This document shows, piece after piece, positions 1 through 64,000 of a DNA stretch of 64,000 nucleotides (positions within the stretch are counted from its first letter, which is position 1; each line of letters starts with the position of its first letter). Source of the stretch: Chara braunii. Its lineage: Eukaryota; Plantae; Charophyceae. The stretch lies in the NCBI GenBank assembly GCA_003427395.1, contig BFEA01000009.1, forward strand, positions 4,039,660-4,103,659. Reading direction: 5' to 3'. The notes under the pieces were generated by a model that saw nothing but the letters and a program-made list of their open reading frames with translations, did not search any database and was not told the origin of the DNA. The translations under genes and the position numbers were made by a program.

Positions 1-1155
1 CCTTCCGCACACAACTCGCCTAGGTGTCATTCCTTCTTTCTTCCTGAACAGGTGGCCGTTCCTTAAAACATACCTCTCGGCTTCCTCCCTTGCCTTGAGG
101 CTGACTTCCATATGCTGCTTGTTTCCTATAAGTAACAGACCGATTTCTCGAAAGATGCCGTCATACATTTGTATGAGGAAAAATTATTGTCCCTCCTGGT
201 TCGTATCTCATTTTTCCTAAGCCTGACTTACTAAATATTGTCGTTCCTTTTGTGTCCAAGACTCTACTAGGCACATCACGGTGTCCCGGCCCCTTTAACG
301 ACCATTGCCATCAATTCCTCTTTCGGCCCCACTGTTGCCCCCCACAAATCCTTTTCATCCTTACGTCTCGTCGTGGTGACAAGCCCTTCCCTGAGTTCCG
401 CAACTACAGCAGGTGCCCCTTTTTCCAGGGTCTGGATTAACAACTGTCCAGGTGTGCAAGCGAGGCTCATCATCACATTATCTGCGACGAGGATTCCTCC
501 TTCGTATTCCAGGAAGGCGTCGATTGGTTCCACATCCTCTATTCCTTCCGATGTGAAGCAGATCCGACTTAGCCCGTCCGCCCTGTTTCGGAGTCCTGCA
601 ATTCGCTCGACCTTGTAATCGAATTGTCAGATAAAGCCTATCCATCTCCCAATGGTCAGGTCTATAGGCTTATAGTTCTTCCATGCCCTTGCGATGTTGG
701 TCGGATCGATCCTCAGGATAAATGGCCTTCCGAATAGGTATGCTTGAAAGGTCTTAAGGCAATGTAGGAATGGCTAAAACCTCTTTCTTGAACTGGGAGT
801 ACCGCCGTTCCGCAGAATTCAGGGTCCTGCTTTCGAATCTAACAGACCTCTCTCTGCCCTCCTCGCTCCTTTGTATCAGAACACCTCTCACTGCCAAGGG
901 TCCTCCATCGGTTTTCAGAATGAAGGGTCGTCCTACTTCGTCGTTGAAGCAGGGCACTGCCAATGTGACTTGGTCAGACGTCAAGACGTCTTTGAGGGTC
1001 TGAACCACTGCTTCCCTATCCTCGGTACATTCCATAGTTCCTCCATCCCTAATCATTGCACGGATGGGCTCGGTTATTTGGGCAAAACTTTTGATAAAGA
1101 TCCTCCAGAATCCAACCACCGCTAGGAAGGCTCGTACTTCCGTTGTGGTGCACAA
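1..1155 (-). pseudogene. pol: pol remnant: RNase H and linker toward integrase
   Basis: ORF 754-1155: EVRAFLAVVGFWRIFIKSFA, TDGGPLAVRGVLIQ, ESRTLNSAERRYSQFKKEVLAI; frameshifted thereafter; YVLRNGHLFRK near window start. Confidence 0.88.
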
Positions 1156-1159
1156 GGGT

Positions 1160-2120
1160 GTTGGTCATTGAGAGATTTTATACGTCTTTGCCGGGTCCGG
1201 CTTCCTCCCATAGGCCCCACAGCAAAACCCCAGTATGGTCACTTCTGGGACCGCCAGGATGCTCTTTGGTCCGCTCGCGGTGATGTTATATACCAGGAAC
1301 CGCTAGAGTAGGTCCTTGATATCTTGTAGGTGATCCCAGACGAACTTCCGAACCCTCGGCTGGACCTCCGTCTCGTCTTTGTTCTGATCGCCTTTTATGG
1401 GATTGTCGTCTTTATACGGCTCACATTTTTTTGGGAACATGTCCCCAGCTACCGCAAACATCCTCCTCTGTGTTTCTGCCACAGCGTTTGTAAGACCCAT
1501 AGGGGTCACTTGTATCTGCAGCTGCCCTACAGGGGTGTGCATGGCGGTGTATGGTCTTATCCCTAGCATCGAGCGGCAGTTGGGCATATCCTGAATATAA
1601 ATCTATCAAGGAATAAATGCTCCAGCGTGAGATTCTGCCAGCAAATCGGGTTGTGGAAGCGATCCCGCATCTCGGATTGTTACCACATTCAACTTCTGCA
1701 AATCCTGGATCCACCTGAGCGTCTTGTTGGGCTTCCGAAAAACAAACCACTTGTTCTCGTAGGGGGATGTGGTAGGTTCGGCCACGAACGAATCTATCTT
1801 GGCTCTGAGCAGTTCGGTGACCTCTGCTGCTATTCCGAACTCGTAGGCAGACTCTTTGTCGTTCCAGCACTCATGTTGCTAAGGTGTAGAGGTCCGCCCC
1901 CCCCTACCTCCTACTCGGTCAATCCCCTGGATGTCAGGGTAATCAATGCTGACAGGACTCTTCCACAATGTTTCTTGTTCTGACATGCTGCAAATTCAAT
2001 CTTTATATAGGACGCTGGGCCCATTTCCCAGCAGGTGATGCTCCCCACCAATGGATGGAGCCTCTCCCCAGGTGTTAGTGGTGTTTGCTCTTATCAGCAC
2101 CTCTAACACTGACGGGGGTG

Positions 2121-2161
<41 letters not shown>

Positions 2162-2470
2162 CTAACGGGGGAAATTACCTTTGCATCCAATCAACCTTTC
2201 TGATGGTTATTGAAAGCAAATACTAAGTGAAACTCCTGGCACACTTTCCTTATCAGCTAGGTCTCTTCCACCGTTAAGAACCCATCTATCCCTATTTTCA
2301 TGGTGTTTGCTACCGCATCAGGTATCCGATGCCCTTCCGCCGCTCGTCTCTCCCTAATTACCCGCAAGATTTCTAGCTCTTTTTCCATGGCCTCCTCGTT
2401 TGACGTCTCTACTAGGATCGAGACTGGCTTGGCTTTTTTCCCTACCGGCTTGTACTTCCGAACACTCACT
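1160..2470 (-). pseudogene. pol: pol remnant: reverse transcriptase, interrupted by a poly(A)-tailed insert
   Basis: SIYSLIDLYSGYAQLPL, AMHTPVGQLQIQVTPMGLTNAV, YKDD at 1405-1416 followed by NPIKG; several frameshifts. Confidence 0.9.
1880..2156 (+). mobile_element. Short poly(A)-tailed retroposon (LINE 3' end or SINE) inserted in RT of element A
   Basis: A-run of ~28 nt ending 2156; 2002-2127 resembles 35350-35480 (ctgggccc...ctccccaccaat.gatggagcctc); RT reading resumes on both sides. Left edge approximate. Confidence 0.7.
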
Positions 2471-2586
2471 TCTGGGATCGTTCTTCTAAAAAATGAACGG
2501 TCGGAATCGGCCTTGCTGCTTCCGCGACGCGGGGTTGTATACTGACTATCTTCCCGTTCAGACAGTAGCCCTTTTGGATCTCATCC

Positions 2587-3693
2587 TTAAATTAGGCAAG
2601 CGCTGCCGGGTCCACCCCTACTTTGTGGTACTTGATAGCCTTGACGAGATGTAACAAGTCCGAAATTTCGAGTGTTACCTCCGGCGTTTCCCTTCGACCC
2701 TCCTTCGGCTTGCTGCAGACTGGCCCCAAGTTCGACTTCTGGCTCCTTCTCTGTCACCATGACCTCTAGAACCTTATCTTTTTGCCTCCTTTTCTTCAGA
2801 GGTAGACCCATTTTGATCCATTCCTTTTTGCGAAAAGCCTCCTCAATCATTATTTCCACTCTTTCTCTCATACCCTCCATCCGGGCGAATGCTCTTTTTC
2901 GTGCACTATCTTCGAACGTTGGTGACCAAGTTGCCAACTTCCCCTTCGGAGGGTCCCCTCCGGTCCCAAGGAGTCGAAGAAACTCTCCCTGGTCGGTCAC
3001 AGGGTCTTCTATATCTACCATATATGTGTCGTCGTGCAAGTGCATGCCTATCATTTCTACGTTGGCGCACCATGGTCTCCCGAGGATTATGTCATGGTCC
3101 ATTTCCTCCATTACGGTCATCCGCTGAAATGACCAGATCGACTCCCTGATTCCTGCCTTAACTTCGCATTTCGTGACATACCCTGCAAAGGGAATTTCCC
3201 CACCGGCTCCCCGGATACTCCCTGTCACTTCCTTGTTTACCATACAACCTGTAATCGTTGCGAAGTCCCTCCGTATGAGGGTGATTTCTGCACCTCCGTC
3301 CACTAATGCGTCTGTATGATGGGTCCCAATCTGGACTTTCAACTTTCCTACAGGAAGTGCATGGAAGCTGAGTCTCGTCCCGGCAGGTGCCCTCATGACC
3401 CCGCCGCCTTCTCGGTCAGGTAGGCTTAAGCGGATGTCCGCAAAGGTTTTTTCCAGGTCCTCCAGATCCCCTGGAATCCTCTGGAGGTTGGCGACCCCTT
3501 GTGGTGCTTCAGCCTCCTCTGTTTCCTGTTCCTGCGGTTCCGGGACCTCTTCTATCTCTACGCGTCTGCGCGTTAGCAGTTGCCTGAGTCCCTTAAGCAA
3601 TCTCGAGCTTACTTGCAACATGGTTTGAAAGGATACAGATACCATGGTACCAAGCAATTTGCTCAGGGTGTCGTCGATTTTTGGCATGGTCAA
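2587..3693 (-). pseudogene. Retroviral-type aspartic protease region
   Basis: DALVDGGAEITLI and DIILGRPW motifs. Confidence 0.88.
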
Positions 3694-3899
3694 GATCGAA
3701 ATTTGGTATCTGAACTTTTTCTTTGCCGCCGTGGCTTTATCTACCGGTTCTTCCTCCCTTGTTTTCCCGTAGACTTTCTCCGGCTACCCAGTCTCGGGCT
3801 CATCTTAATTCGCGCGTTCTGCAACCTCCTCCATTACCGTATCTCGGATAAGTTTTTTTTCTGCCCCTGCCCGTCGAGTGGTGATGTTCACCCCATCTT

Positions 3900-5669
3900 G
3901 TCCATTACCTTCTAGGATGAAATTGACTTGTGTTCCGCGCCCCCGCGGCTGGTCTCAAACAGTGTCCGCTACCGGCTTGGCTTCTACGACGATTATATCC
4001 AGGTTATTCAGGATGATGACGGCACGCCACATTCCGCCTGGCTAATTCCAGTTTATTCGCTCCCCCTGGGGCCCGAAAATTTCGCCTTTAAGGGACCTGC
4101 TGCGTCTCTGTCTCATAATATCGTGGTTGAGTCTTGGGCAGGTCCGCATAAACTGAGAGATCATCATGTAATATCGACACTGCTCATTGGACGGATCTTT
4201 CCTGCCGTATCCTCGGTTGGTTACTGTTGCCGGAACTACGGCCTCTTGGGGTGGGAGGGCGGGGCGGAAAACTTGTGCCTGCATTACCAATACTGCATTT
4301 TTCACTCTTTCTATCTTATTATCGACTCCGTGCACCCGTTCGTGCAGGCTTTCTATTCCCCTCTTCACCTTGTCTCCCGTCTTTCCGGTCAAGTCTATGA
4401 CCTCTTCCTCCTTAAGCAAAGCTAACGTCTCGGTTACCACCGTCTTCTCCGCGAGGTCTGTTACCGTACTGAAGTCTACGTCCCTCGTGTACTCAAACTT
4501 GCTGGTCTGTTGATAAGCCGACATAATCTTATCCTTGTCGAACTCGAAGAACTGTCTAAGGAAATACTTGCTCATGATCCGGTCCATTACCCCGGGAATT
4601 CGTAACGCTACAGGGTAAACGCTCTCAGGAAGTCATTGTAAGTCGCATAGTGGTTCCTTTGTACTGCTGCCAGTTCAGCTTCTGTTGCCATTTTCTCCGC
4701 CTTTAGATACTTCCTCATCATTTCATTTCGGGTCGCTTTCCAGGATCTGCTGGCGGCGACGATGGCCATAATGTCCCTTTCTAAGCTCAGTGGCACATGC
4801 TGCCCTAAGTGGTCCATCTTTTCTTCCTCGCTCCATTTCAACAGGGCTGCTAGATTCTCGTAGTCTATCAGGAATTTGGTGATGTTCGCCCCATCAAAGG
4901 TGAGTTTCTTCTTGGCATCTGCGAGGTAGCCCTGATTTTTGTTCAATGTCAGAGTGAGGGTGGATACTATTTTCTTGAGCCCGCCCTCGCCAGCCGTACT
5001 AGTCCCTTCTCCTTCCTTGTTATCCTTCCGCTTTTCTCTGATTGTTGTTGTTCCTTCCGGATCAAACCACCCTAGTACCCTTTCTCTGAGACCCCAAAGT
5101 CCGTCGCACCCCTTCATTATTTTTCGCGCGGCAGGCAAGCGGTTAGCACCACTGTCTATGGCAGGTGGGTTTGTAGCTTTTTCCGCTTCTACAACCGGGG
5201 AGTCCCCCTTCTCCTTCCCTTTCTTGCTAGGTGTCCCCCTATGGCTACTATCCTTCCCTTCGTGCCTGATTTCGCCCTGGCTAGTCCTTCGCTCCTCTCG
5301 TAGCTCTTCTCCCGGAAGGTCCCTCTCGTTCCCAACCGTCATTTCTTCAATAAGTCTCGCCTTATACTCTGCGGTTCGCTTCTCTATTTCTTCCAGCTTA
5401 CGTCGGGCATCCGAGACTTTCGCTTTCTCGACTATGATCCCATATGAGTTTCGCGGACTTGACCTTTCCTTGTCCCTTCCTTCCTTGTTCTCCTGAGATC
5501 CTCGTTTACTTCCCCCGGCCTTTCCCGAACTTTCCCCCGTCGATAGATCCTTCCCGTCTTCCTTGGTTCCCTCCGGATTTGCTGATTCTCGATCCCTTAT
5601 TGACCCTTCGTTCCTTTCCACGCCCCTCTCTGTACTCCGCAGGTTCCCAGCCTCTTCTTCCGATGCCAT
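3900..5669 (-). pseudogene. gag: gag (retrotransposon capsid domain plus degenerate zinc knuckle)
   Basis: LTFDGANITKFLIDYENLAALLKWSEEEK capsid-like segment; CRYYMMISQFMRTC is a decayed CX2CX4HX4C; stops and frameshifts. Confidence 0.85.
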
Positions 5670-6125
5670 CTTTTCCTAACCCTGCACATGGAAATTGTTT
5701 TCTGCGAAACGGCCGGTCGTTCACAGCTTCCCTAGTTCCCAGGTCCTAAGGTCCTTATCTTTGCTATTTCCATATTTTCCCGTCTCATATCAGTCGTGAC
5801 GGCTTATCTTCCGTTTTCTTATTCTGCAGGGCGCTACTTTCCTCTCCTCTGCCGGAAGGCCCGCTCCCGGGGTCCGGCATTTTGTCACTGTCGTGCCTCG
5901 GTTTTAAATCGGTATCCCGGGTTGGCGACTCTCTATTCGAAGATGACTCTTTTTGCCTTCCCGACTCCCGGATACCCTCAGCGTCCTTAGTGGTGGTGGC
6001 CTTCCCGGTCCCTTCCTGCCGTGTTCTCAGGTAGAATAGGACTCCGACCACTACCTTCCGTTAGATGGTTAATCCCTCGTTTTAATTTCCAACTTTTACT
6101 TTCGCTGCCATTTCCCAGTACTTTC

Positions 6126-7000
6126 TCACGCCGGTCCCTCATGGTTGTCCTGTTCGTCAGGCTCTTCGAACAGGTTAGCCACCCCCTCAAGGTAGTTTTC
6201 TCCCATTTCTATCTCTCTGATAATTATTGGCTCATAGTAGCCTTATACTCCTCAAACGTCAAGCGTGGTAACCCGAATATCAGGATTTCGATGAGTTTGA
6301 GTAGTTCACGGATCTGATTTCCCCAAAACGGTTTATGACCAACTGACACATCATAAAACATTCCCGTCGTCTGTGGCTGGAAGTGGTGGATCCAAACTAA
6401 GGTCGAGTCCACCAAGTCTCTTGCCCTCGAGAGGCTGCCGAATACTAGGTCCACCATAAAACGGGGTACTCGGCACCGCAATCCTGTCATCGGGGCCCTA
6501 AACTCTCACTATCCTCCTACCTCCACCCGAGTTCTCAGTCCTACATTCCTTCTCCCCTGAATCTCCTGGCCTATCCGGTTCACTATCCGGGCAGCCGTTC
6601 GGAATATTGGCAGCAGTCCATGTCCTAGTGCCATCTAAGTTCCTAGCATGTGCCACCCAATCTCTGATAGGTATACGGTCCCCGTCACCCTCAATTCAGC
6701 ATATAGATCGTCCCATGGTCCCCTATTGAATCTCATACCTCTCCATAAACACTCTACCATCATGAAGGTCTGGTCCCTTCCCAAGGTCACAGCTCTTCAT
6801 TCCGTGTCGATCCCTCGGACCAAGTAGCTTGCTGGAAGTGACACTTCCCATCCGTCCTCGCTTTCCGTGGCCGGCCGAGGGTGCGTGGGTCGTCGCGACA
6901 TCCAGGCGCGTCTCATTGCCATCGTTGGTTAGCGGTTCCCTGCACAGTTTAAACAGCGAGCGAAATCTGCTTATTTCAGCCATTCCTTCGACCACCACTT
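6126..7000 (-). pseudogene. Accessory ORF A4 (uncharacterised family), disrupted
   Basis: Manual translation: GTVYLSEIGW (~6682-6653), LRCRVPRFMVDLVFGSLSR (ORF 6224-6490), MGENYLEGVANLFEE tail; all align to A1. Confidence 0.7.
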
Positions 7001-7067
7001 GGGCAACTCCCCAATCCTTAATCCGCCCTCCTTTTCTTCCTTACTCCTACCTTCTTTCCTTTCTCTT

Positions 7068-8057
7068 TTACTGACCCGTCTCCTCTTCTGATGGCTCGTA
7101 CAGGAGGTTCAGACCGTTTACGTAAATAAACCCCTCGTTTATTTCTCATCGAACGACGCCCCATAGAACCTCATCGTTAACAACTGGAATTCTAGGCCTT
7201 GTGGTGAACACAGCGCGCAACATTCGCAACACCTCATACCTCTGCTCACCGCCGAACGACCCCATTTCCAGGAAGGCTCTGTAGTATTCCTGGTGGACCG
7301 CCACCTCCTCCAACGTCAGGTTGTCGAGGTCGGTCACTGCCCGCCTGACAAGATCCAGTCCGCCTAGGTGGCAACCTCATTCGAACGTTCTCACTAGGCA
7401 AATTGAAACTCCCGGTCATGGCCTCCCTAAGGTTTGCTGTCACGTCGTCGAACTCCGGATCTGCGAACTCGAGCCCCGCCTGCCACACTAGCTGTCATGC
7501 CCCTTCGAACATGCTTAGCGAATCTTCTCCTGACGCTAGTAGGACTCCAAACGAGCATCATCCATCCTCCGATAAGTACAACCATCCTTCCGCGCGGACA
7601 TGTCCCCGCAGGTCCGGATTCCACTCACTATTCTCATCCGCCCGCCACTCAACCTCGGTTACCAGGAAAACCATGTTTTCCATAAGCTCGACCCCAACCC
7701 AATCCACCATCGGGTGTCGGACCTCACTTACGGTAGGCAGGCTGATTTCTACGCCGCCAGTCGCTTCCCTTGGGGCTCAATTCCCAGCGGGCGATCCTCA
7801 AGGAACGTCCTCCTTCGTGCCATTGCGCGTCCTCTACCGGCCTTCAATCTTTGCCCCGCGGCGCCGGAGCGATCCCTACAATGGTTGGACACCCCAATCC
7901 CAGTCTTAGTACTCTTATCCCTGGTTGGTTTGCATAAGATACATGTTCCCCTGTCCACGTCACCCCCTAACTTCTCCCCTTCCTCCTTCTTTGCTCCCTT
8001 TACCCCTTCTTTTACCCCTGCTAGTTTGGGCTTTCTTCCTGCTCCTAGTCGTACCAC
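7068..8057 (-). pseudogene. Accessory ORF A3 (same family), disrupted
   Basis: Manual translation 7770-7540: GGVEISLP...DWVGVELMENMVFL...RGHVRAEGWLYLSEDG*; C-terminal EYYRAFLEMGSFGGEQRYEVLRML; start uncertain. Confidence 0.72.
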
Positions 8058-8838
8058 GTTACCTCGAATAGTTTGAACACATCATCCACATAGCAAGGTG
8101 TTGCTGCTACCTCTCTGCGGATTATGGCTTCCCTGATCTCCGGAGCTACCTTTAGCCGATCGTTCATGTCTATATCCAAAATGATGAGGACCTCCCGGGC
8201 TCTGTCGTCGTGGAAGGGCCCAAGTTTCAACGATGTTTTATAAAACTTTTCCGTCAACCACGCGCAATTTACGTGTACCCGCTCCATAGTGCTGGCCACC
8301 TCCGTGACGTGGTCAAAGCCCCCGAACCAGTCCGCCACGAACTCGGGTACCCAAATCTTGGTTCGCAGGTAGGGAGGCCTGAACTCCCTCCATCCCCCTA
8401 TTACGACCTTACTACGGACTACGTCCCAGCCTTTGTTGGCAAACCTCTCGCCTGCCCTCCGAGTCCTCGCCTCCGCATCCCCCAGAAGCCACATCAGACT
8501 TTGTCCTGCCGCGAGCGTTGTGCAAAATAAGTGTCAACCTTGCTCGGAGAGGATGACCGTCCCTACCGACTCCACCCTTCCTTCAACAATCTCTTCCCAT
8601 CCTTCCTCTTCTCTTAGAGGATTCCATACGCGCTCTACCCACAGGTATGATAAATCTGGTACAATCTCAAGTCCAACCCAGTCACATGTGGTCCCTCTCC
8701 ATTGATTATCTGCTGGTATGGACATCTCTACTCCCCCTTCGACTCGTCTCGGCTCCCATCCTTTAAACGTGCAGTCTCTTAGTTGTAGTCCCCTTGCCCT
8801 CCTTGATCCCTTGCACAGCCCCAATCCACCCATGCCAT
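8045..8838 (-). pseudogene. Accessory ORF A2 (same family), one in-frame stop
   Basis: ORFs 8534-8878 and 8045-8494 are in the same frame, separated by TGA: GGVEMSIP...DWVGLEIVPDLSYLWV...GRVESVGTVILSEQG*...WVPEFVA...KFYKTSLKLGPF. Confidence 0.78.
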
Positions 8839-8858
8839 ACAGCCCCGAGCCTTTTCTT

Positions 8859-9671
8859 TTAGAAATCCCAATACTCAATCTTTACCCCCTCTTCCTCATC
8901 CGAGTCGTCTTCGTCCTCCTCATACCACAAGTCATGTACCCCTTCCATAAACGTCTCCCCTATCAGGACATTCCTATACATTATCCTCCAATGCACGTTG
9001 CTCGGGACAAACAGGTCGTTCGTACTAAGATGGTTTAGCATCGTGGCTAGTTCCTTCGCCCAATTCCCTTCGAACGACCCCTTCTCGGCAGACAGATGAA
9101 AGAAGTCTTGCCGGGCCCCTTGGTACAGCCCCATGCTTGCCATGGATTTGCATATCCGCACCAGCCTGCTCCGGGTTCCGAAGACAGCGTCCACCATGAA
9201 GGGCGGCATGACACACCTCAAGGTCCTAAACGACTTTCGTACGTTCGCTCTATCCCGAAGTTCCACCCGTACATCAATCGCCTCCATCACCATTTCCACC
9301 CTCTGGCACGCGGCCCACACCACTTCCCGCTCAGCCTCCTTGAACAACTTGTACGGGAATAATCCTAAGACAAACTCTATAATCATGGCGTTTTCCTTTT
9401 CCTTAGACAAGTAGACCCATCCCCGAGCCTCCACGGTCCCCCGAAACTCTAAGTCCAACAGGCTCGGCGCTAACCTCGTCAAACTAACCTTGGTCCACAT
9501 TGTTGCGATCCATAGGAAGGCATCACTTTCAACCAGCATCACGGTTTGGTATGTCGGCTCCAAGTTCGTCCAGGTCCCTTCTTCCAACATCACAACCGAC
9601 ACCCCACCCCTTACGTTCACCGGCATTTCTGCTCCGCCGGAGTAGGTCGGTGAGGACAACCACCGTGCCAT
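8859..9671 (-). CDS. Accessory ORF A1, intact 270-aa uncharacterised protein
   Basis: Uninterrupted ATG-initiated ORF; AFLWI...RGTVEARGWVYLSKE...LRCVMPPFMVDAVFG...GSFEG; acidic tail; paralogous to A2-A4 and D3-D6/D9. Confidence 0.8.
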   Translation of the reverse strand: MARWLSSPTYSGGAEMPVNVRGGVSVVMLEEGTWTNLEPTYQTVMLVESDAFLWIATMWTKVSLTRLAPSLLDLEFRGTVEARGWVYLSKEKENAMIIEFVLGLFPYKLFKEAEREVVWAACQRVEMVMEAIDVRVELRDRANVRKSFRTLRCVMPPFMVDAVFGTRSRLVRICKSMASMGLYQGARQDFFHLSAEKGSFEGNWAKELATMLNHLSTNDLFVPSNVHWRIMYRNVLIGETFMEGVHDLWYEEDEDDSDEEEGVKIEYWDF

Positions 9672-9679
9672 CTCGTCCT

Positions 9680-10082
9680 TCCCCAGTTGCCGAGTCCTGC
9701 TTTTTCAACGCTTCCTGAAATGTTCCAACTCTGGCATTTGAGAGCGTGAAGGAGGACAAAGTTTACGATCATCCGCTTTCATCATGCCACTAGGCATTTG
9801 ATTCAAGCATTGGACAATGATTCAAAGACTTTGTCGCATTTCTTCAATGCGGACACAATAACGATCATAACAATCTCCTCGTGTACCAAATCGGTCCTCG
9901 GTTAGGTCAGCTGTAGTCCTAGATGAGAATTGTTTTAGACCTCTCATCAAGGTCTCCCTAAATTTTCCCTTTGCCCATTTCCCAAGTACCGTCGCCCTGT
10001 CGCACCCAAAGTTGGTCACCATCCACCGACATTCCTTCTCTTGGTTCCTTTCCTTCCGACTCCTATCCTTGCTCATTTCCAT
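9680..10082 (-). pseudogene. Possible first small accessory ORF of element A
   Basis: 86-aa ATG ORF (9822-10082) whose frame stays open briefly past its stop, lying just upstream of A1; no motif recognised. Confidence 0.35.
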
Positions 10083-12129
10083 CTTCTCTCACTCGTGCGG
10101 ACTTAGATAGGGGGCGAGAATACACGTAAAAGGCTCGGTTCCTTCCCAACAATCCCAAGCAACTTTACAGAGGGAGGCACAAAGGAAAAAAATCAGGCAA
10201 TCCTCGCACACAGGCCGGTCATCTCCTCACCAGCCTTTTCCCAAGAGTGAACTCTCCACTGTTACTATCGGCAGAGTTTTATCCCGTACCTCAAGCACAA
10301 CTCAACCGTCGTGAGCGCGGTACCCAGACTCCAGTGGGGGGACACCCTCACCTTCTTGCCCAGAATACCCCATCCCGTCTTGTCGCTCTTGTACAACCAC
10401 ATTGGCACCGGGAATTACCCCGCGTACTCGGTGGGAACATAAATCGGTCGTCCGGGCATTCACATCCATCGGTCCGATAAGAATTAGCCTTTGCGATGCT
10501 GTATCGCGAGAGGCTACTAATCACCTTCGGAGCTCCCTCCGAGCCCCACATGCAACGACCCCCCGTCGCCCGTCAACAGGTCAGGCCCTACCTGAGGAGA
10601 CGTTTCACACCCCTTCCGGGCAAGGCGCTGAGCCAAGCTCGGACCCACCCGGCGAGAATGCTACTAATCAATCGGCGTGCCAACCCGCCCAACGGCTCGG
10701 TGGCGTGACCTTGCACATGAAAGCCCTGTGGCCTACCCGAAGAAAACGATGTTTCGCAACCCGCACCAGCCGGTTTAGACCCACTCTTTCCTTTCGAAAT
10801 GAGGACGCTCAATTCTCATTCATGCAAACCACAAATCCCAAGCGGGACACACACCGTACAAGTGTCTTTCCCATGGTGCCCCCAACGCTTCCTACCCATG
10901 CCTTACGTTTTTCTCTTGGGACCGTGTATGTCACTCACCCCCAGTTTCCATACATCGTGCCTAGTGCCTTTTCGTGAGCATCTTCAAGGGTGAGCTAGTT
11001 TTCTTGGAGTCTAGCAACTCCCTTCATTCCCCTCATCTTCACTTGTTTGTCCGTTCATAGGGAGGGATTGTTCTTTCTCGATTACCGTTTTGTTCATATG
11101 AGGTTCCTTCAAGCATTTCAAGTGAAAGTGCAAGGAGTCCGCTGTGCTCCGAAGAAGAGAGAAGAAGGCACCCGTGTCGGTCGGAACACTCCGTCGCGGG
11201 ATTTTCATTGAAATCCAACCTAGGCCGAGCACCAACCGCCTGCCAGGTCACAGGAGCCCTTCTTTCACACGAAGAGGAAGGGTCGACCTGTGGCTGCCCA
11301 AGGCTTCCCCGGACTGATGAACGTCAGCCCGAAAAAAGGAGGACTAGAGTCACCTCCCAAGGAGGTGGCTAACCAAGTGTGTCACATGCATGTTATTCCT
11401 CCAGGCTTGGGCTTGCCATGCGCCCAGCCACCCTCAAATCTGATTCTCTCAAGGGGATAGAGCATACACAAGTCCTCGTTCCTTATCTTGAGTTGTGTTC
11501 GCGCACATGCGTCGGACGCCCCCCTCGGGATCGTATGGGTCAGTTTAACCCATACCCGGTGCTTCCACGATTCTTTGTAGCGGTCGTACCCTGACAGACT
11601 TTCGAGCCTGAGTCGACCCCTTTGCGGGTTCCATTTGGCTCGACCCGCCCACGCTCATGCTCAGGGCGCGGGTCGTTCGTATAGGGGCACCCCCACCTAG
11701 TGCTATGAGATGGATAGGGATGGACCATTTGTGAAGGGGCTTTACATTGGGGGATGTAGCTCCGCTCTCGCGTTAGATGGTAGCTTTATGATCACTCATG
11801 GCGTTTTCTCAATTCATTTAAGTGTAGCCAAGCAATTACTCATTCCAATACACAAGCAGTCCAGGGGGTTCCTTGAGAGTTTTTTTTCTTTCGTGCACAG
11901 GCCAAGCGTCATCCTTCGGCCACACACCTTTTCACTAAGGACAACAATCCCTATGGCATCATCGAGGCGCGGCGAGGCCATCCACCCCCTAGCCCCTATA
12001 TTTTTTGCTTAACATACGCATTATGTTCACATGTCCATCGCTACAGTCTTCCCCTGAACAAAACGCACGCACGTACTAATCAACCTTCCTTGGAAAAGTC
12101 TATTTCTCAAAGTCGGTCCCGGAAATCCA

Positions 12130-12250
12130 AATAGAACGCACGTTGAAGTAATGCGCACGTATGTTTTATTCGAATAGTACGCACGTATGTTCTATTCAAA
12201 CAAACAAGTGTTTTATTCGAATATAACACGCGGGTGTTGTATTTGAAATG
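12130..12250. repeat. Cluster of short repeats (gcacgtatgtt.tattc.aa; gtgttttattcgaata), possibly a DNA-transposon subterminal region
   Basis: 3-4 imperfect copies within 120 bp. Confidence 0.45.
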
Positions 12251-12852
12251 TCGTGTAACTGTTCTGTTGAGCAATGACCCCCGTTTTTCGTCTGCGGTGT
12301 CTGTTCACCTGCATGGGGTTTGGATGGTCGAAAGCAGCTGGTTTACAAAAGCTCAATCAAACCTCCATACGGCTTAGGCAAGCAAAAGAGAGAAGGGGGG
12401 GGAAAAAAAAAACATTGATCCGAACCTTTGTGCAATGTTGCATCACTTTTATAACCTTTATTGTGCAAGCGTAAGTTTTTATAACTTTTCAAATTTGCTC
12501 ACCATGTGAGATCGTAAAAACCATCCGTGATTGCTCACCACACAAAGAAGGAAGAAAAGGGTATGCGAAATTCAAATTGCTGCAAAAAATTGAGAAGTGC
12601 AAAAAATATTTTTTCCCCCCAAAAAATCATCCATGATGAACAAGAATCTCTTAAATCCTTCAATGCATTGCTGATGCACATAGAACTTCTGGCATACTTC
12701 CTGATATCTTACTTCAACTATGGCTGAAAATCCCCCTACTACCTCAACTTATAAAAAATATTTCTTCATCATTTATGGGTATGTCACCGCATTGCCTCAC
12801 TTTTATCTAACTCTGCAAATTCCCTACTCGGGAACTCCCCTTCGAAACTGTC

Positions 12853-13668
12853 TTTTTTTTTTCTTTTTTTTTTTAATGCCATCGTCAGCCTGCTAAAGGA
12901 AGTGGTAAGAGCAGCTCCTTGTAGCAGGTATGTCGCCTGCTAGAAACCGGGTTCAGCGTCCCGTAGCAATACACATACTCAGCACACAGAGCAACCGAAG
13001 GGCCCGCCATCATTGATTGCCCTGGAAGACTAGGGGATTAACTGCGCAGACCCTGCAAAAGGTCCATGGGGGTGGGACAAGGGCCCAAAAGGGAGGGGTT
13101 GTCCTCTCCGGGGCGGCTCCAAAGACAGACCGCCCCTCCTCCTCCCCCCGTCCCCTACCTCGGACTATAAGCATAAATCCTTAAATACGTCGAGATCACT
13201 TCAAAACAGTCCTACAACTTCAACACATAGAAACCATGCACACACACAAGATCAATTACGGTCGTAGCGTCGGGATGTTCAAAACTCCGGTAACTTGAGT
13301 CCTCCCCACTCTGGATCCGAACAGTCACAGTGTGGACCTCGGTAATGGCATAAGCTATGTACTCCTCATCAAGGGTCACACCAGACCCAAGATCGGCAAA
13401 GTACGCATCGTAAGTGATGTCAGCAAGGATTTACATACTCCTCATGCGGTTCACAATGTTGGATCGGAACTCTACACAAGTAATGGACGGTGCTCTACCC
13501 AACACAGCTCGACGAAGGCATTGCCAGTAACTGTTTGGCTGACCTTCGAACACATCCTCCGGGATGAAGTACTCTGGCGCAGTGAGCAAAGCCACGTTCA
13601 CAGGGACTGGTGCCTCAGCAAACTGTTCCGCGTAGTGATTATTCCAGTCGTCCATGTCGACCACATCG
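12853..13668 (-). other. Unidentified coding fragment followed by hairpin-rich tail and A-run (retroposed RNA-like)
   Basis: ORF 13431-13664 continues in frame past a TAA (ILADITYDAYFADL...); hairpins at 12889-12928 and 13110-13136; T-run 12853-12874 on + strand. Confidence 0.4.
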
Positions 13669-15167
13669 TTGGACTAGCTTCAACTTGATCCTACGACGAT
13701 CATTTTTTGTTATCACTGATAACAGATCGGTTGGTTGACCGTCGACTCGTCGCCTCACGACACAACTTTGCTTACACGTGTACCTCAACTTTATTGCCTC
13801 AGCCCTGAGATTTTGATATGTTTCTTTGAGGGTTTTAACCGGACTTCTTTTAATGAGCATTATAAATAACTTATGAGATTTATGAAAAGTTGGGCTATGA
13901 TTGGGGCTTGAGTGTGTGAGGTGTGGTGTGAGTTACAAGGAATACTAAAGTTGACCACATTGGTGTATGGCAATGCGCCTATTGTGTGTACCTGTGTTTT
14001 GTGCCGGTTAGTATTTGGAGCTTGATATATGAGCCGTACTTTGGAGACGGTGAGAATGACAACCATGTGACGCGCGATCTGCATACCTGATGGGTTTATG
14101 TTTCCCCTTCTTTTATTTTATCTCGAGTCCTGATTTGATATATGAGTGTTGGATGTTTATTTATTTATGGGATGATTTTGCTTATTAATTTTGATAGTTG
14201 GACGTTGTAGTCCATGGCAGCCGTCAAAGTCAACCCCCTAGACTTATTTTCAGGCCCTGGACGATAGAGCTGGTCACCAAAGCAATAAGAGATGATTGTC
14301 ACCACAGGTATGAACCTGTGTACCACCCACTTTCTGCAAGGTGCAAAAGAGGGTGTGGTTCTCAACCGCGCTTGGCGGTTGTCCAGCGTCGAGAGATCAT
14401 TCCCTCAAGGCGCGTGTCAGCCGACGCTCGAGTATCGAATGCGACCCTCGAGATTAATGAGGACGGCATGAGTATGGGTATAGTACGCCATCATTGCGAC
14501 TGCTTGCGTATACTTGCATTGCGAGTCGATATGAGTTAACCCTGCGTCCGCGCGGTTTTATACTAAGTTCCGTGCGCGTCGCCTATCCGATTTCCGCGTC
14601 GGAGAGTTATGGGATGACTACTAAGGGACTAGGAATGTTGTCGTGTTGTTCGTTCTGTGTTGTTCTGTGAACAGATGTATATGTGTGCATGTTTTTTTAT
14701 TTTTATGTTCTTTAGAGTGGCGTGCGCATGGTGTGTGGAATGCGTCCTAGTCGACCGGCGACAAGCCGTGTTAGGGACCTCAACTCCCCAAGATGTCGGT
14801 TCGAGTGCGGGTATGATAGAGGCGTATTACCGCGTGTACCCCCTATGCTACAGCGAACGAGGAACGCCCTCGGCAAGTCCACCTATGCGATTGTAACTGA
14901 TCAGCTTTTGTACTGTGGACTAGTACCTCGGTGGGGATACGCCCACCAAAGGGAGGTGACAGTTCCTGCAAGGTGGAGGTAAGTCGTGGCTCGTGTAGGC
15001 CCTCTCATGTCGTAGGAGCTCGCGAGAGGTATGGCCGGCACACTCGGTCGGCGCAGCTTGCGAAAACTCCATCATGTATTCGCGACGAGGACAAGACCAA
15101 CTCCTGCGTGACGCGGCCGGGAGGGTCCCGCCCTGCCTTGTGCGGTGTCGGACCGATGCGCTCGACA
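13669..15167 (+). repeat. LTR copy 1 of element B (5'-truncated or uncertain left end)
   Basis: Direct repeat of 26600-28090; ends ...CTCGACA and is followed by a PBS. Confidence 0.85.
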
Positions 15168-15169
15168 GG

Positions 15170-15186
15170 TGGCGTCTTTGCTGGGG
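15170..15186 (+). promoter_or_regulatory. Primer-binding site, degenerate tRNA-Asp type
   Basis: TGGCGTCTTTGCTGGGG 2 nt after the LTR end; Athila-type consensus is TGGCGCCGTTGCCGGGGA. Confidence 0.7.
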
Positions 15187-17211
15187 TTGACGGTTGCCTA
15201 CCGTTGTCCTTGGTGGAACGACGGTCGCGTATGATGGTTTGAAATCTAGGCAAAGGAATATTTTTTTTATAGATGCATATGGTTGGTTGTTTGATACCTT
15301 GACTATCGTTGGAGATGTCTTAAGGTTGTGGCCTAATTATGAAGTGCTGATTATAAGCATATGTGTGATTTACTTGAGGGAGGAAGTGTTAGGATATACA
15401 CTTACGTACTCTAACGTATGTAATAGCTATTTCAGCGAGCACCTAGTTATCCTAAGTAATTTTTAAATGATTAGGCGATACGTGGCATGTCAGAAGCGGC
15501 CTTGGTTGGGTTGGAGCGGCGTCCGCATTGTTGGCAAAGTCCAATACCGAAGCAAGCTCAGCTAATAACTGTCAAAGCTACGAAGTTAGTGATTTATTAT
15601 GTAAGTGATGTGCTAAGCCTGCCTTAGGAGATAAGGGACGTTAAGTTGAGGCGTCTTCCCCTGGTCAATAGAGCGTCGCTTCAGACAAGGTTGGTGATAT
15701 ATGAGCAACATGGATGAGGGGATGACTGACTAGTGCGAAATAAGGGGTTTGATTGCAAAGGTCTTTCCTTGAGCTCATAATGAGTTGAAGTACATTAGGT
15801 TTGAGGAGTTGAGTCACTTACGGGATTGTCTGTATATAACTGTCGATAAAAGTTTGAGGAGTAATGGTTACTTAGCTAGCGGTTTGACTAACTTGAAGAG
15901 AGGCTTATGTTTTAAGTATGTGTAATATATATGTATTTATTTATTTTTATGATGGTGTTTATCTGGTTGTTGCCATATATGCGTTTTTCTGTATTTTGTT
16001 TAATGTCTAGATGATTGTGCATATATGGATTGTCTTTCAAAGAGGACATAGACTTTGCATGAAACCCACATCTGGCATGGGACCAGAGGTGAATGGGGTG
16101 ACTCATTCCTGGAGAAGGTGGTTCTTCCTCAAGGGAGTAAGTCAACGTGTATAGTTGTCCTCAGTGGGAGTGCATTATTGAATTGTTACTCCCTCGTTGA
16201 GGCTTAAGGAAGCAATTATCATTCTCAAGAATGATAGTGAAAGGCCCACGCCGGAATTATATTCCTTGTCCATTAGTGGGGTGTTGTTACCTTTCCTATG
16301 ATAAGAGAGTAACAACATTATCTTTTGAGAGAGGAGAAAAAGGTTTGTGACCTTACGAAAACTGTGATGGCCAAGTGGAACAACTACTGATTAGTGAGAG
16401 CGGTTCTGGAGTAGCGACATAGGCTCGTCTCCCGCTAAGCAAGGCCACCATATTTATGAGGGTGCGGATTTGCTGTTCGTTGCCCTGATAGGTATGAATG
16501 GGGTTGTCCATCTACCCATGATTAGGTTCGGTGAGGTGGAAGCGCTGGAGTCAGAGAGGGTTGCGGTGAGGCTTGATCTTTAGAGCGGGGTTCGGGAGTC
16601 AAGATGTTGTCTCATAAGGATTACACCGCTCTTCTGTATTAAATTTTTCGCTTAAGAGTTGAAGGGGTAACAATTGTATCGTGTTATTTACTCATTGCTA
16701 GCCTTATTTCTGCCTTATAGAATATGAAATATGTTGTTGGGGTTTATCTTGTTATATGACTAACAGTTGAGTTGGCTTCATATTGGTTATTTTTGAAGTA
16801 TATGTGTTTTTCAGCCACAAGCCTACGACCCTTGTAAATAATTGGTGTTTATTAGACTGTGTATTATTATTGTGAATATACGTTATTTATCGTGGGATGT
16901 ACTGTATTTTGGATTCATGTTTGAAGTATCTATGTGGCATATGTATATTGTGTCCTTGATAATAGAAATGAGAAGTGGTTAATCCCCGAGTTATGATTTG
17001 AGGAATTTATCAGTGAATATTTATGTTTTATTTTAGATGGATATTTATTTAAGGACTCTCCTCGCTATCGCCGTTGTTCTGAATAGATTCTTATGTGCGC
17101 TTTCATGATATGTGTCAGGGTTATCTAGTGGGGTATATTCTATAATTGGCTTAGTTACGTAACTTCCTTCGAGCCTCGGCCCAAAGACCGCTCGTTGTTT
17201 GTTCAACAGGT

Positions 17212-18256
17212 GATGGGGTCGAGGGAGCTCGAGATGGAAGACTCTCAAGGGAAGATTGGGGTCGAGGAACTCGCCTCTCTACTGGGACTGCGAGATTGGG
17301 AGCGAGACAACCTACCCAAGGTTGAGATCGACTTCTTCAGGGGCTATCATGTTTCTGACTTTCTCGATCAGTTTGAACAAATAGCATCCCACTACAAGTG
17401 GAATGAGGAGCAGATGTTGAAATAGGTTATAAAGTATATCCATATAGGCTTGAAGGACGAAGTTAGTGGGTTGGTTAGAAGAGCGAGGTCATCATGGAGG
17501 AAGTTCTATGATGACATGTGGAATAAGTACCGACTAGGGGAGGAACAACTGAGTAGAGACAATCTTGAGAAGATAGATCGATACAATTATGTGAGGCACT
17601 TCCTGATGGAGTATGAGCACGCATCCCGCAAGGTCTGGACGTTATCGGAATATGACAAGTGCTTTGTTTTCCTTATGAATTTCACGGATGCAGAGCAACG
17701 GGATTTGATCCGTGGGACAAAAGGGTGGCTGATATGGGACGAAATACGAGGGGGATTTCGATGGTACCTCTGTCATACTTTGCGAGAAGCGAGGAAAAGA
17801 AAGGAGCTGCAAAACTGTGGTAAGAGCAGGCCTGATGAAGGAACAAAGGAAGTTGTGACAGGTACCAGAGGGAATATGGAAGGCGAGCTTCAGAAGAAGA
17901 TTAAGAAGTCTAAGCGAAATCATAAGTGGGGTGAAGAGAACAGAGCGAGGGTCTGCATTGGTAAAGTAGGGGAAGTTGAAGTCAGAAACACCATGCCTCA
18001 TACCTATGAGAGGACAAATAACGTCCCGGATAAGGAGAGGAAAGGGGGACAAAGAGGACAGAAGCAAGTAGATATGGCCCCACCTATTGCTACATCTGGT
18101 CCTCTGAAGGAACGTGCCCGATGGAAGACATTGTCATCTGAAAATAGGACGGATCGTAGATTGAAGAGAATACGAGACCGGCAGACAAAGATAGTATGTG
18201 CTTGTTGTGGAAAGATTGGTCACACCCCTCGTAGATGTAAGACGGTAAAGGAATGA
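17212..18256 (+). pseudogene. gag: gag with C-terminal zinc knuckle, one in-frame stop
   Basis: FFRGYHVSDFLDQFEQIASHYKWNEEQ; LSEYDKCFVFL (compare LSKVDRCVMFM in element D gag); CACCGKIGHTPRRC = CX2CX4HX4C; ORFs 17195-17425 and 17450-18256 share a frame. Confidence 0.85.
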
Positions 18257-18924
18257 GATAGGGAATGAGGTCGTTTGTCCGAGTCTACAAGTTTTTGACA
18301 TACATTTCGTTTTGTATATATTCTAGATTTCGGGTGAGAATTTTACTTTTTATAATTGTGCATACGTTCTGAGTTTTGACTACCCATTCTCTAAGATGAT
18401 TTTATGCTTTGGAGGTCTTGTAAGGTTCGATTGTCCGTACGCTGATCTTTCCATCTTTGCGAACATGGTTGGGATCGTTTTGTGTATATCAGTCTTTTAC
18501 AATTTGTAGGGTACGTTGTACAAGGTCTTTTGCTTCTGATTGGGATCTGGAATGGTGACGATTTGAGGTTTGTGAAGATTCGAGACTCGAGATAATCTGA
18601 TTTCTTTTGAGAACCATCTTGATATGGGTTTTGATTCCCCAAGATTGCAGAGTCATGCGCGTTCTGGTTGTCATTAACATCCTCACCATTGTGGTCATGT
18701 GAGTTTTTCTATATTTTTTTTAATTGACATGCGAGAAAGAAAGGTTTAAGAGTGTGAAATAAAGGAGTGACAAAAAGTCAGTAAAAGATGTTTGCACCAA
18801 AGAGGGTTCAATGAAGTGAAAAAAACGTGATTTTGAGTGAAAGATTTATGAGAGATTTGAAGAGTCCAGAAAATTATATAAAGAGAAAGGTTATGCCTGA
18901 AGATGGCCTAAATGGTTATTGGTT

Positions 18925-19590
18925 TCATCTGGACTCATCTTCAAGTGGAAGTTATTTTAAAGGTTATATGGATAGTTCATCCAGGAGTTGGAGGATGGCT
19001 GAGGTATTTTTATGGTTAATTCTCCTTCAAGTGGGAAGGGATCTTAATAAGTCTTATGGAATGCTCATCCTTAAGTGGGAAGGATAGTTGAATGGTTTTT
19101 CGTCAAGAGATTTGCCTTCTTGATATGTATACAACGACCACTCTGCTCTGGGTTCATAGCTGTCATCGGGGGACTCGTGGCAGGGAGACATGTGATGTAT
19201 ACGGGACCCTCACTTGACGCTTGGTTATGGGCTGCGAGTGGTTTAGTCTGCGTCAGAGGGTAGGGATTATACTGTCATGGATACAGCAATGTCACCCTAC
19301 CCAAGGTTCACAACTGCCTGTAGGGGAGACTCACGGCAGGGAAACCTGTCATGTATATGGGACCCTCACTTGGCCCTTGGTTGTGAATTGCGAGTGACCA
19401 GTCTGCGACAGTATTTTCCGCGATTAAGAAAAATAAAGGTTGGCTAAGTTAAAAGAGTAGGTTATTTGTTTTCCTTTGACTCATCTCGAAGTGGAAGATG
19501 CTTTAACGATTTAAAGTTTCTATGATGATCCATCCTCAAGAGGGAGGATGTTTTAAAAGATCTTATGGTTGACTCTCTTTCAAGTAAAAG
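18925..19590 (+). repeat. Dispersed motif ctcatc.tcaagtggaag and a ~80-bp duplication (19170-19250 / 19325-19405)
   Basis: At least six imperfect motif copies; duplicated gggaccctcacttg block. Confidence 0.55.
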
Positions 19591-22171
19591 GTGCTAAAAG
19601 ATTAAATGGTATGGAAAGCTGGCTGAATGATAACGCATATTGATAAGAGCCAAGGGGAAATGGTTACTTATGGTGAGATTTTGAGAAGTATAAACATTGG
19701 GTTTTATTTGGGGGAAGATTATGAGAATTTGCCCACTGAGCAAAGCATATGGTAAGGCTGATAAAAATGTATAATGAAAGCGAAAAAACCTATTCATAAA
19801 AGTAGGATCTATGAACAAGAGGGGTGTTTTTATTTTATTTTAAAGGTTTAATGAATACACTTACCCATCCATTTGATGAATGACTAAGATGAGTGGTTTT
19901 TCGGTGATAGTAATGACTTGAGGGATTGGGCTTAACGGGGCCCTACCCCTAAGGTACATTTGTGGCATAGGTGATGGGGTTAACCTTCCTAATCTTTTAG
20001 TTAGCTGAGAGATTGAGGTATCTAACCAATCCCCACAATGGGGTGTTCCTTTGGGGAAGAACTCGGAAAAGAGTGTATAGATCAGTTGAGTTTGAGTCAT
20101 TGATGTGTGAAAAGAAAAAAGTCTAAATAAAGATTGAGATCCTGAATTTTGACCAACCACTGAGTTTGAGTGGAAAGATGATCAGGGTGCCCGACTCGAT
20201 AAAATATCGTTGAAAGGCACTGGGGTTGTAGAATCCTAAGTTCGATTATTGGATAATTCTCTGTCTAAGGTTGTAGTGGATGGAAAGTGGCTTTATCCAC
20301 TTGTCGAGTTAGGGATTGGAATGTGTCAGTGCTTAGTCGATTATTCGATTGTTATAAATTCTCACTCTTATTAGGAATTGGATGAAATTTTTGACTGTTG
20401 ATATTAGCCTAGCTACTTTGAGGAAACGAGGTTTGGAGTAGATATAACTAAATAACCATTTTTAGTCAAAGTTAAGAACTTGAGGTGGTTATCATGTACT
20501 TTTCTTAGGGTTATGTTTTAAATGGTACTTGGTCTAAGTATCCGTTGCGACAGGGACGTCGCTTAATAAAGTTCGGGCAGGCTATCGTACCAAATACCCT
20601 TACGAGGGTATTTGGCGTATTTCTTGCAAGTCGCACCAGCGAGGCCTCGTCCGCTTTACGGCACGCAAGCGGGATGTAGCTTAGGCCCTCGCCCAAGTGA
20701 GCGGCACACGTGGGGTATTTACGGCGAGGTGCAATCATGCGCAGCCTGGGTGTGCGTGGTGTCACGGGTCAGCGGGACGCGTGGCCTTTCATCCCCTTTG
20801 CTTTTGGGGTCCTCACGTTTACTCTTATTATTTGCGTACTTCTAAATTTTTGCGAGTATCTTGGATCCGGTGATCGGCTCTTAGGCCGACGCCGGGACCG
20901 ACGAGTTCAGTTGTCAAGCCACAGGGCACGGGTGGCCGTCACGGTAGTCAAGGACCTTGACCACGCGCCTCTTTCGACGGGCCCGTTCGGGTTCGTATGA
21001 ATTGGGAATGCTGGCGGAAGTTTCCCATCCCACCCACATTAAAGCACGGACCAAAGAGGTCAGCGTGCGTGGAAGTGGTGGGGCCCGTGGTCATGGCTTC
21101 CCTCGCCTCCCACATGGAGAACGTCAATAGCCTAAAGTTGGAGGAAACCGAAGAATAATCTGAGCGGACCTATGTGGCTGCAGCTGGAAGGCGGCAGAGG
21201 ATGCAGCGGGCGCACGGCCTCGCCGTTTATGTAAGAAGTTGTGTGAGAGCATGCCCATTGGGGCCCGTGAGGCGGTGGAGTAGGCCTGGGACAAGCCGGG
21301 GCAGGAGGGGACTGTGGCGAAGTAGCGGTAATGTTGTCGTACCAATCGACCGTCGTGCTTGGATATAGAGGCGGAGGACTAATCGCACCGTCGAGTAGCG
21401 TGTGTCCTCTGAAGTTTCCCTCAAGGGTCGAAGTTGTTGAACAGCTACTGCTCGTTGAGGGGACTACCGCTACCGGAGCCTGTGTTCCCATAGAAGCGAG
21501 GTGAGTACAGCAGAGGAGTGACGGGCGCAAAGGCGGTGGAGCAAGGTAGTGGAGCAACGAAAGATGAGGCAGCCAGCACATAAAAGGAGCGGACGGTGAG
21601 TCAGGGTAGCGAGATGCAGAGAAGGGAGAAGGTTGAACCTGGCCACTGAACTGGCCCGGGTACATGCAGAGAAGAAGAAAGCAGCAAAAGAAAAGTGGAA
21701 AAGGTGAGTGAACCCGGGCAAGATTTTGCGTCGGGTACATTCGAAAAGTGGAATGGTGGAGCGAACAAGGAGAGTTGGATATGGGGATGAGAAAATGGAC
21801 GCCCCGTTCGATTCTTAATAGAAACAGGCAAGAAAGAAGACGATTTCGGGGTTTTAGCCCCGGCGAGCGTAGTGGTTATGTTAGTTTTGGGAGTAGATTA
21901 GTGGAATAGGAGGTTAGTAGAAAAAGGGTGCGCCGAAAAATGGCGGAGGGTCGGCTATGGCAGGAAAGGGAAAAGCAATATCTTGCTCGATTCATAACGG
22001 AACCGAGCGAGGAAAGGTCCTAAACGGGGTTTTTTTGGTCGACCGAGTGTAATGGTGAGGTTAGTTTTAGTGTTAAACCAATAGAATAGGGGTTAGAAGG
22101 GAAAGGAGGTGCACGGAGGAAATGGAGATGGTGAACGGGAAGGAGGAATATATATATATATATATACATAT

Positions 22172-22287
22172 CATATCAGCCTCCTGAGGAGTCGGTGAAA
22201 CTCCGACGAAACAGTTTGTCACAACCCCTCGTTTGTTGTCCTCTTCTCCCTCTCTGCCTACGGTTTACCGAGCAGTTCTATTTGACG
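22172..22287 (+). mobile_element. ~115-bp terminal repeat of a microsatellite-associated retroelement (Penelope-like or DIRS-like)
   Basis: Near-identical to minus-strand copies at 62215-62316 and 61885-61995; ends TTTGACG(AT)n. Confidence 0.65.
22184..22222 (+). ncRNA. Minimal hammerhead-ribozyme-like motif in a short repeat flanked by (AT)n
   Basis: CTGAGGA-GTCGG-TGAAACT-CCGAC-GAAAC-A-GTT-TGTCAC: catalytic boxes and stem II intact; 5' arm of stem I absent in this copy. Confidence 0.55.
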
Positions 22288-24369
22288 ATATATATATATA
22301 TCGAATCTATCTGCATTCTAGTGGAAGATTCATTCCCATTCTGCTCATTTAATCGTGAAGAGAGAGGGATGAACTCATCTATTCAGCGAGATTTGGTTGC
22401 AGTCGTCGCAGTGATCAAGTCATCTGAACCTGGTAGAGGAAGTGGCCAGATGCACGAACTAAAAAGAGGGGTTGGGTACGTACATGACCGCCTTCTTATA
22501 GAAAGTGCAACTGGCAGGTGGAGTTAATCCGCCAGTGTCACAACAAGAATCTGGTGTATGGACCATACCGCGTTTAAGGGAAGGTCCATTCCCAAGCTGC
22601 GGGTGACGCTGGACGGAGAAAACAGCGTAAGTGTTCACACTCTCGGAGAGAGAAAAGGTATCCGTGCTCATCATAATCATTATGATTTAGGTAGCCATCA
22701 GGATCGTCGTGCCCATTTATTCGTAGTATTGGGCGTGACCCTCATCATGCCTGCTCTCGTCTGTGGAATCGAGATCGGGATTCTCATTTAGCCGTCGTAA
22801 CTACTCGCGGGCATTCTGCTGACTTAGAGTCGACTGGTGTTGCATCCCGTTTGTTTGCAATCGTACTTTTCTTTTACCCGGTGGTACGGTGGGTGCTCGT
22901 CACCGATATCGCTAGGATCCGTCCTCAATTTGGTGGTTTTCTCCCCCATTCGTACGGCCAGAGAACCTCTGCAGTTGGCAAGTGTGTTGCTTATCCACCG
23001 CCTTGAGAGTGGTGCGGCACAAGGCTACGGGACCGGAAGGGTAGTCTGCCGGATGAAACGGTGAGAGGGACGGGAGGTTGGCATTTTACAGAGCAATCTC
23101 AACGGCACGCGGAGTTTCGTTGTTGCAAGCAGTATTAAACAGTGAAGTGGCTACCTTGTTGCATCTCGTTGCTAGTGCAGGGGGGGGCTGTGTTACTGCG
23201 ATACAACTCTCTTGTGTTTTCTTGTGAAGCAGCCGTGCGTTTTGTTGCTATGACTAAGGCAGTTATAGCCTATGCTCGAATTGGACGCAGTTAGGAGGCT
23301 TAAGCCGCATGCAACGATTATTGGCCTCGTAGTGACAGTTCGATGGCATGAGAAAAGGGGGGAGGCAAGCTGTAGAACAGGGACTTACCTGCTGACTAGC
23401 GTACCGCCCTTCCTATCAGCCAGAACAACAACAAGGGAAACTGCGAGGCTGGATACTGACCTGCTTGGTGGCAGAGTGTGACCCATTTTATCAGCTTGCT
23501 TGGGTGAGAAAACCAGCTGCGGAGATTATAAACTTACCTATTGATCAGTGCGTGGCTCATCCTATCGATCGAAGTAGCAACAGGCCAGAGGCAGGGTGCA
23601 GACTTGGCTGCTAGTTGGTGCACTATTCGTTCTACCGCAATTAAAGCAGCAAGGGACGAGCAGAGACGGAAAGGGGCAGATTCGCCTACAGCCAATGCAC
23701 TTAGGACTGCGAGCGTTGCGGGATGACTTGCGACTGTCAAAGGGAGTCATCATATGATTTAGAGAGTCGCCAAAGAATTAACAGTGGACAGTTTCACTTT
23801 GATCGACCAAGTTGTTCTGCACGTATTGACCATCATTGCGGAGCCCTCAGGCGCTAGAAGATAACAAGGCCCTCTCATGGGAGTTGAGTTTGTCCCTCTC
23901 CTGTATCTCGAGAGTCTGAGACCCCTCCTTCTAGACTTCTTAGTTTAAGTCTAGTCTTGTTTTTAGAGGAAGGCAGCAGGCGGGATTGCAACCCGTAGGA
24001 CCGCAACAAGACTCTGTGGGGAGTCTGCCCACCGATTGCGGGAGCTCTGCCGGAACTCGGGAGGAGTTATGGAGGCAGGGAACTGAAAGGTAACCATTGC
24101 TTTCCTTCTGTAAACCCAGTATAACCCCTATTTGTATTCATTACTATATTTGACTGAGTATGTTGCCTGTACCCCTACTTTGACTGTCAGTTTGACTTCA
24201 GGACATAAACTAGACTTAATAAAGGAATGATTGTGCAATTCCAGTTTCAGTTTTTGATGTTTGACTGAGAGCAGATTGTGGGATTGCATCTGGGGGAAGG
24301 ATGAGAGAAAGGTTGTATTGCTTGTGTTTGACTATGTCAACCAAAGGCTGGGATAAAGATTCTAACAAT

Positions 24370-24690
24370 TGTTTTCCAATAGTAATAAATCAATCTTTTT
24401 TCAGTTTAGGAAAATTTTTGTCAAAGATTGAAATGAAAATATTAGCTAATTTGGAAACTGAATTAGGTCAGGTTATATCTCTATGCCATAAAAGAATCAT
24501 CTTAAGAATGGGCAAACCTTATTTAGCAACTCGTTGAGCTATTGTATATCCTATAAATGGAGAAACGATTAGCGAAGGAGATACCCTTATGACTCTTATC
24601 TATGAAAGACTAAAGGCAGACGATATTATACAAGGATTGCCAAAAATTGAACAACTTTTAGAAGCACGGCGCGAAAATGTAGTAGAGAAT
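24370..24690 (+). pseudogene. rpoC2: Plastid-derived fragment (NUPT) of RNA polymerase beta'' subunit
   Basis: Reading through TGA at 24535 gives [51 protein letters not shown], the conserved RpoC2 DIxQGLPKxEQxLExR block; AT-rich. Confidence 0.9.
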
Positions 24691-24802
24691 GTTTTTAGGT
24701 TCTCTATGGGGGTTTCAATTTAGTGTTTGGGCGTCGATGGAACGAAGTAAATTAGATTTAGTATTTGATATATAAAAAGTTTATAGATCCCAAGGTGAGT
24801 CT

Positions 24803-25513
24803 CCATAAGATTGGAGGACCCAATGCTATGTTTATTTTAAATTGTCTGAAGGACCAGACAAGTTCCCATAAGTTTGGGTGGTCTGGTTGCACTGACCTGT
24901 GAGGGCTGACTGGGATGGACTTTTCAGGGACCAAGAATGTTCCATAAGTTTGGGTGGCTTGGTCGCCTTGTTTACTTTGGATTTTTGACAGCTTCTTTAG
25001 TTTCTGAACGAGGAGGTCTGAGCATGTTTCATAAGTTTGGGTGGCTCTATCTCTTCCTGCTTTCGTTTTAAGAGAATGAACCAGGCTGAGGACCAGACAG
25101 GATCCCCATAAGTTTGGGTGGTCTTGGTCCAATGTCACGCACATGCTGGAACCAAAAGGATATAACTTGGCTATAATTTATTATTACTTTATCTATGAAC
25201 AGGCTAGTCAGACACGGTTCCATAAGTTTGGGTGGTCTTACTATAGCCTATCACGAACTGAAGATAGTATGAATTGAGAATAAATTTTTGGTACGAAGGG
25301 GCAGACTAAATCTTGAGCTAAAGATGATCGGCTCAATTATATGCTACCTCAAAAGACTAAGGGCATATAATTATATGAAGTTGGGATACTTGAACAGTTT
25401 AGGGTGGCTAGAATGGTCTAGTCACATGCCCAAAGAAGAGAAAAGTAGTTGTGCAATTTGTTCGTGTACATTCTATGGTTGAGCTAGACAGGTTCCCATA
25501 AGATTGGGTGGTA
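24803..25513 (+). repeat. Seven dispersed copies of (cc)cataagtttgggtgg
   Basis: Copies near 24803, 24865, 24942, 25030, 25106, 25220, 25495 with irregular spacing. Confidence 0.8.
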
Positions 25514-25829
25514 TAGCTTTATGCCTTATGTAAGGTGGGTATAAAGGGATAAATCATTGAAAGTTCATGAACTATTGTTTGATAAAATGACTTTGGGGAT
25601 GGTGAGAGTACTTATCTTTGTGGTTTGGCCTGCATGTGACTAAGTGCAACTACTACTTAGTCTGAGTTTCAGTTTGATAGGTAGTTGCTTTAGTTGTTCG
25701 CCATGTGCTAGAGTCATAAGAGTTAATTGCAATTCCTGCATTTTCTGAGCAAAGTTTTTTTACTTAGGTCAATTTCTGCATTTTTCTGGGATCTTTTATT
25801 ATACTTGGTCTTGCATAAATCTTGGTAAG

Positions 25830-26352
25830 TCGCTTTCTCTACGGGAAGGGCTGCCGAAATTTCTAAAAAAACAAGGAGTTGACCAGATTTTGTCTTTTTC
25901 ATGACCTAGTTTTTCTGACTTTTTTGGCTTAGTAAAAATTTGGAAAACATTCTTTTCTAAAGGGATTGCTGCCAAATTTTTTGCTAATTCATGATATTAA
26001 ACAAAATTGGACCTTGAGAAATCAAAGTCACTTTAGATTTTGAACTTAGCTTTGTAGAAATCTTGGATTAACACTTTTCGAAAGGGAGTGCTGCCGAAAG
26101 TTTAACAAATCTAAGGAGTTAGTTGATTTTTTGTCTTAATTGAACTCATGTCTTGCTTCTGCGTTCATATCTGACTGAGTAAAAATCTGGAAAGGCTTAT
26201 TTTCTAAAGGGAGTGCTGCTCAAATTTTCACTAGTTCAGGGAGTTGGACAAAATTTGACTTTCCGGATGTAGAGTTTATTCTTGTTTCATATTTAGGTTG
26301 ATATAAACTCTGGAAAGACACTTTTCCTACGGGAAGCGCTGCCAAAATTTTC
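25830..26352 (+). repeat. ~120-bp degenerate tandem repeat, 5 units, core ttttc.aaggga.tgctgcc.aaattt
   Basis: Cores near 25835, 25953, 26075, 26200, 26321. Confidence 0.75.
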
Positions 26353-26386
26353 TTAGTTTAGAGGAGATATATTATATTTTGACAGG

Positions 26387-26397
26387 TGGCGACTCTG
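26387..26397 (+). promoter_or_regulatory. Possible tRNA-Arg-type PBS (Ogre-like)
   Basis: TGGCGACTCTG 2 nt after TTTGACA; only 11 nt match. Confidence 0.45.
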
Positions 26398-26599
26398 ACA
26401 ATCCACTTTACATAGAGGAGATTTTGTCATAGGTCTACCTTTCCTTGGCCAATGGCTTAGAGGTAGACCTAGGCTTGGCTATCAGGAGAGTCTTGAGTGA
26501 GAACCTGTCATGGGGATTTGATCTCAATACATTGACGATTTAGCTTGGACATTGACATGTCGTATGATACAGGTCTTCTTTGGACATACGATCTAGGAT

Positions 26600-28090
26600 T
26601 TGGACTAGCTTCAGCTTGATCCTACGAGGATCATTTTCTGTTATCACTGATAACAGGTCGGTTGGTTGACCGCCGACTCGTCGGCTCACGACACGACTTT
26701 ACTTACACGTGTACCTCAACTTGATTGCCTCAGTCCTGAGATTTTGATATGTTTCTTTGAGGATTTTAACCGGACTTCTTTCAATGGTCATTATAAAGAA
26801 CTTATGAGATTTATGAAAATTTGGGCTATGACTGGGGCTTGAGTGTGTGAGGTGTGGTGTGAGTTACAAGGAACAGTGAAGTTGACCACTTTGGTGTATG
26901 ACAATGGGCCTATTGTGTGTGTCTGTGTTTTGTGCAGGTTAGTATTTGGAGCTTGATATATGAGCCGTACCGTGGAGACGGTGAGAATGACAACCATGTG
27001 ACGCGCGATCTGCATACCTGATGGGTTTATGTTTCCCTTCTTTTATTTTATCTCGAGTCCTTATTTGATATATGGGTGTGGGGATGTTTATTTATTTATG
27101 AGATAATTTTGCTTATTAATTTTGATAGTTGGACGTTGTAGTCCGTGGCAACCCCCTTGACTTATTTCCAGGCCCTGAACGATAGAGCTTGTCTCCAAGG
27201 CAATAAGAGATGATTGCCACCACAGGTATGAACTTGTGTACCACCCACTCTCCGCAGGGTGCAGAAGAGGGTGTGGTTCTCAACTGCACTTGGCAGTTAT
27301 CCAACGTCGAGATGTCATTCCCTCAAGACGCGTATCAACCGACACTTGAGTGTCGAATGCGACCCTCGAGATTAACGAGGATGGCATGAGTATGGGTACT
27401 ATATAGTACGCCATCATTGCGACTGCTTGCATATACTTGCATTGCGAGTCGATATGAGTTAGCCCTGTGTCCGCACGGTTTTATACTAAGTCTCGTGCGC
27501 GTCGCCTATCCGATTTCCACGTCGAAGAGTTATGGGATGACTACTAAGGGACTAGGAGTGTTATCACGTTGTTCGTTCTGTGTTGTTCTGTAAATGAATG
27601 TGTATGTGTGCGTGTTTTTTTATTTTTATATTCTTTAGAGTGGCGTGTGCGTGGTGCGTAGGATGCGTCCTAGTCAACCGGCAGTGAGCCGCGTTTGGGA
27701 CCTCAGCCCCCCAAGATGTCAGTTCACGTGCAGGACCAATACAGGCGTATTACCGCACGTACCCCCTACGCTACAGCGAACGAGAAACGCCCTCGGCTGG
27801 TCCACCTCTGCGATTGCAACTGATCAGCTTTCATATTGTGGACTGGTAGCTCTGCGGGGATATGCCCACCGAAGGGAAGTGACAGCTCCCGCAAGGTGGA
27901 GGTAAGTCGTGCCTCGCGTAGGCCCTATCCTGTCGTAGGAGCTCGTGAGAGGTATGGCTGGCGTACTCGGCCGGAGCGGCTAGGGAAAACTCCATTATGT
28001 ATTCGCGACGAGGATAAGACCAACTCCTGCGTGACGCGGCCGGAAGGGTCCCGCCCTGCCTTGTGCAGTGCCGGACCGATGCGCTCGACA
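26600..28090 (+). repeat. LTR copy 2 of element B
   Basis: Aligns with 13669-15167 throughout, ends CTCGACA; true start may lie further left (TGTCG at 26558). Confidence 0.85.
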
Positions 28091-28521
28091 ACGGGCGCTG
28101 AGGTGAGGGGCGTTGCAAGGCAGCGAGCGCACAACAGCCATAGCCGGGCTGCAAGAGCGCAAGGCACGTGATGGCGAAGGTGGTTTTCATGTAGGAGGCG
28201 CATGTTGTGGGGAAACGAGAGGTGATGAGGAGAGGAGAGAGAACGTACATGGTGTACGTTGGTAATCGGCATTGGTGTTGACGTCACGTACATTGGTCTT
28301 AGACTTCAGAGTAATCCAGTTGCGAGAACGTAGATAGGCTAGATAGGCTGAGTAGGATAGGCTGGGCGTTGGGCATCAGGCAGAGTGGCGACATTGATAC
28401 TCGAGTTCATTGTATTGCTCGTGGGTGCAGTGTACTCTCCGCTTGGTTCATTACTATCTGAGTTACTACATGATTTTGCAATTTGGATTTTTGTCTATCG
28501 CTCTCGCTCATATTCCTTGCA
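28091..28521 (+). repeat. 3' part of 5' LTR of element C
   Basis: 28170-28521 aligns with 36275-36583 (ggcattggtgttgacgtcacgtacattggtctt shared); ends CTTGCA. Confidence 0.8.
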
Positions 28522-28524
28522 AAT

Positions 28525-28535
28525 TGGTATCAGAG
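28525..28535 (+). promoter_or_regulatory. Primer-binding site, tRNA-iMet
   Basis: TGGTATCAGAG 3 nt after LTR end. Confidence 0.9.
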
Positions 28536-29899
28536 TTGGTTTGAGATCGCCATTACCGGCACTGGCAACATTGTTACTTGGTGTTATGACAAAGCTTCTA
28601 TGAAGTGAGGATACATTGGTGCTGACATAGTTTGCCCCTCCCGAGTAAAGGGGAGGCTGGCAAGAAGGTCGTGGCACGGCGTGGAAGTTGTGGCAACAAC
28701 GGGTGTGTATGAGATAATGAGAGCATGCTGACATGCATTTTGGTTGAGGCGGCACTGCATTGCATTGCACGTGGTACCAAGGCTATGACCGGTCATCAAA
28801 ATGCACCTCGGCTGAATTGGTGAGAAATTTATGGTTGGGGGCAGCTATCTCCAGGTATGTTGTTCCCTTACCTTATCTTCCCATCTCAATCTCTTCTTAC
28901 TGTGAGGAAGTGAGTCTATCTTGAGTGTCCTCCTCTCGTTCAGGAGTTGTGAGCACTCTACCTTGAAAGTCGACATTCTTTCTAGCGGTGCATCTGGAAG
29001 GAGAGGGTTGTACCTCTGAAGGGCCATGGTCGAAGCACGGGTCACGATCACCATGCCAGCCCATGGGAGTAGAGCATGCATGCTTTGTTGCTTTGTCCTT
29101 TATGCTTTTGCTGCGTTGTAGAGGGGACGTGGACTGACCAGTCCTATGCAAGACGTTTACCTGACCGTTTATAAATTATTTCTGGCAGGATCTGATCTGG
29201 TTGTGATTATCGTCATGTCTGCAACGTTAAATAATTCCTGAGGACCTTGGGGGTTATCCTTAAACTGCCTCTTGATCAGCCAGATCAGTCGGATGTAAGG
29301 CTTGTTGCTCACGAGGATAAATAACGGGCATTACTAGTCATAAGCGGGTTCATGGGCACAAGGGTGGACCAATATGCACACGACAAACACTGCTACTTGA
29401 TGATGTAAGTCAGACTCGTTGGATACAGGGGAAGGGAAGGTTTCAATTAGTGCTCGTATACAAACACAATTATTTCCATTACCGCATACATTTGTGCACT
29501 TGATTTATTTCTATTTTGATTAGTTGAGGTATGACAGACTGCCAACGCCTGACAAACAACATTAGTTTAGAACTGAAGTAGTCTACCATTGCCAGTTTTT
29601 TGTTATGTTGCTGTAGGATAACTAATCGGAATAGGAATAGATCAATTGGTCAGTCTGTTGACACGACTTGATCGGTAGCATGCGTGACTTGCCGAATATT
29701 TATTTATTTTTAATTTTTTTCAACTCGATCAGACACGTGTTGTGGTAGGCTCCAGTGACGGAACTAGTGCAGACGGTGATCTGGTTAGTTGATGAGAGGT
29801 ACAGATAGTGGTGAAGGGATAGCTGACGATAGGAGGCAAACACGGTGGGATACACAAAGGATTCCGGTAGTGGTTCAAGTTATGTTACTTGTTTCAAGG

Positions 29900-31600
29900 T
29901 ACCATGCCAGAGCAAGACCCCGAAATTTGCAGACTGTTAAGGAGGCAGCAAGAGCTGCAGAGCAAGTGCTTGCAGCAAAAGCAGCTAGCGTTGTAGCGAT
30001 GGCTACATCTGCAGCGACCTTTCAAGGTCAGCAGATGTCAGGAACTTTATCGAGTTTCTTTGCCTCATCCAGTGGGATACGTGTAGGACCTTCCACAAGT
30101 CAGATGGCGGGCTCGCAGTACAACTCGCCACCTCCACATACTACAGAAGCCATAAAAATCTAGCAAGTGGAGTTAATCCACTTACGGTTAGAGAAGGAAC
30201 TTAGGGAAACTACCGAAAGAGAAACCGAGATTAAAAATAGGAAAGTCAGATTAGAGACTAGAAGGGCAAACAAAGCTGCAATAGAAGGGTTAGGCAACTC
30301 GACAATTGATAACACGAGTAAAATCCTCAAGGCAGGTATGTTGAGCATGTACGCTTACATGGACAGCAAACTGGATGCAATCCAGGATGCCCTTGACCAG
30401 ATACGAAATGCCACGCAGAAAAAAGGACCACATCCCTCCTTAGCTAGTGGGCCCAATGTCCGGTTGCAAGCAGCATTTCCATCGCCAATAGTAACACAGG
30501 CGATGACAGGCCCATTCGCCACTCAATTTGGTACCCCACCAAGTGGTACGTCAGCAGCAACAACACAAACTGCTCCTTCTTCACCTTGAAGTCCAGTTGC
30601 TGTTGCTACGAGGAAGCAGCCAGTTCTACAAATGGAACTACAACAACCTTAGTACCCCAAGACCGCATTGAAACCACCCCCGTCTTTCTCGGGAGATAAG
30701 AGGACGAGACACTTGACATATGGTTGAGGACGGCTCCAATGTGGGTTAGGGCAAAGAGGACGTTGCTAGAAGAACAGGTGATCACCGCCGCCTCATACCT
30801 TTAGGGATCGGCAACAAGATGGCTAGATGGAATAGTGGCATTTGAGGGATACGGTCGGCGAATGAATGATTGGGCAAAGACCCACACATTGGAGAGTTTC
30901 ATAGCATTGGTAGAAATGTGATGGCACAACCCCCACCATGCCCAACAGGCCACTTATGCGTTGGCCCAGCTTGATACCAAAAGGTACCAAGCCCCCGTGT
31001 GAGTTCATCGCCACTGTGGAGAAACTCGTAGTCGTCCCAGGATTCCGCTATGATTCACAAGTTTTACTGACCATGTATCTAAAATGTCTTCCCATAGACA
31101 TCAAGAACTTGATGGTGCACAAGGCAAGCATCGATTATCACACTCTTGACTCCTTCGCCAAGAAGGCCCTAGATTTAGAGGCTAAGCTAGGAGGAGCATA
31201 ACAACCTCCCACGAACGATAGGAAGAAGAAGCCCCCACAAGAATGGAAGAAGAAAAGTAGTCAAGTGATGATGGTTGATTCCAGTGGGAATCAAACCAAG
31301 ATCGACGATTTTTCTGATCTTGTGGAGGAGACAGAGATAGGTAGCGAGAAGAGTGCAGCGGGTGGCAACCTCGCCACCATAACCAAAGGAAAGGCAATTG
31401 TCCGCGGCAAGGGCTGTCAGCAAAAGAGTCAGGGGCAGGCTCATAACTCAAACAAGATAGAGGCTTGGGTGGGGGCTGGTCTGGATTAGGATGTGTGGAG
31501 GGACTGATACTCGCGAGGAGCTTGCATTAACTATGGCGAATATGGTCATCAGTAGTTCAAATGCAACAACACAAAAGTCTCTCAAAAGATTCCTCCAGTT
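29900..31600 (+). pseudogene. gag: gag remnant of element C
   Basis: Fragmented ORFs 30167-30589, 30938-31201 (EFIATVEKL...YLKCLP), 31265-31489; position between PBS and protease. Confidence 0.65.
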
Positions 31601-31879
31601 CAAATGCAATAACACAAAAGTCTCTCAAAAGATTCCTCCCAAAGATGGTTTTGTGGGGTCGTTCACCCAAAGTGGTGCCTCTACAAGCTCCAACCAGAGA
31701 AGCATATCTGGTCAGAATAGAAGTTATTGTTGCTTATACTCATGATGAAGTGATTGATGTACCCTCACCACTTCACGAGTTGGTCAAAGGTATTGACTCG
31801 ACGCTTTGTTCGTTAGATGTATCTGAGGTCTTAGAAGATTTGGAAACTAAGTGGTCGGCAAGGGACCCTCGTGAGTCTT

Positions 31880-33600
31880 GGGTGGCACTATCTACAGGTC
31901 CTAGAAGGGAGCATTTCATAGTGGAAGTCGGTGTAGGTCACCGCAAGTGTGGTGTTTTCGTAGACATTGGCTCCACACGGAACTTCATAAGTCGCGACTA
32001 TGTTGAGAAACTGCGCATAGGGGACCGGGTGCAGCGCTTGGGTAGATCTATAGCATCTACTCTGGCCAACAAAGAGTGTATGGTGTAAGTAACTACATCA
32101 AGGATGTAGCCCACACGTTCTACTATGGAGGTGGGGAATTAATCATACGATTTTGTTCCTAATTAGCGACGATTTGTCATTTGACATGTTGTTAGGTATG
32201 TTCTACCTCAAGGTTGCAAAGCCCAGTTCGACTGGGACCGAAAGGTGTTTAAGCATGTACTACCACAATCTGATAGACACGTACGGTTGTATGTGTGCAT
32301 CAACATTCTACAATTCTTATAAATAGAACCAAGAGGAGCCTATGTACTTAGTTTTTGTCTTTGAGAAAGGGGATGTCCTTAAAACACCTCTAGAGATAGA
32401 AATTATCGTCGTTGACCTGTTCAAGGCGCCTTCAGAAGTCGTAGATAGGGAGATTGTCCATGCCATATATATCACCCTAGATAGCAAAACAACGAAGGGA
32501 AGAATCTATAGGATAGCTCCGGCCGAGTTGGACAAGCTTCGTCGGCAGCTGAAAGAGCTCACCGAGAATTGGATTTGGCGTAACACCTCCCCCTTCGGCT
32601 CACCAGTTCTATTTGTCCCAAAGAAGGGAGGGACACTAAGGATGTACATTGATTGTAGAGGCCTCAATGCCATCACCGTTAAGAACGCAGAGCCTCTACC
32701 ACGCATCGACGACCTCTTGGATAGGGTGCATGGATGTAGGTGCTTTACCAAGATAGACTTAAAATCCTGCTACCATCAGATTGCCATTAGACCAGAGGAC
32801 CAACACAAAACCGCATTTCAAACTAGGTACGGTCCATATAAGTTTGTGGCGATGCCCTTTGGCCTTCGCAATGCGCCGACCACATTCTATCACGCCATGA
32901 ACATGATTTTTCATGACTATTAGGATAAATTCATCGTCGTGTACCTCGATGACATTCTGATCTTTAGTAAAACAACCGAGGAGCATGCCCAGCACATAAA
33001 AACAATATTTTCACATGTGCGACAAGACAATTATAAGATCGATTTAAAGAAATGTGACTTCCGTTGCACTAAATTTTTATACTTGGGTCATGAAATATCC
33101 GCGGAAGAGATAAGGCTCGAAGATGCCAAGATGGCTAGCATTCATGACTAGCCACGACCTCAATTTGTAACCAAGGTCAACTCGTTTTTAGGAATGACCG
33201 GCTACTATCGCAACTTTGTGAAAAACTGTAGTACGGGTGTCATCCTTCTAACTGACTTACATGCCTTGACACGCCATGCGAATGGAGAGACGAATGTGAG
33301 GCTGCTTTCAAAAGACTAAAGCATGCCCTCATGCATCATAAGGTTCTCATGGTCCCCACCGGAGAGGTCATTCGTTGTAACTACTAATGCAAGCCAATAT
33401 GGCATAGGCGCACTGTTGGCCCAACAGGGGAGGGAAACGTTGAGGCCCATCGAGTCAATGAACAAAAAAATGTCATCAAAGAAGTTGACGAAGTCCACCA
33501 ACGAAAGGGAACTCTATGCCCTTTACAAGGCTTTTGTCCACTGGAAGCACTATTTGTTGGGACGGTTTTTCTACTTAAACCACCAGTACTTCCTAGAGTC
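31880..33600 (+). pseudogene. pol: pol remnant: protease, reverse transcriptase, RNase H
   Basis: VFVDIGSTRNFIS; SPFGSPVLFVPKKGGTLRMYIDCRGLN, PLPRIDDLLD, KTAFQTRYG, MPFGLRNAP, YLDD at ~32942; TNASQYGIGALLAQ, ERELYAL. Confidence 0.95.
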
Positions 33601-34089
33601 GTGCCCGTTAACATGCCAAGATTTTAGAAAACGTACGGGCTACTACAAGAGCGCCCAAATTCATCCGCCTATAAATGTTTCTACTCTTTTTTTTTTCCGC
33701 GGTCGATAGCTAGGCCAAGTACTAGTGGTTTAGGAAACCATCAAACAAGTGGTTCAAGACGCAGCATGTACTCTACACCGCACTCAAATGCTAGATTGAA
33801 GTCATAGATCAATATGACTTCAAGATAGACTATCTGAAAGGAGAGTACAATAAGATTGTTGATGCGCTATCCGATAACTGCATTTCGCTTATTTGACAAT
33901 GTAACTCGAGCATTGGTGGCCGCGTACAAGGAACATCCTCCAATGGTAGACATCATCCACAAACTAGATGTGAAAAACAAAAGCAACATCTGATAAGTTT
34001 GTGATGGTAAATGGATTTCTCTTCCTTGAAAAGGCAGGGTTCAAAAAACTATTTGTATCGTCTAGTGAGATTTCGGGTAGTTTATTTTA

Positions 34090-35570
34090 GGTGAGTGTCA
34101 TGATGCGACAGGTCATTTCGGATATAAGAAGACTAGTGTTGATTTAGTACAACGATTTTTGTGGCCTGGTGTGCTTGACGATTGGAAGAAGAACGTACAG
34201 ACTAATCAAGTCCATCAGTGCGACAAGCAACGTACTCAAGCACCGCTTGGGTTACTCAAGCCCTTGCCCATTCCTGCAGGTCCGAGACAGAGAGTCTCCA
34301 TGGATTTCATGGATACCCTTATCACCAGCAAGAGTGGCAAGAGACACATCTTCTTCATAGTGGATAGGTTCACTAGGTATGTTAGAGTAATAGTCATGCC
34401 TGAACCCGCTAGGACTGAACACGTCATCAAGTTATTCATGGATAACTGGTGCGTGATTTTGGACTGCCCAAGTCTATTATTAGCGACAAAGACATCTGAG
34501 TCACGAGCGAAATGTGGAAGAAGGCTACTGAACAAATGGGAAGCCAACTTCAGATGACCTCGACATCACCTCGAAGCTAACAAACCGCGTGGTGCAACAC
34601 TTGTTGAGGCATTACATTAAGCCCATTCAGGATGATTGGGATGAGAAGCTGCCTCCCATCGCCAGTGTGTATAACAGCGCAGTTCACAGCACCACGGGCA
34701 TCTGTCTGAATGAGCTGCATTTGGGATGGAAGCCTAGATCTGCGCTAGACTTCCCCCTTCCTGAAAACCGACCAGCTGCAACGCCTGGAACTTTAGAGTT
34801 CGGCGTCCAGTATGAAAAGTTGTTGCAGCAGGCTGTCGAGCACGTTAGGAAGTTTCAAGAGGCTATGATTGCCTCTGAGAACAAACACAGACGACAGTCC
34901 ACATTTTGGGTAGGGAAACATGTCCGGGTGAAGGCTAGTGATCTAGGTCAGGAGTTTGGCATCTTTAGAAAACTAATCCCTCAGTATTTTGGTCCTTGGA
35001 AAGTCCTGAATATTGTGGATAGTGATTTGGATGGACCCTCGTATGTGATCAGAATCCCTGGACATCTGCACAATGGCCTTGTGTTTCATGCTTCAAAGCT
35101 TACTCCTTTCGCTGAGACAGATATGTTCCCATCAAGAAGATCCATACTGCCCCGAACCATGGATCGCCACGTGGACGTGGATGACATTTTGGAACACAGA
35201 GACGTGCCAGTTCCAAAACCTGCTGGCAGGGGAAGACCACCCACTCCTGTGAGGGAATAGCGGATCAGGTTCGGACACCATACAGATCCAAAGGAAGATC
35301 ATTGGTTCGGAAAGGAGGAGCTTTGTTAGAACAGCACCTCAGTACAGTTGTATAAAGGGGCGCTGGGCCCGTTTTCTAGCAGGCGGAGCTCCCCACCAAT
35401 AGATGGAGCCTCCTCCGAGGAAGCTTGATGTGTCTGCTCCTACCAGCGGCTCAAGCTCATCCCGTGGTTGTTTCTTAGGGGGGAAAAAAAAAATAAAAAA
35501 TAAAAAAAGCACCTCAGATTGTGGCAGACTACGAGCGAAGACTGAAGCTAATGGCACCTGGGTAGAAGCA
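34090..35570 (+). pseudogene. pol: Integrase and chromodomain remnant
   Basis: HDATGHFG, PLGLLKPLPIP, VSMDFMD, IVDRFT, FGPWKV, VFHASKL; chromodomain VDDILEHR...KEDHW...EEL and, after removing the insert, TAPQIVADYERR. Confidence 0.88.
35343..35507 (+). mobile_element. Short A-tailed retroposon inserted in the chromodomain, 10-bp TSD
   Basis: AGCACCTCAG at 35333-35342 and 35508-35517; A-rich tail; related to insert at 1880-2156. Confidence 0.85.
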
Positions 35571-35642
35571 TCTCAGCAGGGACTTTCGAAGCTCAAGGGG
35601 ACGGAATGCGAGGACTGAGCCCTCACAGGGCCCTAACAGAAA

Positions 35643-36583
35643 TGCAAGTGTTCCCGGCTGGGGGGCCCAGCAAACCTTGTGCCCGCCCTAAGTGAAGGCG
35701 GTCTTGAATATCCACATGAGGCCTATTTTCAACATTTTCCATATGTGAGTACACAGACAGTTGCAGCACGCCAGCTGGTTGCAGGGAAACGTGAGCCTCC
35801 AGGCTCTTTCCAGAAAACAAGGACTGCGATGCACTGTTGGGCCCAGGGTCGGGTGGTTGCTCCCTGGGCACACGGACCGTGAAGCCGACACATCACGCAT
35901 CCACCACAGATGAATGAGAAAGCAGCATTGTCGTCACACAATCTCTGCGAGCCACAATGAGAATGTGGCCAACCCTTGAACCTGGGAGGCTACTTATACG
36001 TGCCCAACCGACAAGGGCCCAGGCCCTTAACTGTAAAGGTGGGCTTGGGCGCAGAGACTGGGGACCGACTGGAAGCCACTCGAAACTTCCCCAGCCAGGC
36101 CCAGGCAGACACACACAGGGGCTGCATTTTTCATAAGGGAAAGGGCCAGCCCAGGCAGGGGCAGTCTGGCCTAGGCAGGCAATGCAGACACGCTGCTGCG
36201 TTGCTGCGCAAGTGTAAGCTGGGATGTATCATGCCCTTAGCACCAATGCGGACACGCTGCTGCGTTGCTGCGCAATGGTGAAGGTGGTCTTCGGGTAGGC
36301 GGCGCATGCTGTGGGGAGACGAGGGGTGATGACGAGAGGAGAGAGAACGTACCTGGTGTATGCCCTTGATCGGCATTGGTGTTGACGTCACGTACATTGG
36401 TCTTCGAATTCAGAGCCATCCAGTTACAAGAACGTAGATACATTAGATAGGCTGAGTAGGATAGGTTGGGCGCCGGGCGCCAGACGGTAAGTTCAATGGT
36501 GCATTGCACTCTCTGCTTGGTTCATGACTATCTGAGCTACTGCATGATTTTGCAACCATTCTGTCTACCGCTCATTCCTTGCA
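35643..36583 (+). repeat. 3' LTR of element C
   Basis: TGCAAG...CTTGCA inverted termini; 3' third homologous to 28170-28521; start inferred from the terminal inversion only. Confidence 0.65.
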
Positions 36584-38877
36584 TTCCACTCAAAAACTCT
36601 GAAAATCGAAGGGTCTGTGGATTTCGTTGTGGTTTTGGCAGGAAAAATATCTTTAAATTGTTTTTTTTTTAAATAGATGGTGAAATAAATGCCACGCCGA
36701 TTCATCTCTACCAAGTGTGGGCCAACCGGATATGTACCTCAACTTCAGCTATTTTTCACGACCAAACGAATGTGTCGGGAAATCTGAAAATTGGACGGTC
36801 CGTAGATTTAGTCGTGATCTTTCCAGGAAAAATATTCAAACAAACAAAAAAGTCCTCTAAACCACGAAATAAATCGCAGCGGAAATTCGATGCATTTTTC
36901 ATTTTTGCCACTCCCCTGGTTCTCCCCACCGTGCTACCGTAGCCCTCTTCAACCTGTGCTACCGGTGTCGGGTGGCTGCCTACCAGCCGAATGCTCCCTT
37001 TTCTTTGATAAGAAAAAAGATTTTGCTTTGCCGCTTGTTTTTTTTTATGTTTTTGTTGAATGAATGCATGTGCCTGAGTGTGTTCGGAGAGATTTTGGGG
37101 TCTCGGCCCCATACTAACCCTTGCATGAGCTAAAAGAGTGGTCGGCACGACAGTCTCCAGCGGGGTCGCGTAGGCTGCAAAGGTCAGAGTTTTGTTAAGG
37201 GCGTGCTCTGGGAACAGAGGAAAGGGGGACGGGCTTTTGGCCAGCCAGAAATGAGGGAGCGGGGGAAGAAGAACGAGTTTGATGTCGGCAGCGGCCATTC
37301 CACTATGGGCGTACGTTGGCCACACCAAGAAGAGAGAAGCCGACTGGGAGCGCTGGAGGTAGTGAGCTCCGGGGATCGACCGAGAGCTTATTTCGGGACG
37401 GGCCGCGACGAGATTCGAACTTGCCCTGAGGAGTCACGACAGAGCCTGGCCGCGGGGCCACGTAGGCTCGGCCAGACGGATGATACAGATGGCAATCGCA
37501 AAATGCAGTGGGTTCGCTCCTCCTCGAATCTGGTGGGGCCGGCCACTCAAGCTCTAGCAAACGGAGGTCGGTTCAATTGACTAGGGGATCAAAAAGAGGG
37601 AGGCGGGGCGAACGTATGGAGAAGAAAGAGGGGGGGGATCAAGCTAGCTGAACTCTAGCTTCAAGAAACCGGAATGGCAGGAGAAAGAAAAGAGAAAAAA
37701 AAGGGGGAAACATGGCTGGATCGGACGAAGAATGGATGAACAAGAATCAAGAAACGGTTAGAACGAAGGAGCGCGCGCGTGCTCCTTCTTGATAACTGTC
37801 GGAGTTTGAAAGAGTTGAAAGGAGGGCCAGACAGGCCATACGGAAGTTGTTGGGATCGAGCGGGAACGGGAGGGCGCAACGGCATAGGCCGAAGCAAGAG
37901 AGAGTGAGGATGGGAAGATGGAATGAGGCGGGGGCAGGGAGCGAGCGAAGAAGAGAAGGTGGGATGCCTGGCGCGAAAACACACAAGCGAAGTTTGGAGG
38001 AATCCGGTGTATGTGGAAAGATCGGCGGACCCGATACACAAATATAGGGAACACTTGCCGGAGAGCGAGCGTGCACGGAAACGCATGCAAAACGGATGAA
38101 AGAGGCTCGGGATCCGAAAGGAAGGTAGAAACGAGTGATCATTGGATGCAGGAAGAGCGAGCGGGATCGCGAAGTCGGCGGGAAGCCAAAAATTTTGGGA
38201 TCAGCGCCGAAACGGAGGAAGGAAGAGCCAGAAGGAATCAAAGGAGGAAGGTGTATAAAAGAGGGGGGGGGGAGACGTGAAGAAGGGAGGCGCACGTCAG
38301 ACTTCAGTAGCGCTTGACAGCGGGCTGGCGCTCGGGCGAACGCAGGAACGAGAAGCGCGGGCGCTTACGAAACCAGCGTACTTATGCACAGACGTGGCAG
38401 CAGAACGCACTTTTGAGCAGCCTGCGAAGGTGCGCGCATGATAGGGGCGTACTCTGGCTACTCTATGCGCCCGAACAAGAGGGGAAGGATCCGCGCACGA
38501 GCTGTGCGGGAGTGGGCGGGGAAGAGCCGACGAGTCCGAGGATACCAAGGCACTCTGGTGCGAGGTAGGAGGCGGCGGTCGCGGCGTCAAGCCAGACCAG
38601 AGCGCGAGCGAGGAGGGCGAGAGGCGAGAGGGGCTCTATGTGCGAGGGGCTACGTCAGAGCGGAGTGGTCCGGCCGTGGGGGGCCATGCGTGAGAAGGAG
38701 CACGGAGGACGCTCGGCTGCGACACAGCTATCGATTCGGGCGAGGGGCGAAGGAGAACGGAGATAAGAGACAACGAAGGTGAACGTGGAGGAGGAAGGGA
38801 GAGGGGGATTCTCGTGCGTTCGCGGTCAGGGGATTCTTCGAGGGATCGTTGGTTAGGCAGGCCACAAGCTTCTCGGT

Positions 38878-39230
38878 GGGAGTTCGCTGGTTACGAGGCT
38901 CTCTTAGCTCGTCACCAGGCTCGCTGAACACAAGCTCCTCAATTGCGAGATTCTACCGGGGAGTCCGCTGGTTACGAGGCTCTCACTTAGCTCGCTGATG
39001 ACCCTGTCACCGGGTTTGCTGATTACGAGTTCCTCAATTGCGAGATTCTACCTGGGAGTCCGCTGGTTACGAGGCTCTCACTTAGCTCGCTGATGACCCT
39101 GTCGCCGGGTTTGCTGATTACGAGCTCCTCAATTGTGAGGTTCTATCTGGGAATTCGCTGGTTACCAGGTTCCCGCTTAGCTCGCTGATGAGCCTGTCAC
39201 TTGGCTCGCTGATTACGAGCTTCTCCATTG
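38878..39230 (+). repeat. 95-bp tandem repeat, 4 units, inside LTR (also 57439-57790)
   Basis: Units start 38878 (shortened), 38959, 39054, 39149; gggagtccgctggttacgaggctctcacttagctcgctgatgaccctgtc... Confidence 0.9.
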
Positions 39231-39608
39231 TGAGTACGTGCGTGAGGTTGCGTGCGACGAGTTTTGCCGTTTTCAAGTTTTTTTTTATGATCACGAGCTC
39301 ATTGGTTCCGGATTCCTCGGTCACAAGTCTCCGCGCGTTAAAAATCTGCCGCACGTGCTCATTAGTTCCGAGCTCCTCGTGGCGCTAGAGCATTACCAAC
39401 CTCTGGCGGCATTCACCAATTACGCGGTAGCAGGTGCACGCGGTGCACGTCCGCTGGGCAAGAGTTCCGGCCGGAGGGCTCCTTTTCTAGTTCGAACCTC
39501 TGAGCTCAGATTCGGCCCTGAGGGAGAAAGGGAGAAGAAGAGAGGGAGAGAGGGAACGAGAAGGGGGAGAGAGAGAGAGAGAGAGAAAGGGGGAAGGAAA
39601 AAAAAAAG

Positions 39609-40180
39609 AGTTCTGTAAAGTGTGGCGAAGGTTCCACCTCTGTTCCGGAATCCGGCTCAGTCTGGCGTGGGAACGAGGCTGATTTTCTCGACTTTCATAA
39701 AAAGTGGTAAAGGTTCAATCTCGGTCTCTGGGGTCGGTGCAGTCGGACTTGTGGGAACAGACAAGGTTTTTTTGAGTTCCGTAAAAGAGGCGCATATCCA
39801 GTCTATGTCCCTGGATTCTATACAGTCAGATTCGTGAAAAAGAAACTGTGTTTTTTTTCTTTTCTTGAGTTCTGAATAGCATGGATTTCGAGTTCTGTAA
39901 AGTGTGGCAAGGGTTCGACCTCTATTCCGGAAACCGGCACAGTCAGGCTCGTAGGAACGAGACCGATTTTCTTCTCGAACTTCATAAAAATGTGGTAAAG
40001 GTTCAATCCCTGTCTCTGCAATCGGGCGGTCTGACTTGTGGGAGCAAGCTGGTTTTTTTTCAGTCACCATCCCTGGATTCCGCACAGTCAGGTTTGTGGG
40101 CAGAAAAGTGTGGTAAACGTTCAGTCTCCGAGCGAGACTGATTTCAACCAATTATGTAGAGTGGGGTAGGGTTCCTGCAG
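39609..40180 (+). repeat. Degenerate ~80-bp repeat with ~281-bp higher-order duplication inside LTR (also 58149-58720)
   Basis: gagttctgtaaagtgtggc.a.ggtt at 39609 and 39890; recurring cagtc.g.ct.gtggg motif. Confidence 0.7.
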
Positions 40181-40381
40181 AAAAGCGTCCAGCCTCTTTT
40201 TTTTTGAGGTCGATACGTGGGGGCAAAGAGGGTCCTCTCAAGTCCCTTGGGGCAAGGTGGGTGCCCCACATAGGACCTTACGCCCGGGCTCTGTTCTTGA
40301 AGTCTGCGCAGCAGCAACAAGGGGGGGGAGCGCTTCAGTCTCCGGGGCGCCGGGTTAGACCGGAGGAAACGGCCGACAAAG

Positions 40382-40399
40382 TGGCGCCGTTGCAGGGGA
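40382..40399 (+). promoter_or_regulatory. Primer-binding site, tRNA-Asp type
   Basis: TGGCGCCGTTGCAGGGGA, one mismatch to TGGCGCCGTTGCCGGGGA, 3 nt after LTR end. Confidence 0.9.
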
Positions 40400-41964
40400 T
40401 GAGCATTCTCCCGCGGCCTCGACTGGCTCAAGGACCACGGTGTGAGAGAGGACGAGCGTGACAGGTGGTGGAGGGTACACCTTTTTTTCGGCAATCGTTT
40501 CTTCGGCAGTTTGGTTCTCGGCATCGACTTTTCCAAACGGCATTTCGGCATCGACCTTTTTCTAATGGCGTTTTCGGCCTCGAAGATCCTCGACACTTTT
40601 TCGGTTGGGGAATTGTTTTCCGTGCGGGAGGGGTTGCTGGGTTGTCTGGGAGCGAGGGACTTGGGGGGATCGGAATCTCTTGATTTTGCAGGTCCGCACC
40701 GGCCCTGCTTGCGAGGTCAGGCTCTTGCTGGGAGGTGTGATATTTTTTGTGTGTTATTTTTTAAATCCGCGAATTAAGAGGGTGAAACAGTTTGCTTGTG
40801 GGGTTTGAATAGGGGTAAAAAACAATCAAAGAGGGGGAAGAAGAGTCGTACGGGAAAATTGTGTGAGTGGGTCCGCACGTGGGGAAGAGAGAGTGGACAC
40901 TCGGGGGAGAGAGGAAAGGGGGGTTCAAGAGGGGCCAGGGACGCCGTCGGGGTTGGTCCAAAGGGAGAGGGGTTTGCCGAATATCCTCGACCCACACGGG
41001 TTGTGGACGTCACCCGCACGGGATGAACTCCAGCGAGGGAACGGGCTTCACCAGAGGGGGCTGGGTTTTCTGTTCTCGACCCACGCGGATTAAGGGAACG
41101 GAGTTCTCAAGCTGGAAGTGTTCGGGACTTGGGGGTAAGAAGGGTAGTGCTTCGAGTTCCGGGACAAAGGGTCGAGGGAACTTCAACCGTCGTTGAGAAC
41201 GAAAGGGGTGGGGGGCTAATTCGGGAAGAAGAGAAGAGAGGTGCGTGGGGCACCTTGGACGAGGAATCGGAGGCCGAGTCCTGGGTGGACCGGTGTCTAG
41301 CCGATTTCTCGGACTCGGATCTCGGGGGCTACTGGGACTACGAGAACGAATTCTGAAAAGGTCGAAGGCTACAAGGTACGTATTTAAAGTGGCCAAGCCT
41401 GAGAGACTTTCTTGCTAAAATTCTAATTCCCCACCGTTTTTTGGAGACCCCGATTAAATTATCCGATTCCGAGAGAGAAAAGAGTCAGACGATGGCGAAT
41501 AGGAAGAAGGGAACGAAGTGAGAAGAGTTCACGATACAAGGAGGAGAACGGGAGGGACTAGACAGACTAGTAATCATTGATTAATAGGCAGATAAAGTCT
41601 CGGGACCCGGGTAATTTCACGCTCGAGGTGGGCCGAGTAAGGGCGTGGTGCCAGATAGGCTAACTTAGGACTACGGGTCGGTTCGGTGGGGGACATAGGG
41701 CACGGGTATGTGACTACGGTCCGACTCCGGAGAGGGGGTTGCCACCCCTCTTCGGGGATAACCTTTGCTCGCGGCTAGTTTCTATACCTGGAAGTGGGAG
41801 GACCTCTCAACGGGGGAGGACAAAAAGGTAGCCGAGTGAGACGACGCTCCTTCTCTGGTCCATCTGATCCTGCTGAGCTCACAGGCACCTCCTCCTTGTA
41901 GGGTAGGAGTGGTCTCTCGAGTGACCAAAAGTAAGGCAAAAAGGGTCTTCTTTGATTAGAATGT

Positions 41965-42315
41965 ATGAGCTTAGAGGCGGTCCCGGAAGGGATTAGTGTG
42001 AGCAGTTACGGTGGAGTCGACGTGTGGTGCCACACCTTTCGTCTGTGGACGGGAGATTTCAACGTTGCCATTTATGTAGAGGAAGGGCAAGGTCAGCGGG
42101 AAAATTTCCTCCGTAGTTGGGAAGAGGCGGTGGGTCACTCTCGCGTGGAAAGATAGGAGTTGAGGGGATACGGTTTTAGATACTTCTACACTTTAGGATA
42201 CCGAACCTACCCTAAGGGTGGTCGACCTGCGCCGGTGATTCCGGACGCCTACCTTGACGGGTCGGACGAGTGGAGAGCACTGGTCGCGATCATAGAGGGG
42301 ATAGTGGGGGAGTAG
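41965..42315 (+). pseudogene. Accessory ORF D1 (~116 aa, one in-frame stop)
   Basis: Reads through TAG at 42154: ...LWTGDFNVAIYVEEG...SWEEAVGH...YGFRYFYTLGYRTYPKGGRPAPVIPDAYLDGS; paralog of D2. Confidence 0.8.
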
Positions 42316-42322
42316 GGAGCCT

Positions 42323-42719
42323 ATGAGCCTAAGAGTTTTGGAGGTTGAGCCAGCTGGCATTAGTGTGGGTAGTTGTGGCCCTTCTGGGGATGTAAACGTT
42401 TAGTGTTACAACTTTTATTTTGTGGACTGGAGATTTTGACATAGCACTCTATGTAGAAGAAGGGACGGATCGAGGGGAGGACTTCCTGGATAGCTGGGAA
42501 GAGGCGGTTGGCCATGCTCGGCTAAAGAGGGTACTTTTAGGAACTTACGGGATTAGGCATTTTTACACACTAGGGTGTCGAACCTTCCGACGAGGAAAGC
42601 GACCCGCCCCAACTATACCGGAGGCCTATCTCAACGGGTCGGGCGGTTGGAAGGTGTTAGTAGGGATCATCGGGGGGGTGGTCCATGGTCAGGATTCTAG
42701 AGGCGACTGGCGACGGTAA
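42323..42719 (+). pseudogene. Accessory ORF D2, tandem paralog of D1 (stop at 42401, frameshift ~42418)
   Basis: MSL...GISV...WTGDFDIALYVEEG...SWEEAVGH...YGIRHFYTLGCRTF...RPAPTIPEAYLNGS. Confidence 0.8.
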
Positions 42720-43427
42720 GATCCAAATCGAAAAGGCCGACCTCGACAAGGAGAGACAGTGTTTCAGCGTCCCTTTAGACCATCGTATGGAGGGATATTT
42801 AGCCGGGCGCGAGAGAGGCCTGAAACTCGAAAAGGGAGTTTTTCTCTGGGCGCGCTTTACTGTAGGTATTTGGGAAGGAGATCAGTGGACCAGGACTAGA
42901 CCTAGGAACGGGGTGAAGGCCCGACGAGCGACGCTTCGTGCGGAAGGCACGATCTACTTGAGTCGGGAGGCCTAGGTAGAGTACGTCACCCACTAGGCGT
43001 TAGGGCGGTATCGGGCGGACCATCAGGAGGTACGCGTGGGGCCTATTCTTAAACAGTTCTTCGAGGAGGTACCCCTTCGACACAACCTGTTGTTCCGCTT
43101 GCGAGTGACTTGTGCTCGGAACGAGGAATACCCTCGTGCTACGGGTTGCGTCCAAGCCATATTTTCATCTTACGTCTTCAGGAGAGTGTGTGGAGAGGGA
43201 GCGCGTACGAGAAGGTCGTGAAGTCTATAAGGCGAGAGAAAAGAAGAGGGTTGTCCTTTCATTCTCTTCATTGGTACTTCTCTTATTGTGTGGATAACCC
43301 GGTGCCGTACGGGGTTAGAGATGACCGGATCCGAGAACGGGTCTCTTTGGAATCGGAGCAAGAGCGTGAAGGCGGGAGAGACTACCATTACCAAAGGGTT
43401 TTTGAAGTTCGGCAAAAGGTGTTTTAG
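42685..43427 (+). pseudogene. Accessory ORF D3 (main family), disrupted
   Basis: MVR start; VFLWA...RATLRAEGTIYLSREA*; EYPRA; KVVKSI...LHWYFSYCVDNP. Confidence 0.75.
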
Positions 43428-43432
43428 CATGA

Positions 43433-44122
43433 ATGGTTCTTTTTGACAAGGACCTTGGTAAGTTTGTCGGGTCCCCTTTAGATGAGCGAGGGGTTCGTAG
43501 CTTGGTTCCAAGCAACGGGGAAGTCCCCGATTGGAGGAGGTTGCAAGGTGGAAAAATCACGGTCGGCGGGAATTTCGTGTGGATAGAGTCGGGAGAAATA
43601 AGGGTTAGAGCGACTAGGGTGCATCTCAAAGTCACTGCGATAATCTTTGTCGAGCCGGGCGATTGGTTCAAGGTCGTAGTACCCCTGGTCTTAGGCCAAG
43701 GGGGTGGGCTGGATCTATTGCTCCAAGAAGTAAGAGAAGTAAGGAGAAGGTGGATAGTGAGGACCCGGAGAGAGTTTAGCTTTGTGGCAATAAAATTAGA
43801 GCAGTTCGCCCGGACAAGCGAGCTTCCGAGGGCGAGTTATCCGTTAACCTCAAGGGCCCCGAGCTTTGTATTCTTGAGATCAAACGAGGATAGGGTAGTA
43901 AAGCTCTTGGAGAGAGGAAGAAGTTTAGGCCTACCCTTTAGGGCCCTGTGGATACTTTACACTCACTGTGTCGACCAGGGAATCCCTCCGCGAGGGAAAC
44001 TCTGGGGTATTTTCAGGAGGCTTGGGTCTCTCGAAAAGTATGTTGCCCTCTCGCCTGGGAAGTACCGCGAGTGGGTCTTCAAAACAACCACGGTAGATGG
44101 TAAGGTTTACGCTCAGCAATAG
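43433..44122 (+). CDS. Accessory ORF D4, intact 229 aa (main family)
   Basis: NFVWI...KVTAIIFVEPGDW...LVLG...LPRA...APSFVF...RVVKLL...LWILYTHCVDQGIPP. Confidence 0.8.
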   Translation: MVLFDKDLGKFVGSPLDERGVRSLVPSNGEVPDWRRLQGGKITVGGNFVWIESGEIRVRATRVHLKVTAIIFVEPGDWFKVVVPLVLGQGGGLDLLLQEVREVRRRWIVRTRREFSFVAIKLEQFARTSELPRASYPLTSRAPSFVFLRSNEDRVVKLLERGRSLGLPFRALWILYTHCVDQGIPPRGKLWGIFRRLGSLEKYVALSPGKYREWVFKTTTVDGKVYAQQ

Positions 44123-44799
44123 CGGAGTGGTAGAAACGATAGAGGTCGGTGAAGGAAGTCAGGTCTTGATTCCTAGGGACCCTCGTGTAACTCTCTACTG
44201 GATGAGTGTTGAGAATTGAGAAGGGAGAAAACATCGGAGAAGGTGCTTACATGTGGGTCAGGGCTCATCGACTCACCTGGAAGGAAGGGGTGCGAAGGGG
44301 AGGTCCGCTTCACCTGGGTCGGTTTCTCGAGGTCCAGGCTACGGTTTTCCTGGACGAGGACTCGTGGACCGAAGTTTGGAGGGGCTTAGTGACCGGCCTA
44401 GAGACTCATACGGAGTACCGCAAGTCCGCGAGGAAGGCAGCGAACGATATAGTACTAGGCAGTTACGAGGAAGGGACTTCGGTCCCTCGAGCTTCCAAGG
44501 TGCTTCACGCAGCCTTGCCCGAGTTCCTGGGGCAGTCACTCCTGCGGGACCCGAAAGGGAGAGTGGTAGAGGAACTCCGAGCCGCTCAACAATCCAGGGT
44601 GCGGACGCAAGGGCTATTTTGGCTCTACACTCGGTGTGTTGACGCTGGGGCTCCCCCTGGGGGAGAGCTAGCTCCTATACTCGAAAGGTTAAGGGAGTTT
44701 GAGGGGGTGAGAGCTCACGTTGTTGATGTCCCGTACGCCCGCCTCTTTGGGGAAGAGCAAGTGACTAACCGAAAGGGGTACGAGGCTCGGACGGGGTGA
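44097..44799 (+). pseudogene. Accessory ORF D5 (main family), frameshift near 44210
   Basis: ATG 44097 (MVRFTLS...) joins ORF 44206-44799: AYMWV...EVQATVFLDEDSW...VPRA...LPEFL...RVVEEL...LFWLYTRCVDAGAPP. Confidence 0.78.
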
Positions 44800-45549
44800 T
44801 GATAAGGGGAATTTCGGGAACTCGTTGGGCCTCGATAGAGCCTATAGAAGAGGCGGGGGAGATTGTCCACATCATGTTACCGAAAACGAGCTTGGAGGGC
44901 CCGACGCGAACCATTCAAAGAGAAGTGGCTGAAATTCGCCGAGGGAAGGCATTCGTTCGGTTGTCAGTGAATAGCGAGAAGGGGTTAGTGATCGGGGAAG
45001 CCAAGATATTCCTTTCGAAGGAAGGTCCCCTAGAGGTAGTCCGAAATTTGAAGTTGGGAGAACACCCTCTCTTAGACGTGCGAGTTGTACGACAGATTAG
45101 AGAGACTAGTGGAGGAGGTGAGGCCTCGAGAAAGGTACCGAAAGGTATATCAAGTGACATACGCAGGTTGGGAAGAGGTACCGCTATTTGTCGCCAGTAA
45201 CCCCGTAGGAGTCCCTCGTTTCATCCTCGAGCGGGTCTACCCCTCCGAAGCGGTCAAGAGGGCGGTAGAGTGTAGGATCTCGATCTTGAACCAATTTCGG
45301 TTCACTAGATCGGACCTGCACGCCCTACTATCGTGGTGCCTCCGAAACCCATACCAGGACAATTGGTCGTCACTAGACGACATGGGCTACGCCTTCGAAG
45401 GTTGGGGCCAACACGCGAGGGCGTCGACCATTTCGTGGAGGTACTTGGGGGAGATCTGTGAGGCAGGGTTAGAAGGATTGGACCCCTCGGATCTCATTCG
45501 GATCGTGATTGCGTGCCGACGAAGGAACTTGAGGCATGAGCACGCCTGA
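44799..45549 (+). pseudogene. Accessory ORF D6 (main family), one frameshift
   Basis: MIR start overlapping D5 stop (TGATG); VRLSVNSEKG...AKIFLSKEG...LGEHPL; VPRFILERVYP...LHALLSWCLRNP. Confidence 0.75.
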
Positions 45550-45730
45550 CACCGGAGAGCTAGTGGGACTAGAGAGGGTGAGGGCAGAAGTGTATAGAAT
45601 CCTGACCCTTTGTTGGGAAGAGGAGAGAAGAGCAAGGTCAGGGTCCTTGCGCAAGATCAAATTACTTGAGACAACCACGATTAAGATCTTCGACGAATTA
45701 AAGGAGGAGCTGCTATCGGGAGGAAGATAG
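45536..45730 (+). CDS. Accessory ORF D7, 64 aa, helical/charged
   Basis: ATG overlaps D6 end; stop 2 nt before D8 ATG; no motif. Confidence 0.55.
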   Translation: MSTPDTGELVGLERVRAEVYRILTLCWEEERRARSGSLRKIKLLETTTIKIFDELKEELLSGGR

Positions 45731-45732
45731 GC

Positions 45733-46083
45733 ATGAGAGCTACCTACACCTCTAATTCGATAACCTGGGAATTAGAGACGCGTGACAACGGCCCCGAGGT
45801 CGCGGTAGAAGGGGGAGGGGAACTTAGCCCAGGTCTCGGAGAGGACCAAGAGGCTCGAGCCAAGAAGGAATTCCTCGTCGAAGTCCGACGATTAGCTTTG
45901 TGGAAGAGGAGATCCTGTAGCACTTTTGCAAAGTTTTCGGTTTTTGTTAGTAAGGCGGGGGAAGTGCGATTCTCTAGGACTCGGAGGGAACCCTTGCTTG
46001 AGGTCAAGAGAAAGTTTGAGGAGGGCTCTAGGTGGCTCAGGACTCCCTTCGAATTTTTGCACCTAGTTGAGGCCCGTTTCTAG
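45733..46083 (+). CDS. Accessory ORF D8, 116 aa, unknown
   Basis: ATG 2 nt after D7 stop; FSVFVSKAG weakly recalls the family motif. Confidence 0.55.
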   Translation: MRATYTSNSITWELETRDNGPEVAVEGGGELSPGLGEDQEARAKKEFLVEVRRLALWKRRSCSTFAKFSVFVSKAGEVRFSRTRREPLLEVKRKFEEGSRWLRTPFEFLHLVEARF

Positions 46084-46214
46084 GATAGGACGGGACAATA
46101 CGAGAGAGTTTTGCAGAAGACGATACTCGACCAAGGCGAGAGAGGGCGAGGGAGGTGTGAGGACTCGTTAGCGGAGGCGGCCGAGAGATTAGCCCGGGTA
46201 AGGTAGGCCTGTCA

Positions 46215-46817
46215 ATGATTAGATACGACAGGGGGAGCCTTGTCGGGACCTTGAAAAGGGCTTGGAAGTCGGGGGCTATATATGGAGTAACCCTCCCCAA
46301 GATCAGGGAGGAAGGGGAAGCTATTACGAAGTTCTTCGAGATCTACGGGCAGAAAATGATAGTTCGTTTTTCGATAGTTTCCGAGGGAGGTACCCGCACG
46401 CGAAGGGCTGGAATCTTCATGTCTCACAACGATAGGCAGTTCTTTGTGACCGAGTTAGCAGAAGGAAAGGACCCTCTAGGTATCGCTCGAAAAGCCCTAG
46501 ACCGGCTTAGAGGGTTGAGAGGGGGGGCCGCCGAAGGACGCGTGGTAGATAGGATTGAGTACCGAGGGAGGCTAGAGATCCTGCATGCGGCTCACGGCCG
46601 GACTTGGGAAATCCCTGCTTGGGCCTACCGACTGCTCTACCCCGACGACGCGGATGTGAGGAAGGTCCTAAATAGAGGGCAAATAATTGAAAAATTTCCC
46701 CAAGGAGAGGAGAAGGAACACGAGTTATTCACCCAGTGTTGGGAGCCGCGGGAGCATACGTACTTCGAGTGGTGGGCATTAGTAGGGAAGTTCATTAAGC
46801 CTCTATTTAGAGGGTAA
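46215..46817 (+). CDS. Accessory ORF D9, intact 200 aa, closest to D6
   Basis: MIR start; VTLPK; VRFSIVSEGG...AGIFMS...EGKDPL; IPAWAYRLLYP...HELFTQCWEP. Confidence 0.78.
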   Translation: MIRYDRGSLVGTLKRAWKSGAIYGVTLPKIREEGEAITKFFEIYGQKMIVRFSIVSEGGTRTRRAGIFMSHNDRQFFVTELAEGKDPLGIARKALDRLRGLRGGAAEGRVVDRIEYRGRLEILHAAHGRTWEIPAWAYRLLYPDDADVRKVLNRGQIIEKFPQGEEKEHELFTQCWEPREHTYFEWWALVGKFIKPLFRG

Positions 46818-46826
46818 GCCGGAGAG

Positions 46827-47069
46827 GTGGATAGAGCTCTGATTAAAAGGTGTTCTCAAGAGGGAATTAAGGGCATTTTCGATCTAGAGATTGTCAACCT
46901 AGCGTTAGCAGCTTGCGAAGAGAAACGAATACGCGACTTTTGGTGGACCGTGACTAGCGAAGAATCTGAGGGTGATAGTGAGGAACATGAATCAAGTGAA
47001 GGGGAGGGAAACTCGGAAGAAGGTAACGAAGCGGAAGGACATGGTGACACTAGCGAGGAAAGCGACTAG
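46827..47069 (+). CDS. Accessory ORF D10, 80 aa with acidic tail (may be a broken gag N-terminus)
   Basis: GTG start 9 nt after D9 stop; E/S/G-rich C-terminus. Confidence 0.4.
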   Translation: MDRALIKRCSQEGIKGIFDLEIVNLALAACEEKRIRDFWWTVTSEESEGDSEEHESSEGEGNSEEGNEAEGHGDTSEESD

Positions 47070-47072
47070 AGA

Positions 47073-48850
47073 TTGGTGATAGGGTGCATGGAAAGCGAGG
47101 TGGGACTCGCCCGATCACCTAAGACCACTGGCATGGGGCGAGCCGAGGAAGATACCGAGTTAGGGGCGAGATTAAGCAAGTCAGCCGAAGGATTGACCGC
47201 GGGGATGGAAGCTATCAGTAGGACCTTAAGGAGCACGGAGGCACCCCTCGGAGAAAGAACACTGAAACAACGAACGAGTTTCGAGGAGCGTTTGCACCGG
47301 GAAGTGGAGCCACGAATACTAGTAAGAGAAAGGACGGCAGAAGCCACGAAGGGCTTCCCGGTCGAAACCCGATGGGTGGGTCAAGTGGGCGCGGAAGAGA
47401 GAGTCGGTGAGGGGCAAGAGTTCCAGCGTGATAGGGCTGGGTGTTGGGCACCGAGGAGGGGTGAAGAAGGGAGCATAAGGAGGAGGGAACTAGGAAACGA
47501 ACGACCGACAGAAATTGGGGAAGGACCACGAAGATGGGTCGGGAGAGATATCAGTTCCGCATGGATACAGGAGGAAGCGGTAGGAAGGAATATGGGAGGA
47601 TTCGGAGACGTCTAGAGGGGGGTTAGGGGCCAAGAACGCGTGTGTTGGGAACGTGAAGACCCGGGTGATAGAGGCCGCCGTGAGGAGGAACCATGGGGAC
47701 CTCCGACGGCTCGACCGCGGATGGAGGATCTGGACCCCGCTTGGTACAAACCCTACGACCCAGTGATAGATAGGTCGCCTGAAGGTGCCTACTTCCGTCG
47801 GTGTGATGACCGGCGAGTCCCCTACTACGATGTGAGCCTAGGACTAGAATCGCTCTACTTCAATGGAAGGGACAGGGCCGGGTTCGTGGTAAAATGGGAG
47901 AGTTACGCCCACCATAAGAAATTTTCGGAGAAAGAATGGATCGACCATTTTATACAACATTCGGACCCTAAACTGGACCAGGCCATTAGGGCAATATACC
48001 CGACAGATGGGAGGTGGAAAACCTTCAACAGCAGCTTATTGCGGACCTTCGCCTACAACGATTTGATCCCTACGATAGAAGGGTTGCGCTGGGTCTCGAG
48101 AGGGGAACAGAAAAGCATGGTAGCATTCACTCGAAGATTCAAACGCTTGTCGCAAGCTTTGGTAAATAGAGGGATGCTCTCGAAAGTAGACAGGTGTGTA
48201 ATGTTCATGTTGCACCTACCCGAAGAAAAGAGGAGGGAGGTTCTCGAGAGGGCCCCTAGGGACTCGGCGAATTTCGAAAGAGTCGCCGAGGTAGTCTTTA
48301 CGGGAAGGGGAGTGGACGTGCGAGAGTACATGAAGGAAAGTCTGGACATGGCACTCCGAAGTATGCGTACTCAAAGAAACGATGGTCCTCGCGGGAACGA
48401 AAGGCAGCCTCCTGAGCCTCCCGGCCAACGCTGGGGAGGAGGACCCACAGGTTGGCGGAACACGTCCGGTAACCAAGGGAACTGGAGAACGGCCGAGAAG
48501 ATGAAGGGAATCGGGTCTCAGAATGGGGGAATTCCCATTGGAAGGATGCGAGGGATGGAAGATGGGGAGACCCTCCCCAGCCTAGGGCCATGGGGACTCG
48601 CCCCGAGGTAAGCCAGGCTAGATCGCACCCACCCGGTCCTTCGGCGACCNTGGGGACGACATAACAATCCGCCACCTCGAAGCNGGTGTGTTTATTGCAA
48701 TGAAGATGGTCACNTCAAGCGGGAGTGCCCTNACCTCACGGAAGCCCTAAGGTTAGGAGTGGTGAAGTTGAATGAAAATAAGTGAGTCGTGTGGGGAGAT
48801 GATGGAGAGGCAGTCTCCTTCTACCCCTCGATGAAGATAAACGTGGACAA
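47073..48850 (+). pseudogene. gag: gag with zinc knuckle
   Basis: LYFNGRDRAGFVVKWESYA, FTRRFKRLS; CVYCNEDGHxKREC at 48687-48728. Confidence 0.88.
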
Positions 48851-49402
48851 GAGGATTGCTCTACAAGAGGCAAGGCTAGGGAAGAAGCCTAAGGTAGGCG
48901 GNACCTCTANCTCCTCCCGCGTCCAAATGACGGAGGCGCCGGGAGGCGTGTCCATAAGGGAGCCGCAGGTGTCTAACATNAANTTCGTTGAGACGAAGCC
49001 TGAAGAAGAGGGACCGTGCCTGAGAGTGAGAACTCAAATTGGGNTCGGGCCGTCTGAGAGCAAGGGAAGCTCGATAGTGGACNGAGGGAAGAGGAGTAGC
49101 GACGACGACCAACCAATGGTCGACGCTAAAACCACGGAGGAAAGGAAGGGGGAAGAACCTTTGTCACCGAAATCGCCTAGGAAGAAAGGGCCGAAGAAGT
49201 TCGAAATGAAGTGTACCTTGGACGAGATAGACACGGTTGCGCCGCTACGGAGGACTCTAATGCAGCCAATGCAATGCACTCTTTTGGAGTATTTGGCGGC
49301 CAGCAAGAGCGCTAGAGACGAGCTCTTGAGCATCACCAGGAAGGTGAGGATTCCGCTCGTGGAAGGACCGCCCGTTCCTGGGGATGNACCGCCAAGGAGG
49401 AG

Positions 49403-50100
49403 GTGCAGTCCTCTCGGATTACGATGGAGGAGCTGCCAACCAATTTCTTCTCGGAGGAAGAGGCTAGGAAATTCTATGTATTAGGGAGCGGCCAGCTCCA
49501 AGCCATGGTGAGTGGGAAGAAGATGNGAGCCCTAGTGGATAATGGGTCCGAGTCGACCGTGTGTCGGGACTCTATAGCNAGGGAACTGGGGCTAGAAGTG
49601 GATAGGGGAGTGGCCATGTCGATGGTAGTGGCGGACAACAAGCTCCAACCGGCAGAGGGGGTATGTCACAGCCCCTTNATTGAGGTCNNAGGAGTGGAAG
49701 CTACTGTCTCAATTTTCNGGTGAAAGAATGTTTTTCCNAGTTGATCCTCGGACGAACTTGGCTGAGCGCAGTCCACTCTACTAGGGTCGATCTTCCGGAC
49801 GGAAGCCAGACCCTCTCGATCCGAAGTCCGGATGGAATTCGAGTGGTCCTAAGGACAGTGGATGCTAAAGATGAGCAGAACCGCGCCAGTGTCCCAAGGA
49901 GGAGAGCAGTTCAGTCTCGAGTATATCAGGTCCGACTAGAAGAGTCCCCCTTCGCCGAGAAGGAACCCCCGGGGAGTCGGGTAGAAGTCGAGGAGATTGG
50001 AGACCAGATAATCATCGATGGGGTTGGATATGAAAAGGAGGATGAAGAAGAGGAATTCGGTGGGTGCCTAAGGCTGTATTTTTGGGTGGAATCCCTCTAG
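49403..50100 (+). pseudogene. Aspartic protease
   Basis: ALVDNGSESTV; LILGRTWL; scattered N bases. Confidence 0.85.
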
Positions 50101-50267
50101 CCGGCAGAGGTAAGAAGCATAAAATCGTAGCGGAGAAAGTGAAACCCGCTGCGGTCAGCCGGGATAGAACGGGGGAAGCCTCGATATCGGAGGAGGAGAT
50201 AGTCGATATCATCTGAAAGCGGAAGAAGACCAAAGGGCAGCGAATTACGACCGATAGGCTAGCTAAA

Positions 50268-51300
50268 ATGGACATAGGGGATGGAAACCTCACAGAACAA
50301 GAGAAGGAATATGTGGCTATGACCCTAAGGGATTGCGATAAGGCCATAGCCTTCGATGATTCGAAAAGAGGGAGGATAGACCCAAGGTACGCTAAGCCTG
50401 CCCGGATCCATACGATACCTCACGTACCGTGGAAAAACAGACGGTCGTGGAAGTATGCGCAAAAAGAGAAGGAAAAGATAGTGATCTTCATTAAAGAGAA
50501 GATAAAGACATTTGTCGCGGAACCTTGTGAGAGTGCCTACTCAAACAAGTGGTTCTTTCGGAGAAAAGGAGGTAGCAACAAACTAAGGTGGATCCAGAAT
50601 CTCCAAAGGACCAACGCGGTTACTACTCGCGGAAGGATCGGCGGGTCGCTCAATCTACTCAATCTGCGATCTCTTATCGGGCTATGATGAGATCCTCTTG
50701 GATTACCGAGATAGACACATGACCGCGATGCACACGCCTCTAGGGCTAGTTCAAATGATGGTGGTACCTATGGGGTGGACGAACGAAGTGGCGGTGTTCC
50801 AAGGAGCCATGATCGTGGTCCTCAAGGAATTCATACCGGATAAGGTAGAGGTCTTCCTTGACGACTTCCCAATAAAAGGGCCGGTCCAAAAGGATGAGAC
50901 AGAGGTCTTCCCTGGGGTAAGGAAGTTTGTGGTGAATAACATGGTAGATGTAACGGAGGTCCTCGCGAAATTAGATGACGCCAACCTTACCGTGAGTGGG
51001 ACTAAGAGTCGCTGGGGAGTATCATCGATCAAGATATTAGGCTTCATCTGTGACAAGGATGGGCGAATGCCCGATCCCGCGAAACTAAAAATATTGATGA
51101 CCTAGTCGTCGCTACTAAAGTCAATCACGGACGTGAGGCAATTTCTAAGGGTGGTGGGCTACTGAAGGATCTTTATAAAAGCCTACAGCGAGAAGGCGAA
51201 GCCCCCTAGACGACTGCTTAGGAAAGTTGAGGGATGGATCTGGGGAGAGGAGCAGGCCGCGGTCATGGAAACCCTCAAAAATGAATTCCGGGAAGGAGGA
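50268..51300 (+). pseudogene. pol: Reverse transcriptase
   Basis: LRWIQNLQRTN; AMHTPLGLVQMMVVPMGWTN; VFLDDFPIKG; internal deletion and stops. Confidence 0.92.
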
Positions 51301-51329
51301 CAAGTCTTGGGGCGTTTCGTTCTTCGAGG

Positions 51330-53325
51330 ACGAGGAGAACCGCCCATTCATAGTTTCCACGGACGCAGGACCATGATCCGTAGGAGAACTTCTGTCTCAA
51401 AAGGATCGAGATGGGAAAGAGAGACCCATGCGATTTGAGAGTTGGGCCTTGAATCCCGCCGAGAGGAGCTACAACCAATTCAAGAAAGAAGTGTTGGGGG
51501 TGTTGCACTGCCTAAAGACCTTCCGCCACTACATCTACGGGAGACGGTTCCTCCTAAGAGTGGACCAGACCGCGGTAGTCGCTGTCCTTCAAAAGGACTT
51601 CTCGCTAACCGACCCGACTATTGCTAGGTGGATGATCCATATCATGCTCTACGATTACAAGGTCGAAAGGATCTCTGGGGCCAGAGATCAGGTTGCCGAC
51701 GGGTTGTCCCGACTCCCAATCCGAGGCGAGGATTACCCGAGATTGGAGGAAGCAAGGCTAGCAATATCCAAGGATAAGATAATCCAAGTCACCGCTAACA
51801 AGGCGCAAGTAGAGGTGATGATCCGAGAGGAAGGCGAAGGCCCTAGGACGTTCTTCGCCAACCATTACGACGGAAAGTACCAAGATAAAGGGTTATACCT
51901 AGCGGGTCGAGAAGAAGGCACCGAGGTAATCAAGAGGGCGACGCTTGGGTATTGCCTACGAGGAGGACACCTCTTTAAGAGACCCACCAAGTTCGCAATC
52001 CCCATGCGGGTGCTTTGCGATCCGGAAGAAAGGAGGGCAGTCATAGAAGAGTTACACGACGGCGTCGTCGGGGGGCGTAGAGGGGTAAAAAGGACTTTTG
52101 ATAAAGTTCGCAGGCTCTATTGGTGGGATGGGCAGTACGCGGAAGTCGAAAAGTACTGTTTAACCTGTGAAGCATGCCAAAAGAGGGCGACCATCCGTTA
52201 CAAGGAACCCCTTGTACCATCGCTCCCCACCGTCTCAGGCGAAAAGGTCCACATTGATTTAGTAATCATGCCCAAAGGAATCGGCGGGCTTCAGTACATC
52301 ATTCATGCCCTCGATGACCTCACGGGATTCGTAGAAGCTAAGGTCATTAAAAAGAAGATGGTCGAGGATGTGAGTGACTTTCTCCTGGAATACATCGCAA
52401 GGTATGGGTGTGTCGGGAAGATAATCATGGATAGGGGGTCCGAGTTCCTAAGCCAAAAGGTCAAGGCAATATTGGAAAAGGCGGGGATTAAGGCGGCCTA
52501 CATGACTGCCTACCACCCCCAAAGCAATGCTCCGATCGAAAGAGGCCACCAGACGTTGGTAGATGCTTTGGCAAAATGGTGCAAGGGGTGAGATGAGCAA
52601 TGGCCAAAGTATTTGCGCTATGCAGTTTGGGCCGACAACATCACAATAATACTTGGAGTGTCACGTGGAAAACCAACATGACTAGGGGAGAGTTGTTAGA
52701 GGCGAGGATACAACAAATAGCAGAAAATCTAGACGCCGGACTTACCGACGCCGGGAAGAACATCGAGAAGGAGAGGGTGAAAGGGAAAGAAAGTTGGGAC
52801 AAGAATTTGCGGGTCCGACAAAAGCCGATAGGGACTAGTGACCTCGTCCTGATGTACGACTCATCCTTAGAAAAAACTTGGAGCAAGAAGCTAGCCACCC
52901 GGTGGATGGGGCCGTATCGGGTCTTAAAGAGACTGGATGGGGGAGCATACCTTCTTTCCAAATTGGACGGGGCTAGGTTACGGGACCCTATCGCGGCGGC
53001 TCACCTCAAAATTTTTCGATGGAGAGAGACCCTTAGGGAGGAACCAAAAAGGAAAGTAAAGGAAGCAGTCGATGCGGAGGTGGCCGCCACCCACGAGAAG
53101 GGAGACACTTCAAAGCAGGGGGCCTCTTCGCGACCACCTAAAAGGGGGTACAAGGTTCGGAGACCTCCCCAGCCAAAAACACCTAGGAAAAACAAACGGC
53201 CAAGGGAGGATGACTGTGATACTGACCAATTGGGGAAGCGTCGGATGAGAGAGAGAAGGAGCGATTTGATGAAAAGCCTTGAAGAGTCAAGTGCGAGAGA
53301 GAAGAGAGGAAGCGAAAAAAAGTGA
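51330..53325 (+). pseudogene. pol: RNase H and integrase with GPY motif
   Basis: TDAGP; ERSYNQFKKEVLGV; HDG...CEAC; HIDLV, MDRGSEF, YHPQSNAPIERGH; WMGPYRV; no chromodomain seen. Confidence 0.93.
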
Positions 53326-54111
53326 GGCGAGAGAGAAAGATGAGGAGGGGGAGACGGGTATAAAACCCCTAGAAAAGGGGGGGGGTCTATACCACGACTA
53401 GGGGAAGCTAGTGTCATAATTCCAAAGAAAGAAAGGCTAAGAAAGGATGTACCCTAGTTAGAAGAAACATGTACCATAGTTAGGAAGGAGGAAAAGATAA
53501 GGGGGGGACAGGGCTATAGTTAGGTGAAGCCACTTATAAACCGAAAAAGCGGAGGCCTGTACCATAAACCATGTAGGGAAAAAAAAGAAGGGAACGTAAT
53601 CCGATAGAGAAGGTAATGCAAACCGGGGAAAAAAAAATACGCATAACGAGTGTGTTAGGGGGAAAAGAGGGACCATTAGGTATGGGGAAAGGCATGGGAA
53701 AAGAAGGGTTACGAAAAAGCTCACGGGGACGACGAGAATTGGGGTGTGGGCTGGTTGTCGGGCGCCTGTCTACCAGTCAGATGCTCCCTTTTCTTTGATA
53801 AGAAAAAAAAAATTGCTTTGCTGCCTGCTTTTTTTTATGTTTTTGCTGAATGAATGCATGTGTCTGAATGTGTTCGGAAAGATTTTGGGGTCTCGGCCCC
53901 ATACTAACCCTTGCATGAGCTAAAGGAGTGGCCAGCACGACAGTCTCCAGCGGGGTCGCGCAGGCTGCAAAGGTCAGAGTTTTTTTAAGGGCGTGTTATG
54001 GGAACAGATGAAAGGGGAACAGGCTTTTGGCCAGCCGGAAATGAGGGAGTGGGAGAAGAAGAACGAGTTTGATGTCGGCAGCGGCCATTCCACTATGGGC
54101 GTACTTCGGCC

Positions 54112-55890
54112 CTATGAATCCCCCTCGGCGGCAGCCAAGCACGGCCGAATCCGCGGACGCGGCCAGTCCGCCGACCCCTCGGACGGGTCCGCGCTCCTTT
54201 GACGCCATGTGGCGGCCAGACGAGAAGGGGGTTGGGGATTCGGGAAGCGCCATGCGGCGGTGCAACCCCAGACCCACCCCCTCACACAAAGAAAAATGAA
54301 AAAAAGTTTAAAAAATCATTTTTTAATTGGGGGGGTTGGGCTATATTACGAGGAGAAGTNNNNNNNNNNNNNNNNNNNNNNNNNNNNNNNNNNNNNNNNN
54401 NNNNNNNNNNNNNNNNNNNNNNNNNNNNNNNNNNNNNNNNNNNNNNNNNNNNNNNNNNNNNNNNNNNNNNNNNNNNNNNNNNNNNNNNNNNNNNNNNNNN
54501 NNNNNNNNNNNNNNNNNNNNNNNNNNNNNNNNNNNNNNNNNNNNNNNNNNNNNNNNNNNNNNNNNNNNNNNNNNNNNNNNNNNNNNNNNNNNNNNNNNNN
54601 NNNNNNNNNNNNNNNNNNNNNNNNNNNNNNNNNNNNNNNNNNNNNNNNNNNNNNNNNNNNNNNNNNNNNNNNNNNNNNNNNNNNNNNNNNNNNNNNNNNN
54701 NNNNNNNNNNNNNNNNNNNNNNNNNNNNNNNNNNNNNNNNNNNNNNNNNNNNNNNNNNNNNNNNNNNNNNNNNNNNNNNNNNNNNNNNNNNNNNNNNNNN
54801 NNNNNNNNNNNNNNNNNNNNNNNNNNNNNNNNNNNNNNNNNNNNNNNNNNNNNNNNNNNNNNNNNNNNNNNNNNNNNNNNNNNNNNNNNNNNNNNNNNNN
54901 NNNNNNNNNNNNNNNNNNNNNNNNNNNNNNNNNNNNNNNNNNNNNNNNNNNNNNNNNNNNNNNNNNNNNNNNNNNNNNNNNNNNNNNNNNNNNNNNNNNN
55001 NNNNNNNNNNNNNNNNNNNNNNNNNNNNNNNNNNNNNNNNNNNNNNNNNNNNNNNNNNNNNNNNNNNNNNNNNNNNNNNNNNNNNNNNNNNNNNNNNNNN
55101 NNNNNNNNNNNNNNNNNNNNNNNNNNNNNNNNNNNNNNNNNNNNNNNNNNNNNNNNNNNNNNNNNNNNNNNNNNNNNNNNNNNNNNNNNNNNNNNNNNNN
55201 NNNNNNNNNNNNNNNNNNNNNNNNNNNNNNNNNNNNNNNNNNNNNNNNNNNNNNNNNNNNNNNNNNNNNNNNNNNNNNNNNNNNNNNNNNATTCCAAAAA
55301 AAAAAAAAAAAGGGTTGTAGGGCTTAAAATTCCCTACAACCCCTTTTTTTTTTTCCCTATGATTTAAATCAGGAAAATTCTGGTAAAATCGGGTCCACGC
55401 CACAAGTGAATTCTTATATTTATATATTCATTTACTTCTAATTTTTATTTCTAGTTCTTATATTTCAATTTATATAGAAAAGAATATTACTATGAATACA
55501 TACATATAATATGCAAATATTCTAAATAATTGTATTAATTATATGTAAATATTGTAAGTAATTACAAGCAATTACAATACAATAAATTCAATAGAGCAAA
55601 GTAAAGGAGATAGACCATTATCTAATACAATACAATGATAAATAAACAGAATCTTGTAATAGATACAATCTTAGAATAGTATGAATATTAGATATTGAAG
55701 AATATTTTATTAGAGAAATTTCTTCGTTTATTTATTCATATTGAAATCAATAGAATCTCAAATATTCTATTTTTTTTTTTTTTTTTTGATTACTAATTCA
55801 ATTCATGGATTAGGACGGCCGCGGACGCGGCCACATATGCGGCCGCCATCCGAGATCAGCCCCGCGGACGCGTCCGCGGGCGTTTCATAG
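54112..55890. mobile_element. Non-autonomous hAT-like DNA transposon spanning an assembly gap
   Basis: TIRs CTATGAATCCCCC / GGGCGTTTCATAG (11 of 13); imperfect 8-bp TSD cttcggcc / cgttggtc versus single cgttggcc in 5' LTR; subterminal ccgcggacgcg motifs at both ends. Confidence 0.72.
54360..55290. other. Assembly gap (N run)
   Basis: Continuous N run. Confidence 1.
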
Positions 55891-58800
55891 CGTTGGTCAC
55901 ACCAAGACGAGAGAAGCCGACTGGGAGCGCTGGAGGTAGTGAGCCCCGGGGATCGACCGAGAACCTATTTCGAGACGGGCCGCAACGAGGTTCGAACTTG
56001 CCCCGAGGAGTCACGACACAGCCTGGCCGCGGGGCCACGTAGGCTAGGCCAGAAGGATGATACAAATGGCGATCGCAAAATGCAATGGGTTCGCTCCTCC
56101 TCGAATCTGGTAGGGCCGGTCACTCGAGCTCTAGCAAACGGAGGTCGGTTCAATTGACTAGGGGATCAAAAAGAGGGAGGCGGGGCGAACGTATGGAGAC
56201 GAAAGAGGGGGGGGTCAAGCTAGTTGAACTCTAGCTTCAAGAAACCAGAATGGCAGGAGAAAGAAAAGAGAAAAAAAAGGGGGAAATGTGGCTGGATCGG
56301 ACGAAGAATGGATGAACAAGAAGCAAGAAACGGTTAGAAAGGAGCGCGTGATAACTGTCGCAGTTCGAAAGAGTTGAAAGGAGGGCCAGACAGGCCGTAC
56401 GAAAGTTGTTGGAATCGAGCGGGAACGGGAGGGCGCAACAGCATAGGCCGAAGCAAGAGAGAGTGAGGATGGGAAGATGGAATGAGGCGCGGGGGCAGGG
56501 AGCGAGCGAAGAAGAGAAGGTGGGATGCCTGGCGCGAAAACACGCAAGCGAAGTTTGGAGGAATCCGGTGTATGTGGAAAGATCGGCGAACCCGATATAC
56601 AAATATAGGGAACACTCACCGGAGAGCGAGCGCACGCGGGAACGCATGCAAAACGGGCGTAGGAGGTTCGGGATCCAAAAGGAACGTAGAAACGAGGGAT
56701 CATTGGGTGCAGTAAGAGTGAGCGGGATCGCGAAGTCGGCGGGAAGCTAAAAATTTTGGGATCAGCGCCAAAACGGAGGAAGGAAGAGACAAAAGGAATC
56801 AAAGGAGGAAGGTGTATAAAAGAGGGGGGAGGCGAACGTGAAGAAGGGAGGCGCATGTCAAACTTCAGTAGCGCTCGACAGCGGGTCGGCGCTCGGGCGA
56901 ACGCAGGAACGAGAAGCGCGGGCACGCGCGAAACCAGCGTACGTATGCACGGACGAGCCAGAAGAACGCACTTCTGAGTAGCCTGCGAAGGTGCGAGAGC
57001 GATAGGGGCATACTCGGGCTACTCTATGTGCCCGAACAAGCGGGGAAGGATCCGCGCACGAGCTGTGCGGGAGTGGGCGGGGAAGAGCCGACGAGTCCGA
57101 GGGTCCCAAGGCACTCTGGTGCGAGGTAGGAGGCGACGGTCGCGGCGTCAAGCCAGACCAGAGCGCAAGCGAGGAGGGCGAGAGGCGAGAGGGGCTCTAT
57201 GTGCGAGGTGCTACGTCAGAGCGGAGTGGTCCGGCCGCGGCGGGCCGTGCGTGAGAAGGAGCACGGAGGACGCTAGGCTGCGACACGGCTATCGATCCGG
57301 GCGAGGGGCGAAGGAGAAAGGAGAGAAGAGACAACGAAGGTGAACATGGAGGAGGAAGGGAGAGGGGGATTCTCGTGCGTTCGCGGTCGGGGGATTCTTC
57401 GAGGGATCGCTGGTTAGACAGGCCACAAGCTTCTCGGTGGGAGTTCGCTGGTTACGAGGCTCTCTTAGCTCGTCGCCAGGCTCGCTGAACACAAGCTCCT
57501 CAATTGCGAGATTCTACCGTGGAGTCCGCTGGTTACCAGGCTCTCACTTAGCTCGCTGATGACCCTGTCACCGGGTTTGCTGATTGCGAGTTCCTCAATT
57601 GCGAGATTCTACCTGGGAGTCCGCTGGTTACAAGGCTCTCACTTAGCTCGCTGATGACCCTGTCGCCGGGTTTGCTGATTATGAGCTCCTCAATTGTGAG
57701 GTTCTATCTGGGAATTCGCTGGTTACCAGGTTCCCGCTTAGCTCGCTGATGAGCCTGTCACTTGGCTCGCTGATTACGAGCTTCTCCATTGTGAGTACCT
57801 GCATGAGGTTGCGTGCGACGAGTTTTGCCGTTTTCAAGTTTTTTTTTATGATCACGAGCTCATTGGTTCGGGATTCCTCGGTTGCAAGTCTCCGCGCGTT
57901 AAAAATCTGCCGCACGTGCTCATTAGTTCTGAGCTCCTCATGGCGCTAGAGCATTACCAACCTCTGGCGGCATTCACCAATTACGCGGTAGCAGGCGCAC
58001 ACGGCGCACGTCCGCTGGTCAAGAGTTCCGGCCGGAGGGCTCCTCTGAGCTCAGATTCGGCCCTGAGGGAGAAAGGGAGAAGAAGAGAGGGAGAGAGGGA
58101 ACGATAAGGGAGAGAGAGAGAGAGAGAAAGGGGGAAGGAAAAAAGAAAGAGTTCTGTAAAGTGTGGCGAAGGTTCCACCTCTGTTCCGGAATCCGGCGCA
58201 GTCTGGCTCGTGGGATCGAGGCTGATTTTCTCGACTTTCATAAAAAGTGGTAAAGGTTCAATCTCGGTCTCTGGGATCGGTGCAGTCGGACTTGTGGGAA
58301 CAGTCAGGGTTTTTTTGAGTTTCGTGAAGTAGGGCGCATATCCAGTCTCTGTCCCCGGATTCTGTACAGTCAGATTCGTGGAAAAGAAACTGTGTTTTTT
58401 TTCTTTTCTTGAGTTCTGAAAAGCGTGGATTTCGAGTTCTGTAAAGTGTGGCAAGGGGTCAACCTCTATTCTGGAAACCGGCACAGTCAGGCTCGTAGGA
58501 ACGAGACCGATTTTCTTCTCGAACTTCATAAAAATGTGGTAAAGGTTCAATCCCTGTCTCTGGAACCGGGCGGTCTGACTTGTGGAGCAAGCTGGTTTTT
58601 ATTCAGTCACCGTCCCTGGATTCCGCACAGTCAGGTTCGTGGGGAGAAAAGTGTGGTAAACGTTCAGTCTCCGAGCGAGACTGATTTCAGCCAGTTCTGT
58701 AGAGTGGGGTGGGGTTCCTGCAGAAAAGCGTCCAGCCTCTGTTTTTTTGAGGTGGATACGTGAGGGTGAAGAGGGTCCTCTCGAGTCCCTTGGGGCAAGA

Positions 58801-61479
58801 TGGGTGCCCCACATAGGACCTTACGCCCGGGCTCTGTTCTTGAAGTCTGCGCAGCAGCAACAAGGGGGGGCGCCGGGTTCGACCGGAGGAGACGGCCGAC
58901 ACCGGTCCCCCCAACTTTAGGATGGCTGGGATAGTGGTGGTTTAACATCATAATGGCCTTGGGGGTTAACAAGTGTTTTGCAATGGGAAAAAATTAAAAA
59001 TAAAAAAGCCTTGGGGGCCTAGGGGTCTACTCCAGTGGCCGTATAACAAGATTGCAGCCTCTATAACAACACCGGAGCATGTTCCTCCTGTCATTGCCAA
59101 CAAGGACCCCTTCTCCTGCCTGCCGTTTTTTTCAACCCCATCCCTTTGGCACCTTCCACCAACACCCACCAAGCCGCTAGAATAATCTCTTTAGCCAACC
59201 ATCTCGACAGCCACCACTGCTACTAGCCACTGACAGTGGCCGGCCATCAATAGGGAAAGCTCTCTACATCTCATCGAGAAACCAGGAAACGAAACGAAAA
59301 CAATGCAGGGATACAAGGCGGGAGGGGGAGGGAGAGGGACTATCCATATCTCACCCATTGGTTGAGATCACGTGGATTGACACACTACGTCCACCTTCCC
59401 AGAGACCATCACATCTGGCACCAATCACCTGGCCGCTGTTCCAAAGCAGTGAGCCTTCCTCCTTCCCTCACTGCGCTCCATCTCTCCTCCTCTCCTTAAC
59501 CCCCTTCTTGGGCTTCGTCGCCCACCAAACAGCAGCCACACGGATGACAAAGACAACTATGATCATGAATGTTTCTGACCCATCATGGGGATTGCAACAA
59601 CGAGGACACTGATCCAGCCTGCTGCAGCTATCAATACATGCACAGGTAGATATAATGTCGTCGAGGACAACGAGCACTTCAACGGCTGAGGGCGAGGAGA
59701 ACAAGCACTTCACAAGCCGAGGGTGAGGACAACAGTCACTTCAATGGCTGAGCGGGCGTCTGCATTTTATAGGGGTGCCCATCTCAAGAAACAATCGCTT
59801 CATATGTGGCTCAGGGGGAGACCAAGAAGAAACAAAAGAATGTTGAGAAAGGCCAAAAAAAAAGAGCGTCATCGCCGCGTGCATCCTCTCCACTTCCACC
59901 GCTTCTGCTCTTCGCCGCTCGCATCCTCTCCTCTTCATTGCCCCGCTGCTGCAGACCACCAATTTTTCACACCACCCTCTTCTCCTCCTCCCCCCCTCCC
60001 TCCACTTCCACGATAAGCATCTTCTCCTCCTCGCTGCCCCGCTGCTGTTGTCTCACTGCTTATCCTCGCTACTGTTTCCTCAATTCATCTCCCTCCCCCC
60101 NCCCCGCCCCTTCCTCATCCTCCCCTCTCCACGTTACTTTCCTACACATCTTCGTGTCCTCCTGTTTCGGACCAAGTTTCATGGTATACTTTTAAAAAAT
60201 CATAATAATAAGTTCCATGGTGTGCCTAAACATCCTCACTCCATCTGCTCGTTTTTCTGCCCTTCATTTCAATCAAGGGCTCTCTCTGCAATAATGACAG
60301 CATCGTCCTTCCTTGAATTACGCAATCAGCAGAGTCGCAGCCCGACACATGTTTTCCACACACAAACAGCAGATAGATGTGTCCCGATAGACACATACCG
60401 GGTCGCTGCACTACTAGCCAACAGCCAACATTTGATTGCGTCTGGATATGGCATGGTCGGGAAACATTCAGAAAGAGCAACTACGCTCTAACAAAATAAT
60501 AAATGCCATGACAACAGCAGAAAGAGCAACTACGCTCGAAAACAATCATAAGAACAGAACGAGCAAATTACACTTCGAAACCGCCACAACAGAATAGGCA
60601 ATTACACTAAGAAACGACTATAGAAACACAGCAATTGCCCTCGAAAACAATAATCAAACACACCGGACTCTCCAACCGGGCAAGGAGACGGCGAGGACTC
60701 ATTCAATGCAAAAGCATTCAAAATCATTATCACATAAATGCCATCAACCCACACATGAGCGCCCAAACATGTACCGCATACATACTGTGACTGTGACGCA
60801 AATGTTAACAAGAAGAAGACTCATTTATTGTCAAAGAGTTCAAAATAATTATCAAATAAAATGTAACTGTCCTACACATGCGCACGGAAGCATGTACGAC
60901 ATATATACTGTGACACACATGTAGACATGCAGTACACGCAGGGCGCAAACATGCTCACCAGGACATCTCCAAATTGTGTAAATGTACAGACAAGAGTCGG
61001 ACAAAGACAAACTCGAGGAGACATCACTGAAGAAGCCACAGGGAGCGCGTGATGACGGACTTCGCCTCCGTGTGTCATATCGACCCACTTGCACACAGCC
61101 AAAAGGCGAAGAGGCAAAGAAAAGAGGAAGGGAACAGCCAAACATTACAGAACAGCAGGCAAACGAATCCTAGATGACAAGTGCCACATGCAGACACCGC
61201 CCCCGACAGCACAGGCCAAACGACGGGACAAACCAGCCAGGATTCAAGACACGGGAACTGTGAGATGGTTGAACGATGAGCCAGGCCATTTTCAACATAA
61301 ATGAATACCAGAGAACAGATTCTACCATATCCATAGCAAAGAATCTGAAGCAAAGAACACCTTATCTGCAAAAAAAAGAAAGACAATCCCAGATGACGAT
61401 TCCCTCGTAAAAGCACCGCCCCCCGTGTAGGCCGAACAACGGGAAATCGCCAACCAGGATGCCCCAAGACAATAAAAAA

Positions 61480-61712
61480 AGAAGAACCCGGATGACCGAT
61501 CCCACATGAAGCACCGCTACCATTCTCCCAAAATAGACCGAACAACGGGACAGAGCCAACCGGGATGCAGACAAGGTCACCAAAAAAAACTCCGATCCAC
61601 AGTGTGACAACCAAAAAAAAAACAGAACCCGGATGATTAGTCCCACATGAAGCACCGCTAAGCTGCCACACCAATAGACCGAACAACAGGACAAAACCAT
61701 CCGGGATACCAA
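61480..61712. repeat. ~140-bp-period duplication
   Basis: agaacccggatga...cccacatgaagcaccgcta...atagaccgaacaac at ~61484 and ~61624. Confidence 0.75.
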
Positions 61713-61859
61713 AACGAGAACCAAAACAAAATCTGCCATATACATAATAAAAAACGGAACCATACAGTAGGTCCGCAAAACGAAATACCCCAACCATGGG
61801 GAAGAGTAAAGCAGCAAAGGAGAAGCAAAATTATTTTCTACCATAACCGAAGAAATATA

Positions 61860-62000
61860 TATATATATCGTCAAACATATATATAGTCAAACAGAGCTGC
61901 CCGGTAAACCGTAGGCAGAGAGGGAGAAGAGGACAATAAACGAGGGGCTGTGAGAAACTGTTTTGTTGGAGTTTCACCGACAAGTGAGGAGGCTGAGCCC
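61860..62000 (-). repeat. Degenerate copy of the hammerhead-bearing terminal repeat
   Basis: Matches 22178-22287 in reverse complement; catalytic boxes mutated. Confidence 0.75.
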
Positions 62001-62279
62001 TCAACAGTCTGCAGAACCCCCTAACTGATTACACTAAGTGATAATCCACCTCAACCCCGGCTGTGGTCAAGCATCAACGACTGCCCGACAACTGATACAG
62101 TGAGGTGGGCACCAACCACTGCCCTCAAGGTACCTGTGGAAAAAGTCAAAGCAGACTATATATATATAGACGATATATATATATATATATATTTGACGAT
62201 ATATATATATATATCGTCAAATAGAACTGCCCGGTAAACCGTAGGCAGAGAGGGAGAAGAGGACAACAAACGAGGGGCT

Positions 62280-62333
62280 GTGACAAACTGTTTCGTCGGA
62301 GTTTCACCGACTCATCTATATATATATTGTCAC
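62280..62333 (-). ncRNA. Hammerhead-like motif with stem I present but first box disrupted by (AT)n
   Basis: GTGACA-ATATATATATA-GATGA-GTCGG-TGAAACT-CCGAC-GAAAC-A-GTT-TGTCAC. Confidence 0.55.
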
Positions 62334-62704
62334 ACTGAATCAGAGCACGAAGGCGAAAAAAAGTAAAACAAGGAAAGGAAAAGAACGAAGGAAAGCCCCA
62401 CCTGTTCATCACCTCTTACATGGAAGGCCAGCCATGTGGATGACAGGTTGAGCGCCGGCTGCCCCCATCCCCGTGTGTCACAAGGACCCACTTGCACGCA
62501 GCCAAAAGGCAAAAAAGAGGTAAAGAAAAGGAGGAGGAAACCAGACCTGACAGGGAAAGAAAGCGTATCAGTCAAACAAAGCAAATGACACATCCCACAG
62601 ATAATCAAATTGTCACAAAGCAAATACCACATCCCATAGATCAACATATTTTTTCTTTTTTCTTTTTTCTTTTTTTCTTTTTTTCTTTTTTTCTTTTTTT
62701 CTCT

Positions 62705-63666
62705 TTAACTGTCCCCACCTCGGCAGATAGGACAGCTACGGTGAGGATGATGTGGATGTTCACAAGGATACCCAAGGAGAGCTGTGCCAGCACAGCATTC
62801 AGCAGGACGGCTAGCACGAACCATCCCATCAAAACAGTCCTGACAGAGGACATGTTGTCCACATGTCGAAAAAACAGCAGGACGTTCATCACAGTGCGGA
62901 ATCATGCAGTTCTGATAGCGTCCTTGGGCACATAAAGGACAACGTATATCTGGGTGACAGGGATGTGTACAAGTGAGAAAATGTTGGACACCCTTCAGTA
63001 CAGACGGCGGCAGTCGCAATAGATTGGTAATGGCTATGCCATAGATGATGCATTCCACAGCCAAGGCGCACCGCGTCTCTGTCCCAACAGGTGTCACACG
63101 AGAGTCGGTCAATAATCCAGAATAAAGTACGATTCGACAATGCACCCAAAATTTCATTTACGTCAAAAATAGCCTGACTCGTCGTCCCACCATCCCACAG
63201 TTCCCACTGGGCAGCTGCACAAATGAGTGCCATATAACGCCCGGGTCTGTGTAAAGTGCAGGCAGAAATATGAGGATGGTTATTGAGGTCATCGCCTGGC
63301 GTCGCATGATGCATAAGAAGGTGGCGGCCGTGAAACGCTAACTGTAAGACGTTTACAGTAAAGCCTCCTGAGGTAGTATAGTTACTCCCTACCTTCAGGA
63401 GGTGGACTATTATGAGCATACAACAACTGATTTCCAACAGCGTCAAGCTGATAAGCAATCGTAACAAATTGGGATGCAGTATAATATTGACGCTGATAAG
63501 CCTGTAGGCAGACATTTGTGGCTGTCAAACCACAAATGATAGGTCTGCCCGCAGATCCGAATTGGTCACCACTGGAAAGCCAGATCTGATCTGCCGGGGT
63601 CGGCGCGTAAATGACGAACGCCGTCAATGTGGTAGAGCAGGCTGCCAGTAAGACAAAGAACCCCAC
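62705..63666 (-). pseudogene. Cys/His-rich protein with two tandem RING-HC-like fingers, disrupted
   Basis: CMIPHC-DERPAVFST-CGQHVLCQDC...CPICR and, across a frameshift, CDTC-WDRDAVRLG-CGMHHL...CPLC; upstream extent uncertain. Confidence 0.65.
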
Positions 63667-63788
63667 AGTTTACCATCAATACGACGCCGGGAAGGAGGGG
63701 GACTGGGAGGAGGGGAGAATGAACGAGCCTGCCGGCGTCCCAATATGGACAACGAAGATAAGGGAGGGTCAGGTCTCAGCCGGCGTGG

Positions 63789-64000
63789 GGAAGAAGAAGA
63801 AGAAGAAGAAGAAGAAGAAGAAGAAGAAGAAGAAGGAGGAGGAGAGGAGGAGGAAGAAGAAGAAGAAGAGGAAGGAGGAGGAGGAGATGACAAAGAAGAA
63901 GAGGATGCAGGCAATGAGGGAGGAGAAGGAGAGGGAGGGGGAGGGGGAGAGGAAGGCAGAAGGGAAGCGGAAGGGGAAGGACGGGGAGAAGGGAGAGGTG
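63789..64000 (+). repeat. (GAA)n/(GGA)n microsatellite and purine tract
   Basis: About 15 consecutive GAA units, then mixed GGA/GAA. Confidence 0.95.

Follow-up and report, generated by a model that had tools for sequence, protein, structure and literature searches.

The 64,000-nt stretch of the Chara braunii contig BFEA01000009.1 analysed here (the window) contains two LTR retrotransposons, element A on the minus strand and element D on the plus strand, both assigned to Ty3/gypsy elements of the non-chromovirus type, A provisionally. With RNase H sequences that are 56% identical and Gag sequences that are 29% identical, they are distinct elements. Element D, about 20 kb long, is flanked on both sides by a 4-bp target duplication, CCGG. 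One copy lies just before the 5′ LTR (36966..40378), which begins with TGTCGG and ends with CCGACA; the other follows the 3′ LTR (53756..58901), which is interrupted by a 1.8-kb stretch with a 931-N gap. The K2P distance between the two LTRs is 0.052 over 3004 sites. Downstream of the 5′ LTR are a primer binding site read from the sequence (40382..40399), putatively of the tRNA-Asp type, an ATG-depleted leader (40400..41964; six ATG against 13 expected), an array of ORFs and a decayed gag-PR-RT-RH-INT region (47088..53325), the pol end being about 430 nt from the 3′ LTR. The LTR pair with its TG...CA ends, the target duplication, the primer site and the order of the domains identify D as Ty3/gypsy. 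Pfam found no second RNase H in the polyprotein of D, where 120 aa separate the end of RH from the integrase zinc finger, and a chromodomain was not found in this element. Neither a comparison of its pol with viral contigs nor an Rfam scan of the window gave a match. Element A is cut by the window edge and its own LTR is not delimited; it is represented by a decayed gag-PR-RT-RH region (1..6111, minus strand). Integrase stretches are also present in C. braunii gene models that carry A-type ORFs.

Each element has, directly upstream of gag and in the same sense, a set of ORFs that a preliminary description of this DNA had singled out, four in A and five in D; their number, sense and position are as described there. 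Element A carries, on the minus strand, A1 (8859..9671), an intact ORF of 270 aa with an acidic tail and a C-terminal WDF, which also forms the C-terminal end of 9 of 13 protein homologs; A2 (8045..8800), starting 58 nt past the A1 stop, with one internal stop and, in this copy, no ATG at its start; and A3 (7068..7823) and A4 (6126..6983), both with stops and frameshifts. An ATG in frame with gag sits 14 nt past the A4 stop. A stop-free relative of A2, 79% identical, is annotated as CBR_g4576.

The array in element D holds nine ORFs on the plus strand, four of which (D0a, D0b, D4x and D4b) the preliminary description had missed. It opens with a second duplicated family: D0a (41965..42315; 116 aa, one internal stop) and its 60% identical paralog D0b (42323..42719; frameshifted). 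By eye these two resemble short members of the main family, and as such they were rejected, failing every HMM. The main-family paralogs follow: D1 (42685..43427), with two stops and one frameshift; D2 (43433..44122), intact at 229 aa; D3 (44097..44799), frameshifted, the stop of which overlaps the D4 start in TGATG; D4 (44799..45549), also frameshifted; and, last in the chain, D5 (46215..47069), which has an acidic tail and an internal stop at 46815-46817, across which the C. braunii relative P0020 aligns. They fall into two subgroups, D1-D3 and D4-D5. Within the chain are two orphan ORFs, D4x (45536..45730; 64 aa), which does not match the family HMM (30/500 shuffles), and D4b (45733..46206; 157 aa, one internal stop). 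The latter is borderline against the D4/D5 HMM (3-7/500 shuffles) and does not match the A HMM; it is possibly a decayed member of the main family. Of the nine main-family ORFs, A1 and D2 alone are intact in this copy; stops, frameshifts or loss of the start affect the other seven.

The relationship between the two arrays had been proposed from short protein motifs, and all 23 of the quoted motif strings are indeed found in the nine ORFs. The aromatic-x-W block occurs in five of the nine. As had been claimed, DNA similarity among the nine is not evident, self-blastn (E 1e-8, matches of at least 80 nt) giving no match. Direct A-D pairwise scores are weak (9 bits or less) and the joint alignment shows 13-17% identity, which would suit unrelated arrays that share motifs through convergence or composition. 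Profile comparisons leave that explanation next to no credence. An HMM built from A1 alone scores 45-71 bits on A2-A4 (0/500 shuffles each). One built from the A proteins, with no D sequences, beats 500 of 500 shuffles on each of the five D ORFs, so that the cross-element relationship foreseen in the preliminary description is borne out. All 11 matches of this HMM in a six-frame search of the window lie inside the nine ORFs, hhalign aligns the A and D families over 162 colinear columns with a probability of 94%, and one protein, P0039, matches both A2 and D3. A word search with an alignment of D sequences, a poor one of seven rows with lengths from 66 to 401, found no protein. At the level of sequence profiles, the four A and five D ORFs are confirmed as paralogs of one family of about 250 aa, in sense and upstream of gag. 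The tree contains no one-to-one A-D pairs, and paralog number and identity differ between the arrays; its D side has weak support (69/76) and long branches, and a third paralog group exists. Separate amplification of the family in each element lineage is a supported reading of these sequences.

Several observations indicate that the paralogs are part of the element. Stretches of gag/pol are present in 48 of 60 library matches, the order A1, A2, A3, A4 is kept in all 12 library matches with at least two paralog types, L001 retains A1 and A2 with an identical 58-nt gap, and all bins of both arrays are covered by diverged contigs. The order A1-A2-A3-A4-gag also recurs among C. braunii gene models, and 28 of the 60 library proteins contain some stretch that matches A3 best. 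Ratios of dN/dS, each from one pair per gene with dS near saturation, are 0.11 for A1 (against L001), 0.07 for A2 and 0.13 for D0a against D0b, while shifted-frame controls give 1.0-2.5. These codon comparisons show purifying selection on A1, A2 and the D0 pair, in keeping with the earlier proposal of long selection on the family. Constraint of this strength, where measured, implies that the family must do something the element needs.

The preliminary description of the two sets as amplified arrays stands, with four and five copies; the packing of the D chain and its depletion in AUG had been overlooked. Array D spans 5.1 kb, of which its nine ORFs take up 99.6%; the gaps at their junctions run from -35 to +18 nt, and internal Met makes up 0.35% of their residues against 2.8% in the gag-pol of the same element. 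Of the nine D starts, none combines the purine at -3 with the G at +4 that mark a strong start context. In array A, on the other hand, there is no AUG depletion (86 ATG against 69 expected; 3.5% Met), and G occupies both -3 and +4 in all three starts that remain. The pattern of array D is that of leaky scanning or re-initiation, and array A does not have it. The same signatures are described for rice tungro bacilliform virus (RTBV) and badnaviruses (PMC5902531) and for algal bicistronic genes (PMC11291117). These signatures make it likely that array D is translated from a single polycistronic RNA, through leaky scanning together with re-initiation. The 21 non-start ATGs still in this decayed copy mean that scanning right through to gag would be inefficient. 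UGGGA, the calicivirus-type termination-reinitiation signal, is not enriched 20-90 nt upstream of the stops (2 of 13 junctions, background 0.16).

For a family protein, AlphaFold predicts two domains with confidence (pLDDT 77); from A1-only homologs the pLDDT is 33. The model matches no structure at a significant level: Foldseek, with viral structures included, returned nothing at E 0.001 or better. The best structural comparison, with VIA (Z 5.2, rmsd 4.5, 75 aligned), concerns mostly the helical half, and the comparisons barely covered the N-terminal domain. Among the 50 matches listed there is no BTB, movement-protein or capsid chain. Pfam has no match below E 0.1 in the ORFs, apart from one in a wrong frame of D1; no known domain was found, in line with the earlier description of the family as uncharacterised. 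PHROG has none below E 0.02, half-domain profiles reach E 0.07 at best, and ESM Atlas gave no usable match for A1. Plant-mobile, TRP28 and Athila ORF1 domains were not found in the extra ORFs of D. Designed Pizza propellers, which appeared as PDB sequence matches, were discarded as the product of summed repeats, with no stretch passing alone. Parts of the family may also resemble a 30K movement protein strand, an Arp2/3-type acidic tail, a histone-like Ala-Arg start and a KH loop. There is no transmembrane segment (19-residue hydropathy at most 1.56) and no conserved catalytic residue, the sole invariant residue being a glycine and the conserved columns mostly G, P and hydrophobic. This suggests that the proteins are non-enzymatic and soluble.

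We tentatively prefer the interpretation that these are tandem accessory arrays, polycistronic in D, encoding soluble, non-enzymatic adaptors that would blunt host control of the element. One ancestral accessory gene would have been amplified separately in each element lineage, each paralog keeping a role of its own. In D, scanning ribosomes would pass the weak starts; A, with strong starts and no AUG depletion, would need another route, for example spliced RNAs. Each paralog might bind a different host silencing or RNA-surveillance factor via its folded core, and A1 perhaps also through its conserved acidic-aromatic tail. Counted against this interpretation are the lack of charge conservation (pI 4.6-6.0 in A against 7.0-10.4 in D), the four reads of X7 on element D, the near absence of X9 reads on array A, and an X8 signal that falls on both strands and tracks DNA depth, with rho 0.96 on A and 0.57 on D. 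No RNA sample is listed as containing array D, which weighs neither way.

Three other functions have been weighed against that of adaptors. The fixed gene order, the long retention of every paralog and the coupled D junctions would suit co-expressed subunits of a heteromeric structural complex that moves element RNA or particles through the giant cells of Chara or its plasmodesmata. The N-terminal domain is also faintly like ring-forming chains of the PrgK/FliF type (Z 3.8, rmsd 4.2, 87 aligned; Z 3.5, rmsd 4.3, 83 aligned), but unrelated models commonly reach higher Z values than these. Given also that no viral structure matches at E 0.001 or better, that the A and D paralogs differ in number and identity and form no one-to-one pairs, and that leaky scanning would yield unequal amounts, we regard such a complex as unlikely. 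Improbable to a greater degree is that the proteins serve the very long RNA of the element itself, acting like CaMV TAV or Rev in re-initiation, export or protection from decay. With 4-9 long ORFs in front of it, gag would need help in a eukaryote, four of the five D proteins are basic, and the best Foldseek matches include KH-type-like alpha/beta folds (E 0.06-0.3). These matches are not significant, however, the A proteins are acidic, and one factor would suffice, which leaves 4-5 retained paralogs unexplained. As for hijacking of a cullin ligase by a C-terminal half that is a diverged BTB/POZ-like domain, P0018 gives ESM Atlas feature matches to BTB clusters (0.79-0.83) and a likeness to the BTB pattern can be seen by eye; yet the features in common number only 64-74 of 256, and one in three shuffled proteins scores equally high. 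With no BTB chain among 20 PDB sequence matches of the C-half profile and no Pfam BTB match, there is very little to be said for it.

A wider and less secure formulation is that a lineage of charophyte LTR retrotransposons may have evolved operon-like cassettes of up to nine cistrons on one RNA, read by leaky scanning and encoding mostly one amplified protein of new fold, which would counter host defence or, in the manner of complex viruses, carry the element from cell to cell. Array D, if polycistronic, would be of unusual length for a eukaryotic polycistron and clearly marked by avoidance of AUG, and it opens multi-cistron translation to direct tests in streptophyte algae. Among the 'hypothetical proteins' of C. 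braunii, dozens are not host genes but gene models derived from these elements.

Extra ORFs are common in plant LTR retrotransposons, where they are mostly single and unexplained; here, one family has been amplified four to five times, apparently separately in two lineages. A comparable paralog array was not found in the literature searched. Like D, Ogre/Tat and other plant Ty3/gypsy elements are large and non-chromovirus-like, with kb-long LTRs and extra coding capacity, and some Ogre, TatII and Tekay elements have 5′ extra ORFs in sense (Neumann 2019, PMC6317226; Vicient and Casacuberta 2020, PMC7264820). The published features of Ogre, Athila and Phygy set element D apart from all three. 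Ogre has a second RNase H, an Arg primer, 5-bp duplications and one or two extra ORFs (PMC6431247), whereas D has no second RNase H, a 4-bp duplication and nine extra ORFs, five of one family; the extra ORF of Tat/Ogre commonly has a plant mobile domain, for which Pfam shows no counterpart in D at E below 0.1. Athila has a 5-bp duplication and a 3′ extra ORF, for which D offers 4 bp and its short interval between pol and the 3′ LTR; Athila has a tRNA-Asp primer site, and that of D may be of this type. Phygy, a non-chromovirus clade of Physcomitrella, shares with D a 4-bp NCGN duplication (CCGG in the one D element) and the lack of an extra polyprotein domain, but its members are 7.7-10 kb long, have mostly a Trp primer and contain no extra ORFs, unlike D with its different primer site and 5-kb array.

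Beyond these elements, VANC proteins, the anti-silencing proteins of VANDAL DNA transposons, are transposon-encoded accessory proteins that lift silencing from related elements in a sequence-specific way; the analogy would be functional only, with another transposon class and no sequence or fold link found. Env-like ORFs lie 3′ of pol and have a transmembrane segment, whereas the family ORFs lie 5′ of gag and have low hydropathy. In Walleye dermal sarcoma virus, the genes orf A and orf B form a duplicated pair. Its orf C lies on the 5′ side of gag, stops 7 nt short of it and is presumably translated from genomic RNA (PMC3185748), a likeness of gene arrangement to A and D; the virus, however, is a vertebrate retrovirus with an envelope and has one upstream ORF. 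The pregenomic RNA of Caulimoviridae resembles D in layout, with consecutive long ORFs, short overlaps or gaps, and a position upstream of the capsid/RT genes. Its upstream ORFs are AUG-poor with weak starts, as in D, and are served by leaky scanning in RTBV and badnaviruses and by TAV-dependent re-initiation in CaMV; a TAV homolog was not detected here. The scale and setting differ: RTBV scans two short ORFs, about 900 nt, whereas D has nine over 5.1 kb, five of them paralogs, in an integrase-bearing LTR element.

There is evidence at several levels that the ~250-aa ORFs upstream of gag in two Ty3/gypsy elements, A1–A4 in the minus-strand element A (6126-9671) and D1–D5 in the plus-strand element D (42685-47069), belong to one family. 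All 23 of the motifs quoted in the preliminary description are present in window ORFs, of which the broken ones were translated with X placed at the breaks. An HMM of A1 and 12 homologs gives A2–A4 45–71 bits (scores reached by 0 of 500 shuffles each), and pairwise scores within D define two subgroups, D1–D3 (13–33 bits) and D4–D5 (30–31 bits). Direct A–D pairwise scores are at most 9 bits; profiles bridge the elements. Shuffles reached the scores of D1–D5 with a first A-only HMM in 0, 1, 0, 2 and 0 of 500 cases; with a second (17 sequences and 71 slices, one D5-like slice being excluded) the scores were 16.7, 6.4, 17.4, 17.6 and 11.2 bits, reached by 0 of 500 shuffles each, and the relationship first proposed from motifs thus stands against shuffled controls. 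The second HMM, in a six-frame search of the window (domain E <2), placed 11 of 11 matches inside the nine family ORFs, and it gave no significant score to four gag pieces or to the other ORFs of array D, namely the duplicated pair D0a and D0b and the orphans D4x and D4b. In the reverse test, a D HMM found A1, A3 and A4 clearly and A2 not (12 of 500 shuffles); hhalign of A against D1–D3 gave a probability of 94% (E 9e-8, 162 colinear columns).

Paralog pairs share 19–30% identity, with third positions near-random. The trees, which are unrooted with long branches, put all A paralogs on one side of one branch (support 87/90, 93/95); they group D1–D3 and D4–D5, support D as a whole weakly (69/76) and contain no A–D one-to-one pairs. 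The simplest reading of these sequences is that the paralogs were amplified separately in each element lineage. Those proteins that could be measured are under constraint, with dN/dS far from 1: the window compared with L001, a locus related to array A, gives 0.11 over 249 codons of A1 and 0.07 over 213 of A2, with 0.13 for D0a versus D0b, each from one pair with dS near saturation. Shifted-frame controls give 1.0–2.5. These estimates cover A1, A2 and D0a/D0b, D1–D5 being without a partner. C. braunii gene models also contain a third paralog group (P0069-P0071, P0073-P0075), matching weakly at ~30% to A4 or less; two members are faintly similar to gag-like frames downstream, and three are in the tree.

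Element D has a 5′ LTR at 36966-40378 (plus strand; ends TGTCGG...CCGACA) and a 3′ LTR at 53756-58901 (plus strand), the latter containing a gap-bearing stretch; the pair diverges by K2P 0.052 over 3004 sites. A CCGG duplication flanks both ends, the primer site lies at 40382 (plus strand), the gene order is gag-PR-RT-RH-INT and the size is ~20 kb, excluding the gap-bearing stretch. Both LTRs carry 95-nt tandem repeats (38816-39234 and 57377-57795). In element A, gag-PR-RT-RH can be traced as far as the window edge. The two share 56% identity in RNase H (63 aa) and 29% in Gag (98 aa), by which they are judged to be one clade and different families.

The proteins found with A-family queries are all (14 of 14) Chara braunii hypothetical proteins, on which basis the window is assigned to Chara. 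An A profile search of 1.84 billion representatives returned 60 matches, 48 of which also hold gag or pol stretches resembling those of the window. The order A1<A2<A3<A4 is kept in all 12 matches holding at least two paralog types; these are gene models joining pieces, and are evidence for order, not for real fusion proteins. Of 20 matches checked for organism, 19 were C. braunii and one, P0039, a Logan record (252 aa, stop-free, 35% to A2, E 1e-5 to D3). L001 has A1 then A2, the gap between them being 58 nt, as in the window. Contigs from a DNA run (X1, possibly the window's own source) cover 30 of 30 bins of both array regions, and 3805 of 4145 for D and 9017 of 9705 for A are <99% alike; both regions exist as many diverged copies, contig counts not being copy number. 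The arrays are real, element-encoded and conserved, and the known group is that of Ty3/gypsy elements with extra ORFs. Two further gene models may be mentioned: P0020 has a D5-like stretch followed by a gag of the A type, through either nested insertion or recombination, and P0054, in which the C-terminal part of A1 is attached to a protein kinase domain, probably reflects mis-joining.

Other elements surround the arrays. In element B (13669-28090; LTR pair 89% alike), 17312-18253 is a decayed frame resembling gag; comparison with A and with D detected no pol, and no family member is present. The element is probably non-autonomous. Within it, 24394-24700 presumably resembles the plastid rpoC2 end and has no Pfam match. 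A protein-like decayed frame of ~150 codons (13206-13700, minus strand; no Pfam match <E 0.1) runs into the LTR of B. Element C (28171-36555), whose short LTRs are 78% alike, contains RT, RNase H, integrase and a Tf2-like SH3; its RT is ~30% identical to that of D, and family ORFs are absent. A 116-129-nt element, possibly a small mobile element, occurs in three copies, one in opposite orientation (22186-22301 and 61868-62316).

Array D is a chain of nine ORFs, D1–D5 with the D0a/D0b pair (60% identical) and the two orphans, which cover 99.6% of 41965-47069. The stop-to-start gaps are +7, -35, +5, -26, -1 (TGATG), -14, +2, +8 and, from the last ORF to gag, +18 nt; because starts were chosen partly by nearness, these gaps are soft evidence by themselves. 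AUG counts do not depend on which starts are chosen. The array contains 30 ATG against 48 expected (z -3.4), nine of the 30 being starts, and the element D leader 6 against 13, while gag and pol exceed expectation. Internal Met accounts for 6 of 1721 codons in the array versus 45 of 1612 in gag-pol, and out-of-frame ATG number 16 against 33–37 expected (0 of 1000 in each of two nulls). By the general rule, which may differ from Chara's own consensus, a strong start context combines a purine at -3 with G at +4, and each of the nine starts lacks at least one of the two. In RTBV and badnaviruses, leaky scanning passes ORFs free of internal AUG (PMC5902531), and green-algal bicistronic genes combine weak first starts with start-codon depletion (PMC11291117). 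We infer from the sequence that array D may be translated as a polycistron. Its leader also holds, at 41200-41353, a short acidic frame whose Trp- and Tyr-rich end resembles the A1 tail; it has no ATG and no HMM support.

Array A is laid out differently. Its gaps are 58, 221, 84 and 14 nt, ATG is not depleted (86 observed, 69 expected; Met 3.5%) and starts are strong, so another translation route is needed. In one gene model A1 is spliced to a piece of the leader at GT...AG ends, as a prediction only. The leader (9919-10683, minus strand) is 75% conserved against L001 16-786, matching the coding part, is without codon periodicity and may hold RNA signals. Just upstream of A1, 9735-9887 (minus strand) is a nad7-like piece of the gene for the 49-kDa NADH dehydrogenase subunit (Pfam E 2e-17); since it is missing in L001 and in an X1 contig, it probably inserted from an organelle in this copy alone. 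Among RNA runs, of which 6–13% of each raw run was examined, X7 placed 4 reads on D and X9 hardly any on array A, whereas X8 gave 250 (D) and 2644 (A), on both strands and mostly <95% alike. X8 coverage tracks DNA depth (rho 0.57 for D, 0.96 for A), the pattern expected from DNA carry-over or from pervasive read-through.

AlphaFold gave pLDDT 33 with A1 homologs only; supplied with a cross-paralog alignment of 26 rows, it reached pLDDT 77 and pTM 0.71 on the A1 core. In the model an alpha/beta domain with long strands comes first and a helical domain second, the final 25 residues being unsure. Foldseek against PDB and viral models found none at E 0.001 or better, and VIA Z peaked at 5.2 (rmsd 4.5, 75 aligned), a value under that usually reached by chance; a missing structural match to a predicted model is not proof of a new fold. 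A BTB lead from Atlas features was weak and without sequence backing. The nine paralogs share one invariant glycine, the remaining conserved columns being mostly P, G and hydrophobic, and no transmembrane segment was found in the family proteins. The A1 tail is acidic with a WDF end in nine of 13 homologs and in L001, which suggests a putative short binding motif. The proteins probably have a non-enzymatic binding role, and our guess is that they would act against host silencing or RNA surveillance. The whole explanation, of arrays, polycistronic D, separate amplification and such binding proteins, is the best we have and is held tentatively, at somewhat less than an even chance. Of the two main rivals, that the paralogs form a heteromeric transport complex is unlikely, and less probable again is that they are helpers for the element's long RNA.

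The literature searched contains no description of a 5′ array built of several paralogs, nor of these Chara ORFs; the C. braunii genome paper, Steinbauerova 2011 and repeat databases were not covered, and prior annotation there is possible. Ogre has one or two extra ORFs and planarian Burro accessory ORFs (PMC6431247), and WDSV orf C sits 7 nt ahead of gag (PMC3185748); the literature covered also includes PMC7264820, PMC5408684, PMC11963269 and PMC9289625. Set against the groups in Neumann 2019 (PMC6317226), element D differs from Ogre/Tat in being without aRH and in its 4-bp duplication, and from Athila in that duplication and in having no 3′ ORF; from Phygy it differs in size and extra ORFs, the NCGN duplication being common to both.

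Follow-up and report, generated by a model that had tools for sequence, protein, structure and literature searches.

Why would a retrotransposon carry, ahead of its gag gene, several versions of one and the same gene? This question is raised by a window of 64,000 nucleotides of the Chara braunii genome (contig BFEA01000009.1, positions 4,039,660 to 4,103,659), in which four genes of ~245-270 codons each, A1 to A4, follow one another collinearly on the minus strand from 9671 to 6126, all in one orientation and placed between the candidate 5′ LTR and the gag of a Ty3/gypsy retrotransposon, element A. The original prediction, made from the letters of this copy, described a four-copy paralog array hidden by stops and frameshifts and with A1 as its sole intact member, a description that has been borne out. 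A1 (8859..9671, on the minus strand like all features of element A below) is an open, intact ORF of 270 aa with an acidic tail; A2 (8045..8800) has lost its start codon and contains one in-frame stop, A3 (7068..7823) contains three stops and two frameshifts, and A4 (6126..6922) four stops and one frameshift. When the four genes are read through with X at the breaks, all six pairs align with z 12.9-36.3 and identities of 20-32%, scores reached by none of 1000 shuffles, and a self-tBLASTx comparison gives collinear off-diagonal matches, e.g., 72 bits over 137 aa for A2/A4, which is also the best pair by pairwise score, and 46 bits for A2/A3. Moreover, a profile built from A1 and its 13 relatives alone picks up A4 (E 7e-14), A2 (E 1e-10) and both halves of A3 (E 9e-5 and 2e-4). 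The array is thus real and made of homologous genes. At the DNA level, no similarity was found among the four (best blastn E 0.46). All 13 motif strings looked up, namely the four predicted tails and the shared patterns that had been written out, were present, and so was the common C-terminal block, in which the aromatic pair and [SP]F are separated by seven residues and not by six as first described. Regarding the pairings proposed at the outset, A2 and A3 were grouped with support of 94/92 and A1 and A4 formed no group.

Is this array a peculiarity of one copy? Other copies were drawn from protein searches, from one contig (L001) and from read tables, with a library of 63 hits from 1.84 billion representatives whose members are automatic gene models and not observed proteins. 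All the named relatives of the element are from Chara braunii. The order A1-A2-A3-A4 is kept in 13 of the 13 gene models having two or more paralogs, and a gag/pol piece is present on 50 of the 63 hits, downstream in 49 of those 50; A3-type and A4-type pieces occur in 32/63 and 10/63 hits, respectively. A1 has 13 C. braunii relatives at 61-82% identity and A2 has an intact relative, CBR_g4576, at 79%. In a tree, which had been suggested as a way to compare the paralogs by array position, the proteins do cluster by position (clade support 99-100), A4 forming its own clade (100/100) and A3 splitting into two subtypes. Between the window copy and L001, pN/pS is 0.29 (0.23-0.37) for A1 and 0.17 (0.12-0.23) for A2, values obtained for these two genes from one pair of copies, and the shifted-frame control gives 1.0-2.1; purifying selection acts on both genes. 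Serial duplication inside the element, as initially proposed, agrees with four homologous genes that lie between LTR and gag and share their orientation. Because there is no DNA similarity between paralogs, one clade per position, an order kept elsewhere and purifying selection on A1 and A2, this tandem duplication is old and family-wide and not an accident of the window copy. Dozens of gene models of C. braunii labelled 'hypothetical' represent fragments of element A.

Three of the four genes are broken in the window copy, and A2 and A3 stop at the same column, two features that would suit a chance or neutral origin of the array through low-complexity similarity, a private duplication or a read-through polyprotein. 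Shuffle and reversed controls, the conserved order and purifying selection all contradict such an origin, the stops at 6797, 6637, 6510 and 7495 are missing from other copies, and each paralog in relatives starts with its own Met; we consider it largely refuted and give it almost no credence. The stop that A2 and A3 have in common after LSE.G sits on a conserved Trp codon that is read as Trp in relatives, and it therefore reflects two independent decay events and not a read-through signal, programmed read-through being ruled out by this sense residue. The stops in the window copy are decay, and apart from the A1 reading frame this copy is dead.

The element that carries the array is recognizable by its polyprotein. 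Its gag, which is broken (3790..5669), matches gene models annotated as 'Retrotransposon gag domain', relatives giving weak Retrotrans_gag matches, and its pol (1..3693) comprises protease, RT and RNase H before leaving the window ahead of the integrase core. The pol matches are to gag-asp_proteas (E 3e-6) and RT_RNaseH (E 2e-13), with the RT motif region at ~1400 between them, and in relatives, P0040 and P0055 among them, integrase comes after RNase H. As read from these matches, the domain order gag-protease-RT-RNase H-integrase is that of Ty3/gypsy elements. The RT motif of element A, YIDDNP[IV]KG, presumably resembles that of Ylt1-type elements. Ylt1 is itself listed in fungi (PMC2864245). 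The Tat/Ogre lineage is marked by an additional archaeal-type RNase H (PMC6317226); no such second RNase H family was detected at E<=0.01 in 7 long models or 17 proteins, and P0036 and P0055 run from RNase H to integrase with ~210 unmatched residues between. The candidate 5′ LTR, of ~2 kb (10260..12228), extends from TGTTA at 12228 to TAACA at 10260, its 3′ end being placed by these inverted ends; loose read ends fall at 12223-12229 and its DNA depth is above that of the array. The 3′ LTR lies beyond the window. Within the leader, a mitochondrial nad7-like insert (9709..9888; Pfam Complex1_49kDa, E 3e-6) is missing in L001, DNA contigs skip 180 bases there, and the insert is not typical of the family. 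The array precedes gag, unlike the env-like position after pol and ahead of the 3′ LTR.

A second element family, represented in the window by the distant element B (41.9-46.8 kb), seems to carry an array of the same protein family. A profile of the N-domain finds nine matches in the window, i.e., A1-A4 and five remote members of a 5′ array that lies ahead of the gag of element B (B3, B4, B5, B6 and B8; 42700..46817, plus strand), membership being assigned with such in-window profiles. The E-values of these five are 2e-4, 0.008, 0.012, 0.34 and 4.6, for a best reversed control of 1.4, and hhalign gave a probability of 90.6 over 60 columns, in a test that is not fully independent, its element B alignment having been chosen after earlier hints. 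The element B members show internal paralogy (z 7-18); longer relatives of these proteins were not found among 7996 candidates, a result of little weight. Member number seems to differ between families, with four in A and five in B.

What kind of protein has been multiplied? A1 is predicted (model pLDDT 82, residues 16-250) to be soluble and two-domain, with an alpha/beta N-domain, at about residues 16-155, bearing a long beta-hairpin and with a helical C-domain. By 19-residue hydropathy, no clear transmembrane or hydrophobic segment was found in A1-A4 and six relatives, the maximum being 1.05-1.09 in A1-A3, 0.69-1.29 in the relatives and a borderline 1.69 in the decayed A4. GW/WG Argonaute hooks number 0-4 per protein, for 0.9-2.2 expected. 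Pfam returned no family for A1, for the open parts of A2 and A4 or for the intact relatives P0015, P0041, P0053 and P0070, and in this same set the plant mobile domain (PF10536), Transposase_28 (PF04195) and Athila ORF-1 (PF03078) were all without a match. The array proteins were likewise assigned to no family by PHROGs, and a PDB sequence search gave one match, at E 0.76 and outside the domain. Foldseek against PDB and BFVD yielded no match at E<=0.001, and the best VIA-align Z was 5.3 (74 helical residues) in one search and 4.5 in another; for this predicted structure, the lack of a fold match in PDB and BFVD is no proof that the fold is new. ESM Atlas offered no usable match for A1, and the BTB-like matches of P0015, scoring 0.83 or less, were not trusted.

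These data bear on what the genes could encode. Enzyme-bearing retrotransposons exist, and S74, R137 and E192 are each conserved in >70% of rows, as might be the case if the genes were enzymes or captured cargo acting on host metabolism or chromatin. However, none of the columns stays invariant across 44 rows, and none with D, H or C exceeds 70% conservation, which argues against an enzyme, no catalytic residue being invariant; together with the empty Pfam, PHROG and PDB searches and with no cellular relative recognized among the 63 library hits, this makes the proposal very unlikely. The predicted core of the N-domain, beta-beta-alpha-alpha-beta with a G88 between the two helices that is conserved in 39 of 43 rows, recalls a degenerate KH-II-like module, through which the proteins would bind the element's own RNA for export, translation control or packaging. 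Its weak structural matches include OsmC, the MamM C-terminal domain, FliF and Era (rmsd 3-4.5, 71-95 aligned), which we take to form one structural group with KH-II. Their Z is only 3.4-4.2, however, the KH GxxG loop is absent between the helices, where GxxP prevails in the turn (Pro at position 91 in 33/43 rows), and the proteins are acidic (net charge -6 to -17 in six relatives), a property more in keeping with protein partners than with direct binding of RNA, so that we judge an RNA-binding module unlikely.

A third possibility is that the four paralogs join as subunits into one hetero-oligomer (a ring, a filament or a particle-associated layer) serving packaging, storage or cell-to-cell movement, with each of them filling one slot. 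Four deeply diverged paralogs that are strictly retained and ordered would suit such an assembly, as would the long beta-hairpin of the model and weak N-domain matches to proteins that build rings or shells, among them FliF (Z 4.2, rmsd 4.2 with 85 aligned) and chimallin (Z 4.7, rmsd 4.1 with 108 aligned). Nevertheless, a Z under 5 is background for the structural search used, and the apparent variation in member count from element A to element B also counts against it. Modules, moreover, look shuffled between subfamilies (P0021 has A1 at 88% and A2 at 57%; P0019 has A1 at 67% and A2 at 85%), which suits independent genes better than tight subunits. The assembly is hence conceivable and, on the whole, doubtful.

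How could genes placed ahead of gag be expressed? The leader contains two splice-donor-like sites (10284..10354, at 10351 and 10289; AAG/GTGAGG and GAG/GTACGG), both also present in L001, and a splice-acceptor-like TGTGCAG/G lies just before the start of A4 (6942..6948) and again just before that of gag (5684..5690). TGCAGG occurs only twice in 10260-5600 (4.66 kb), before these two starts, a placement with P about 0.002 for a pattern picked after looking; L001, which was not used in choosing it, has TGTGCAG/G 11 bases before the A2 start. In the window copy, no CAG/G acceptor was found at 35 bases or less from the start of A2 or A3, the looser YAG/G pattern showed no enrichment (P 0.13), and TGCAGG does not occur in the element B array. 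Splice-like sites conserved in this way suggest that each gene has a spliced mRNA of its own, with these putative donors and acceptors as its junctions. RNA reads on the array were zero in two of three RNA runs. Those of the third (X7) follow DNA depth (rho 0.92 across 30 bins that take in the flanks) and, because they behave in this way like DNA carry-over, they were rejected as expression evidence.

As a whole, the best explanation, which we hold with slightly less than even confidence, is that A1-A4 are likely non-enzymatic, host-facing accessory factors. Splicing of one LTR transcript would join the leader to an acceptor ahead of each ORF, and the paralogs would be helper proteins that bind host proteins and let the element RNA escape silencing or nuclear retention. 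Each paralog would be specialised, probably on a different host partner, and all four would therefore have been kept. This counter-defence activity is one that we infer, no fold or family match indicating an activity. In 21 of 21 models the accessory genes have a lower identity than protease/RNase H (medians 63% vs 78%), a faster divergence that relaxed constraint would explain as readily as conflict. A wider picture is plausible at a more tentative level: Chara gypsy elements would be multigene, one novel-fold protein having grown into independent tandem arrays (four in A, five or more in B), which, as in complex retroviruses, would be expressed through alternative splicing and would form a diversified counter-defence or assembly toolkit, i.e., a 'gene accordion' inside an LTR retrotransposon.

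Retroviral accessory genes are expressed from spliced LTR transcripts, are mostly unrelated to each other and are located after gag-pol. Unlike those of complex retroviruses, the Chara genes are paralogs, located before gag in an element with no env, and their spliced expression is putative. The likeness lies in the several small accessory genes beside gag-pol (PMC7264820). For the export version of our proposal, the functional model is CERV of the C. elegans element Cer1, an accessory protein that is produced from a spliced mRNA and needed for RNA export; like the array proteins it is a lineage-restricted LTR-retrotransposon accessory protein, with no homolog outside its host group (PMC10309623). 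Its function is established, that of the Chara array being putative, and unlike the array CERV is a single gene, with a 3′ exon after pol and a cysteine-rich region (PMC10309623). VANC, the anti-silencing protein of VANDAL DNA transposons, is a 'works like' model of transposon accessory proteins acting against host silencing, and many host contacts are predicted for Arabidopsis TE accessory proteins (PMC13547354); VANC, however, is encoded by DNA transposons and related to MAIN, a match not found for the array proteins.

Extra ORFs are common in plant LTR retrotransposons, where their function is open and they are mostly described as one or two unrelated genes (PMC7264820, PMC6317226). Rice Retrosat2, RIRE3 and RIRE8 have ORF0, a single sense extra ORF at the 5′ side (PMC3485330), and Ogre has one to two extra ORFs (PMC6431247, PMC6317226). 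As described in these sources, such elements share with element A a sense extra ORF of unknown function between 5′ LTR and gag, under purifying selection yet changing faster than the polyprotein; they differ in that one gene is present in Chara as four paralogs whose orthology is position-specific. Among the papers listed by the literature searches, none gave an account of the family or of a pre-gag paralog array. With its four paralogs, many copies and intact natural alleles such as CBR_g4701 and CBR_g4576, the array has built-in comparisons for asking what accessory genes do, and it offers a confidently predicted fold without solved relative, from a close algal relative of land plants. What is known is the single 5′ extra ORF; what appears to be new is one uncharacterized family duplicated into an ordered four-gene array, with purifying selection demonstrated for two of its genes.

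The minus strand of 9671-6126 carries four homologous coding segments ahead of gag in element A: A1 (9671-8859), A2 (8800-8045), A3 (7823-7068) and A4 (6922-6126). This bears out the original prediction, which had read the stretch as a four-copy paralog array broken by stops and frameshifts. A1 is the sole open frame, those of A2, A3 and A4 being broken, and the shared motif strings that were looked up (13/13) are all present. While blastn finds no DNA-level similarity among the four better than E 0.46, self-tBLASTx, proposed with the prediction as a check, gives off-diagonal and collinear matches. When read-throughs with X placed at breaks are aligned, all six pairs match (20-32% identity, z 12.9-36.3); none of 1000 shuffles reaches any pair's score and reversed sequences stay at background. 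Moreover, a profile from A1 and its relatives alone picks up A2, A3 and A4, and a stop common to A2 and A3 corresponds to Trp in relatives.

By its domain order, element A is a Ty3/gypsy element: on the same strand, 3' of the array, come gag (5669 onward), a protease of retroviral type and RT/RNase H, followed in relatives by the integrase. Its pol is interrupted by a 29-base A run (2128-2156) between protease and RT. Inverted ends, read loose ends and raised DNA depth mark a 2 kb candidate 5' LTR (12228-10260, minus); the 3' LTR lies beyond the window. The leader holds a nad7-like mitochondrial insert of 180 bases (9709-9888, minus), which is skipped by DNA contigs and has no counterpart in L001, a second DNA copy of the element; the RNA reads that runs X6 and X8 show there are probably derived from the mitochondrial gene. 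Elsewhere in the window are a long direct-repeat pair (13669-14778 and 26600-27701) and an additional gypsy-type pol (29800-35300), which includes a Tf2-like SH3 domain.

The array is a real, family-wide trait. Among 1.84 billion representatives, the four-paralog profile matched 63 proteins, of which the 23 traced to a source comprise 22 C. braunii gene models and one Logan protein; the close relatives of A1 (n=13) and A2 (n=1) are all Chara braunii hypothetical proteins. At a threshold of at least 40% identity, A1 pieces occur in 18 of the 63 models, A2 in 12, A3 in 32 and A4 in 10. A gag or pol piece is present in 50/63, 3' of the array piece in 49 of these, and the order A1-A2-A3-A4 is kept in all 13 models with at least two different paralogs, the models being automatic and spliced around breaks. 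DNA contigs of other copies extend across A1-A4, and the stops at 6797, 6637, 6510 and 7495 are mostly missing from them, in a comparison that covers 40 of 1732 difference rows and in which depth does not equal copy number.

In a phylogeny by array position (49 rows, 5 short rows excluded), also proposed with the prediction as a check, the paralogs fall into separate clades: A1 (15 rows, support 100/99), A2 (9 rows, 99/97), A3 (14 rows, 100/99, with two subtypes) and A4 (5 rows, 100/100). A2 and A3 group at 94/92, deeper branching is without resolution, and five distant C. braunii proteins, which on visual inspection look to have gag-like sequence after them, form a further clade. Selection acts on the genes where testable: against one other DNA copy, L001, pN/pS is 0.29 for A1 (95% 0.23-0.37, 249 codons) and 0.17 for A2 (95% 0.12-0.23, 211 codons), with 1.0-2.1 in shifted-frame controls. 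In 21/21 models with both parts, conservation of the accessory proteins falls below that of protease or RNase H (medians 63% vs 78%). With order and selection of this kind, it is hardly credible that the array is a neutral product or artefact.

Several matched proteins deserve separate mention. P0019 (A1 67%, A2 85% vs the element A copy) and P0021 (A1 88%, A2 57%) look as if paralog modules were shuffled between subfamilies, which could stem from recombination or from neighbours having been joined in the gene models. The A2-like protein P0041, intact and at 35% identity, is from a Logan contig of 1349 bases; it may come from another organism and, if so, would widen the range of the A family. 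P0056 and P0045, fusing array pieces with a protein kinase or WD40 domain, are probably annotation chimeras. Distant members (P0070-P0072, P0076-P0078) stand in other C. braunii models; judged by eye, gag-like sequence comes after most of them, so additional element families seem to bear the domain.

A1-A4 constitute an uncharacterised protein family, without match in Pfam, PHROG or PDB sequence searches. AlphaFold2 (44 aligned sequences, pLDDT 82, pTM 0.74) predicts an alpha/beta N-domain, in which strands 36-51 and 59-73 form a long hairpin, and a C-domain made of helices. With this predicted fold, Foldseek gives nothing at E<=0.001, and the VIA-align hits are at background level, both the top one, which falls on the helical part (Z 5.3, rmsd 3.6, 74 aligned), and those of the N-domain (Z 3.4-4.7: OsmC, MamM C-terminal domain, FliF, chimallin). 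No alignment column is invariant, no D, H or C is conserved, and we consider it very unlikely that A1-A4 are enzymes or cargo. The proteins show no clear membrane segment and are of negative net charge; that they bind RNA directly, via a degenerate KH-like domain, seems improbable. Their forming subunits of a single oligomer is conceivable, albeit doubtful. Tentatively, with somewhat less than even confidence, we favor A1-A4 as non-enzymatic accessory proteins: the LTR transcript would be spliced to give a separate mRNA per paralog, and each paralog, specialised on a different host partner, would help to get element RNA beyond silencing or nuclear retention.

Regarding splicing, the signals are mixed. 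The element A leader has two donor-like sites, both retained in L001. TGCAGG occurs just twice in 4.66 kb, ahead of A4 and gag, and acceptor-like sites are found at A1 (GCAG|G) and, in L001, ahead of A2 (TGTGCAG|G). Against splicing, CAG|G is absent in this copy within 35 bases of the A2 or A3 start, and a loose acceptor pattern is without enrichment. Each paralog has its own Met at the start in relatives; here, A1, A3, A4 and gag start with ATGGC. Of three RNA runs, two have zero array reads and the third tracks DNA depth (rho 0.92). Given this acceptor pattern and RNA runs either empty or mirroring DNA depth, splicing of array mRNAs is inferred from sequence.

Element B, a second and distant element on the plus strand, has LTRs that are 91-93% identical (at about 36966-40327 and 53756-58870). 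Ahead of its gag lie about eight coding segments (41900-46817), five of which resemble the A family. Over the window's six frames the N-domain profile gives nine matches, A1-A4 and five segments in the 5' region of element B that run in the same direction as its gag (42814-46508; E 2e-4 to 4.6, best reversed control 1.4), and profile comparison of A with B, a test not fully independent, reaches probability 90.6 over 60 columns. Within element B, the segments B3, B4 and B5 form one paralogous set and B6 and B8 another. Because no database relatives of its proteins were found, their sequence-based membership of the A family is probable, not proven. The TGCAGG-type acceptor pattern is absent from element B. 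It also holds a younger tandem pair (42034-42306 and 42411-42683; 63% amino-acid identity, 91 residues) with no match to the A family, and a 95-base tandem repeat in both LTRs (38816-39234, 57377-57795).

In comparison with known systems, the relatives scanned show no second RNase H of the Tat/Ogre kind for the element A family, the array proteins match no known extra-ORF domain (plant mobile domain, Transposase_28, Athila ORF-1), and A1-A4 do not resemble env-like ORFs in position or in a transmembrane segment. The literature covered holds no account of the A family or of a paralog array. ORF0 is a known single 5' extra ORF (PMC3485330), in Ogre such ORFs number one to two (PMC6431247, PMC6317226), and the functions of extra ORFs are regarded as open (PMC7264820). 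By analogy, CERV (PMC10309623) and VANC (PMC13547354) may serve as functional models for A1-A4.

Follow-up and report, generated by a model that had tools for sequence, protein, structure and literature searches.

The usual view is that a eukaryotic mRNA has a single long open reading frame (ORF) translated by ribosomes. The window analysed here, 64,000 nucleotides of the Chara braunii contig BFEA01000009.1, contains a retrotransposon, element D, in which nine accessory ORFs are packed end to end ahead of gag. How might gag, and each of the ORFs before it, be translated?

Element D is a decayed Ty3/gypsy LTR retrotransposon. It has a 4-nt target-site duplication, CCGG (36962..36965, second copy at 58902-58905), paired TG...CA LTRs, and a primer-binding-site-like sequence that begins TGG 3 nt past the 5' LTR (40382..40399). 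All features apart from the duplication lie on the plus strand. The 5' LTR (36966..40378; 3,413 nt, ends TGTCGG...CCGACA) is 95.0% identical over 3,004 aligned columns to the 3' LTR (53756..58901), which is split by an unmatched stretch containing an N gap (54360-55290). The inferred promoter is a TATAAAA at 38254..38260, with a 3' LTR counterpart at 56815. The LTR also holds a 95-nt tandem repeat. The broken gag-pol region (47088..53325) comprises gag, protease, RT, RNase H and integrase. In a Pfam scan of some of the pol pieces, matches to RVT_1, RT_RNaseH, Integrase_H2C2 and rve follow one another in the order that fits Ty3/gypsy; the protease domain was found in homolog P0009, matching 49355-49717 of the window, and the Retrotrans_gag match is weak (E 0.086). 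The relatives of element D are Chara braunii gene models.

The array opens with D1 (41965..42315; 116 codons, one in-frame stop) and its paralog D2 (42323..42719), which is frameshifted and has a D1-like N-terminus. D3 (42685..43427) is broken; its C-terminal part is paralogous to D4 and D5, and its N-terminal part scores against the family of a second element in the window, element A. D4 (43433..44122) is open over 229 aa with its start as the sole Met, and that start is identical in P0009. D5 (44097..44799) and D6 (44799..45549) are frameshifted in the window copy; in P0006, D5 has the same initial Met and reads through without a break, and D6, a paralog of D9 from residue 1, is continuous in P0007. 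D7 (45536..45730) encodes 64 aa. D8 (45733..46206; 157 codons) and D9 (46215..47069; 284 codons, acidic tail) each have one in-frame stop in the window copy; D8 is continuous in P0009 and D9 is uninterrupted in all five other copies. The array thus contains three paralog groups (D1/2, D3/4/5 and D6/9), and just 40 of the 5,123 nt between D1 and gag are free of ORFs. The first-pass annotation had counted ten ORFs before gag. There are nine, as 46818-47069 is the D9 tail in 5/5 other copies; position 47088, 18 nt beyond the D9 stop, opens gag, with support from P0007.

Since the window copy is decayed, several ORF ends depend on reading across breaks, and this reading is backed by other copies for D5, D6, D8, D9 and the gag N-terminus. 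The sequences of these copies come from predicted gene models whose exons were stitched together, and members of a single family are not independent. Because the starts of D4, D5, D6, D9 and gag are retained in other copies, and because D7 varies chiefly at third positions (26 of the 37 variant places listed), we regard D1-D9 as real ORFs. Chance frames were ruled out by the D7 bias, the paralogy and the conserved copies. Current gene models conceal the accessory ORFs, which are stitched onto gag or pol.

Searches with the accessory proteins returned few leads. No Pfam families were found for pieces of D1-D9, a PDB sequence search with a D3-5 profile gave no matches, and a search for proteins near the length of D4 gave none among 508 candidates. 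The predicted folds of D9 and D4 are poor (mean pLDDT 40). A viral fold search with the poor D9 model found nothing at E<=0.001, and the ESM Atlas held no usable D9 match; its best score for D4 was 0.77, which we treat as a lead only. A metagenome scan with D9 found two loci (31% over 70 aa) on bacterial-looking contigs, one of which (L001) was inspected, and both were dismissed as chance.

The region ahead of gag is depleted of ATG. From 38285 to 47087 (plus strand), which would form the 5' half of the genomic RNA, there are 49 ATGs in 8,803 nt (5.6/kb). The 1,288 nt upstream contain 25, and gag-pol has 18.8/kb. This roughly threefold depletion affects all frames and covers the 8.8 kb between the TATA box in the LTR and the start of gag. 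Change points in ATG density at 38166 and 46966 coincide with these two landmarks, and the interval around the first (38016-38791) encloses the TATAAAA. Within the window copy, internal Met makes up 7 of 1,598 accessory codons (0.44%) and 50 of 1,938 gag-pol codons (2.6%; p=1e-7). All nine ORFs fall below the gag-pol rate, eight of them at P<0.05, D9 among them.

Low Met as a trait of the proteins was ruled out, as out-of-frame ATGs are depleted too: the accessory ORFs have 13, compared to 34.3 expected from codon-order shuffles (0/5,000 as low), and gag-pol has 54 compared to 53.3. Codons ending in A precede a TG-codon in 0/59 cases in the accessory ORFs and in 13/62 in gag-pol, while A before TA, TC or TT is normal in the accessory ORFs. 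Permuted triplets and CAT have no similar reduction. General loss of TG was ruled out as the cause by this A-before-TG test and by dinucleotide shuffles. In other copies (~57-67% protein identity), there are 6 internal Met in 2,712 aa compared to 63 in 2,491; with one copy per ORF, there are 4 in 1,095 compared to 27.7 expected. Depletion ranges from threefold to sixfold over these tests, and ATG is not absent. Of the 49 remaining ATGs, 19 sit in the leader, where uORFs reach 114 codons, and 8 of the 13 in the LTR part of the zone are present in both LTRs. Two ATGs, 41708 and 43321, are private to the window copy according to the contigs, and just these two are so shown.

We scored start contexts by the general Kozak rule, which may not be the preference of Chara genes. 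None of the ten starts (D1-D9 and gag) has a strong context, defined as A at -3, or a purine at -3 plus G at +4. Strong contexts are found at 3/37 ATGs before gag and 33/112 after (p=0.008). Three strong in-frame ATGs lie inside gag (47133, 47205 and 47592), and the context of 47133 is retained in P0007, judged from flanking residues. Element D combines AUG-poor upstream ORFs with weak upstream starts and stronger ones in gag, as in rice tungro bacilliform virus (RTBV).

ORF interiors cleared of ATG in all frames fit leaky scanning and are unexplained by reinitiation at junctions. On this sequence pattern, we somewhat favour a reading in which leaky scanning along one genomic RNA serves to translate gag and the nine accessory ORFs of element D. 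The RNA would begin near 38285, and 40S subunits would scan through ORF interiors, with each weak start capturing a fraction and the rest caught at gag. That scanning would go on to gag is suggested by the D9 interior, which is also depleted of ATG. Part of the passage across the 3.7-kb leader would likely involve shunting, splicing, or short uORFs followed by reinitiation. In a toy model with 49 AUGs and 5% capture at each, at most 8% of subunits arrive at gag; with 20 AUGs and 10% capture, 12% do. Pure scanning from cap to gag would therefore be too weak unless many of the pre-gag ATGs are decay products. Raw RNA reads numbered 4, 192 and 1 in three runs, with 6-13% of each run read. Reads from the 192-read run were in both orientations, with none >=99% alike and no joints or start piles.

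An unlikely alternative is that the ORFs and gag are expressed from separate mRNAs, subgenomic or spliced, with the tight junctions merely reflecting compaction after tandem duplication. The paralog groups do show duplication, many ATGs persist before gag, and full-length RNA was not seen among the few RNA reads. Furthermore, splicing is known in Ogre elements, between gag-protease and RT in the available part of the source (PMC6317226). However, separate mRNAs give no reason for an all-frame loss of ATG whose limits are the TATA box on one side and gag on the other. Splice-acceptor-like tracts are not enriched ahead of the ten starts: at 9/10, the best AG no more than 40 nt away has an ordinary pyrimidine tract, and D5 alone is in the top 5%. 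A single TATA-like 7-mer occurs within the array (46277).

The junctions between ORFs had led the first-pass annotation to propose translational coupling, and the seven distances given for element D are all exact on recount: D1/D2 +7, D2/D3 -35, D3/D4 +5, D4/D5 -26, D5/D6 -1, D6/D7 -14 and D7/D8 +2 nt. The D5 stop and D6 start overlap as TGATG (44797-44801), as described. Two further junctions, D8/D9 (+8) and D9/gag (+18), are also tight, so that 9/9 lie within -35 to +18 nt, five with stop and start at most 8 nt apart and four at 14-35 nt. When the same 33 ATGs were placed at random, an ATG fell within 36 nt of all nine stops in 13 of 200,000 trials (P about 7e-5). Leaky scanning by itself needs no tight junctions. 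These would have arisen as tandem duplicates were compacted, and local reinitiation may assist.

This geometry could fit coupled termination-reinitiation, chained junction by junction down to gag, and variation among copies bears on it in both directions. The middle letter of the D7 stop is changed in 168 of 480 depth (10 contigs); where it is altered, the frame would run on, by the window sequence, to a stop that overlaps the D8 start as ATGA. The 40 of 64 variant rows listed leave the D7 start and the D6 stop untouched and include no indel in 45500-45760, which is a weak test of conservation. In three further data sets, 45500-45760 had no contigs, which counts neither way; variant places within ~31 nt of the stretch ends, the D8 ATG included, appear to lie outside the listable range. 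Across 56 junction-codon letters, no variant occurs among 40 of 986 rows listed, which is too weak to count. There are also precedents, in the portions of the sources available: pneumovirus reinitiation needs no TURBS and can occur as far as 29 nt upstream (PMC3542737), and SART1 is a precedent among non-LTR retrotransposons (PMC10275272). However, under the chain no loss of ATG within ORFs would be expected, spacing is mixed from junction to junction, the D7 stop itself varies, and TGATG overlaps arise simply, from the 95-nt LTR repeat. As for the suggested TURBS-like motifs, TGGGA is present in the 100 nt ahead of 1/9 junctions (background 2.1 per kb), and the sequences upstream of junctions share no 5-7-mer above chance. 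Nine serial low-efficiency restarts would also be expected to leave gag little. We consider such a chain quite improbable. Of the coupling proposal, the real ORFs and a layout that looks built for one RNA also carrying gag are upheld, and termination-reinitiation as the main mechanism is not. Reinitiation at the tight junctions may nevertheless help leaky scanning.

A TAV-like transactivator that allows reinitiation after each long ORF is very unlikely: nine proteins without assigned function are on offer, and element D resembles cauliflower mosaic virus (CaMV) in its junction range (1-nt gaps to 38-nt overlaps with no cis motif required in CaMV, in the part of the review available; PMC5902531), but no Pfam family for pieces of D1-D9 and no PDB match for the D3-5 profile points to one (an activator unrelated to TAV might exist), no candidate for a monocistronic RNA encoding it is seen, TAV reinitiation does not require AUG-free interiors, and that part of the review reports it nowhere outside Caulimoviridae.

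Element A had been described as having similar junctions. The GTG at 8057 and ATG at 6142 exist, but the starts indicated by paralogy are far from the preceding stops: A3 would start at ATG 7823 and A4 at ATG 6922, ~220 and ~150 nt after those stops. ATG 6142 opens a 52-codon ORF without support; GTG 8057 shares the A3 reading frame and might belong to an N-terminal extension of A3. Although the element A array is related to that of element D, it has no ATG depletion, and 4/4 paralog-defined starts have a strong context. With its long spacers, these features mean that the parallel fails. More tentatively, the sequences could represent a charophyte LTR-retrotransposon family with a ten-cistron mRNA, in which 40S subunits scan ~9 kb of AUG-cleared RNA that serves nine paralog-derived genes before gag, and the element A lineage, with its related accessory family, might be expressed differently.

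If leaky scanning operates as proposed, a retrotransposon could retain a growing accessory gene set without new promoters, and element D would allow leaky scanning and reinitiation to be tested directly against each other in the streptophyte lineage. It might also supply a design rule for plant multi-gene expression.

Several known systems resemble element D in part. Calicivirus and influenza B TURBS sites share the stop-start overlap (D5/D6, and ATGA at D7/D8 in some copies), but element D has no UGGGA enrichment, mixed spacing, and nine junctions rather than one. Like the OTA clade (Ogre/Tat/Athila), it is ~20 kb long with multi-kb LTRs that carry tandem repeats and with extra ORFs, and its CCGG site fits the NCGN preference of Phygy elements (PMC6317226); this likeness is one of size, extra ORFs and target site. 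In the accessible parts of these accounts, Ogre has one or two extra ORFs (PMC6431247) compared to nine here, and Phygy elements are short, with a polyprotein that fills nearly the whole internal part, unlike element D (PMC6317226). The Drosophila MDG1-group (412, Mdg1, Stalker) also has small accessory ORFs ahead of gag; as far as the excerpt describes, both are translated and the RNA is unspliced and runs from LTR to LTR (10.1101/2025.03.14.642691). However, there are two, of ~110 and 70 aa, compared to nine in element D, which measure 64-284 codons and fall into paralog groups.

Closer in mechanism are the bicistrons of Chlamydomonas and Auxenochlorella, where leaky scanning is backed by mutation (PMC11291117). 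In the available text, these share a weak ORF1 context, an ATG observed/expected ratio of ~0.45 before the last ORF and, at some loci, overlapping stop and start. They are chlorophyte host genes with two ORFs in the analysed sets, whereas element D is a charophyte transposon with ten. The leaky-scanning signature of RTBV has been tested by mutation, with ~900 nt scanned (PMC5902531). As in element D, the pregenomic RNA of RTBV and badnaviruses is described there, in the part available, as having accessory ORFs before the core polyprotein, weak starts, AUG-free ORF interiors, short overlaps and a long uORF-bearing leader. A search for long hairpins in element D found none. Element D differs in being an integrating Ty3/gypsy element, with a depletion that is ~threefold and incomplete in a decayed copy. 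RTBV has two accessory ORFs over ~900 nt; element D has nine over 5.1 kb, plus a 3.7-kb leader, and if our reading is correct the scanned length would be ~10x that of RTBV. Nine-plus-one ORFs would thus likely exceed the described mutation-tested cases of leaky scanning (RTBV and algal bicistrons, with two or three ORFs), and a natural array of this kind with an AUG purge would extend the known scanning distance and start number of the 40S subunit.

The ORF array lies entirely within element D, an LTR retrotransposon at 36966–58901 on the plus strand, with LTR ends TGTCGG...CCGACA, a flanking 4-nt CCGG target-site duplication (36962–36965 and 58902–58905) and a TGG-initial, primer-site-like sequence after the 5' LTR. 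Its pol encodes RT, RNase H and integrase in Ty3/gypsy order, and its LTRs are 95.0% identical (3,004 columns). Contigs from DNA run X1 (n = 3,134) span the entire window and are mostly <95% alike, indicating a multi-copy family with a decayed window copy. The CCGG site is consistent with the NCGN preference of moss Phygy elements, as described in part of PMC6317226. The 3' LTR is broken at 54112–55890 by ~1.8 kb containing a 931-nt N gap, either an assembly gap or an insertion. X1 contig depth is ~3,000 at 41500–41970 versus 200–900 across the ORF array; this end of the leader seems common to many more elements than the array.

The compact array of nine accessory ORFs (D1–D9) ahead of gag is real. 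Stop-to-start distances, from D1/D2 to D9/gag, are +7, −35, +5, −26, −1 (TGATG), −14, +2, +8 and +18. The seven reported in the first-pass annotation are all exact, and D8/D9 and D9/gag also fit. When the same 33 ATGs were placed randomly, 13 of 200,000 trials brought all nine junctions to within 36 nt. Only 40 of the 5,123 nt are non-ORF sequence. Ten ORFs had been counted before gag; there are nine, as 46818–47069 continues D9 (in 5/5 other copies) and the frame opening at 47088 is gag, into which it leads in P0007. The D1 stop aligns with a D2 codon 27 nt upstream of the present D2 stop (42686–42692); judging by sequence, the 35-nt D2/D3 overlap may once have been shorter.

Paralogy groups D1/D2 (125 bits), D3/D4/D5 (14–34 bits) and D6/D9 (18–20 bits, aligned from residue 1), with best shuffled scores <9 bits. 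Relatives of D4, D5 and D9 comprise nine Chara braunii gene models (P0001–P0009; ~57–67% identity over matched parts) and one further protein. Homologous start Met codons are kept for D4 (P0009), D5 (P0006), D6 and gag (P0007) and D9 (P0001, P0002). In the second-copy comparison, which covers D4, D5, D6, D8, D9 and the gag N-terminus, the breaks seen in D5, D6, D8, D9 and the gag N-terminus of the window copy are absent. Being gene predictions whose exons have been stitched together, these other copies are a better guide to starts and interiors than to stops. In them, accessory ORFs are fused with gag or pol or with unrelated sequence, which hides the array in annotation. Furthermore, D7 variants in X2 contigs lie at third codon positions at 26 of 37 listed places (p = 5e-6; 40 of 64 rows, leaving out the stop-codon row and counting two doubled places once).

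ATG is depleted from the TATA box to gag. On the sense strand, the 1,586-nt leader contains 6 (no other of the 64 triplets ranks lower when compared with dinucleotide shuffles) and the 5,105-nt array 30 (z −3.4), compared to 105 across the 5,587 nt examined in gag-pol. CAT shows no such reduction. Excluding the D3 middle and a few nt around frameshifts, internal Met occupies 7/1,598 accessory codons versus 50/1,938 in gag-pol, and out-of-frame ATGs number 13 versus 34.3 in codon-order shuffles (0/5,000 that low), compared to 54 versus 53.3 for gag-pol. Codons before a TG-codon end in A in 0/59 cases in accessory ORFs and 13/62 in gag-pol. The ATG rate is below that of gag-pol in 9/9 accessory ORFs (P<0.05 in 8). 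Other copies, with segment ends set by hand, have 6 Met in 2,712 accessory aa versus 63 in 2,491 of gag-pol, or, with a single copy per ORF, 4 in 1,095 versus 27.7 expected. A two-change-point fit places the ATG-poor zone from 38166 (38016–38791) to 46966 (46816–47691), boundaries that match a TATAAAA motif present in both LTRs (38254 in the 5' copy) and the beginning of gag (47088). Starts are graded strong or weak by the general Kozak rule, not derived from host genes. None of 10 start contexts has A at −3, or purine at −3 with G at +4. Strong-context ATGs number 3/37 ahead of gag and 33/112 after, three of them in frame just inside gag. Non-start ATGs directly followed by a stop are 5/27 before gag (41708, 42074, 42390, 42451 and 46654; two at paralogous places, one private to the window copy) versus 3/112 in gag-pol.

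On balance we favour, from sequence, a single genomic RNA. 40S subunits would scan it through ORF interiors, initiation would leak past nine weak accessory starts, and gag would capture. AUG clearing inside ORFs matters only if 40S subunits scan there. D9 is also ATG-poor inside (7 versus 16 expected, P = 0.01; five other copies, 263–295 aa long, have 2 Met between them), which would be needless unless scanning continued to gag. The tight spacing of the junctions is consistent with compaction that followed duplication, and local reinitiation may contribute there. Counting against leaky scanning, 49 ATGs are left ahead of gag in the window copy, 19 of them in the leader, with uORFs of up to 114 codons, and 8/13 LTR ATGs are common to both LTRs. 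The RNA yield also counts against it: runs X8, X9 and X10, 6–13% of each read, gave 4, 192 (both orientations) and 1 reads, with no joints or start piles among them. Toy throughput to gag is low unless capture is ~5–10% and many ATGs are decay products; contigs show only two to be private to the window copy, and three further in-frame Mets of D5/D6 are missing from P0006/P0007. The 95-nt LTR tandem repeats (38998–39388) carry, in both LTRs, 31-codon uORFs linked by TGATG overlaps at 38998, 39093 and 39188. These overlaps are either a by-product of the 95-nt periodicity or a leader ladder for reinitiation.

Expression of the ORFs and gag from subgenomic or spliced RNAs is unlikely. Slightly less likely still is a pure termination-reinitiation chain across the junctions. 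TGGGA, given as the TURBS core in part of PMC3542737, lies upstream of only 1/9 junctions, and no 5–7-mer is common above chance to the sequences upstream of the nine. The polycistronic idea of the first-pass annotation stands, although the evidence favours leaky scanning over TURBS-type coupling. Junction conservation, also proposed there, draws slight support from the D6–D8 region (45500–45760), the part covered at the DNA level: among the rows listed (40 of 64), the D7 start and D6 stop show no variant and no indels appear, but the D7 stop differs at its second nucleotide in 168/480 depth (10 contigs). In that case, reading on through the window sequence leads to an in-frame stop that overlaps the D8 start as ATGA, so the stop position shifts and the coupling distance stays short if those copies retain the window letters there. 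The variant listing appears to omit places within ~31 nt of stretch ends, the D8 ATG among them. It should also be noted that C>T at 45541, a CpG-type site, occurs in 274/1,239 depth (12 contigs); it may give an earlier D6 stop just behind the D7 start and could be methylation decay. A TAV-like activator encoded by element D is highly improbable. Accessory proteins matched no Pfam family, and a PDB search with a D3–5 profile came back empty. The ESM Atlas yielded nothing usable for D4 or D9, and the predicted folds of both are poor.

Element A, a minus-strand retroelement with four paralogous ORFs of ~270 aa ahead of gag (6126–9671), had been offered as a parallel case. The codons named for it exist, yet paralogy sets the A3 start at 7823 and that of A4 at 6922, ~220 and ~150 nt past the preceding stops, so it is not parallel. 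Its N-terminal profile scores 14.7 bits against D3 (best of 1,000 shuffles 7.9). As an internal control, its array has Met at 31/800, no out-of-frame ATG deficit and strong start contexts at 4/4 (A2 uncertain). Element A thus represents another lineage, whose accessory family is related to that of element D but whose expression route is apparently different. Just upstream of its first accessory ORF lies a minus-strand complex I 49-kDa subunit gene fragment (9825–9914 plus ~80 nt; PF00346, E 4e-7), nad7-like and possibly captured organellar sequence. Two more retroelements lie at 13669–28090 and 29789–35260; one has 1.5-kb LTRs 89% alike with flanks not matching as a target duplication, and the other is a plus-strand gag-pol remnant whose ATG content is normal.

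No literature on the element D family, or on leaky scanning over an LTR-element ORF array, was among the matches listed. The Chara genome paper was not among them, and a description of the family may exist there, in the supplements to that paper or in repeat databases. Judging from the portions consulted of each source cited here, additional ORFs are common in plant Ty3/gypsy elements, chiefly 3' of pol (PMC7264820), and a plant LTR survey counted them only at ≥250 codons (PMC6317226), a threshold that would miss most element D accessory ORFs. Ogre has 1–2 extra ORFs, compared to nine in element D (PMC6431247), and MDG1 elements of Drosophila carry two small ORFs ahead of gag that are translated from unspliced RNA (10.1101/2025.03.14.642691). 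AUG-cleared ORF interiors, as in element D, have been described as a hallmark of leaky scanning in RTBV and badnaviruses (PMC5902531) and likewise in green-algal bicistrons (PMC11291117).

Follow-up and report, generated by a model that had tools for sequence, protein, structure and literature searches.

The tandem reading frames D1 and D2 of Chara braunii are best read as duplicated accessory genes belonging to a high-copy Ty3/Gypsy LTR retrotransposon, maintained by selection in the family, broken in the present copy and likely translated as leaky-scanned first cistrons (probability roughly two in three). The pair sits inside an element of about 22 kb within the window, which denotes the whole 64,000-nucleotide stretch of DNA that was analysed, and it opens a tandem array of small genes between the primer-binding site and gag (Table 1). 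From the TATA box of the LTR to gag, the sense strand has been largely cleared of AUG.

Table 1. Features of the window discussed in the text, with positions in the window.
Feature	Position	Strand	Remarks
5' LTR	36966..40378	+	TG...CA ends; self-BLAST; CCGG target-site duplication precedes
TATAAA	38254..38259	+	only one in 5' LTR; putative promoter; match at 56815 in 3' LTR
AUG-poor zone	38260..47087	+	49 ATG in 8,828 nt (5.6 per kb)
Primer-binding site	40382..40400	+	adjoins LTR
ORF0, possible decayed ORF in leader	40565..41356	+	putative; two internal stops, basic middle, acidic end
D1	41965..42315	+	about 116 codons read through; stop 42154-56; weak start context
D2	42323..42719	+	about 131 codons read through; stop 42401-03; frame break near 42410-20; weak start context
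A1, main family	42685..43427	+	broken; start overlaps D2 end by 35 nt
A2, main family	43433..44122	+	open, 229 aa
A3, main family	44097..44799	+	frame break near 44205; start inferred
B1, distant main-family member	44799..45549	+	TGATG stop-start with A3; frame break near 45110
E	45536..45730	+	64 aa; no family match
F	45733..46206	+	about 157 codons; one internal stop
B2	46215..47069	+	acidic tail; one internal stop
gag, protease, RT, RNase H, integrase	47088..53325	+	Pfam, gag relatives; broken; gag start inferred
3' LTR	53756..58901	+	assembly gap 54360-55290; CCGG follows
Second element, main-family ORFs (at least four)	9671-8859, about 8830-8045, about 7780-7150, about 6720-6224	-	

The host element is a high-copy Ty3/Gypsy LTR retrotransposon. 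It has two TG...CA LTRs, a CCGG target-site duplication on both flanks, a primer-binding site, which we take to be of the tRNA-Asp type, and the domain order gag-PR-RT-RH-INT as identified with Pfam. All 17 of the 17 longer relatives of its gag ORF are Chara braunii gene models. Membership of the Caulimoviridae was considered and rejected, as integrase and LTRs, both expected to be absent from that family, are present. Of 60 windows of 200 nt, a single one folds with z < -3; it lies at 39180 in the LTR and is adjoined by 95-nt tandem repeats that occur in both LTRs (38816-39234 and 57377-57795). The triplets most strongly depleted in the array and pol (41965-53700) include CAG and CTG, a pattern that would fit CHG methylation.

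The duplication that produced D1 and D2 is old, and selection at the protein level is clear. Over an ungapped core (42043-42306 against 42420-42683), 55 of 87 residues are identical, the 88th codon being set aside for its stop, and different codons lie behind 31 of these 55 residues. A preliminary description of the locus had pointed to divergence at third codon positions, and this is borne out by 50 differences there against 23 and 18 at the first and second positions. It had taken the pattern as purifying selection after duplication, which also holds: pS is 0.73 and pN 0.21, giving a dN/dS of about 0.09 with dS near saturation (bootstrap pN/pS 0.20-0.41), and the signal is confined to the coding frame, the two other sense frames of the core yielding 1.45 and 1.25. 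Neither a dN close to dS nor a match to a host gene fragment was found. The 5' ends of the two genes are alignable as well, both proteins begin Met-Ser, and D1 contains no internal repeat. The same description had announced two tandem ORFs of about 120 aa sharing the blocks WTGDF, YVEEG, SWEEAVGH, FYTLG.RT and RPAP.IP.AYL.GS. All five blocks do occur in both, but neither ORF is intact here, D1 carrying one stop and D2 a stop as well as a frame break. Both genes are dead in this copy.

In the family they are retained under selection. D is carried by many diverged copies, the presence in related elements that the preliminary description had proposed as a check. In two DNA runs of one sample (X1 and X3), possibly the same sample as that of the window, 682 contigs per run fall on 41800-42900, most at 80-95 percent identity, and 607 of the 682 in X1 are below 95 percent. 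At the D1 stop, another letter accounts for 171.8 of a depth of 190.7 in X1 (13 contigs) and 211.4 of 238.4 in X3; at the D2 stop the corresponding values are 65.7 of 71 (5 contigs) and 87.1 of 87.1. Near the D2 frame break, contigs that differ in length by one base number only 1 and 4 in the two runs and make up a minority of the depth. Among the best 40 of 315 rows of copy-specific places, a listing that favours places where the family is uniform, 23 lie within D, and they distribute over codon positions 1, 2 and 3 as 10, 10 and 3. Judging from these contigs, the decay of D is recent and local and followed insertion, which agrees with the K2P divergence of 0.054 between the two LTRs (3,006 sites). 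The D2 stop and frame break are not assembly errors, because contigs of another study carry both: runs X5 and X6, RNA by our guess, contain contigs almost identical to this copy over 40379-43100, with 33 extra letters at 41091 and a depth that drops from the LTR into D1, D2 and A1. The beginning of one Chara gene model corresponds to the D1 start (78 percent identity over 63 aa), and over 37 shared residues this model is about equally far from D1 (26) and D2 (23). DNA contigs on 41800-42900 also join D1-like and D2-like parts at several offsets, hinting at subfamilies that may have other D variants or copy numbers.

D1 and D2 constitute a new small-protein family without a family or fold match. 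In line with the earlier statement that no known domain could be recognised, searches of Pfam on either strand, PHROGs and PDB sequences returned nothing significant for D, and Rfam gave no match. None of five candidates from a set of 5.8 billion proteins proved to be a D homolog at near length; among 3,734 longer proteins the single homolog was a Chara gene model, the only D relative found. Three matches among 1.84 billion representatives were rejected as chance repeats, the two inspected being LTGDF repeat matches. None of 38 pattern matches in viral contigs was accepted, prokaryote genomes gave none of 152, and the phage search yielded nothing better than E 0.3. One metagenome candidate of 290 was dismissed as a bacterial enzyme-like ORF that has LWTGDFD in common with D. 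The best ESM Atlas scores, 0.83 for D2 and 0.77 for A2, are leads only.

Structural modelling offers hints of a similar kind. A two-row model of D (pLDDT 42) starts with three strands and continues with a helix, a further strand and a second helix; the top row of its fold search (Z 3.9, rmsd 3.8, 77 aligned) is tied with kinase lobes. PC4, Pur-alpha and SpoVG chains, whose fold of beta-meander and helix binds nucleic acid, recur among the weak fold rows for both D and A2, a lead only at a pLDDT of 42; the likeness lies in the strand-strand-strand-helix order predicted for D. The A2 model has a pLDDT of 53 overall and a helical C-terminal domain (residues 149-216) at 82-90; with an E threshold of 0.001, neither viral nor PDB libraries supplied a fold match for it, the best Z being 4.8. 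Maximum 19-residue hydropathy is 0.62 for D1 and 1.08 for D2, and a transmembrane segment and an N-terminal glycine for myristoylation, traits of MDG1 sORF2 and the FAST fusogens, are absent from both. Our guess is that D is soluble and may bind nucleic acid or particles; we lean that way because of the positional analogy with badnavirus ORFs I and II (whose roles are treated in the available part of PMC4926197) and because of the weak fold leads. A role in countering silencing appears about as likely.

D1 and D2 are followed by seven further sense ORFs, so that nine precede gag in the order D1, D2, A1, A2, A3, B1, E, F, B2; several of the boundaries were placed across breaks with the guidance of other Chara gene models containing array pieces. 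The preliminary description had put the D pair at the head of the array. It is indeed the first of these nine, but that position may be wrong if the frame at 40565-41356 is a decayed ORF. This frame runs for about 264 codons after an ATG with just two internal stops, and its longest one-stop run of 207 codons is reached in 8 of 500 shuffles. Neighbouring cistrons are packed tightly: from D1 through B2, the stop-to-start gaps are +7, -35, +5, -26, -1 (TGATG), -14, +2 and +8 nt, and +18 nt separate the B2 stop from the likely gag start. None of the nine starts stands in a strong context and those of D1, D2 and B2 are weak, a set that is not significant by itself. Shine-Dalgarno-type pairing ahead of the starts is not significant (P 0.08), which gives no support to a layout derived from organelles or phages. 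A TURBS motif precedes just one of the nine starts, and no shunt-like stable hairpin was seen before D1 in 200-nt windows tested singly in this decayed copy.

The most telling property of the region is its scarcity of AUG. Sense ATG falls from 19.4 per kb in U3 to 5.6 between 38260 and 47087 and returns to 18.0 in gag-pol, while AGT, TAG, TGA, GAT and GTA remain common (97-148). The best change-point of ATG density is at 38150, next to the sole TATAAA of the 5' LTR at 38254, and the 3' LTR behaves likewise, dropping from 15.1 to 6.7 per kb past its TATAAA. Leader and array hold 36 ATG against 61 expected under a dinucleotide model (P 3e-4), and the antisense strand of the same sequence is not depleted. 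The depletion reaches into the proteins, with 7 Met in 1,696 codons of the array ORFs against 45 in 1,559 of gag-pol (P 8e-9) and none in the 242 codons of D1 and D2 (P 8e-4). Out of frame, the array ORFs contain 16 ATG against 33-36 under synonymous shuffling, and 0 of 2,000 shuffles went as low. For D alone the corresponding figures, 5 against 7-8 expected, are not significant (P 0.12-0.26); 3 of the 5 are followed at once by a stop. The Tyr-Val-Glu codons conserved in D1 (42074) and D2 (42451) create an ATG immediately before a stop, which under a scanning model would be a harmless start-stop mini-ORF. The same economy is found in other Chara copies: nine array-derived segments from seven other Chara gene models contain 3 Met in 1,262 aa, start Met excluded, compared with 124 in 4,740 for six gag-pol segments. 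Three of the six leader ATGs read differently in most related sequences, and of the 40 non-start ATGs left over in the zone in this copy 4 have a strong context, against 35 of 119 in gag-pol.

By analogy, this signature resembles leaky scanning of the badnavirus type at about tenfold greater length, with translation predicted from the likeness. RNA synthesis would begin just after the TATA box of the LTR and produce one long RNA for all ORFs. The weak starts of D1 and D2 would often be skipped by scanning ribosomes, with partial initiation at each, and the ribosomes passed on would scan across AUG-poor sequence to the later array ORFs and gag; reinitiation at the close stop-start junctions probably aids passage along the array. 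According to the available part of the review by Pooggin and Ryabova (PMC5902531), scanning ribosomes in RTBV and the badnaviruses leak past ORFs that contain no internal AUG, across about 900 nt in which the starts are weak and short internal ORFs are tolerated. The likeness to their ORFs I and II extends to ORFs of about 100-200 codons upstream of a capsid/RT polyprotein on one RNA (PMC5902531 and PMC4926197, as far as available), close junctions, weak starts, AUG-cleared interiors and tolerated AUG-stop mini-ORFs. The two systems differ in that the Chara element is an integrase-bearing LTR element with nine ORFs over 8.8 kb rather than two over about 900 nt, shares no sequence similarity with these viruses and shows no shunt hairpin in the 200-nt windows folded; its translation is putative. 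The difference in scale tells against the scheme in its simplest form, since 8.8 kb and nine starts exceed the 900 nt of RTBV about tenfold and gag would be starved of ribosomes if leaky scanning acted alone. The 40 non-start ATGs still present in this copy, and the out-of-frame count of D that is not significantly low, weigh on the same side.

A second, divergent Gypsy element in the same window (1 to about 10100, minus strand) bears on the same question. Its pol and the Chara relatives of the first element have about 45 percent identity, and it carries related main-family ORFs that are Met-rich, with 104 ATG against 84 expected and no clearing. Such arrays can evidently work in other ways, a further point against the scheme; and because the second element is Met-rich and undepleted, clearing is neither demanded by the proteins nor needed by every array. 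The second element has no D homolog, the best outside match standing at iE 0.4. Just before its first main-family ORF lies a nad7-like piece of about 53 codons (complex I 49-kDa subunit; PF00346, E 2e-16; about 9890-9730, minus strand), either captured organelle DNA or a later insertion. Elsewhere in the window, a direct repeat pair of 1.5 kb (13669-15167 and 26600-28090; 89 percent identical, 12.9 kb apart) likely represents the LTRs of a third element.

Several alternatives would account for part of these observations. The D genes may be real while expression of the array relies chiefly on protein-assisted reinitiation, as with TAV of CaMV, or on RNAs that are spliced or subgenomic; AUG clearing would then only protect the route to gag or have some other cause. 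The junctions, all between -35 and +8 nt and one of them TGATG, would suit coupling of stop and start as known from non-LTR elements and from TAV in CaMV (PMC5902531, as far as available), nine cistrons are long for scanning, and the array of the second element is not AUG-poor. Yet reinitiation beside a stop needs no AUG-free ORF interiors, and the clearing begins exactly at the TATA box and stops at gag. As for spliced RNAs, the listings of four RNA-type runs contain no splice junction, at a thin coverage (336 reads in X8, 1 in X9 and 12-13 contigs in X5 and X6). Among the sequencing runs listed by a run search, none with the sequence is recorded as RNA. The X8 reads over 40379-48600 come in both orientations, are mostly under 90 percent identical and may be DNA carry-over; X9 has its single read over the same interval, and X7, with 6 percent of the run read, has none on D. 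We regard this alternative as improbable. Readier to be entertained, though still on the unlikely side, is the proposal that D1 and D2 are counter-defence factors acting against silencing or methylation, their duplication reflecting an arms race with the host; it concerns function only and is compatible with the same translation scheme. Serial duplication with deep divergence across the array is consistent with it, as are the methylation pressure suggested by CAG and CTG being the most depleted triplets in pol and the suppression of RNAi by RTBV P4 and TAV described in the available part of PMC5902531. On the other hand, selection between D1 and D2 is strongly purifying rather than diversifying, and D resembles no known suppressor in Pfam, PHROGs, PDB sequences or the fold search.

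The origin of D is open to two other interpretations. D might be remotely related to the main A/B family as a paralog that was shortened, retaining an N-terminal beta-meander and helix, in which case the array would be one superfamily. Both low-confidence models open with three strands and a helix, and by eye an A-I-Y-V-E-E strand and an I-P-x-x-Y motif are about 57 residues apart in D and 57-70 in A/B. Profile comparison by hhalign, with profiles of just 2-12 rows, nevertheless assigns probabilities of only 0.57, 0.15 and 0.08 percent; the main-family HMM scores D1 at -0.4 bits, a value matched in 26 of 300 shuffles, and does not score D2; and there is no room in D for the confident helical domain of A2. 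The earlier remark that D does not resemble the main family is upheld to the extent that no profile match is significant, and a remote kinship strikes us as rather doubtful. Finally, D1 and D2 could stem from part of a host or organelle gene that the element captured, or could be non-coding repeats with a chance third-position pattern. Organelle DNA can occur in these elements, as the nad7-like piece beside the neighbouring array illustrates, but D finds no match in Pfam, the 1.84 billion representatives beyond the chance repeats, prokaryote genomes or viral contigs, and its selection is frame-specific. This last interpretation is largely refuted and has very little chance of being correct.

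Extra ORFs in plant LTR elements, and two small ORFs before gag in MDG1 elements, are already known. The available part of the account of the Drosophila MDG1/412 group (bioRxiv 10.1101/2025.03.14.642691) describes Gypsy elements with an unspliced full-length RNA and two small sense ORFs of low dN/dS ahead of gag; there sORF1 has no kinship with sORF2, which is a membrane fusogen, whereas the Chara D1 and D2 are paralogs with no transmembrane segment and seven more ORFs behind them. Among plant Gypsy elements outside the chromoviruses, Ogre, Tat and Athila reach about 24 kb with long LTRs and carry conserved extra ORFs of unknown origin, some in sense 5' of gag, and Phygy has a 4-bp NCGN target site like that of the Chara element (PMC6317226 and PMC7264820, in the parts available). 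These surveys counted ORFs of at least 250 codons, and their available parts describe no multi-gene tandem array or AUG clearing; the PMD, Transposase_28 and Athila ORF-1 domains are absent from the Chara element. Literature searches, which covered search listings and the papers cited here, turned up neither an LTR element with a multi-gene array cleared of AUG nor a description of these ORFs from Chara, and PMC10508981 does not mention Chara.

LTR retrotransposons are thought to need little beyond gag and pol, and the value of D1 and D2 lies in the layout they open, in an element that holds several new protein families. To the question of how gag is translated behind 5' extra ORFs, the 8.8-kb AUG-cleared zone from promoter to gag offers a measurable answer. 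The element provides a test, set up by nature, of the distance over which eukaryotic ribosomes can scan, and a sister element with related ORFs and no clearing serves as its built-in control. Screening other large retroelements for AUG depletion could be an easy way to uncover polycistronic arrays hidden in them. More tentatively, and at somewhat less than even odds, a charophyte Gypsy lineage may have evolved an operon-like accessory genome of nine cistrons, expressed from one capped RNA by AUG-cleared scanning over about 9 kb, beyond anything in plant pararetroviruses, with D1 and D2 as a new family at its front for packaging, cell-to-cell spread or defence suppression. Complexity of the pararetrovirus style would then have been reached independently in this lineage.
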